Assembly (NCBI RefSeq): GCF_004010195.1 | Contig: NC_057755.1 | Location: 10,580,685 to 10,617,390 of the forward strand | Source of the DNA: Chiloscyllium plagiosum | Lineage: Eukaryota | Length of the DNA stretch: 36,706 nucleotides | Direction: 5' to 3' | Shown here: piece by piece, positions 1 to 36,706 of the stretch | Layout: each line of letters starts with the position of its first letter | How positions within the stretch are numbered: the first letter of the stretch is position 1 | Position numbers and translations under genes: made by a program | Notes under the pieces: generated by a model | Databases searched by the model: none | What the model was told of the DNA's origin: nothing | The model's input: the letters and a program-made list of their open reading frames with translations, nothing else

Positions 1-3000
1 CTTTTTTGATCTGTCCTTTTATGTTCCTTCCTAATTCCATCCATTCATCGTCTCTTTTTCGATTCTTCCTTCCTTCCATCCGACATCTCTTTTTCGATCC
101 TGCCTTCCTTCAATCCGTCAGTTCCATCATCTGTTTTTCGATCCATCCTGCCTTTCATCCATCAGCCCATTAGCGATCTTTACTTTCTTCCATTCATCAT
201 CTCTTTGTTGATAATTCCTTCCTTCCTTCCATCCATGCATCATCTATTTTTGGATAATGCCTTCCTTCAATCCACCAACTCTTTTTGACCCTGCCCTCAT
301 TGCATTCATTCTTCCTTCTAAATGTCATCACTGTTTCGATTCTTCCTGCCTTCTGTCCTTCCTTCCATCCATCATCAGTTTTCGATCCTTTCTTCAAGCT
401 ATTATCTCTTTATCGATCTTCAACTCTTTTTGACCCTGCCCTCATTGCATTCATTCTTCCTTCTAAATGTCATCACTGTTTCGATTCTTCCTGCCTTCTG
501 TCCTTCCTTCCATCCATCATCAGTTTTCGATCCTTTCTTCAAGCTATTATCTCTTTATCGATCTTTCCTTGCTATTGTCATTCCAACCATCATCTAATAT
601 TTCTATACTTCCTTCCTTGTTCCTTCCTTCCATCTATTTATCGTCAATTTTTGATACCCTCTTCCTTCCTTTCGTACTTCCGTCCATCCATCAACTCTTT
701 TTCAATCCTTCCTTCCTTCCTTCAATTAATCCATCATCCCTTGTTCGATTATTACTTCCTTCCCTTCTTACTTCGATCCATCCATCATTGCTCTCTCAGT
801 CCTTCCTTCCATCCTTCCTCCGTGCCATTCATCCTCACTATTTCCATCTACCCCTCCTTCCTTCCATCCTTCCTTCCATCAATCCATCATCTCTTTTTTG
901 ATCCTTCCGTCCATCCTTCCATCCATCATCACTTTTTCGATCCTTTCTTCCTTCCTTCCTTCTATCTATAATCTATTTTTGATTCTTCCTTCCATCCTTT
1001 CTTCCATCCATCACCTCCTTTTCGATCCTTCGTTCCTGTCTTCCTTCTATCCCTCATCTCTTTTTCGATCATTCCTTCCTTTCTTCTTTGCTTCCTTCGT
1101 TTCATCCATCATCTCTTTTTCGCACCTACCATTCTTCATTCATTCCTTCCTTCAATTCATCCATCCTTCTTTCCATCCTTGCTTCCTTCCATCAACTTTT
1201 TCGATCATTCCTTCCGTCCGTCCTTCCATCCATCTTCTCTTTTTCGATTCTACATTACTTCCTTCTTTTTTCCTTTTTATCCAACATCTCTTTTTCGATT
1301 GTTCCTTTCTTCCATCCTTACTTCCATCCTACCTTCCATCCTTCCTTCTATTTATCATCTCTTTTTAGATCTACCCTTCCTGGATTCCTTCCTTCCTTTC
1401 TACTTTCCATCCATCCATCCTTGCTTTTTCGTTCCTTTCTTCCCGCCATCCAACATCTCCTTTTTCCATCATTCATTCCTTCCTTCCATCCATCTTCTCT
1501 TTTTCGATCCTACATTACTTCCTTCCTTTCTCCTTACTTTTTATCCACCATCTCTTTTTCCATTCTTCCTTCCTTCCATTCTTTCTTCCGTCCTACCTTT
1601 CATCATTTCTTCCATCCATCATCTCTTTTTAGATCTCTCCATCCGAGGTTCCTTCCTTCCGTTCTGCATTCCATCCATCCTTCCTCGCTTTTTCGTTCCT
1701 TCCTTCTGCCATCCAGCATCTCCTTTTCGATCCTCCCTCCCTTCCTTCCTTCCTTCCATCCATCATCTCTTTTTCGATCCTTCCATCCATCAATAAATAA
1801 CCTCTTTATTAATTATTCCTTCTGTTCTTCAATTATCCCTTCGATCCATCCATCATCTCTTTTTCAGTCCATCATTCCTTCCATCCATTATCTCCTTTTC
1901 AATCCTACCTTCCTTTTATCCATTATCTCTATTTCTGTTCTCCTGCCTTCAATCCATCATCTCCTTTTCTATCTTTACTTTGTTCCATCCATCATCTATT
2001 TTCTGATCCTTCCTTCCTTCCATCCATCTTCTTCGTCGATCCTTCCTTCTTTCGTTCCTTCCAGCTATCATCTCCTTTTCGATCCTTCCATCCTTCCATC
2101 CATCATCTCTTTATCGATCCTTCCTTCCATGTTCCTTTCTTTGTTCCATCCATTCATTATCTTTTTTGTGATCCTTCCTTCCAACTATCATGTCTTTTTC
2201 GATCCTTCCTACCTTCCTTCCATGCATCATCTATTTTTGGATCCTTCCTTCATTCCTTCAATCCATCATCTCTTTTTCGATCCTGCCCTCCTTGCATCCA
2301 TCTATCATTTATTTTTCGATCCTTCCTTCCTTCTTGCTTTCCTTCCAACATCTCTTTTTCGATCATTCCTTCCTTGCCTCCTTCATCCATCTTCTCTTTT
2401 CCGATCCAACATTCCTTCCTTACTTTCTCCTTCCTTTTTATCCATCATCGATTTTTTGATTGCTCCTTCCTACCACCCTTTCTTCCATCCTTCCTTCCAT
2501 CCTTCTTTCCATCCATCAACTCTTTTTCGATCTTTCCTTCCTTCCTTCCTTCCTTCCATCCATATTCTCTTTTAGGATCCTACATTACTTCCGTCCTTTC
2601 TCCTTCCTTTTTATCCATTGTCTCTTTTTTCGATTCTTCCTTCTTTGCATCCAACATCTCTTTTTCGATTCTGCCTTCCTCCTGTCCGTCAGATCCATCA
2701 TCTCTTCTTCGATCCATCCTGCCTTCCATCTATCAGCTCATTAGCGATCCTTCCTTTCTTCTATCCATCATCTCTTTTTTTGATCCTTCTTTCCTCCCTT
2801 TCTTTCTTCCTTCATTCATCTTCTTTTCCGTCCTTCCTTCCTTCCATTCATCCATCCACCGTCTCTTCTTCTATCCATGCTTCCGTCCTTTCATCCCCAC
2901 TTCCTTCCCTCCATCCACCATCTCTTTTTCGATCCGTCATTCCTTCAATCCATCCATCATTTTTTTTTATCCTTCATTGCTTCCTTCCTTCCTTCCATCC

Positions 3001-5200
3001 ACCATTGCGTTTTCGATCCTTCCTTACATCCTTCATGTATTTTGCGATCCGTCCTTCCTTCCATCCAAAATCTCATTTTCAATTCATCCATCCTTCTTTC
3101 CTTCCATTCATAATGTCTTTTTCGATCTTGCCTTCCTTGCATCATTCCAACCTCGCGTGTTTGACGATTCCTTCCTTCCACCCTTCCATCCGTCTCATCT
3201 TTGTTGACCCTTCCTTCCATCCATCAATCATCTCTGTTTCGATCCTTCTTTGCTTACTTCCTTCTTGCCATCCATCTTCTGTTTTTCGATCATCCCTTTG
3301 ATCCATCCGTCATCTCTTTTACAACCCTTCAGTCCTTCCATCCATCGTCTCATTTTCTGTCTTTACTTCGTTCCATCCATCATCTATTTTCTGATGCTTC
3401 CTTCCTTCCGTCCATCAATCATCTTCGTCGATCCTTCCGTCTTTTGTTCCTTCCATCTATCCTCTCTTTTTTGATAATTCATTCCTTCCATCCATCATCT
3501 CTTTATCGGCCCTTCCTTCCATGTTCCTTTCTTCATTCCATCCATTCATCATCTCTGCTGTGATCCTTCATCCCATACATCATCTTTTTTTGATCCTTCC
3601 TTTTTGTTCCTTCTTAATTCCATCTACCCAACATAACTTTTTCGATCCTTCCGTTCTTACTTCCAACCATCATCTCTTTGTCGAACCATCCTTCCTTTCA
3701 TCCATCAATCATCTGTGTTTTGATCCTTTTTTGCTTCCTTCCTTCTGGCCATCCATCAAGCTTCTATGTTTTGATCCTTCTTTGCTTCCTTCCTTCTTGC
3801 CATCCATCTTCTGTTTTTCAATGGCTCCTCGATCCATTAATCATCTCTTTTTCAATCTTTCCTTCCTTCCACCCATCATCTCCTTTTCAATCCAACCTTC
3901 CTTCCATTCATAATCTCTACCTCTGATCTCCTTCCTACCATCCATCACCTCTTTTTCTATCCTTACTTCACTCCATCCATCATCTCTTTTCTGATCCTTC
4001 CTTCCATCGATCATTTCTATTTAATCCTTCCTTCCATTCGTCATCTCTTTTTTCGATCCTCCCTTCCTTCCATCCATCATCTTCATCGATCCCCCCTTAT
4101 TTCCTTCCTTCCATCTATTATCTCCTTTTCGATCCTTCCTGCCTTCCATTCATCATCTATTTGTCGATCGTTCCTTCCTACCTTCCCTCCATTCATCATC
4201 CCTTTATTGATCCTTCCTTCCATGTTTCCATCCATTATCATCTCTTTTTCGATCCTTCCTTTTTTGTTCCTTCTTATTTCCACCCATCCATCATCTTCCA
4301 TCCATATTCTCTTTTAGGATCCTACATTACTTCCGTCATTTCTCCTTCCTTTTTATCCATTGTCTCTTTTTTCGATTCTTCCTTCTTTGCATCCAACATC
4401 TCTTTTTCGATTCTGCCTTCCTCCTGTCCGTCAGATCCATCATCTCTTCTTCGATCCATCCTGCCTTCCATCTATCAGCTCATTAGCGATCCTTCCTTTC
4501 TTCTATCCATCATCTCTTTTTTTGATCCTTCTTTCCTCCCTTTCTTTCTTCCTTCATTCATCTTCTTTTCCGTCCTTCCTTCCTTCCATTCATCCATCCA
4601 CCGTCTCTTCTTCTATCCATGCTTCCGTCCTTTCATCCCCACTTCCTTCCCTCCATCCACCATCTCTTTTTCGATCCGTCATTCCTTCAATCCATCCATC
4701 ATCTTTTTTGTTCCTTCATTGCTTCCTTCCTTCCTTCCATCCACCATTGCGTTTTCGATCCTTCCTTACATCCTTCATGTATTTTGCGATCCGTCCTTCC
4801 TTCCATCCAAAATCTCATTTTCAATTCATCCATCCTTCCTTCCTTCCCTTCATAATGTCTTTTTCGATCCTGCCTTCCTTGCATCATTCCAACCTCGCGT
4901 GTTTGACGATTCCTTCCTTCCACCCTTCCATCTGTCTCATCTTTGTTGACCCTTCCTTCCATCCATCAATTATCTCTGTTTCGATCCTTCTTTGCTTACT
5001 TCCTTCTTGCCATCCATCTTCTGTTTTTCGATCATCCCTTTGATCCATCCGTCATCTCTTTTACAACCCTTCAGTCCTTCCATCCATCGTTTCCTTTTCT
5101 GTCTTTACTTCGTTCCATCCATCATCTATTTTCTGATCCTTCCTTCCTTCCGTCCATCCATCATCTTCGTCGTTCCTTCCTTCTTTTGTTCCTTCCATCT

Positions 5201-5862
5201 ATAGAACATAGAACATAGAACATAGAAGAATACAACGCAGTACAGGCCCTTCGGCCCTCGATGTTGCGCCGATCCAAGCCCACCTAACCTACACTAGCCC
5301 ACTATCCTCCATATGCCTATCCAATGCCCGCTTAAATGCCCATAATGAGGGAGAGTCCACCACTGCTACTGGCAGGGCATTCCATCAATTCACGACTCGC
5401 TGAGTAAAGAACCTACCCGTAACATCTGTCCTATACCTACCACCCCTTAATTTAAAGCTATGCCCCTTGTAATAGCTGACTCCATACGTGGAAAAAGATT
5501 CTCACTGTCGACGCTACCTAAACCCCTAATCATCTTGTACACCTCTATCAAGTCACCCCTAAACCTTCTTTTCTCCAATGAAAACAACCCCAAGTGCCTC
5601 AGCCTTTCCACATACGATCTTTCCACCATACCAGGCAACATCCTGGAAAACCTACTCTGCACCCGTTCCAGTGCCTCCACATCCTTCCTATAATATGGCG
5701 ACCAAAACTACACACAATACTCCAGATGCGGCCGCACCAGAGTCTTATACAACTGCAAAATGACCTCAGTACTCCGGAACTCAATTCCTCTACCAATAAA
5801 AGCCAGTACGCCATATGCCTTCTTCACCGCACTATTTACCTGGGTGGCAACTTTCAAAGATC
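5201..5862 (-). mobile_element. 5'-truncated CR1/HER1-type LINE (3' end of ORF2, 3' UTR and tail)
   Basis: Minus-strand translation 'RSLKVATQVNSAVKKAYGVLAFIGRGIEFRSTEVILQLYKTLVRPHLEYCV...EALERVQSRFSRMLPG...LGLFSLEKRRFRGDLIEVYKMIRG' matches the CR1 ORF2 C-terminus. A (TAGAACA)n tail lies at 5201-5227. Confidence 0.93.
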
Positions 5863-8800
5863 TCTTTTTTCGATCCTCCCTTCCTTCCATCCATCATCTT
5901 CATCAATCCCCCCTTATTTCCTTCCTTCCATCTATTATCTCCTTTTCGATCCTTCCTGCCTTCCATTCATCATCTATTTGTCGATCTTTCCTTCCCACCT
6001 TCCCTCCATTCATCATCCCTTTATTTATCCTTCCTTCCATGTTTCCATCCATTATCATCTATTTTGTGATCGTTCCTTCCCTCCATTCATCATCTCTTTT
6101 TCGATCCTTCCTTTTTTGTTTTTCTTAATTCCACCCATCCATCATCACTTTTTTGATTCTTTCTTCCTTCCATCCAACATCTCTTTTTCGATTCTTCTTT
6201 CCTTCCGTCCGTCAGATCCATCATCTTTTTTTTATCCATCATGCCTTCCATTTGTCAGCTCATTTGCGATCCTTCCTTTCTTCCATCCATCATCAATATT
6301 TTGATTCTTTCTTCTATCCATCATCTCTTCTTTTGGTCCTTCCTTCCTACCTTCCTTCCATTCATTCATCTACTGTATCTTCTTCGATCCTTGCTTCCTC
6401 CTTGCATCCTCACTTCCTGCCATTCATCCATCATCTCTTTTTCGATCCTTCAATCCATCGACCATTTATTTCGATCCTTCATTGCTTCCTTCCTTCCATC
6501 CATCATTGCGTTTTCGACTCTTCTTTCCATCCGTCTTGTCTTTATCGATCCGTCCTTCATTCCATCCAACATCTCATTTTCGAACCATCCTTCCTTCCTT
6601 CCTTCCATGCATCATCTTCATCGATCCCCCCTTATTTCCTTCCTTCTATCTATTATCTCTTTTTCGATCCTTCCTGCCTTCCATTCATCATCTATTTGTC
6701 GATCTTTCCTTCCCACCTTCCCTCCATTCATCATCCCTTTAGTGATCCTTCCTTCCATGTTTCCATCCGTTCATCATCTCTTTTGTGATCGTTCCTTCCC
6801 TCCATTCATCATCTCTTTTTCGATCCTTCCTTTTTTGGTCCTTCTTAATTCCACCCATCCATCGTCACTTTTTTTGATTCTTTCTTCCTTCCATCCAACA
6901 TCTCTTTTTCGATCCATCATGCCTTCCATCTGTCAGCTCATTTGCGATCCTTCCTTTTTTCCATCCATCATCACTTTTTCGATCCTTTCTTCTATCCATC
7001 ATCTCTACTTTCGGTCCTTCCTCCCTGCCTTCCTTCCATTCATCCATCTACTGTATCTTCTTCGACCCTTGCTTCCTACTTGCATCCTCACTTCTTGCCC
7101 TCCATCCATTATCTCTTTCTCGGACCTTCATTCCTTCAATCCATTGATCATCCTTTTTCGATCTCTTCATTGCTTCCTTCCTTCCATCCATCATTGCGTT
7201 TTCGATCCTTCCTTCCATCCGTCATGTCTTTATTGATCCGTTCTTCATTCCATCCAACATCTCATTTTTGAACCATCCTTCCTTCTTTCCTTCCATGCAT
7301 CACCTATTTTTCGACCCTGCCTTCCTTGCATCATTCTAACATCTCATTTTGATAATTCCGTCCTTCCTTCCTTCCATCCACCTTCTCTGTTTCGATCTTT
7401 CATTCCTTACTTCCTTTCTTCCTTCCTTTTTATCCATCTTCTCGTTTTCGATTCTTCCTTCCATCCATCTATTCTTCCATCCTTCCGTCCAACATTCCTT
7501 CCATCTATCATCTCTTTTTCGATCTCTCCTTCATTCATTCCTTCCCTCCATTCTGCCTTCCATCCATCCATCCATCCTCGCTTTGTCGTTCTTTCCTTTC
7601 ATCCATCCATCATCTTTTTTTATCCTTCCGTCCATCCATTATCTGTTTTTCGATCCTTCCTTCTTTCCATCATCTCTTTTTCGATGTTTCCTTCCTTCCA
7701 TCCATCATCGCTTTTTTGATACTTCCTGCCTTCCATCATCACTTTTTCGATCCTTCCTTTTTTCCTGCCTTCCATTATCTCTTTCTCGATTTCTCCTTCT
7801 TTGTTGCTTCCTTCCATTATCTCTTTTACGATCCTTCCTTCCTTCATTCTTTCCTTCCATCCTTCCTTCCATCCATCCTTCCATCCATCCTTCCAACGTT
7901 CCTTCCATCCAAAATCACATTTTCGATGTCTCCTTCCTTCATTCCTTCCTTCCATTCTGCCTTCGATCAATCCATCCTCGCTTTGCGTTCCTTCCTTCCA
8001 GCCATCATCGCTTTTTGATCATTCCTTCTTTCCAACCATTATCTGTTTTACGATCCGTCCTTCCTGCCATCATCTCTTTTTCGATCCTTCCTTCCTTCAT
8101 CCATCATCTTTTCTTCGATCTCTCCTTCATTGTTCTTTCCATCCTTTATTCCTTCCTTTTATCCATCATCTCTTTTTCGATTCTTCCTTCCATCCATCCT
8201 TTCTTCCAACCTTTCTTCCATCACTCCTTCCATCTATCGTCTCCTACTTCGATCTCTCCTTCATTCGCTCCTTCCTTCCATTCTGCCTTCCATCCATTCA
8301 TCTTTGCTTTGACGTGCCTTCCTTCCATCCATCCATTATCTTTGTTTGATCCATCCTTCCTTCCAGCCATTATCTGTTTTTCAGTCCTTCCTTCCGTCAA
8401 TCATCTTTTTTTGATACTTCCTTCCTTCCATCATCTCTTTTTCGATCAAACTTCTTTCCTGCCTTCCATTATCTCTTCTTCTTTCCTTCCTTGTTCCTTT
8501 CTTCCATTATCCGTTTTCCGATCCTTCCTTCTTTCCATTCATCCTTTTTTCTGTCCATCCTTCCACCATTTCTTCCATTCATCATCTCATTATCGATCTC
8601 TCCTTCCTTCATTCCTTCCTTCCATTCTGCCTTCCATCCATCTTTACTTACTTTGTCGTTCCTTCCTTCCATCCATCATCTCTTTTTGATCCTTCCTTCC
8701 TTCCATCCATTGTCTGTTTTACGATCCTTCCTGCCTTCCATCATCTCTTTTTCGATTCTTCCTTCCATTATCCATTATCTTTTTTTGATCTCTCCTTCGT

Positions 8801-9236
8801 TGTTCTTTCCTTCCTTTCTTCCTTCATTTTTATCCATCATTTCTTTTTCGATTCTTCCTTCCATTCATCCTTTTTTCACTCTTCCTTTCAACATTCCTTC
8901 CATCTATCGTCTCTTCTTCGATCTCTCCTCCATTCATTCCTTCCTTCTATTCTGCCTTCCATTCATCCATCCTTGCTTTGTCGTTCCTTCCTTCCATTCA
9001 TCCAACATCTTTTTTGATCCATCCTTCCTTCCATCCATTATCTGTATTTCGATGTTTCCTTCCTTCCATCATCTCTTTTTCAATATTTCCTTCCTTCCAC
9101 CCATCCATCTATCATCCCTTTTACGATCCTTCCTTCCTTCCATCTATCATCCCTTTTTCGACCCTTCCTTCCTTTTATCCGTCACTGCTTTTTCGATCCT
9201 TCCTTCCCTCCTTCTATCGATCGTCTCTTTACGAGC

Positions 9237-10081
9237 CCAAAAGAGAAAAATGCTGGAAAATCTCAGCAGGTCTGGCAGCATCTGTAAGGAGAGAAAAAAG
9301 CCGACGTTTGACCTTTGTCAAAGCTAAAAATAGGGACAAATTGTAAGGTATTTATACCAGGCTGAGAGAAGGCGAGTCATGGCTCACAAAGGTAGCGATA
9401 AAGAGGTGATAGTAACAGTGTATAGAGAGATTATAGGAAGATTAGGAGCTGTGAATGACCAAGACTGAAGACACTGCTATGTGACAAAATATGTGGTGGA
9501 TTTGGGGGATGGGTGAAGCAGAGTCAAAATGGAAAACAGGGGAGAAGGTAGCAAGGGGAAAGAGGAGAAGAAAAGGGTGATGAGAGAGTGGGGAGCGAGA
9601 GAAAGAGAGACAATCAAGAAATAATTGAAGAACAGTGAAAAAAATACAAAAAAGATAAATAAAATAAATGAAATAAAATTATGGAGCAGAATGAAAACAA
9701 AATGGTCGAGATGGGATAATCATCTGAACTTGTTGAATTCAATGTTGAGATCTGCAGGCTGTAACATGCCGAGTCGGAAGATGTTCCTCCAGTTTGCATT
9801 GAGCTTGACTGGAACATTGCAGCAGGCCAAGAACAGACATGTGGGTGTGGCAGCAGGATTGTGTGTTGAAGTAGCACATTACAGCCTGCCGGTCTGAACA
9901 CCTTCCCTAAACCTAGTATAAATGCCTCCCTATTTCTCCCTTTTTGTAGCTTTGACAAAGGGTCAGTTAGACTCGAAACGTCAGCTCTGTTCTCTCCTTA
10001 CGGATGCTGCCAGACCTGCTGGGTTTGTCCAGCATTTTCTCTTTTGGTTTCAGATTCCAGCATCCGCAGTAATTTGCTTTA
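9237..10081 (-). mobile_element. Penelope-like element fragment (GIY-YIG C-terminus) between inverted pseudo-LTR copies
   Basis: Minus strand ~9845-9722 reads HMSVLGLLQCSSQAQCKLEE..FRLGMLQPADLNIEFNKFR with a small indel. 9237-9362 is approximately the reverse complement of ~9910-10046. Confidence 0.8.
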
Positions 10082-12511
10082 ATCTCCTTTATGATCCTTC
10101 CTTCCTTGTACCTTCCTTACTTCCATCCAACATCTCTTTTCTGATCTTTCCATCCTTCCATCCATCATCTCTTTTTCGATTCCTCCTTATTTCCATCCAT
10201 CCGTCATCTCTGTTTTTATTTTCCAATCACCAATCCCTAATTTGTCGATTGTCCCTTTGATACATCCATCATCTCTTTCTTCAATCCTTCCTTTTTCCTG
10301 CCATCCATTATCTCCTTTTCAATCCTACCATCCGTCCATCCATTATCTCCATTTCTGTCCTTGCCACCTTCCATCCATCAGCTTCAGTTCTATCATTTCT
10401 TCGTTCCATCCATCATCTATTTTCCGTTCTTTCCTTCCTTCCCTCCAACCATCATCTTAGTCAATCCTTCCTTCCTTCCATTCATCATCCCTTCTTCGAT
10501 TCTTCCTTCCTTCCATCCATCATCTCTGTCGATCCATCCTTCCTACCTTCCTTCCATCCATCATCACTTTTACGATCCTTCCTTCCATTCATAAACTCTT
10601 TCGCGATCCCGTCTTCCTTCCATCCAACATCTCTTTTTCGATCCTGCCATCCTTCATTCCATACATCATCTCTTTGTCGACACTTCCTTCCTTCCATCCA
10701 TCAATTATCTCCGTTTCAATCCTTCCATGTTCCTTTCTTCATTCCATCCATTCATCATCTCCTTCGTTATTCTTCCTTCCTTCCATCCATCATTTCTTTT
10801 TCAATCCTTCCTTCCGTCCATCCATTAAATATATTTCTGTACTTCTTCCTTCCATCCATCACCTCCTTTTCTACCCTCCCTTCCTTACAACCAGCATGTC
10901 TTTTCTATCCTTCCTTCCTTCCCTCCATCCATCATCTCTTTTGCGATTCTTCCTTCCTTCCATGCATAATCTCTTTTTCGATCCTTCCTTCCATCCAACA
11001 TCTCTTTTTCGATCCTGCCCGTCGTTCCTTCCATCCATCATCTCTTTGTCGACACTTCCTTCCTTTCATCCATCAATTATCTCTGTTTCAATCCTTCTTT
11101 GCTTCCTTTCTTCTTGCCACCCATCTTCTGTTTTCCAATCGCCCCTTCGATCCATCCATCATCTCTTTTTCAATCCTTCCTTCCTTCCTTCCATCCGTTA
11201 TCACCTTTTCCATCCTACATTCCTTCCATCCATTATCTCTATTCATGTTCTCCTTCCTTTCATCCATCACCTCCTTTTTGGATCCTTCCTTCCTTCCATG
11301 ATGTTCGTTGATCCTTCTTTCATTCATCCTTCCATCTATCATCTCTTTTTCGATCCATCCTTCCATTCATCGTCGCTTTCTCAATCCTTCCTTCCCACCT
11401 TCCCACCATCCATTGTCTCTTTATCGATTCTTCCATCCATGTTCCTTTCTTCATTCCATCCATTCATTATCTCCTTTGTGCTTATTCCTTCCGTCCTTTT
11501 ATTCATCATCTCTTTTTCAATTCTTCCTTCCATCCAAGAAATCTATTTCTGTTCATCTTCCTTCCACCAATCATCTCTTTTTCGTTCCGTCCTTCCTTCC
11601 ATCATCACTTTTTCGATCATTCCTTCTTTGCTGCCAACTATCATCTCACTTTCGATCTCTCCTTCCGTGATCCTTCATTCCTTCCTTCCATCCATCATCT
11701 CCATTACGATCCTTCCTTCTTTGTTCCACCTTTCCTTCCATCCATCATCTCTTTTTCGATCCTTCATTTCTTTCATCCATCCATCACTTCATTCCAATCC
11801 GTTCTTCCTTCCTTCCTTCCACACATAATCTATTTTCGGATCCTTCCGTCCAGCCATCATCTCTGACTCGATCCTGCCTTTCTTGCATCCTTCCAACATC
11901 TCGTTTTTGATCATTCCTTCCTTTCTTCCTTCCATCCATCTTCTCTTCTTCGATCCTTCCTTCCTTCCTTTTCATCCATCATCACTTTCTCAATTCTCCC
12001 TTCCATCCATCTATTCTTCCATCCATCCTTCCAACATTCCTGCCCATCCATCATCTAATTTTCGATCTCTTCTTCCAACATTCCTTCCTTCCATTCTGCC
12101 TTCCATCCATCTATCCTCGCTTTGTCATTCCTTCCTTCCATCCATCCATCATCTCTTTTTGATCCTCCTCCTTACCATCCACTATCTCTTTTACGATCCT
12201 TCATTCGTTCCTTCCCTCACTTCTTTTCGATGTTTCCTTCCTTCCATCCATCGTATTGTTTTCAATCTCCCTTCGTTTTTCCTTTCTTCCTTCCTTCCAT
12301 CCATCATCTCCTTTACAATCCTTCCTTCCTTGTTCCTTCCTTCCTTCCATTCATCATCTCTATTTCGATGTTTCCTTTATTGGATCCATCATGACTTTTT
12401 GATCCTTCCTTCCCTCCTTCCATCCATCGTCTCTTTTAAAGTCCTTCCTTACTTGTTTTTCCTTGCTTCCATCCAACATCTCTTTTTCGATCCTTCCTTC
12501 CTTCCACCCAT

Positions 12512-13011
12512 NNNNNNNNNNNNNNNNNNNNNNNNNNNNNNNNNNNNNNNNNNNNNNNNNNNNNNNNNNNNNNNNNNNNNNNNNNNNNNNNNNNNNNNNN
12601 NNNNNNNNNNNNNNNNNNNNNNNNNNNNNNNNNNNNNNNNNNNNNNNNNNNNNNNNNNNNNNNNNNNNNNNNNNNNNNNNNNNNNNNNNNNNNNNNNNNN
12701 NNNNNNNNNNNNNNNNNNNNNNNNNNNNNNNNNNNNNNNNNNNNNNNNNNNNNNNNNNNNNNNNNNNNNNNNNNNNNNNNNNNNNNNNNNNNNNNNNNNN
12801 NNNNNNNNNNNNNNNNNNNNNNNNNNNNNNNNNNNNNNNNNNNNNNNNNNNNNNNNNNNNNNNNNNNNNNNNNNNNNNNNNNNNNNNNNNNNNNNNNNNN
12901 NNNNNNNNNNNNNNNNNNNNNNNNNNNNNNNNNNNNNNNNNNNNNNNNNNNNNNNNNNNNNNNNNNNNNNNNNNNNNNNNNNNNNNNNNNNNNNNNNNNN
13001 NNNNNNNNNNN
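12512..13011. other. Assembly gap (500 N)
   Basis: Run of N. Confidence 1.
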
Positions 13012-13383
13012 AAGGCTTTTGATAAAACCATACAGTCAATGGATTGAAGATGGCATTTTGTAAATCGGAATGTCTTCACTGGAGTTAAGACATCTTTTAT
13101 GAGCGTGGCATCTCCAAATTCAAGGAGACAATACAATATTTCAAGGAGACCTTTTTGGTTTCTCTCACTTTCCAAGTTGTGCACATAACTGTTGAATTTT
13201 TCTTTCAGCCAGTCTGATACATTTGAAGCTGTTTCAGAGTGTAGTTCTTCACAGTAAAACGCAATCTGTTTCACTGAATTTGGTGATGAGAGGCCAATGA
13301 AACAACGGGAAAAAAATTTAAACCTGTCGTCCATGCAGTTGTGCCATTCAGTAAGTATTTTTTTCACTTGGTCAGCTGGTGTA
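13012..13383 (-). CDS. NLR large exon, distal part (HD2 / transition to LRR), cut by gaps at both ends
   Basis: Open frame 'ADQVKKILTEWHNCMDDRFKFFSRCFIGLSSP...VSDWLKEKF...GLLEILYCLLEFGDATLIKDVL...FTKCHLQSIDCMVLSKA'. It resembles NLR HD2 motifs (RFxxGL, LxxLYCLxE, LxxxDCxxLS). Confidence 0.88.
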
Positions 13384-13850
13384 NNNNNNNNNNNNNNNNN
13401 NNNNNNNNNNNNNNNNNNNNNNNNNNNNNNNNNNNNNNNNNNNNNNNNNNNNNNNNNNNNNNNNNNNNNNNNNNNNNNNNNNNNNNNNNNNNNNNNNNNN
13501 NNNNNNNNNNNNNNNNNNNNNNNNNNNNNNNNNNNNNNNNNNNNNNNNNNNNNNNNNNNNNNNNNNNNNNNNNNNNNNNNNNNNNNNNNNNNNNNNNNNN
13601 NNNNNNNNNNNNNNNNNNNNNNNNNNNNNNNNNNNNNNNNNNNNNNNNNNNNNNNNNNNNNNNNNNNNNNNNNNNNNNNNNNNNNNNNNNNNNNNNNNNN
13701 NNNNNNNNNNNNNNNNNNNNNNNNNNNNNNNNNNNNNNNNNNNNNNNNNNNNNNNNNNNNNNNNNNNNNNNNNNNNNNNNNNNNNNNNNNNNNNNNNNNN
13801 NNNNNNNNNNNNNNNNNNNNNNNNNNNNNNNNNNNNNNNNNNNNNNNNNT
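13384..13850. other. Assembly gap (467 N) inside the NACHT exon
   Basis: Run of N. Confidence 1.
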
Positions 13851-14243
13851 TAAATGGAAAGATCACATCAATCTCTCGGTACATTTCACCTGCTGCCCAG
13901 CCATGTATTATTTTCTGTATTGTGGTACTTTTCCCAAAACCTGACGGTCCAATGATGAGAGTGGTCCCAGTGCCTCCCGTCTGATTACAATGTTTTCTCA
14001 GTAACCTATCTAACGGTATTTCTTCCCGATGGTTCTGCTCAGCTTTCCTCCAGATTTCTCCTCCTGCCGTACTCCTGGTCTTCAGTGTATTGTCTGTTTG
14101 TTCCTGCTCACCCAGTGAAGGAATAATAGTTACTTTGGTATATCTTTCACTCAGTGGAAATCTCTGAATTCTTCTGTTTTCTCCTGTTATTGTTAGATTC
14201 TCGTTCTTTTTGCGAAGGTAATGTTTGTGCTGCCGTTTTATAT
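13851..14243 (-). CDS. NLR large exon, proximal part: FISNA-like region and NACHT P-loop
   Basis: Phase-1 acceptor 'tattttaatttag|AT' at 14244/14243. Translation 'DIKRQHKHYLRKK...FPLSERYTKVTII...IPLDRLL...TLIIGPSGFGKSTTIQKIIHGWAAGEMYREIDVIFPF'. Walker A at 13950-13927, followed by the NLR-typical KIxxxWAxG..FxF. Confidence 0.93.
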
Positions 14244-14979
14244 CTAAATTAAAATATTCAGGAAGTTTACCATCACCATTCATATTGGCAATATTTATCA
14301 GAATGATACTATGAACAAAATGCTAACGTTGCAATTGCTTTTGTGCCGATCTCTGTAATTGTGAAACTTGTGTTACATTGATCAACTGATTTAATCTAAT
14401 TATTTCACAGAGGCAGGTAGTGGAGTCGTGGTAATCTTACTGGGCTAGTGATCCAGAACCCCAGCCTGTAATTGCTGCCTTTATCCTTAAAACCTTCCTT
14501 AACAAGGTTGTAAGGTTGCCTCCAGGAAGGCTGAATGATTACACCCAGTTTCCCTTCAGTTCTCACTCTCACTACCTTCAGTATGCCTGGACGTACTTCA
14601 CCAGCTCGTGATGCCTTGTTCATGTTAACTATCAACACTCCATTCAACACTCCTTCCTCATCAATTTTAAAGTCTTCCCATGACAGTTTCCATCTCTATC
14701 ACAGCCTCCTTTGGAATATTCTGCAGAAGTTGTGATTAGTCGAGTTTTCTATTGGTTGCTCTTGCCTCCCATTTGTTAGTTCCTTTGTTTAATGACCTGG
14801 GCGGTGTATTTATTCACAAAGATTTAATACTGTGTAAAGCTCCCATCATATATTATCCACATTACGTTACCTACCATGAGTCGGCTTTCCAAAGAGAGAA
14901 TTAACTGTCTCTCGATATTTATTTAGTACAGTACAAAAGCAGACATGAGGAAGTTCCACCAGTATCTTTATGGATGAGA

Positions 14980-15780
14980 ATTTGTCATTGTATCGATCAC
15001 AAATCTCAGCTCGGGCTACTGAAGGAAGACAAGGTGATGCAGCTTCCAGTCAAATTCAACGTTGAATCCTTATTCTCAGCGCCTACAAGGACAAGTTCAA
15101 ACACCGTCCTGGAAGCCAAGTGGCTAATGTAGATGCTTTGGGCCCCCTCCCAATGGCAGATATTCACTCAATTGGTGTCTTCCTTTGAAGAATCTGTTGT
15201 AGCTCAATCTTTCTGGATGCACGTCCACTCACTGTGAACATTATCTGACTGTGGACACAAGAAGATCGTGTCCTGTGGGCAGAAACAGCTGAGGGGCAAG
15301 TGTGATGGTCCCAAGTTATGGTCACCACTAGATACTGGCCGATCTCAGCCAGGATTATCCAGGGGTATCCAAGATGGAGATGCTGGTGAGGAGCTATGTT
15401 GGCTAGGATTGGATGCCAACGTAGCTGCGTTGGAGGGATAGTGCCCCGAGTGCCAACAATGTCATGAATTGTCAATCACAGTATGGGAATGTCCGGGACA
15501 ACCCTGGATCATTGGCTATGCTTTTTCAGCAACACATTTTCAGCTCTATGCTGATCCTTTCATTGGCTCAATGTTCCTGGTCATTGCAGTCGCCCGTTCA
15601 AAAATGTTGGAGGTGCGTAAGATTCGTTCACTGAACTCAGGGGTAATGATTGACAAGGTGCAAGCATTGTTCGTGATACACGGATCCTCGGAAGTATGAG
15701 TCACTGACAAGGGAATGTCATTTACCACAGGAATTTTGAAAATTTCCAAAAGTCAAATGGCATTCAGCACATAAGGACAG
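14980..15780 (+). mobile_element. Degraded Ty3/Gypsy pol remnant (RNase H end and integrase)
   Basis: Fragments 'ILSAYKDKFKHRPGSQVANVDALGPLP', 'WECPGQPW' and 'PFIGSMFLVIAVARSKMLEV...LFVIHGSSEV*VTDKGMSFT', with stops and frameshifts. Confidence 0.72.
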
Positions 15781-15783
15781 CTT

Positions 15784-16505
15784 TGAGAGTGTGATGCTGG
15801 AAAAGCACAGCAGGTCAACCAGCATCTGAGGGGCAGGAAATTTATGTTTCGGGCATGAGCACTTCATCAGGAATGAGTCGGGTGGGTCAGGGGAGCTGAG
15901 AGATAACTGGGAGGGTGGTGGGGTTGGGGGGGAAGTTAGCTGAAAATAGAATAGGTAAGTGAAGGTGAGGGAGAAGGGGAGAGGTCGGAGAGGAGGGTGA
16001 AGGGAATAGATGGGAAAGGTGATGGACAGGTCAGCAGGCAGGCTTGCAATTCGGAAAATGTGGGGGGAGGGGAAATGAGGAAACTGTTGAAATCCACATT
16101 GACCCCATGTGGTCGCAGGGTCCCGAGGTGGAATATGAGGGGTTCCTCCTCCAGGCATTGGGTGGTAATGGTTTGGCAGTGGAGGAGACCAAGGATCTGC
16201 ATGTCCTTGATGGAGTGGGAGGGGGTGGTGAAGTGTTCAGCCACTGGGCAGTGGAGCTGGGTGGTGCAGGCATCCCAGAAATGTTCTCTGAAATGATCCA
16301 CAGGTAGGAATCCTGTCTCCCCGATGTAGAGGAGACCAAGTTGGATTCATCGAATACAGTAGATGGCATCGATGGAGGTACAAGTGAATTTCTGTCAGAT
16401 GTGAAAGGATCCTCTGGGGCCTTGGACGGAGGTGAGGGGAATGGTGTGGGTGCAGGTTTTGCACTTCCTGCATTGGCAGGGGAGGTTGCTTGGAGTGTGG
16501 TGTTG
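15784..16505 (-). mobile_element. Penelope-like element 3' part (GIY-YIG endonuclease and pseudo-LTR) inserted in the Gypsy remnant
   Basis: Minus ORF 'HFREHFWDACTTQLHCPVAEHFTTPSHSIKDMQILGLLHCQTITTQCLEEEPLIFHLGTLRPHGVNVDFNSF'. Degenerate CTGATGA...GAAAC motif at 15873-15841. Confidence 0.85.
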
Positions 16506-16591
16506 ACTGGTGGGCGTCCCTGAATATAGAGCAGAGAGTGTCTACGAACACCCTTGCACTGCTCAGGGATGGTGGACAACACAGGGAGTGG

Positions 16592-16788
16592 AATGTAATA
16601 TTTCCTCTTCAAACTCTATTTTGATTCAGTCTCTGCCGTCCCCTTCCCTTCCTTGGTCACCCAGCATTGCCCTTTGATGAGAAGGTCACTGCTTGTCACT
16701 GCCCACTTACTTCCTGGTGGTGGGTCATGAATAAAGATTGATGTGCTCATTGTTATTAACTGTGTCCTACAACTTCATACACACAACA
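16592..16788 (+). mobile_element. Possible 3' LTR of the Gypsy remnant
   Basis: Purine tract AGGGAGTGGAA directly before TGTAAT, an internal AATAAA, and an ending in ...CACAACA. No matching 5' LTR was found. Confidence 0.35.
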
Positions 16789-17034
16789 TGGGTGCTGGGA
16801 ATAAATAAATTTGACAATAGTGTGGAGATTTACAAAAAAGAATGAAGAAAATAAAAAATCTTATTTATAATCAGGCAATGTCATCAGCTGTGGACTGACT
16901 CCAAGCTGGCTAGCCACAGCCAGTGTACTATGGGGAAGAAATCAGTTGTCTTACATTTTTGTTTCTTTTGTTTTTGTGTTTCTGGGTATCTTTTCTTTTA
17001 TTGGGCTGTATTCGGCTGCGCAAGCAATCACCAT

Positions 17035-18500
17035 CACCACTGCTGCAGCCTGGTGTGACTCCAATGCTACAGCCTGGGTCTGACTCCACTCCTACAGCCT
17101 GTACCTGACACAACTGCTGCAACCTGGGTCTGAATCCACTGCTGCAGCCTAGGCCTGACTCCACTGGTGTAGCCTGGGCCTGACCCCGCAGCTGCAGTCT
17201 GGGCCTGACCCCGCAGCTGCAGCCTGGGCATGACACCACTGCTGCAACCTGGGCCTGACACCACTGCTGTGGTCTGGGCCTGACTCGACTGCTGCAGCCT
17301 GGGCATGACACCATTGCTGCAACCTGTGCCAACTCCATGCTGCAGCCTGGGATTGACACCACTGTTGCCAATGGACCTGACTACACTGCTGCAGCCTGGG
17401 CTTGATTCCACTGCTGCAGCCTGGGCTTAACTCTACTGCTACAGCCTGGGCCTGGCTCCACTGCTGCAGCCTGCTCCTGACTCCACTGCTGCAGCCTGCG
17501 ATTGACTCCACTGCTACTGTCGGGACTGACTCCACCGCTGCAGCCTGGGCCTGACCCCACTGCTACTGTCTGGGCCTGACCCCACTGCTGCAGACTGGAC
17601 GTGACTCCACTGCTGTAGCCTGGGGAAACCTCCACTGCTGCAGCCTGGACCTGGCTCCACTGCTGCACCTGGGCCTGAATCCATTGCTGCAGCCTGCGCC
17701 TGACACAACTGCTGCAGCCTGGACCTGACTCCACTGCTGCATCCTAGGCCTGACACAAGTGCTGCTGCCTGGACCTGACTACACTGCTGCTGCCTGGACC
17801 TGAGTCCACCGCTGCAGCATAGGCCTGACTCCTCTGCTGCTGCCTGGAGTAGACTTCACTGCTTCAGCCTGGTCCTGATCCCACTGCTGCAGTCTGGGCC
17901 TAACTCCACTACTGTAGCCTGCGCCTGACTCCACTGCTGCAGCCGGAGCCTGACCCCATTGCTGCAGCCTGGGCCTGACTCTAATGTGCAGCCTGCATCT
18001 GACTGCTGGCTGCAGCAATGGGGTCAGGCCCAGGCTGCAGCAGTGGTGTCAGGCCCAGGCTACAGTCGTGGAGTTAGGCCCAGACTGCAGCAGTGGGATC
18101 AGGACTCCACTGCTGCAGCCTGGGCCTGACTCCACTGCTGCTGCCTGAGCCTGATTCCACTGCTGCAGCCAGGGCCTGACTCCACTGCTTCAGCCTAGGC
18201 CTGAATCCACTGCTGCAGCCTGGGCCTGGCTCCACTGCTGCAGTCTGGAACTGACACCACTGCTGTCACCTGGGCTTAACTCTACTGCTACAGCCTGGGC
18301 CTGGCTCCACTGCTACAGCCTGGGCCTGACTCCACTGCTGCAGCCTGGACCTGACTCCACTGCTGCAGTCTGGAACGGACACCACTATTGTCACCTGGGC
18401 TTAACTCTACTGCTGCAGCCTGGGCCTGACTCCACTGCTGCAGCCTGTCCCTGACTCCACTGCTGCAGCCTGCGCCTGATTCCACTGCTACAGCCGGGAC
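17035..18500. repeat. GC-rich 25-bp minisatellite (consensus GCCTGGGCCTGACTCCACTGCTGCA) with a 97-bp inverted block at 18008-18104
   Basis: Tandem units read directly. The ORFs here are period artefacts. Confidence 0.95.
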
Positions 18501-18509
18501 CTAACTCTA

Positions 18510-18677
18510 TAATCTCTGGGACACCCGCACCAATCAACCAGACCGCCCTTTGTCCCAACATTTCAAAACCCCCTCCCACTCTGCCGAGGACATTGATCTC
18601 CTGGGCCTCCTTCACCGCCACTCCCTGACCAGCTGACACTGGAGGAAGAATGCCTCATCTTCCCCCTTGGAACATTG
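18510..18677 (+). mobile_element. Penelope-like GIY-YIG C-terminal fragment
   Basis: 'LWDTRTNQPDRPLSQHFKTPSHSAEDIDLLGLLHRHSLTS..LEEECLIFPLGTL', the same motif family as the minus ORF at 16301-16080. Confidence 0.75.
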
Positions 18678-18699
18678 ACTCACCAAACAGCATTCCACC

Positions 18700-18961
18700 T
18701 AAACCTCTACCATATCTGTGTGACCCCACATTTCCCATGTCTAATCATCATGGTCTGCACAACTTGGCACTATGGGAAATTTAGCATCATGAATCTACTC
18801 AACCTGCAGATCCGTGGACTGTAGGAGGAAACCAGATCTCCTGGCAGAAACCCACACAGACACGGGGAGAATGTACAAACTTCTTAGTGGCAGAAGGGCA
18901 AGGTTGGAATACAGGCCCCTTAATGCTTTGAGGTGGCAGTGCTAACCATAGAGGCACTGTG
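18700..18961 (-). mobile_element. tRNA-derived SINE (HE1/V-SINE-like)
   Basis: Minus strand has a head 'cacagtgcctctatggttagcactgccacctc' and a V-domain-like body 'gtttgtacattctccccgtgtctgtgtgggtttc...tttcctcctacagtcc'. Confidence 0.75.
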
Positions 18962-19054
18962 ATTTTCAGCATTTGAAGAGCTGCCAAAATGATTTCAGTT
19001 TCCAAGAATAATGCTTGTACTTCACTGTTTAAATGTTGAGGAAAGAATATAAAA

Positions 19055-19630
19055 ATTAGGATTGTTTTCCTGAGAATTTAGAAGGGTAAGATGTGCTCTA
19101 TTCGAAGGTTTAAATATTAATAGGAAAAGACCATGTAGATTAAGATATGATTTGGAGATGCCGGTGTTGGACTGGGCTGTACAAAGGTAAAAATCACACA
19201 GCACCAGGTTATAGTCTGACAGGTTTAATTTGAAGCACTAGCTTTCAGAGAGTTGACCCTTCACTGTGGCCTCAGGACAACCATCTGATGAAGGAACGGC
19301 GTTCTGAAAGCTAGTGTGCTTCCAGTTAAACCTGTCGGACTATAACCGGGTGTTGTGTGATTTTTAACTTATGTCAAGATAAACTGTTTCCACTTGTTGG
19401 GGATTCTAGAGTTAGGGGCATCATTGAGAAACAATGCCAGAGGTTTCGGGGGAGCTGTTAGGAAAAACAAAAGGTGCAGTTCATGGTGGACATGTAGTCA
19501 AATTTGAGTTGATTTCTTGTTTTTTTTTGGCAATCAACTCTATTATGAGACATGGGTCAAACTCTGGCATATGGCATTCGGCCACAGAATCGCAATGATC
19601 TCATTGAATGGAGCAACAGCTTCAATTGCG
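19055..19630 (+). mobile_element. Old CR1-type LINE 3' fragment, interrupted by a miniature Penelope-derived element
   Basis: 'LGLFS*EFRRVR..' and 'KLFPLVGDSRVRG' remnants on either side of the insertion. Confidence 0.5.
19148..19375. mobile_element. Miniature non-coding Penelope-derived fold-back element (two inverted pseudo-LTR ends)
   Basis: ~19186-19264 is approximately the reverse complement of ~19285-19370. The termini match 21587-21670 and 23027-23143. AAGATA flanks both sides. Confidence 0.75.
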
Positions 19631-19905
19631 TACACATGTTCCAAGGTTCCAACTGAGTCGGGGGCATCAGTCTGCAATGTGCCTGCCATGCTTGCATTTC
19701 TTCTTTTCCTCACAGGACAGTGTATTCAATTTGTGAAATACAATACACGGAAAAATGCTTATGGTATTATAAACATGTGAAATTGATAGCTGTTCTGAAC
19801 TGTACTTTTCCTGAATTCATTCTCTGCTTTGAAAGTGGAGGGTGAGCTCAAATGAATTGAATAGCAGACTATTTATGTCCCTATATATAAAAAAAATAAA
19901 TTTAT

Positions 19906-20011
19906 AAATTATTAAGTAGATCTATATATATGTATACACACATACATATATATGTACATATATATGTATATACACATATATACGTACGTATATAGATCTA
20001 CTTAATAATTT
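19906..20011. repeat. Perfect 23-bp inverted repeat enclosing an alternating purine-pyrimidine (TA/CA/TG) tract
   Basis: AAATTATTAAGTAGATCTATATA (19906-19928) and TATATAGATCTACTTAATAATTT (19989-20011). Confidence 0.9.
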
Positions 20012-21586
20012 GCTATAAATTTCTTTTTTCAATTCCTTAGTAAAGCATTTGTTAACAGAAAGTCCAGCTATTATTTCATCCTTTTGCCTTACGATTCGAG
20101 CACACTCCTCACATTTTATTTTTGAACAAACTTCTATCCTGATTGCTGTTCATGTTTAAAATTAAGTTCCATATTCAGTAAAAGAGTTTAATCTTTCTGG
20201 ATGTTGAGAAGGTATTTAGTAATTTATATTTTTTCACCTACCGTTCACAATATTTTCTATGTGTGTGTTCAAATCACCCAAAGATAATTCATTTCTTACT
20301 TTGTCCACGGTTTCTAGTGCCTTGATAGTTCTGCACACTTTGTATTTACTTATTATTTCATCATCCAGCATTAAAAAGTGAACATCGAACTAAATGAAGA
20401 TTATTCTATCTGCTTGCATGCATAACGTTCTGCTGCCTATAAAATATACATGTAGTCACACTGTCTAATACAGTAATCTCCTTCCACATTGCAGAGAATA
20501 GAACACAGGGGTGCAACAGTTTTTTTTTTACAATGCTTCCATGACCCTGCACTCCTTTTGTTCTTTGCTTCAGATATCAAAGTCATGCATTCATTCAGTT
20601 CTGAGTAAGGGACACTTAACCTGAAATGTTAAGTCTGATTTACCTCCACAGATGCTACCACACCTGCTGAGATTTTCCAGTAATTTCTGTTTTGTTGTTC
20701 ACATATTGTCCCTGACTTTGCGACCACCTGACCTATCCATCAAGTGAATATGTGATGTAATCTGTTGGCTCAGGTGCATTGTTGAACAGTTAGTAATGTC
20801 ACCATTCAATTCTTCCACCAGCCAAAGTTATCATTCCAAGACTTTCTTTCTCGATATATTGCCTTGCCTGAGGTGTCATGACCCTCTACCACCAGTCAAT
20901 GCTCTCAACTGAAAGAGCAGGACTCTAGTGAATTTATGTTTACAACGAGATTGACTGGTCCCTGTAAAACTTTCAAAATCTAGTCATTTATTGGTCATTC
21001 GAACACACTTCAGAACGTCCCTCTGTGTATCATCTCACACCATTCAGGCTCTGCTACATTTGTCAATGTTCCACTGAACTGGCAGAACCAGGTTCTGCAA
21101 ACAAAAACTTTCCCTCATTCACTATGAACTAACGTGACATTTCTGTCTTGTTTCCAATTTTCTGAATTATGTCCAGCACTTCCAACACCATGCAGATAAT
21201 TTAAAAATTTTGAGAATAAATACAGATTGCCATGAACCTGAAGGTAAGTAATATTTTAGTGAAATAAAATTTCATTACTCGCTATCCTTCTGTTATTGTC
21301 CCTGAGATTTTTTTTATATTTCCTTTTGCCTTGTATCCTCAGGACTTCACATTTCACCACCTGATGCTGGGTCAGAACATAACAAAGCTTTGGTCAAAGT
21401 TTTGTTCAATGCATGAAATGAAATAACCTCATATACTTTCTTACATTGCATCGGGGCGGGGGGAGAAATAGATCATTACACAGACCTGACCTTCCATTAA
21501 CATCTAGAGTCATAGAGACATACAGCACAGAAACAGACCCTTTGGCACTACTTGTTTCATAAATTCAAGCAGTCCCAATTCGCTGT

Positions 21587-23143
21587 TAAACATCACACAA
21601 CACCAGGTTATAGTCCAACAGGTTTAATTGGAAGCACGTAGCTTTCGAAGCGACACTCCTTCATCAGGTGATAGTAGAAGGCTCGATCGTAACACAGAAT
21701 TTATAGCAAAAATTTGCAGTCTGATGTAACTGGAATTATACATTCAAACATTGATAGTCTGTTAAGCCTTTCATCCGTTAGAATACAGTGATAGTTTCAC
21801 TTCTTTCATGTGTAAATCACATTTTTTTTAAAAAAAAGTTGCATTCTCGGATTAGCTGTTAACAATGGTGATAGCTAGACAATATGTTGACGGTATTACC
21901 TCCCTGTGTTCTCTCTCTATGACCTGATGTTTAGATTGATTCTAATCTAAAAAGTGAGATATCAGAGTTTTACATAAATTCATGCAGTTTTTGAGCTCAG
22001 AGTTCTACATGAATGTGCTGCCTGTCCCAAAGTCAACTTTGGAGGATGGTCACCCGAAGGTCCGAGGTCGAATGTTCTGGACCACTGAAGTGTTCCCCAA
22101 CTGGGAGGGAACCCTCCTGTCTGTTGATTGTTGTGCGTTGCCCATTCACAACAATCAACAGACATGTGGGTTCCCTCCCAGTTGGGGAACACTTCAGTGG
22201 TCCAGGACATTCAGCCTCGGACCTTCGGGTGACCATCCTCCAAGGTGGACTTCGGGACAGGCAGCAGAGGAAAATGGCCGAGCAGAGGCTGATAGCTAAG
22301 TTCGGTACCCATAGGGAGGGCCTCAACCGGGACCTTGGGTTCATGTCACATTACAGGTGATCACCATTGCACTACACACACACACACACACACAGATATT
22401 CCCCCACACACACTCTCACATCTACACGGACACAGGTATACACAGACGCGCACACAGACACCCACACAAACCCTTATAGACACACATACTCCCACACTCA
22501 AACATGCACCCCATCACAGGCTTAAGACACTCTGCACTCACTATATACACACACTTTCTCACACTCACAACCCTCACCCCAGACAGACACACACACACAG
22601 ACAAAGACCCACATACAAATATATATTTTGTGGGGTGAATTTGTACTTGCAGAGTTATATTGCAGTTTGCTCAAAAAGTGCGTACATTCATGTAGAACTT
22701 TGAGCTCACAAACTACATGAATTTATGTACAACTGTTATCTCACTTTTTAGATTAGAATCAATCTAAACATCAGGTCATAGACAGAGAACACGGGGGCTA
22801 ACACCTTCAACATATTGTCTAGCTATCGTCATTGTTTACAGCTAATCCAAGAATGCAACTTTAAAAAAAGGGGTTTGTGATTTACACATGAAAGAAGTGA
22901 AACTATCACTGTATATTAACAGATGAAAGGCTTAACAGACAATCAATGTTTGAATGTATAATTTCAGTTACATCAGACTGCAAATTTTTGCTATAAATTC
23001 GGTATTGCAATCAAGCCCTCCGCTATCACCTGATGAAGGAGTGTCGCTCCGAAAGCTAGTGCTTCCAATTGTACCTGTTGGACTATGACCGGGTGTGTAA
23101 TTTTTAACTTTGTACACCCCAGTCCAACACCGGCATCTCCAAA
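21587..23143 (+). mobile_element. Penelope-like element with ~430-bp inverted pseudo-LTRs, an internal palindrome, a GIY-YIG C-terminus and a 12-bp target-site duplication
   Basis: 21587-22017 is inverted relative to ~22683-23108. + strand 'TTINRHVGSLPVGEHFSGPGHSASDLRVTILQGGLRDRQQRKMAEQRLIAKFGTHREGLNRDLGFMSHYR*'. TSD CCAATTCGCTGT at 21575-21586 and 23144-23155. Confidence 0.88.
23027..23061 (+). ncRNA. Minimal type I hammerhead ribozyme motif in a Penelope pseudo-LTR
   Basis: cac-CTGATGA-a-ggag tgtcg ctcc-GAAA-GC-TA-gtg: intact core, stem II, 3-bp stem I (cac/gtg) and a palindromic AGCT at stem III. Confidence 0.7.
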
Positions 23144-23965
23144 CCAATTCGCTGTATTTGGCTCAAAGACCTCTGAACCTTTCCTATCCATGTTCCTCTC
23201 CTTTTAAATGTTGTAATGGTACCTACATCTACAACTTTATCTTGCTGCTGATTAGTTTAACCTATCTTTATCTTTCTGAATAATAATAAATGGGTGGAGG
23301 GGCGCGGGGAGGGAGAGGACAATTAATATTTCGAATGACACTTACTACTGTAAATACTGAGGCAAAGAAATTATTCAACTGGTCTGCCTTCTCCCCAGAG
23401 TAATTGAAAATATCCCACTTTCCGTTTCTAATGAACCATCATTGCTCCTGAGCTGCCATTATGTGACTGTACAATCTCTTATCATTTTGATATCCCAAGG
23501 AAGTTTTCTTTAATATTCCCATTTGTAGTTCTTAAAAGCTACTTGGTGGCTGCTTTTTGGTCTTTGTGCCCTTAGCCAATCATCACCATTTATGCCGTGT
23601 GTGCACATGCAGCCTGTTTGAAATTGATTTCCCACTTGAATTTTTTCCTCTGATGTTATTCTCTGGTTAGAAAGTGAAGAATGAACCCAAATGAATTGAG
23701 TTACAAACTACATTGTCAGTGCAGTGATTTCTCTCATTTATCAAAAATTAGTCAACCCTTCTCAACCAACTTAGCTGCACTATCCTAAAAGTTTCTTGTT
23801 TGAATGGTTTCTAAAATATTTGTAAGTAATAAACTCAGCAATTATTTTTAGCTTGCATACAATTCCAGGACATGTTTGCAGTAAGTAATGTGCTGACTAT
23901 CATCCTTGTCTATGTATTATTTGAAAGTTCAGAATATGTTCAGCAATTTATATTTTAACACTTAC

Positions 23966-24031
23966 CTTGCAGAAAATCTTTTACATCTGCGTTCGGATAA
24001 CTCCAAGGTGTCTGAGTGCTTACTTCGAAAA
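23966..24031 (-). CDS. Predicted 66-nt internal exon D of the NLR gene (VFEVSTQTPWSYPNADVKDFLQ)
   Basis: Acceptor 'atatgttaacag|', donor 'CAAG|gtaagt', phase 1-1, open. It joins the NACHT exon as ...DFLQ|DIKRQHK. Confidence 0.7.
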
Positions 24032-24452
24032 CTGTTAACATATATGTTTGTAAAATTACTCGCAGTCTGAAGAATTGCACAAATCATAAAATTGCAACTT
24101 CACCATGAAATCACATTCCCAACAGGCTCAAAGTAGTTCTGTGATCCTAGGTTCCAAAATTCAACTGAGTCAGTAAACATCAGTCTGCACTGTACCCGCC
24201 CCAATTGTATTTTTTCTTGCCCTCACGAGACTGTGTATTCTATTTGTGAAATATGAAAATTTCAAAACGTGTTTATGCAGTACAGACATGCAAAATGGAT
24301 TGCCATTCTGCACATTATTTTTCCTGAATTGCTTGCTTGGTTTGAAAGTGGAGAATAAACTCAAAGGAATTGCATTGCAGGCTATTTATGTCTCCGCAAT
24401 TTTGTATATACATTTGTTGAAAATTAATGATCATATGTCAAATAGTCTAGTT

Positions 24453-24673
24453 TAGCTCATTTGGCTGGATTGTTGGTTTACAGTACAGTGTGATGTCAAC
24501 AGCGTGGGTTCACCTCCTATCACAGTTTGACGTTACCGTGAAGCACTCTCCCTCTCAACCTTTTCCCTTGCCTGCGATCTGGTGGCCCTCAGGTTAAATC
24601 ACCACCAGTTGCTTCTCTCTAATAAGAGAGCAGCCCCTACGGTTTCGTCAGACTATGGCGACACAACAACAGC
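24453..24673 (+). mobile_element. tRNA-derived SINE with 9-bp TSD, specific to duplication copy 2
   Basis: Head 'tagctca..tgg...gggttca', (CAA)n tail, TSD AGTCTAGTT at 24444-24452 and 24674-24682. Older relatives lie at ~20765-20930 and ~25437-25610. Confidence 0.7.
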
Positions 24674-27039
24674 AGTCTAGTTAACAAGTTGTTACAAGTT
24701 TCTGGTTTCAATTATTTACTGAAGCATTTGTAAACAATAAGGCTGGATATTACGTCGTCCTTTTGCTTTACGATTTGAGTATTTTTAAAAAACGTTCTGT
24801 GCTGATTGTTGGTTTCATTTGACAGAAAACTCCACATGCAGTAAAAGTTTAAATGTGCTGAATGTTGAGAAAGTATTTATTAATTTATATTTATACACAT
24901 ACCCTTTAGAATATTTTCTACGTATGTATTGGAATCACTCAAAGCTGATTCACTTCTTACTATGTCCAAAATATCTGTTGCCTTGTTAGTTTCACACACA
25001 CTTTATTTTGTTATCATATAATCGTCCCTTATTAAAAAGTGGAAGTGTCACTAAACAAAGACTGACCATCTATTAGATTAGATTATTGTCATGCATAACA
25101 CTCTGCTGTCTATAAAATATAAATGTAGTTACCCTCTCTCATACAATGATATCCTTCTACATGGCAGAAAATAGGACACAACAGTGCATCTGTGCTTTTT
25201 ACAATTCTAACCTGACCCTGCACTCTTTTTGTTCTTTGCTTCAGATATTAAAGTCATGTGATCGTTCAGTTCTGAGGATGGGTCACTCAATCCAAAATGT
25301 TACCTCTCATTTCTCTCAACAGATGCTGCCATACCTGCTGAGCTTTTCCATTAATTTCAGCTTTTATTGTTTATATATTCTCCCTGAGTTTGCGACCACC
25401 TGACCTATCTGTCAAAAGAATGTGTGACATAATCAATTAGCTCAAGTGGACTGGTAACCAGTTAGTGATGCCACCATTCAATCCTTCCACCAGCTCAGGT
25501 TAACACTCCAGTGCTCTCTTTCTGAACCTCTCCCCTTGCTGAGGTGTAATGACCCTCCAGTCAAACTACAACCTGTCAACTCACTCAACTGAGAGAGCAG
25601 GACTGTGGTGATTTTATCTTTACAACGAGATTGCTTGGGCCCTGTTAAACATGCAATAAATATCCAGTCATTTATTGATAATTCCACCATCCTGAAAACA
25701 TCCCTCAATGTATGATCTCAAACCATTCTGGGTCTGCTACAGTTGGCACTGTTCCATTGAACTGTCTCAACCAACTCCTGCTGACAAAATCATTCTCATT
25801 GACTATCAACTAACCTGACACTCCTATAGCGTTTTCAATTTTCTGAATTTGTCCTTCACTTTCAATGCCATGTACCTGACATAAAAATAAAAACTGATTG
25901 CCATGGAATCCAAAGATAAGTTGCATTTTAGTAAATTAAACGTTAATTACACATTATCCTTCCCTTCTTGTCTCTGATAAATTGTTGATCTTTCCTGTCA
26001 ACTTGCCTTGTACCATCTGGACTTTACATTTCACCCCAACTAATGCTGGAACGTACTATAACAAAGCTTTACGCAAATTTATATTCTATGTATAAATAAG
26101 TAACCTCATCGATACTTTTGTGCATCGCAATCAATGAGGAGAAATAGAATGTTACACAGACCTCAGATTAACCTAAGGAGTTATTGAGTCATTCAGCACA
26201 GAAACAAACCCTTTGGTACAACTTGTTTCACAAATGAAACCAATCCCTTTCACCTGTGTTTAGCCCATACCCCTCTCAACAGTTCCTATTTATCTAATTC
26301 ACCAGATGCCTTTAAATCTTGAAATTGTACCTGCATCTACAGCTTCCTCTTTCTGCTGAATAGTTTGGCCTATTTTTGTTTTTCTGAATGATAAGACGAG
26401 GGGTGAGGATAATTAATAATTCACAAAATGACACTTTCTAATTCAAATACTGAGGCAAAGTAATTATTCAACAGGTCTGCCTTTTCCCCCAGTCATCGAA
26501 AATTCCTATCTTTCAGATTTTAATGAGCCATCATTGCTCCTGAACTACGTTCGCGTAACTCTAAAGTTTCTTGCTATTTTAATGTCCCTGGCAAGTGTTC
26601 TTCCTCAATCATCAGGGTATTTGCTGCTTTTGCTGTTAGACAGACTAACCATTTGGAAGTGATTGTTCTTCTGACATTTTCGGGTTTCCTGCTCTTATTC
26701 CGTGTATACAAGTGAAGAATGAAATCAAATTAATTGAATTACAAACCTTGTATGTCCTTACAATCATTGCTCACATTTATCCAAAATTAATCATCGCACA
26801 TCAACAGATTTAATGAACAATTTCTTTAAGAATTCGAGTTTCAATAGTTTCTGAAACATTTGGAAAGTAATAAAACAGCTATTACTTTATTTTGCCTCAC
26901 AAATGCAGCATATGGGACGTGTTACACTTTTGTAAAAAAATAACATGTTGACTATCATCATTATTTTAGGAAAGCTTTAATCATAGTTTATTGTTTGAAT
27001 GTAGAGGGGATTTTCAGCAACATATATTTTGACACTTAC

Positions 27040-27105
27040 CTTGATGACTGTGTCCTTGGGCACGATACGAATTAAGTGGAGTTGTTTCATTTGCTGCTCT
27101 GAAAG
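27040..27105 (-). CDS. Predicted 66-nt internal exon C of the NLR gene (AFRAANETTPLNSYRAQGHSHQ)
   Basis: Acceptor 'atatgttaacag|', donor 'CAAG|gtaagt', phase 1-1, open. Confidence 0.68.
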
Positions 27106-27467
27106 CTGTTAACATATATGTTTGTAAAATTACTTTCTGTCTGAAGAATTGCACAAACCATAAAATTACAACTTCAAAGTTTAATCATATTATGACACTT
27201 ATTCACCAATAAAGAATAGAAATGATAAACTAAACAAAACTAATCAAAATTGAGTTGCCTTCATGTCTAACTTTGAAAATAATACAAACCTCACTGGATG
27301 CCGCATTGGTCACGAGAGAAAAATAGATATATAATCTATCAAATGAAAGATCAGAGGAGAGTTTCACGTGCACTCAAAATAGACACACTTTAAGCTGCCA
27401 CTTCATTATCTAAACACTGTTTAGGATTGTTAACATACTGAAAAAGATAATGTCACTCTTAACTCAC

Positions 27468-27656
27468 CATTTGTACCTTCAGTAGAATTACTTTGCGAGG
27501 ATTGTTGGGATTGCTCTTCACCAGAAGCTATGCTTTTTGACATTCGATAGAGATGACATAAACATGTCACCAATATTAAAATAAATATGAAAGCTATGAT
27601 GAGAGTAATAATTAAAGCAATCTTAACTGTATCCATTTCTACTGTAGCTTCATGTC
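27468..27656 (-). CDS. Predicted transmembrane exon B (189 nt): GHEATVEMDTVK-IALIITLIIAFIFILILVTCLC-HLYRMSKSIASGEEQSQQSSQSNSTEGTN
   Basis: Acceptor 'ttctttttttaaaatag|GA', donor 'AATG|gtgagt', phase 1-1. A ~22-aa hydrophobic helix is followed by Cys and basic residues. Confidence 0.78.
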
Positions 27657-27842
27657 CTATTTTAAAAAAAGAATAAACTCCAATCAGTTGTTATCATTGG
27701 AGGTTAATCTAATTTTTCATTTAATTCAGACTGATTCATCTATTCTCTACTTCATGAGCTCAGATCCCATGTTTGATTTTATGTCCCAGAGTCACTTTGC
27801 AGCTACTATGCACAATAATGCATGAAAAATATCCTTTAGATT

Positions 27843-28458
27843 TGTTATGGACCAGGCCAGACCCCACAAAATATTTTAAGAAGTTAGCCTAGACCCTAAC
27901 TTTTGTTTAATGTTAGATGGGCTGTGGGTATCCCAGGTGTGATGCAATATAAACCACTAGGCTTTAAAAACAAAACACTGTTTATAGAAATACTACAGTT
28001 AAAATACAAACAAAAAAGTGTGTAATTTAGAATAACTTATCTATTTGAAAACTTAACTGAATACATGATACAGTAAATTAACTAATTAACTGCTGCAGTA
28101 TATCAACATCCCATAAACACACCCCTTGGCCAAAAGATGAATTCAAACACAGATTCTTGAAGGCAGGAAGGAATAACATCCAGGGAAAGTTTTCAGAAAA
28201 ACTCAGTCAGGAATCATTTACTGAAACTTGCAACCCTTCTACTGCTCAGAAATCCTGTGACTGCTACAGCTAAAAAAACTAGAAAACTCTGAATTGAGGC
28301 ACAACTTTAATTGTTAATGTGTTTTTAAAAAGAAAAATCAGTATTGGTTCAGACCGTTACCCTGTCCAGCTCAGAATCTCTGCCTTTAGACTCCTCTTTT
28401 CAAAATATACCGAGGACAAAGGACAAAATAGCCTTTTCCAAGTGACAGCATCGTCACA
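27843..28458 (-). repeat. 3' LTR of the Gmr1-like element
   Basis: TGTTA...TCACA termini, similar to 35220-35817. Minus-strand polypurine tract AAAGGGGGAGG at 28469-28459. Confidence 0.85.
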
Positions 28459-29782
28459 CCTCCCCCTTTAAAAAAAAGCCAAGAACATTTTTTTGTCCTG
28501 CCATGCGTATAATTTTCAAATTAAATGGTCACTATAATCAGCTCCATCTAAACCATCTGGAAATTTATCATTATATATCTCAAAACATATTACAATCATT
28601 ACATACCATTGTCTCTGGCATATTACTGGCAATACAAATGTTGAAATGTTGCAACGCCAAAATCAAGATCTCCTTCTCAATTGTAGAATAATTTTGTTGA
28701 TAAATGCTCAATTTCCTGGTGAAATGTGTGATATGTCTTTCTATCTTCTCATTGTGTTGTTGTAAGAGTACAGCACCGATCCCACATCAATTGCATCGAT
28801 AACCACCTTGAATGGGTTTGCGTAATTAGGTGTGGCTAAAATTGGGGCAGTGGTCCATTGCTTTTTGACAGCCCTTCATCACTGAAATATCTACACTTCT
28901 TCAGTAAGTCAGTCAATGGAGCAACCACACTGCTGAAATTCAGTGCCAACTTGCAAGAAAACCCACTCCAGTAATCTTTGTTTTCACATTCCATGAGGCT
29001 ATCTGTCAATATACAACAATGTGGTCCAGTAAATTGATTTGGGCTTTGGCGAATTCATTCTTAGTGAAGTTTATCACCAAACCTGCCTCCCAAGGTCAAT
29101 CAAATAATTCCAATAATTGCTGTAGTCCTTCCACCTGTGACTCAATATCACCAGGCCTTTGATGTATATTAAACAATTGGGTATTCTGGAAATGATTTAA
29201 TACGTTAGTCTTTCAAATGTGGCTGGCACATTTTTCATTCCCTGTCATGACTATAAATTGGTATAGTCCATTTGGTGTTAGGAAAGCTGAAATTGTCTTC
29301 ACTCTTTTGAACGAATTTACCTGTCAGCGTCCTCTGAGTAAGTCCAACATAGTAATATAAGTTGATTGTCCCACCATTTCAATACAGTCTTCCAATGAAT
29401 CAGCTTTTGTAAATGTATTGACTTAGCAATAGTCTACAGATAATTGTTAGGTACCGTCTGGCTTTGGCACAATTACTATGGATAAGCTCTAGTCAATGTA
29501 ACTCGCTTTGATTAAATTATCTTTGTGCTCAACCTCTTTTTGAACATGTACCAACATTACAGGGTTAAGTCTATAAGGATGTTGTTTGATTGGAACAGCG
29601 TATGTTATATCTACATCATGCAGAGTTAATTTAGTACTTCCCAGTTTATTCCCACATATCGCTCCATACAATCGTAACAACAATTTCAGGTCATATTGAT
29701 TATCATTTGGAAGGAAGCACAACAATTTATCCCAATTTTTGAGAAAATCCTCATTGCCCAATCTAATTTGAGGAATGCCGAA

Positions 29783-30698
29783 TTGGCTGGCTGGAAGAAG
29801 ACAGAGGGTAGTAGTTGATGGTAAAGGTTCATCTTGGAGTGCAGTTACTTGCGGTGTTCCGCAAGGATCTGTTTTGGGACCATTGCTGTTTAGTCATTTC
29901 TATAAATGACCTGGAGGAGGGGCTAGAAGGTTGGGTAAGCAAGTTTGCGGATGATACGAAAGTCTGTGGAATTGTTGACAGTGAGGAAGGATGTGTCAGG
30001 TTACAGCGGGATATAGATAAGCTGCAGAGCTCGGCAGAAAGATGGCAAATGGAGTTCAATGTAGGTAAGTGTGAGGTGATTCACTTTGGTATGAGTAACA
30101 AAAAGATGGGGGACTGGGCTAATGGTCGGATACTTGGTAGTGTGGATGAGCAGAGGGATCTTGGTGTCCATGTACACAGATCTCTGAAAGTTGCCACGCA
30201 CGTAAATAGTGCGGTGAAGAAGGCATATGGCGTACTGGCTTTTATTGGTAGAGGAATTGAGTTCGGGAGTCCTGAGATCATGTTGCAGTTGCATAAGACT
30301 CTGGTGTGGCCGCATCTGGAGTATTGTCTGCAGTTTTGGTCGCCATACTATAGGAAGGATGTGGAGGCACTGGAACGGGTGCAGAGGAGGTTTACCAGAA
30401 TGTTGCCTGGTATGGGCACTCGGCTATTACGAGGGGGCATAGCTTTAAATTAAGGGGTGGTAGGTATAGGACAGATGTTAGGGGTAGATTCTTTACTCAG
30501 CGAGTCGTGAGTTCATGGAATGCCCTGCCAGTAGCAGTGGTGGACTCTCCCTCTTTATGTTCATTTAAACGGGCATTGGATAGGCATATGGAGGATAGTG
30601 GGCTAGTGAAGGTTAGGTGGGCTTGGATCGGTGCAACATCGAGGGCCAAAGGGCCTGTACTGCGCTGTATTCTTCTATATTCTATGTTCTACGTTCTA
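29783..30698 (+). mobile_element. 5'-truncated CR1/HER1-type LINE (RT domain and 3' UTR), same family as 5201-5862
   Basis: 'GVPQGSVLGPLL..INDLEEGLEGWVSKFADDTKVCG...KCEVIHFG...EQRDLGVHV', a (TTCTATG)-like tail, and an internal deletion near 30417. Confidence 0.93.
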
Positions 30699-31704
30699 AT
30701 TCTCTTATGTTGGTTCTTCACACTGTGTTGACACCAAAATCACATTCTGCTTTTACTTTCCTTCCCTATCAAAATATCTTTTTGCGCAAATTCACAGGAC
30801 ACACTCTGTGTGATTTATTTTCATCTGGAGTCCTGATCAAATAGTTTTCATGACTCAATCTCCTTTGGTTCGATAAGTACACCTATCACTAGAAGTAACG
30901 CTAACATGTTATCGCCAGTAGCAAAATTGCTAATTTTGGTTTTTGTATCTGCTTCCTGTTTTATTATGTACTGTGATTTTTTTTATTGCTAATTAGCCAA
31001 CTCCTCCCCTTTATAAGCGTTCAAAAAGAATTTGACACATAGTCCAAAAGGTGGCTCAAACTCTGATTTATTAATTTCTTCTTAATCAATTTCATGTTTA
31101 TTTCACCTCATGCCCAAAAAAGCTGAATTCAAAAGGACTGAATTTGATAGACTCATTTGACACATCCCTACTGGCAAATAGTGCAAACAGAATTTCTTTT
31201 TTCCACTCGTCTCTACAGCATTGACTCTAAGCAATTTGCATGGTCTTTAAAGTTTGATGCCACCTTACCTAATGGTCACTGCAATCCTAGAAGGACACGA
31301 TGGATTTGAATTGTTTTATTCCTAAGCTTAAAATTATTCCTTAGAATAATTTTAAAGCAAAAATTGAACCTTGATCTCATTATGTCTCTGTGAGTAGTCT
31401 GTATCTAGTGAAAATTTTGAGTCTGAAATCCGTTTAGCTGTGATAATGTGCAAAGGAATGTCGTTTAGAAAAGTGTTAGACACATCCATTATAGTTAACA
31501 AATACTAATCCGCACTTTTTGAGTTAGTTAGGAGTCCTATGCAAGCAGTTAAGACCCTTATAAGACCATAAGACCATAAGACATAGGAACAGAAATTAGG
31601 CCATTCAGCCCCTCGAGTCTGCTCCGCCATTCAATCATGGATAATAAGGTTCTCAACTCCAATCTCCCACATTCTCCCTGTAAGCATTGATCCCTCTATT
31701 AATC

Positions 31705-32273
31705 TTTATGACACGACAGTGAATCCTTCTGTTAATGAAATCAGACTTTGAGAAGAGTTCACCTCACCTCATAATCTGTTAAAATATGAGTGACAGAGAA
31801 CTACCGAATTTCATATATCTAAAGAAAATAATATGTTTTAACTCTAAAATTGAACATTAAACAATAACGATTCACAACTCTAAGCCCCCTTTCTCTTAAC
31901 TGCCTTAGTGCCTCCAACTCTACAACTATATGTTGTTCCAATAAGATGTTTATTAAAATTACATCAGCTTAGTTTCAAAACCACACAGCCGCTGTCATCA
32001 TCCGTGTCTGTCTTCTTCTGTCTGAAGATCTCCCTGAGCGACCTTTTCTTTCTGCGAATATGTTTCACAAGAAATGATACCTTTGACAGACAGTGTTTCC
32101 TCATTTCTTAGATGTATTTGATGGTAGCTGTTCTCCTTTAAAGGTATAGTACATGCCTTCAACTTCATTCCTGATGAAGGGCCTTTGCCCAAAACATTGA
32201 TTTTACTGCTCCTGGATGCTGCCTGAACTGCTATGCTTTTTCAGCACCAATCTAATCTTCAACTTCATAGCTA
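31705..32273. mobile_element. Unclassified insertion in the LINE 3' UTR, possibly a solo LTR
   Basis: The LINE breaks at ...TAATC (31704) and resumes at AATCAAGAACC (32274). Short inverted ends TATGA/TCATA. Confidence 0.45.
32169..32256 (+). mobile_element. 88-bp Penelope pseudo-LTR tip with a decayed hammerhead core and 12-bp TSD
   Basis: CTGATGAagggcctttgcccAAAAC. TSD CTTCAACTTCAT at 32157-32168 and 32257-32268. Confidence 0.75.
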
Positions 32274-32380
32274 AATCAAGAACCTATCTCTCACTTCATC
32301 AAAAATACTTAATGACCTGGCCCCCTTAGCCTTCTGTGACAGTGAATTCCATAGATTCACCACCCTGTGGCTAAAAAAGT

Positions 32381-32645
32381 GGGGGCGGCACGGTAGCTCA
32401 ATGGTTATCACTGCTGCCTCGGAGCGCCAGGGACCCGGTTCGATTCCAACCTCAGGTGACTGTGTGGAGATTGCACATTTTAAATGGCTGCTCCGATTTC
32501 CTCCTACAGTCCAAAGATGTGTAAGTTAGGTGAATTGGTTAGGGGTAAATATAGAGCAATAGGGTCTGGGTGAGTTACTCTTCCGAGGGTTGATGTGGAT
32601 TTGATGGGCTGAAGGGCCTGTTTCCACAATGTAGGAAATCTATGA
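32381..32645 (+). mobile_element. tRNA-derived HE1/V-type SINE
   Basis: A box GGTAGCTCAATGG, B box GGTTCGATTCC, V-like core, and a LINE-derived 3' end 'gggctgaagggcctgtttcc'. Confidence 0.85.
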
Positions 32646-35207
32646 AAGAAGTTTCTCCTTATCTCCAGTCTAAAAGGTCTTCCCTTTACTCTAAGACTGT
32701 GCCCTTGGGTCCTAGTCTCTCCTATCAATGGAAATATCTGTCCATGCCATTCAGTATTCTGTAACTTTCAATTCGATTCCTGTTCATCCTTCTCAACTCC
32801 AATGAGTATAGACCCAGCATCCTTATGTGTTAAGTTTTGCATTCCTGGGACCATTCTCGTAAACCTCCCCTGAACATGCTCCAGGGCCAGTGATTTAGCT
32901 TCAAATCCTGCGCACAATACTCCAAATTTAGTCTGATCACAGACTTACAGAGCCTCAGATGTACATCCCTGTTTTTATATTCAGGTCTTCTCAAAATAAA
33001 TGTCATTGTTGTATTTGCCTTTCTCAGTACTGACTCAACCTTCAGGTTAATGTTGAGAGAATCCTGATCTGGAGCTCCCAAGTCTCTTTGCACTTCAGAA
33101 TTCTGAACTTTCACCACATTTAGGAAGTAGCCCATGCCTCTATTCTTCCTATCAAATTGCATAACCTCACATTTTCCCACGTTATATTCAGCTGCTACTT
33201 CTTTACCCACTCTCTTAAAATGTCCAAATCCTTCTGAAACCTCCTTACCTGCTCAATACTGCCTGTCCCTCTATCTATATTTGTATCATCTGCAAACGTA
33301 GTCAGAATGCCCTCAGTTGCCTCATCTGGATTGTTAATGCATAAAGTGAAAAATTGTGGTCCCAACACTGAGCCTAGTGGAACACACATGTCATTGGCTG
33401 CCATTCCGAGAAAGACCCTTTTAGCCCCCACTCTATGCTTTCTGCGAGACAGCCAAGCTTCTGACACCATGGGCTTTAATATTACTCAGTACCTCCCTGT
33501 AAGGAACCTTGTCAAAGGCCTTCTTGAAGTCCTGGTGGATAACATCCATTAGTTCTCCTTGGTACAACCTGTTAATTACGTCCTCAAAGAAATCTAGCAG
33601 ATTTGTCAGGCATAGCCACCCCTTGATGAAACCATGCTGACTTTGCCTTATTTCACCATATACTTCCAAGTATTCAGAAACCTCATCCTTCACAATAGAC
33701 TCCAGGATCTGACTCACAACCGAAGTTTGGCTAATCTGACCGATACTTTCCATTTTTCTTCCCTTTTTAAACAGGGGTGTCTCATTCGTGTTTTTCCAGT
33801 AATCTGGAATCCTCCCTGAAACTAGCGATTTCTGAAAGTTTTCAATAACACCTCCACTTTCTGTTCAATGTTCCTCAAATGTGGGAATGGTGTTAAAGGT
33901 GCTTGTTTTATTTTTGCCTGAGGGTTGCCAATTGTCTGACATGTATGATATGTCTGGCAAAAGTCAAGTACATCCTTGTGCAGTCCACGCCATCAACAAT
34001 GTTTTTGTATTTTGGTTTGTGCTTTTCTTTCCCCAAATGACCTCCTTCTGGTAATTCATGTGCTACCCACAACGCTCCTTTCCTTCATCAACTGGTAATG
34101 CAACTTGATCAACACCTGCCCATTTCTCATCTGCTTGAGTATGCAATAGTCCTTCATTTATTTCATCAAGACATCCTATTTAAGATAGTAACACTTGAGA
34201 ATAGACTCAAAATTTGCTTCTATGTACGCTTTTTGACACAATGCTTCACTTTTTCATCTTTTTGTTATAATTCAGTTAGTTTCTCTGAACTAAAAATACC
34301 CACTTTGCCCTCCACCTAGCCTTATTTGTCTCAAATATTCGATCAATCATAGTCTCTGACAATGCTCTTCATACGCCCCACATACCTCCTCTGATAGTGA
34401 AGCAAATACCTCAGTAGCTCTATCCACCAACTTTGTTTCGATTAACAAAATCTATATAGTCGTTGGCCACTTCGTCTGTTTATCCACCTTCTGAAAAGAG
34501 ATTAAAAAGGCTTCTATATCATTCTCATCAAATTTAGGCAATACCTGGATATGTCTAAATAGGTCCCTCCTTTGGCAAGTATGGGTTTTGCCATCATCAC
34601 TATCCTCCTCACTACGTTTACATTCAGCCTTCACCTCCATCCATTTAAGTCAACTTCCCTCTCTAAATGTCAACTTCTGAAGTTCAGACTCTCCGTCTTT
34701 CTGTTTTTCTTCTCACTCTTTTTCCCTTTCTTCTACTGGGTCCTTCCTCTCCTTTTCTTTTTGTTCGACGAGGAGGATTCTTTATTTTTCTCCTTCCTCT
34801 TCCTTTAAGCATAAATCAGACTGTTTCAGTTCATTTTCTTGTTCAAGCTGACTCATCAGCAATTGAATTCAAGCCATTTCCAAAGATTCCAACATCAATT
34901 TCGGCAATTTTAAATGTTTATCTATTGCTGTAATTACCTCTCCTTTTCTCACAGACGAAGGCAACCCCAACTCCAGCTTGTCTGCCAACTCCAATAGCTT
35001 TGCTTGCTCACCTGTTGCAAAACCCCCAAAGTCACTTCTTCGACCCTCAGAAAACGTTTGGTGACTGAAAGATCCATTGTTATCACAAACACTATTTAAA
35101 CCAATCAAATTCAACACCCAATACAACGAACACTAACACCTACCACTCACCACCATGAATTGCAACAAACCTAAACACCAACTGGAATTGCAGAATGATA
35201 CTGAAAA

Positions 35208-35216
35208 GAGCCCCCA
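35208..35216 (-). promoter_or_regulatory. Primer-binding site remnant (tRNA-Pro type)
   Basis: Minus-strand TGGGGGCTC 3 nt after the 5' LTR. It matches the first 9 nt of the tRNA-Pro PBS. Confidence 0.7.
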
Positions 35217-35219
35217 GTC

Positions 35220-35817
35220 TGTTCTGAACCAGGCCAGATCCCCTCAAAATATAGGAAGCTAGCCTAGATGTTTTTTTTTCCCTTATTTGAAACGCAGATG
35301 TAAAGTGAGTGCTCCAGGTATGATGCAACTGATCAAGCCACTCGGCTTTAAGCAAAATAGAAGTTATTTAAACATTACAGTTAAAACACGAACAAAAGAA
35401 AATGGAATTTAGAATAACATAACTATCGGTAAAGTTAAACTCATACCTGATACAGTTATGATTACTAATTAACTATTCCAATATAGTCACACCCCTTGGC
35501 AAAAAAAGTAAATTAAAAACATATTCTTACACACAGGAGGGAATAATATCCAGAGAGAGTTTTCAGAGAAATTCAGTTAGGAATCATTTCCTGAAGCTTG
35601 CAACCCTTCTGGTGCTCAAAACTCTTGTGACTGCTACAGCTAAAAAAACTAGAAAACTCTGAACTGGGGGAACTGGCCATTACACTTTCATTGTTAAACT
35701 GTTTATAAAAAAAATTATTGATTCAAGCTGGTGCTCCTGGTATTTTAGCACCTCTGCCTTTACAACTTCACTTAAAACAAGGGCAAAATAATCTTTTTAA
35801 TGTGACAGTATTTCAGA
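35220..35817 (-). repeat. 5' LTR of the Gmr1-like element
   Basis: Colinear with 27843-28458 (e.g. shared 'gtgactgctacagctaaaaaaactagaaaactctgaa'). The outer end is approximate. Confidence 0.82.
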
Positions 35818-36191
35818 ACCGAATTTTGCAGGAAACAATATGTTATATTGAGAAAATCATGGCATTCCTAGAAAAAGCCATAAACGTGGAACAACACTCA
35901 TATACTTTCAACATGGAAAGTTTCTAATGAAATAAGAACACACACATGTTGAGAGGAGAAATGATTTTTCAATTAAGGCAAGATTATGCATCATTGAACA
36001 TGTTTGCAAGGAAATTTTTTAAAATGCCATATATTTTAATGAATTGGATCATGCAAATTTCAGAAGTGGGAAAATGTTTGTTTGAATATTAGTTTCTGCA
36101 AACAAAAGCATTCATGATGAAACGATGTGTTTGTCAAGTTGCGTCAAGATAGGAAATACTTTTTGATCACTGATTCTATCATTGCAATCAC

Positions 36192-36366
36192 CCTCATGTT
36201 TTTGAACATCTGCAGCATTGAATGGTTTCAGATATATCTTATCTTCGTTTTTATTAAGAGTGATTTTACCTTTGTCATCATTTGAAGTCACAAGATCTAT
36301 TTCTGTTCCTGTGCATATTCGAGCTGCAAACATGAGCCAGAGAAAAGCTCTAATTTCCCACTTCAT
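36192..36366 (-). CDS. Predicted first coding exon A: signal peptide and short ectodomain (MKWEIRAFLWLMFAARICTG-TEIDLVTS...VQKHE)
   Basis: Acceptor 'ataattttcag|' at 36378, 11 nt upstream of the ATG. Signal-peptide-like n/h/c regions. Candidate phase-1 donor GAGG|gtgatt at 36191 (moderate strength, so the 3' end is uncertain). Confidence 0.58.
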
Positions 36367-36584
36367 TCTGTTGACTTCTGAAAATTATAAAGCATGGCAG
36401 AACCGTTGTTATTCAAATATTAATGAAATGACAATTAATATACATTCTGACCCATATGCCTCTCAGCATGGATATCTCCACCTGTCAGATCAAGATCAAG
36501 ACAGGACTGTTCAGAAAGACCACAGCTGGCATTATTGTTTTCTCAAGCTCTATTTCGCACAATGCTTGACCAATTTTCTATTCA

Positions 36585-36706
36585 GAGTTGAAAAGTGTGG
36601 CACTGGAAAAGCACAGCATGTCAGACAGTATCCGAAGAGCAGGAGAGTCAACGTTTGGGTGTAAGCCTTCACCAGAGATGTTGATGGGGAAGAGGGCTGA
36701 GAGATT
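36585..36706 (-). mobile_element. Penelope pseudo-LTR fragment (cut by the window end)
   Basis: Similar to 15784-15905 ('gtgtggcactggaaaagcacagca...ccttcaccag...gggctgagagat'). Confidence 0.65.

Follow-up and report, generated by a model that had tools for sequence, protein, structure and literature searches.

Evidence for a putative membrane-tethered NLR gene in the bamboo shark Chiloscyllium plagiosum and for related genes in other sharks and rays

The DNA stretch of C. plagiosum analyzed here (36,706 nucleotides of contig NC_057755.1; hereafter the window) probably contains the 5' two-thirds of an NLR gene with a membrane anchor at its N-terminus in place of a PYD or CARD. We favor the reading that its product is a type I single-pass membrane-tethered NLR with a cytosolic NACHT domain, and that the gene belongs to an undescribed, elasmobranch-specific NLR clade in which anchors are common. 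The proposed gene consists of a probable non-coding leader exon, a signal-peptide (SP) exon, a transmembrane (TM) exon, two exons coding for 22-aa repeats (R1 and R2) and one large exon which would encode a pre-NACHT segment, NACHT, WH and HD2 (Table 1).

Table 1. Features of the putative NLR gene; positions refer to the window.
Feature	Position	Strand	Evidence or remark
Splice acceptor (AG at 36379-36378) and 11-nt leader ahead of start codon	36367..36379	-	conserved in 6/6 SP-exon copies
SP exon, short form, 97 nt, phase 1	36270..36366	-	donor AAAG/GTA in 6/6 copies; homology to P0004
Optional exon-1 extension to donor GAGG/GTGATT, phase 1	36192..36269	-	adds 26 residues to stub; open in window only
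TM exon, 189 nt, phase 1-1	27468..27656	-	hydropathy and paralogues
22-aa repeat exon R1, 66 nt, phase 1-1	27040..27105	-	intact copy behind TM exon on C61406
22-aa repeat exon R2, 66 nt, phase 1-1	23966..24031	-	duplicate of R1; upstream intron flank 92% identical
Large NACHT exon, 5' part: phase-1 acceptor, pre-NACHT segment of ~90 aa, Walker A	13850..14243	-	NACHT, 27.6 bits
Assembly gap, 466 N, hiding ~280 residues of NACHT/WH region	13384..13849	.	comparison with P0003
HD2 part of large NACHT exon	13012..13383	-	NLRC4_HD2, E = 1.4e-7
Assembly gap, 500 N, must hold last ~37 codons of NACHT exon	12512..13011	.	only satellite beyond

An earlier note on this DNA had described five open minus-strand exons with GT-AG sites and phase-1 junctions throughout. 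These exons were confirmed, the first at 36366-36192 (175 nt) and the last from 14243 downwards. Every internal exon is preceded by AG and followed by GT, all junctions are in phase 1, and the joined frame runs without a stop across 296 visible codons. The claim that the NACHT exon opens at a phase-1 acceptor was borne out as well: the alignments of 6 out of 15 relatives begin exactly at 14244, and the exon therefore needs a phase-1 donor upstream. The sequence from 13850 to 36706 contains no N; hence, the exon chain and all four junction-bearing introns are located on continuous sequence.

The arrangement of ..cag acceptor, 11 nt and ATG position is present in all six SP-exon copies of the genome. 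In the window, unspliced reading of exon 1 reveals an in-frame TAA 21 nt ahead of the ATG, and in Mobula isoforms alternative 5' exons are spliced directly before the SP methionine. This suggests a non-coding 5' exon further upstream of 36379. A second phase-1 donor of exon 1 (AAAG/GTAAAA at 36270) is kept in 6/6 copies. The stretch behind it (36269-36192) is interrupted by stops or frameshifts in five copies and open only in that of the window; it resembles the long form in unit 1 of the whale-shark model P0004. Given the conserved donor at 36270, an ectodomain stub of ~24 aa is more likely than the ~50 aa proposed earlier.

The product of the SP exon starts with Met-Lys, followed by a hydrophobic core of nine residues (Kyte-Doolittle value, KD, 2.18), C-x-G at -3/-1 and an acidic stub ending with KG. 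These features were judged by hydropathy and rules of thumb; the Met is retained in 5/6 copies, and the acceptor 11 nt upstream would allow an extended N-terminus. The TM exon encodes a G-HEAT motif, a helix of 22 residues, a juxtamembrane C-x-C, basic residues and a Ser/Gln-rich tail. Both the helix and the H/R/K stretch behind it were found as quoted before. By hydropathy only, the helix shows a mean KD of 3.27, with 3.33 for the best 19-residue window. The stub ahead of the helix contains seven acidic and two basic residues; H, R and K are located behind it. As judged by hydropathy alone, the exons thus provide one hydrophobic helix of ~20 residues with positive-inside flanks. The topology deduced previously, with NACHT in the cytoplasm, would accordingly hold at the level of hydropathy: an SP-like start is followed by an acidic stub, a 22-residue helix and a basic stop-transfer sequence.

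Among the three Pfam domains named in the earlier note, NACHT was detected, NLRC4_HD2 scored just below threshold and FISNA was missing. NACHT (PF05729) reached 27.6 bits with a cut-off of 26.7 on 38 visible residues including Walker A (G-x-G-K-S); homologues reach 81-116 bits, and the remainder of the window domain is concealed by the 466-N gap. This 5' part is 88-90% identical to Chiloscyllium models. NLRC4_HD2 scored 32.5 bits (cut-off 33.1) with only profile positions 37-120 visible. The HD2 part is 89% identical to residues 598-720 of P0003, and HD2 of P0003 passes the cut-off. FISNA (PF14484) gave no match at E ≤ 1 in the 130-aa pre-NACHT/NACHT piece, which corrects the former label of a FISNA-NACHT module. 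FISNA was also not detected in the elasmobranch-clade models scanned; it scores below threshold in three sister-clade proteins (P0034, P0058 and P0065) and exceeds the threshold only in P0026 of Perca. By position the pre-NACHT segment corresponds to FISNA, of which it may be a divergent version. No pyrin domain was found in exons 1 or 2 of the window or in 19 full-length relatives scanned (9 + 10).

The genome was searched as a draft assembly of 3.56 Gb with 101,977 contigs, among them C46, C48 and C61406. The SP exon is present in six copies and the TM exon in four intact copies, and both were found only within NLR clusters and on one small contig that is unplaced. All SP-exon matches are located either in an NLR cluster on C46 (10.41-10.66 Mb) or on C48, 10 kb ahead of a NACHT pseudogene. 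Besides the window, C46:10.662-10.668 Mb shows the order SP, TM, R, NACHT, as do C48 in a decayed state and C46:10.424-10.470 Mb, where it is spread over ~45 kb. Because the SP and TM copies lie in order in or beside one NLR cluster, the window exons are not chance ORFs. The link from TM exon to NACHT exon, as proposed earlier, is backed by the exon order conserved at several loci and by NCBI models joining homologous exons.

Paralogues of the TM exon are located on C61406 (69% aa identity) and at the loci L007 and L008. L008 is the first exon of the NCBI model P0001, a paralogue 50 kb away in apparently the same assembly; 34/34 exon residues match this neighboring locus, and the NACHT exon follows. 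The P0001 locus is decayed (frameshifted SP exon, decayed R exon, NACHT frame cut at 363 aa), and the C48 copy lacks the ATG and contains stops. R1 shows 62% aa identity to the intact copy behind the C61406 TM exon. Only three intact R exons exist in the genome, two of them in the window, which holds the best-preserved SP-TM-R-R set. Comparison of exons 2 and 3 with C61406 revealed no indels in the exons and many in the flanking introns, which was counted in favor of coding constraint. In the same exons dN was 0.157 as compared to an intron divergence of 0.075 (p = 5e-4); dN/dS was ~1.3, a value that alone does not exclude neutral drift. A P0003-type N-terminal exon was not found near the window (0/17 matches), and no CARD-like exon was found in the window.

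RefSeq models of eight shark and six ray species contain, upstream of a related NACHT, a strongly hydrophobic helix with basic residues behind it. NCBI models join a homologous TM exon to NACHT in P0001, P0004 (Rhincodon), P0009 (Stegostoma), P0007 (Hemiscyllium), P0189 (C. punctatum), P0013 (Scyliorhinus) and several rays; these models are automatic predictions, and phase-1 symmetric exons chain easily. Exon 1 of the window matches P0004 with 43% identity over 58 aa (E = 3e-9) and a second time with 46% over 41 aa (E = 5e-8). Residues 34-85 and 141-181 of P0004 are homologous to the SP exon, as are units of P0031 from Stegostoma. P0004 is composed of SP-TM units, two R repeats and NACHT-LRR. 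The TM exon alone gave no significant BLASTP match to P0004 (E = 6.4; E = 0.039 with composition correction switched off). P0189 combines a TM exon 76% identical to L007 with R repeats and a NACHT 86% identical to L029. R2 matches the repeats of P0004 and the last N-terminal repeat of the C. punctatum model P0016 (61% over 23 aa, E = 0.004), which adjoins the pre-NACHT segment.

A TM segment was present in 5/5 cluster members of Stegostoma, 6/8 of S. torazame and 9/9 of Mobula hypostoma. P0031 carries a chain of three SP-TM cassettes without NACHT, and P0004 carries two cassettes; these chains cannot both be simple type I proteins. P0003, whose NACHT is the nearest relative (89% identity), carries a long N-terminus that lacks a TM. 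Models from catshark, smooth-hound and rays contain a CARD-like domain between TM and NACHT (in P0044, CARD scored 23.7 bits, cut-off 23.9), and this arrangement of anchor and CARD-like domain is probably the more ancient one. Per 1000 aa, hydrophobic segments (KD ≥ 1.8) numbered 0.81 upstream of Walker A and 0.27 downstream of it.

A FastTree analysis placed 30 rows in one elasmobranch clade (support 100), with the window row nested together with P0003, L010 and P0004. TM-bearing rows amounted to 15/30 inside this clade and 2/29 outside (Fisher p = 4e-4). For the proposed elasmobranch clade of TM-anchored NLRs, the window thus has both its NACHT within the clade and a homologous anchor upstream. 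No published vertebrate TM-bearing NLR was found in the literature searched. The earlier statement that the architecture is unfamiliar from vertebrates stands as regards published descriptions; it does not stand for public gene models, since the architecture is already present, unremarked, in those of at least 14 elasmobranch species. Chances seem about even that sharks and rays possess an undescribed NLR clade hard-wired into membranes, ancestrally built from signal peptide, short ectodomain, TM helix, CARD, NACHT and LRR, with the window gene as a derived member in which the ectodomain was reduced to a stub and 22-aa repeat exons replaced CARD.

The 3' end of the window copy has to be considered separately. 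The 466-N run spans ~280 residues of P0003, and its size is therefore arbitrary; the boundary at 13012 adopted before is a mere gap edge. A 12.5-kb satellite adjoins the 500-N gap. An LRR exon was not found in the window, in the 10 kb that follow it or, for the minus strand, in ~280 kb of downstream sequence; with two gaps in the NACHT exon as well, this copy may be incomplete. In paralogues at C46:10.684 and 10.701 Mb, an LRR exon follows ~1.7 kb past the NACHT exon, and altogether three paralogues have one within 1.7-5 kb. This difference, the satellite starting right after the second gap and the visible decay of family members nearby (P0001 locus, C48 copy) would fit a truncated or decaying copy whose LRR exons and last part of the NACHT exon were lost to the satellite array or displaced by it; the architecture would then be real for the clade, but no functional TM-NLR would exist at this locus. 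We consider this unlikely: the five visible exon pieces have open frames, with splice sites and Walker A intact, and no other SP-TM-R-R set in the genome is as well preserved. Furthermore, 60% of the 10 kb downstream are N, so that the missing LRR exons may be an assembly defect.

It is rather improbable that the SP and TM exons, alone or together with the repeats, form a separate small type I gene or unused duplicated cassettes, that NACHT is fed by an unseen first exon and that annotation merged neighbors. SP/TM exons were found in 3.56 Gb nowhere apart from NLR clusters and the small contig, and the 22 kb upstream of the NACHT exon contain no alternative N-terminal exon type. The NACHT-free chain of P0031 and cassettes at C46:10.411 and 10.424 Mb without NACHT within 10 kb argue for such separate units; however, P0189 joins a cassette of the 10.424 Mb type to R repeats and NACHT, and the orthologue of that NACHT lies 45 kb downstream on the same strand in C. 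plagiosum. Read-through of the exon-2 donor leads to a stop after 11 codons and thus makes a short product possible, but R exons directly adjoin the pre-NACHT segment in P0016 and P0004, and the CARD-like domain between TM and NACHT in catshark, smooth-hound and ray is not readily explained by merged neighbors. That scaffolding or assembly errors placed unrelated exons beside the NACHT exon appears very improbable. The draft comprises 101,977 contigs, with N runs inside the NACHT exon and N-heavy flanks, but 13850-36706 is free of N and the same exon order recurs at other loci and in assemblies of other species.

The elasmobranch RefSeq models XP_048476758.1 (Rhincodon), XP_059498867.1 (Stegostoma), XP_060709395.1 (Hemiscyllium), XP_072354258.1 (Scyliorhinus torazame) and XP_062892860.1 (Mobula hypostoma) are named NLRP12-like, NLRP3-like or NLRP6-like. 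These names imply a PYD, and none was detected; the models are predictions and not characterized proteins. They share a core of NACHT, WH, HD2 and short LRR, with 52-90% identity over the first 130 aa for orectolobiform models, and as in the window gene a TM helix and then basic residues precede NACHT. Models of Rhincodon, Stegostoma and Chiloscyllium share with the window gene the SP exon, the TM exon with HEAT-type motif and the 22-aa repeats. In contrast, the ectodomain is longer in catshark, smooth-hound and ray forms (Cys-rich in the two shark models), and these forms have the CARD-like domain that is missing from the window gene.

In mammals, NOD1/NOD2 and NLRP3 are recruited to membranes by lipidation (palmitoylation for NLRP3) or lipid binding, and NLRX1 has a mitochondrial leader. 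The likeness of NOD1/NOD2/NLRP3 to the window gene is a functional analogy, namely an NLR at the cytosolic face of a membrane. Their attachment is post-translational and reversible, whereas that of the window gene would be built in as a co-translationally inserted helix. The juxtamembrane C-x-C of the window gene could also be acylated.

The teleost NLR-C / NLR-B30.2 family has one large Fisna-NACHT-WH-HD exon and short, much duplicated N-terminal peptide repeats on single exons (Howe et al. 2016, PMC4852459), and the window gene matches this structure of large exon and single-exon N-terminal peptides. Neither an SP nor a TM helix is reported in the accessible text of that paper, in which the term "signal peptide" is absent and "transmembrane" appears once, in connection with TLRs; in the window gene no B30.2 was seen and no Pfam FISNA detected. 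TM-bearing NLRs are reported, in the literature found and as far as its accessible text goes, only from anthozoans and a sea cucumber (PMC5094078, PMC13133943). The sea cucumber proteins AjNLRC4 (Ig-TM-NACHT) and AjNLR-new combine NACHT with a TM segment, and AjNLRC4 is described as localized in the cell membrane with an extracellular domain and intracellular NACHT (PMC13133943). These invertebrate proteins have Ig ectodomains, whereas the window gene has a domain-less stub; because homologous SP/TM exons are lacking, the sea cucumber and shark forms presumably arose independently. Anthozoan TMD-containing NLRs form one clade with the anchor N-terminal to NACHT and differ from the window gene by 3-5 TM segments and no signal peptide; other metazoan NLRs are called cytosolic in the available part of that paper (PMC5094078).

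From the observed exons, phases, homology, co-duplicated exon order and hydropathy we infer splicing at the window locus, signal-peptide cleavage, topology, membrane identity and function of a membrane-tethered NLR. Its signal peptide would be cleaved after C-x-G, as predicted from sequence, and the acidic stub (~24 aa, or 50 aa with the distal donor) would face the lumen or the outside. This stub is too small for a ligand-binding domain. The helix would cross the bilayer with the C-x-C pair and the basic residues at the cytosolic face, and a Ser/Gln/Thr-rich linker of ~73 aa would keep NACHT(-LRR) on the cytosolic side of a membrane, be it that of the secretory pathway, of an endosome or the plasma membrane. 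The anchor would act as a positioning device: a sensor pre-placed on the membrane would oligomerize in two dimensions. Since the window copy has no death-fold domain, it would depend on a partner for its output.

By common teaching, vertebrate NLRs are cytosolic sensors, and studies of NOD1/2 and NLRP3 indicate that reaching a membrane via lipidation or lipid binding is central to their activation. If the anchor is real, sensors of sharks and rays would be fixed to a membrane and not free in the cytosol, and the clade would be the first case of vertebrate transmembrane NLRs. Soluble isoforms that arise from alternative 5' ends, as X5 of S. torazame, and the myristoylation-like starts of TM-less members would then represent other routes to the same membrane. 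Annotation is affected as well: labels such as NLRP3/6/12-like are used although the 19 full-length relatives scanned yielded no pyrin domain, and they omit the anchor. The whale-shark genome paper describes an expanded NLRP-related family, with no mention of TM or signal peptide in its accessible text (PMC8455134). A lineage with a tether encoded by SP and TM exons would be a natural experiment on which membrane matters, on whether two-dimensional confinement replaces recruitment and on the signaling partners of a tethered CARD or of a linker that lacks one.

All five minus-strand exons described in the earlier note were confirmed (Table): they carry AG/GT flanks, join in phase 1 throughout and together yield an open frame. 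Because the window contains only two runs of N, the sequence is continuous from the acceptor of the NACHT exon through the signal-peptide (SP) exon. In the 38 residues visible ahead of the first gap, Pfam recognized NACHT with a score of 27.6 bits (cut-off 26.7); the segment separating the two gaps gave NLRC4_HD2 at 32.5 bits (E=1.4e-7; cut-off 33.1). FISNA, PYD and CARD were undetected in the window gene. Of the FISNA-NACHT module proposed before, NACHT was retained and FISNA found no match; HD2 stayed just below its cut-off. Alignment to the closest NACHT relative, P0003, revealed that the 466 N of the first gap replace about 280 residues; the gap size is therefore arbitrary and the frame difference between the two visible pieces is meaningless.

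A search for LRR exons of this gene came up empty in the window, in the 10 kb downstream (60% N) and on the minus strand to about 280 kb. The intact paralogues at C46:10.684 and 10.701 Mb, covered to 10 kb upstream, have such an exon about 1.7 kb past their NACHT exon. A degenerate satellite begins right after the second gap, at the expected place of these exons, and a minisatellite lies within the 9.7-kb intron preceding the NACHT exon. The introns also hold retroelement debris; one intronic ORF gave a sub-threshold reverse-transcriptase match (RVT_1, E=1.4e-5, 25.4 bits, cut-off 29.6), and three others had no Pfam match.

Table. Positions of the gene's exons and of related features in the window (C46:10580685-10617390) and on contig C46
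Feature	Position	Strand	Remarks
Exon 1 (SP), short form	window 36366-36270	minus	97 nt, still phase 1
Exon 1 (SP), long form	window, donor at 36192	minus	175 nt
Exons 2 (TM, 27656-27468) and 3 (repeat, 27105-27040)	window 27040-27656	minus	189 nt and 66 nt
Exon 4 (repeat), window 24031-23966		minus	66 nt
NACHT exon	window, from 14243	minus	large exon
Runs of N	window 12512-13011 and 13384-13849
Degenerate satellite	window 1-12511		12.5 kb; units ~35-43 bp; pyrimidine-rich on plus strand; GC skew near -0.7
Minisatellite	window 17037-18507		GC-rich; 25 bp, 59 copies
Retroelement debris	window 33433-33864	minus
Retroelement debris, ORFs	window 29.5-30.7 kb and 32.8-33.3 kb
ORFs without Pfam match	window 29815-30453, 32830-33252, 15936-16346
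Second SP-TM-repeat-NACHT gene	C46:10424117-10470800	plus	loci L007/L044/L029; ~45 kb
Exon arrays for P0003 N-terminus	C46:10.07 Mb and 10.205-10.223 Mb	minus	tandem; repeated at P0030 end

The SP exon matched the whale-shark (Rhincodon) NLR model P0004 twice, with 43% over 58 aa (E=3e-9) and 46% over 41 aa (E=5e-8). A search of the assembly (3.56 Gb, 101,977 contigs) revealed five further copies, four on C46 at 10.41-10.66 Mb and one on contig C48. All six copies keep an acceptor 11 nt ahead of the start position and a donor AAAG/GTA after a conserved (D/E)-K-G, and five of the six retain the ATG. The 78 nt between this donor and the distal one are open in the window copy only, although one whale-shark unit uses a homologous long form. 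Hence, the short form of exon 1 is most likely, and the luminal stub, previously put at about 50 aa, would comprise about 24 residues. No upstream 5' homologue of the whale-shark leader exon turned up in the 10 kb past the window edge, 44% of which is N.

Intact copies of the transmembrane-helix (TM) exon were found at four loci, sharing the acceptor, an (H/Q)(E/D)AT motif, and a hydrophobic run followed by basic residues; a remnant lies on C48. BLASTP similarity of this exon to P0004 was not significant; its homology is argued from position, the shared exon-start motif and the paralogue series. Comparison with the longer proteins of a 5.8-billion set gave no match among 39 candidates, the word index being too coarse for a short low-complexity query. 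The two 66-nt repeat (R) exons are mutual duplicates with 92% identical upstream flanks. Relatives follow the TM exon on contig C61406 and at loci L007, L039 and L041; of the six R copies three are intact, including both in the window. In P0016 and P0189, two C. punctatum models, and in P0004, the N-terminal repeats are built from this 22-aa unit, which there adjoins the pre-NACHT segment.

Exons 2 and 3 were compared with their paralogue on C61406 (locus L002). They differ at 37 of 255 sites (14.5%) without indels, whereas the introns show 114 differences over 1516 aligned sites (7.5%) and many indels (Fisher p=6e-4). The exons have therefore diverged about twice as fast as the surrounding introns, yet frame and splice sites are preserved. 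With dN 0.157, dS 0.119 and an intron rate of 0.075, dN/dS is about 1.3, which for so few sites cannot by itself separate positive selection from drift; the argument rests instead on dN relative to the intron rate and on the lack of exon indels. An unbroken frame evolving faster than its introns is what diversifying selection on an immune gene would produce.

Whether the anchor exons belong to the NLR gene can be judged from exon order and from protein models. The NACHT exon opens at a phase-1 acceptor that is the exact alignment start for 6 of 15 relatives. On one strand, the order SP, TM, R, NACHT occurs at four places: in the window, at C46:10.662-10.668 Mb, in decayed form on C48, and spread across some 45 kb at C46:10.424-10.470 Mb. 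P0001, the NCBI model of a C. plagiosum paralogue about 50 kb away, matches the second of these exactly and splices the TM exon directly to the NACHT exon; this locus is decaying, since its SP exon is frameshifted, its R exon is dead and its NACHT frame stops at 363 aa. P0189 joins a TM-exon orthologue of the fourth locus (76% identity) to R repeats and a NACHT 86% identical to L029. The gene at that fourth place belongs to a divergent NLR subfamily and is the orthologue of P0189 (XP_072420838.1); its NACHT piece has one TAG within the first 130 codons. Against the joining of anchor and NACHT it counts that automatic models can chain symmetric exons. The Stegostoma tigrinum model P0031 (XP_059498758.1) has three tandem SP-TM cassettes and no NACHT, and residues 34-232 of P0004 comprise two tandem SP-TM units, chained in both cases by the annotation via the conserved acceptor just ahead of each SP methionine; these cassettes may act as alternative 5' units, form small genes of their own or be artefacts of gene prediction.

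A different N-terminus for the window gene was also considered. The long TM-less N-terminus of P0003 had no match near the window among 17 and is encoded only at C46:10.07 and 10.21 Mb, as tandem exon arrays; it is a second N-terminal type used within the same NLR clade. A CARD-like exon was not found in the window. None of the sequencing runs matching window 27040-27656 is on record as RNA. Four runs of unrecorded kind contain 0.28-0.41 of its words, exons making up 41% of the stretch, which could reflect exon-only RNA or, equally, whole-genome runs of about 0.5x (1.9-2.4 Gb versus the 3.56-Gb genome). The membrane-anchored NLR proposed in the earlier note is partly supported: the comparative support from exon order at four places and from models joining TM to NACHT is strong, with a shorter stub and without FISNA, and this particular copy may be incomplete.

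Used as a query against 1.84 billion representative proteins, P0004 had 2031 matches at E<=0.001, of which the best 150 were analyzed together with earlier matches. Carriers were defined by a 19-residue segment of Kyte-Doolittle hydropathy (KD) >=1.8 lying >60 residues upstream of Walker A. Among 148 Walker A proteins in this set 19 were carriers, two of them probable false positives; such segments occurred at 0.81 per 1000 aa upstream of Walker A versus 0.27 downstream. The carriers identified by name are RefSeq models from the sharks Chiloscyllium plagiosum, C. punctatum, Rhincodon, Stegostoma, Hemiscyllium, Scyliorhinus torazame, Mustelus asterias and Heterodontus, and from the rays Pristis, two Mobula species, Rhinoraja, Narcine and Hypanus. 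A FastTree phylogeny of 59 NACHT regions placed every shark and ray carrier but Narcine P0106 in one clade (support 100), with 15 carriers among 30 rows inside and 2 among 29 outside (p=4e-4); P0016 was counted as a non-carrier even though its fuller cluster-mate P0189 has the helix. Many non-carriers begin at or just ahead of NACHT and are probably incomplete models.

S. torazame, Mustelus and ray models continue from the helix into a CARD-like domain (23.7 bits for P0044, cut-off 23.9; 16.7 bits for the Scyliorhinus model P0013). SP, TM, CARD-like domain and NACHT are present in each of the nine isoforms of Mobula hypostoma; these vary by alternative 5' exons spliced just ahead of the SP methionine, which mirrors the conserved acceptor preceding the window ATG. 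NCBI generally lists several isoforms of a gene only when they are backed by transcript alignments; if this holds here, genes of the M. hypostoma type have RNA support. The S. torazame isoform X5 (P0182) starts past the helix and contains only the CARD-like domain, NACHT and LRR; therefore a soluble form may coexist with the anchored one. Three TM-less models in or neighbouring the clade (P0010, P0037, P0046) start with M-G-x-x-x-S/A/G, followed in two by basic residues; this resembles an N-myristoylation signal and might be another route to the membrane. Narcine bancroftii P0106 (XP_069757801.1) and Polypterus senegalus P0139 (XP_039601942.1) combine Ig V-set and Ig C-type domains, a TM helix and NACHT(-LRR). 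Their ectodomain is butyrophilin-like, both lie outside the elasmobranch TM clade, and they may represent genuine fusions or adjacent genes merged into one model.

TM-bearing NLRs are described from anthozoans, with 3-5 N-terminal TM segments (PMC5094078), and from a sea cucumber, with Ig-TM-NACHT at the cell membrane (PMC13133943). For the whale shark, the available part of the genome paper notes the expansion of an NLRP-related family and mentions neither TM nor signal peptide (PMC8455134). Zebrafish NLRs are described with the exon plan of the window gene and without any anchor (PMC4852459). A full-text literature search found no description of a vertebrate transmembrane NLR, which is not proof as most subscription journals lie outside its coverage. 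The suspected novelty thus holds for the literature searched, while the same architecture is already latent, clade-wide, in public annotation.

In the predicted SP, a basic start precedes a 9-residue core (KD 2.18), and small residues occupy positions -3/-1. The stub is acidic overall: of its 24 residues, 7 are acidic and 2 basic. The 22-residue helix (mean KD 3.27) closes with C-x-C, after which come H, R and K; a Ser-, Gln- and Thr-rich linker of about 73 residues leads on to the pre-NACHT segment. This charge distribution predicts an N-out/C-in orientation even without the SP exon, so NACHT would be cytosolic either way. The protein may be a sensor tethered at the cytosolic face of the secretory, endosomal or plasma membrane, with an anchor that would serve positioning, not ligand binding. 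Having no death-fold domain, the window copy would have to signal through a partner; its relatives with a CARD suggest the older output. Judged from sequence comparison, the window gene is a partly supported candidate for a vertebrate single-pass NLR with a signal peptide, within a pattern that spans its clade.

Follow-up and report, generated by a model that had tools for sequence, protein, structure and literature searches.

Exon D is a 22-codon exon of the bamboo shark Chiloscyllium plagiosum and belongs to an unusual module with a membrane anchor, beside an NLR gene. It has moved away from its duplicate, exon C, in a burst of change that appears to be real, specific to the D lineage, and probably driven by selection. 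The two exons are paralogous, symmetric (phase-1) members of a repeat module that lies behind a transmembrane (TM) exon. They were studied on the minus strand of the window, by which we mean the whole 36,706-nt stretch of DNA analyzed here (contig NC_057755.1, positions 10,580,685 to 10,617,390).

Predicted gene structure

The predicted exon order in the window is signal peptide–TM–D–C–NACHT, with all junctions in phase 1, and the frame joined in this order is free of stops for 270 codons. The features are as follows (window coordinates; X1 and X8 are two runs of putative RNA described below).

36270..36377, minus strand: signal-peptide-like exon; ATG at 36366, phase-1 donor at 36270, AG/GT ends
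27468..27656, minus strand: TM exon, 189 nt, phase 1-1; exon-sized read coverage, joint to D in X1 and X8
27106..27176, minus strand: conserved acceptor-side flank of D; 0.06 from the family majority
27040..27105, minus strand: exon D, 22-codon repeat, first behind the TM exon, accelerated lineage; 66 nt, AG/GTAAGT ends
26178..26699, minus strand: terminal exon, two codons to a stop and then 3' UTR; joint 26699/27040 in X8 contig 14
24148..27039, minus strand: donor-side "intron" of D, duplicated; 77% identical to the copy behind C, partly 3' UTR in X8
24032..24102, minus strand: conserved acceptor-side flank of C; 0.07 from the family majority
23966..24031, minus strand: exon C, typical 22-codon repeat; 0.18 from the family majority, 66 nt, AG/GTAAGT ends
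19635..23965, minus strand: donor-side intron of C, duplicated; inserted repeat at about 21585-23135
13012..14243, minus strand: NACHT/HD2 exon; predicted phase-1 acceptor at 14243, Pfam NACHT and NLRC4_HD2

The first exon is homologous to the N-termini of the protein models GCC18445.1 and XP_048476758.1 and was read by eye as signal-peptide-like. A longer open form of it (36192-36270) matches extra residues of the whale-shark model, which suggests two donors. Basic residues and cysteines behind the TM helix suggest that its C-terminal side is cytosolic. N-x-T motifs are present in D (27040-27105) and at the end of the TM exon (27468-27500), the latter being kept while x varies across copies; such motifs are odd for a cytosolic segment.

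The NACHT/HD2 exon is interrupted by an N gap (13384-13849) and runs into a second one (12512-13011). The NACHT domain of the window, partial because it is cut by the gap, scores 27 bits with PF05729 (cut-off, 26.7), and PF17776 is matched as well; NACHT and the helical domains are complete in neighboring copies and relatives. A junction homologous to 14243 is used in the database models XP_043539047.1 and XP_048476758.1. No LRR exons were found in the window, where N gaps intervene; they follow the neighboring copies L018 to L021, and a match to the last exon lies at L011:1632-1721. A Pfam scan of four pieces of the window found no PYD. Repetitive DNA in the window includes an inverted repeat pair (88%) inserted in the C intron (21585-23108), a 1.5-kb minisatellite (17035-18507), and a 12-kb pyrimidine-rich satellite downstream of NACHT (1-12511).

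Divergence of the duplicated exons and introns

Exons C and D are identical at 31 of 66 nt, and in the phase-1 frame they share the residue at 3 of 21 full codons; the junction residues differ as well (3/22). The adjacent acceptor-side flanks (24032-24102 and 27106-27176) differ at only 5 of 71 nt (66/71 identical, 93%). These counts, made by hand in an initial annotation of this DNA, proved exact on recount, and the shared length, phase, splice sites, and open frame that it described for the two exons were found as well. The remainder of the duplicated intron is alignable, as it had also stated: in a segment-wise alignment, used owing to the inserted repeat in the C copy, the alignable donor-side part is 77.1% identical over 2508 columns.

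Sliding windows of 66 intron columns (n = 2313) contain from 42 to 59 matches, none of them 31 or fewer and none 61 or more, so the exon falls below every intron window and outside the local intron variance (binomial P(<=31/66) = 1e-7). The 71-nt flank lies above the sliding-window range (P = 4e-4 against the intron rate). There are two outliers beside the duplicated intron, a fast exon and a slow flank. Since the flank is itself an outlier on the conserved side, the relevant contrast is 47% versus 77% and not 47% versus 93%; the proposition that the exon is far more diverged than its surrounding intron stands against the intron as a whole, but the 93% flank is atypical.

Other causes of this pattern were considered. 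Gapped alignment does not restore the identity of C and D (35 matches in 83 columns, equaled by 96% of 500 middle-shuffled controls), and a shifted register is not involved, as the best alignment to the family majority is at shift 0. Recent gene conversion between C and D is not favored as the source of the 93% flank, both flanks being near the family majority and carrying private changes. The pairwise dN/dS of C and D is 1.1 (NG86), and their third positions differ at 8 of 21 codons (intron rate, 0.23; p = 0.09).

The 22-codon repeat family

A flank-profile search returned 22 matches, and a 23rd unit (L039) begins just before its exon; these copy counts are lower bounds, as the searched DNA comprised 10.48-10.72 Mb of the cluster contig and small targeted pieces. 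Of 20 family copies, 17 have an open phase-1 frame, whereas the other frames are open in 4/20 and 5/20. Dead or broken splice sites occur in many copies. Related repeats are found in protein models of whale shark (two behind TM, 13/21 alike), zebra shark, and C. punctatum, and together with the open phase-1 frame they indicate that the family is coding or was so recently. Exon C keeps 8 to 9 of 21 residues with the whale-shark repeats (9/21 to repeat 2), and D keeps 1 to 2. A paralogue with the order signal-TM-repeat-NACHT and with broken exons was also observed (L017:5294-7400 and L018:785-6062).

The divergence analysis kept 19 of the 23 units and dropped L033_0, L034_0, and L035_0 (disrupted) and L040_0 (truncated). 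A family-wide acceleration was rejected: across 78 non-D pairs the exon divergence is 0.309 and that of the donor intron 0.298, with the exon higher in 48 pairs, and the pooled C-class values are 0.273 for pN and 0.297 for pS. Among themselves, the C-class copies differ by 0.28/0.30/0.25 at codon positions 1/2/3, and the background omega of the family is about 1.2.

Acceleration of, and probable selection on, exon D

The speed-up is one-sided, the D lineage being fast and C ordinary. In the exon, C lies 0.18 and D 0.48 away from the family majority. Compared with 13 non-D copies, D differs by 0.525 in the exon, 0.361 in the donor intron, and 0.181 in the flank. Divergence from the 12 C-class copies by codon position 1/2/3 is 0.60/0.66/0.38 for D and 0.56/0.68/0.28 for its paralogue L037; third positions of both are near the intron level, while first and second positions are doubled. 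Setting positions 1+2 against position 3, both measured from the family majority, gives Fisher p = 0.008 and 0.0007.

A two-ratio GY94 branch model (own implementation) was fitted to 14 copies and 21 codons, leaving out L017_0, L024_1, and L029_0 (indels), L038_0 (identical exon), and L039_0. It estimated omega at 7.5 on D and 1.2 in the background (p = 0.005 versus omega = 1 and 0.02 versus one ratio), a result matched by 1 of 334 null simulations. The D branch was picked after the data had been seen; its stem is the strongest of 17 branches, with p = 0.006-0.014 becoming 0.10-0.23 after correction for the 17 branches. D and L037 differ at 12 of 66 nt (10 nonsynonymous and 2 synonymous, NG86) against 0.064 in the adjacent introns, and the excess over the intron rate has p = 0.001 at N sites and p = 0.23 at S sites.

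The TM exon is also raised between close copies (25/189; dN/dS about 1.4, not significant). NACHT, which served as a control, is under purifying selection: its dN/dS is 0.55 over 578 codons and 0.37-0.60 toward the N-terminus. The HD2 values approach neutrality (0.82-1.0). The donor intron of D is likewise somewhat more distant and has more private changes, and the relative-rate comparison of exon and intron gave Fisher p < 0.05 with 1 of 10 outgroups. No exon excess was seen between L037 and its dead relative L017 (0.39 versus 0.40). Frame, length, and splice sites are kept in all four close D copies, one of them with GTCAGT.

On these 21 codons, with a test that is nonsignificant after branch correction, episodic positive selection on the D lineage is likely. 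The accelerated and positively selected linker suggested by the initial annotation is accordingly narrowed: it is probable for the D lineage, but C and the other non-D copies evolve no faster than introns.

Timing of the burst

The D exon of C. punctatum is 18/21 identical to that of the window (TM, 46/62); at 8 residues the window's D and L037 differ, and at 7 of these it agrees with the window. L037 and L017 share derived states in the numbers 7/6/2 by codon position, which dates part of the burst to before these two diverged. The bulk of it would have preceded the split of the two bamboo-shark species, with little change since. A continuing acceleration between species is not borne out, and selection that was episodic and largely finished would be explained more readily by a switch of partner than by an arms race still under way.

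Transcript evidence

Four runs were placed on the stretch 23700-27800, which leaves NACHT outside; X1 and X8 were guessed to be RNA. Two of the four (X1 and X8) contain the TM-D joint at the predicted splice sites, whereas a D-C joint and a TM-C joint are listed in 0/4. No read joined TM, D, or C to NACHT within that stretch. Run X19, 2% of which was read, gave one TM-exon read with differences and no joint, and X4 had no records placed. The transcripts come from close copies and not from the window's own, with 24 TM differences in X1 and 15 in X8: X1 is of the L037 type, all 21 listed differences matching L037, and the X8 contig lacks the L037 base in D. Exon D is spliced, then, in a relative of the window's copy. 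The X1 contig continues for about 620 nt with no listed match in 23700-27800. X1 also has an exon-sized piece of high depth on C, ending near the C donor by arithmetic from two depth bins and with no listed joint; C is probably spliced. Together with the open frames of the family and the repeats in shark models, the TM-D joints uphold the view that the exons are real.

In X8, D is joined to 26699 and the contig runs on to at least 26178. On the window frame, this TM-D-terminal transcript is predicted to stop at codon 119 and to encode a protein of 118 aa without NACHT. Further X8 contigs reach about 24587 at depth 8-13, and two bins in the D-to-26699 intron are empty. With near-continuous X8 depth (8-17), the terminal exon may reach about 24587, and much of the D-C "intron" may be a long 3' UTR in one X8 transcript. 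The genomic acceptor of the terminal exon is GG, not AG, in all four D copies, so the expressed allele or the splice is unusual. The role of D and C as a linker, which had initially been assumed, is weakened in that the only transcript followed past D ends in this terminal exon, inside the "intron" and without NACHT.

Three smaller observations were made in the same region. In an X8 contig, 47 nt that resemble the conserved acceptor flank (24056-24102) lie upstream of the TM exon, and sequence of this kind may have a second role in a 5' exon. Near 26595, the window lacks 63 nt that are present in L037, L038, L039, and the X8 contig. In the C intron, an AG at about 23670 occupies the place homologous to the terminal-exon acceptor of D, so C may have a terminal exon of its own.

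Relatives and the predicted link between TM and NACHT

A neighboring NACHT frame is 100% identical to a C. plagiosum protein, and its other best matches are carpet-shark "NLRP3/12-like" proteins (NCBI), with 58-82% identity. The whale-shark model XP_048476758.1 has the order TM-repeat-repeat-NACHT and uses both repeats together, and in a C. punctatum model the NACHT to which D is joined is of a different type. A hydropathy peak of at least 1.8 precedes NACHT in 7 of the 16 shark and ray matches examined (16 of 19), and in 5/5 zebra-shark and 6/7 catshark NACHT isoforms, all of them gene models. Neither the TM exon nor the C. punctatum N-terminus, used as protein queries, retrieved anything new; a further protein search gave three proteins. 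A NACHT of a second type, 85% similar to the one joined to D in C. punctatum, was seen at L009:5281-7001, about 60 kb downstream on the same strand, with an apparent frameshift near the P-loop.

No FIIND, CARD, or PYD was detected in any of the seven relatives scanned (Pfam, E <= 0.001); in the window's own copy, the 3' end falls into N gaps. Lacking FIIND and CARD, these proteins fall outside the NLRP1/CARD8 tripwires, and lacking PYD, they fall outside a strictly defined NLRP subfamily.

Explanations for the divergence of D

On balance, we lean toward the explanation that selection on a binding surface made D diverge from the other repeats. The repeat module behind the TM exon would have evolved in a birth-and-death cluster of shark NLRP-like genes, in which C changed at about the intron rate and most changes acquired by the D lineage fell at first and second codon positions. 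These would reflect an episode of positive selection on a cytosolic segment close to the membrane; most of the episode would predate the divergence of the two bamboo-shark species, and part of it the divergence of D from a relative that is now dead. Proteins made from the module would cross the membrane once and carry D in the cytosol, as the basic residues after the helix suggest. One putative RNA run points to a short form, in which a D copy followed by the terminal exon would yield the 118-aa single-pass protein with a tail ending in D. The module could have a dual use: short NACHT-less proteins would have it as their tail, and some copies or isoforms would place it as a spacer before NACHT-LRR. 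The driver would most likely be a changing protein partner of the tail, either a pathogen factor or a paralogous NLR. The 71-nt flank would be conserved through constraint near the acceptor, exaggerating the contrast.

An unlikely alternative is that the exon is old and its flanks are younger. The D and C lineages would have drifted since an ancient split, the flanking introns having been partly homogenized by unequal crossing-over or gene conversion, and D and C were possibly joined from different paralogous genes. The close D copies are mosaic, the D of L038 being identical to the window's while its donor-intron variants are common with L037, which indicates that conversion is at work in the cluster. 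D-type exons stand behind TM exons in several paralogues, D is grouped with the old relative L017 in the exon tree (bootstrap 94) but not in the intron tree (43), and the C. punctatum model places D before a different NACHT type; the third positions of C and D also exceed the intron rate, though at p = 0.09. However, age should have raised third positions at least as much as the others, and they stay near background (0.28-0.38 versus 0.56-0.68). The 71-nt flanks lie near the family majority and have private differences, a pattern for which constraint accounts better than recent conversion does.

Selection on a binding surface, as preferred here, might be extended to a more specific proposal, which we consider rather unlikely as a whole: shark single-pass membrane NLRs would have a cytosolic stalk of 22-residue repeats, the first of them changed by positive selection, and splicing to either the nearby terminal exon or the NACHT exon would make a decoy or a full sensor. 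This guard/decoy reading envisages one module in a vertebrate that supplies a 118-aa NACHT-less decoy and a full sensor with the same tail.

It is improbable that D and C form a protease-bait tripwire, that is, a pathogen-driven cleavage region between anchor and NLR whose cutting releases or activates a putative sensor, as initially proposed. Positive selection on D, the open frame of the window from signal peptide to NACHT, and the position of the repeats between anchor and NACHT in the whale-shark and C. punctatum models are compatible with it, and the positively selected linker of NLRP1 provides a precedent (PMC7857732). Yet the activation of NLRP1 requires a FIIND-released CARD (PMC7857732), whereas the seven relatives have no Pfam FIIND, CARD, or PYD and the neighbors end in LRR exons. 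In addition, D is better preserved between species than the TM exon, unlike recurrent arms-race sites, and the transcript followed past D has no NACHT. Slightly less probable still is chance or a local burst of mutation, acting on a 22-residue spacer that is under almost no constraint in a decaying cluster; this would suit the background omega, the dead splice sites, the clustering of 7 of the 12 D-L037 differences within 13 nt, and the small numbers, but not an exon below all intron windows, a codon-position bias of p = 0.0007-0.008, the kept frame, length, and splice sites of the close D copies, or neutral simulations of which 1/334 was as extreme.

Comparison with known systems

Exons that outpace introns are known from multigene families such as snake-venom phospholipase A2 and the MHC peptide-binding exons, where conversion can add to the effect. 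The shark case has the same excess of coding over intron divergence but is confined to one repeat lineage and to a cytosolic segment. As exons outrunning introns in immune clusters are a known pattern, the bare observation would not surprise a specialist; its added value is the location, a cytosolic segment behind the membrane anchor of an NLR-like gene.

The whale shark possesses an expanded NLRP-related NLR family, whose receptors are termed intracellular (PMC8455134). Its NACHT-WH-HD2-LRR core and its tandem expansion and turnover are common to the bamboo-shark cluster (PMC8455134), which is placed with this family by similarity only. The passages of that source describing the family include neither a TM exon nor 22-codon repeats, and one of its two uses of "transmembrane" concerns 7-TM receptors (PMC8455134), whereas the bamboo-shark cluster has both such exons and repeats. 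Like D, the tripwires of NLRP1 and CARD8 are short low-complexity segments N-terminal to NACHT with an excess of amino acid change (PMC7857732). In the shark relatives scanned, by contrast, no FIIND or CARD was found, a membrane anchor replaces the PYD, and selection appears episodic and not recurrent.

A predicted N-terminal TM ahead of NACHT, the order also predicted for the shark module, has been described for membrane-bound NLRs of anthozoans and, weakly, of sponges (PMC3879445, PMC5094078). The anthozoan type has 3-5 TM helices and is called an anthozoan innovation (PMC3879445, PMC5094078), while the shark module has one helix behind a signal-peptide-like exon, a vertebrate host, and a putative short isoform. 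In our literature searches, which covered openly accessible papers, no listed title or abstract opening described a shark TM-NLR. Should the short isoform and the link from TM to NACHT both prove true, they would provide a model, open to testing, for the placement and regulation of effector-less shark NLRs, with D as the surface under selection.

Membrane targeting may be a trait of the wider family, judging from the protein models. Four relatives from shark and ray (P0011, P0012, P0016, and P0018) begin with Met-Gly, presumably resembling myristoylation sites, and others have TM segments. The catshark model P0013 has about 100 helical-looking residues before NACHT (no Pfam match at 0.001) and two hydrophobic segments around a short cysteine-containing stretch.
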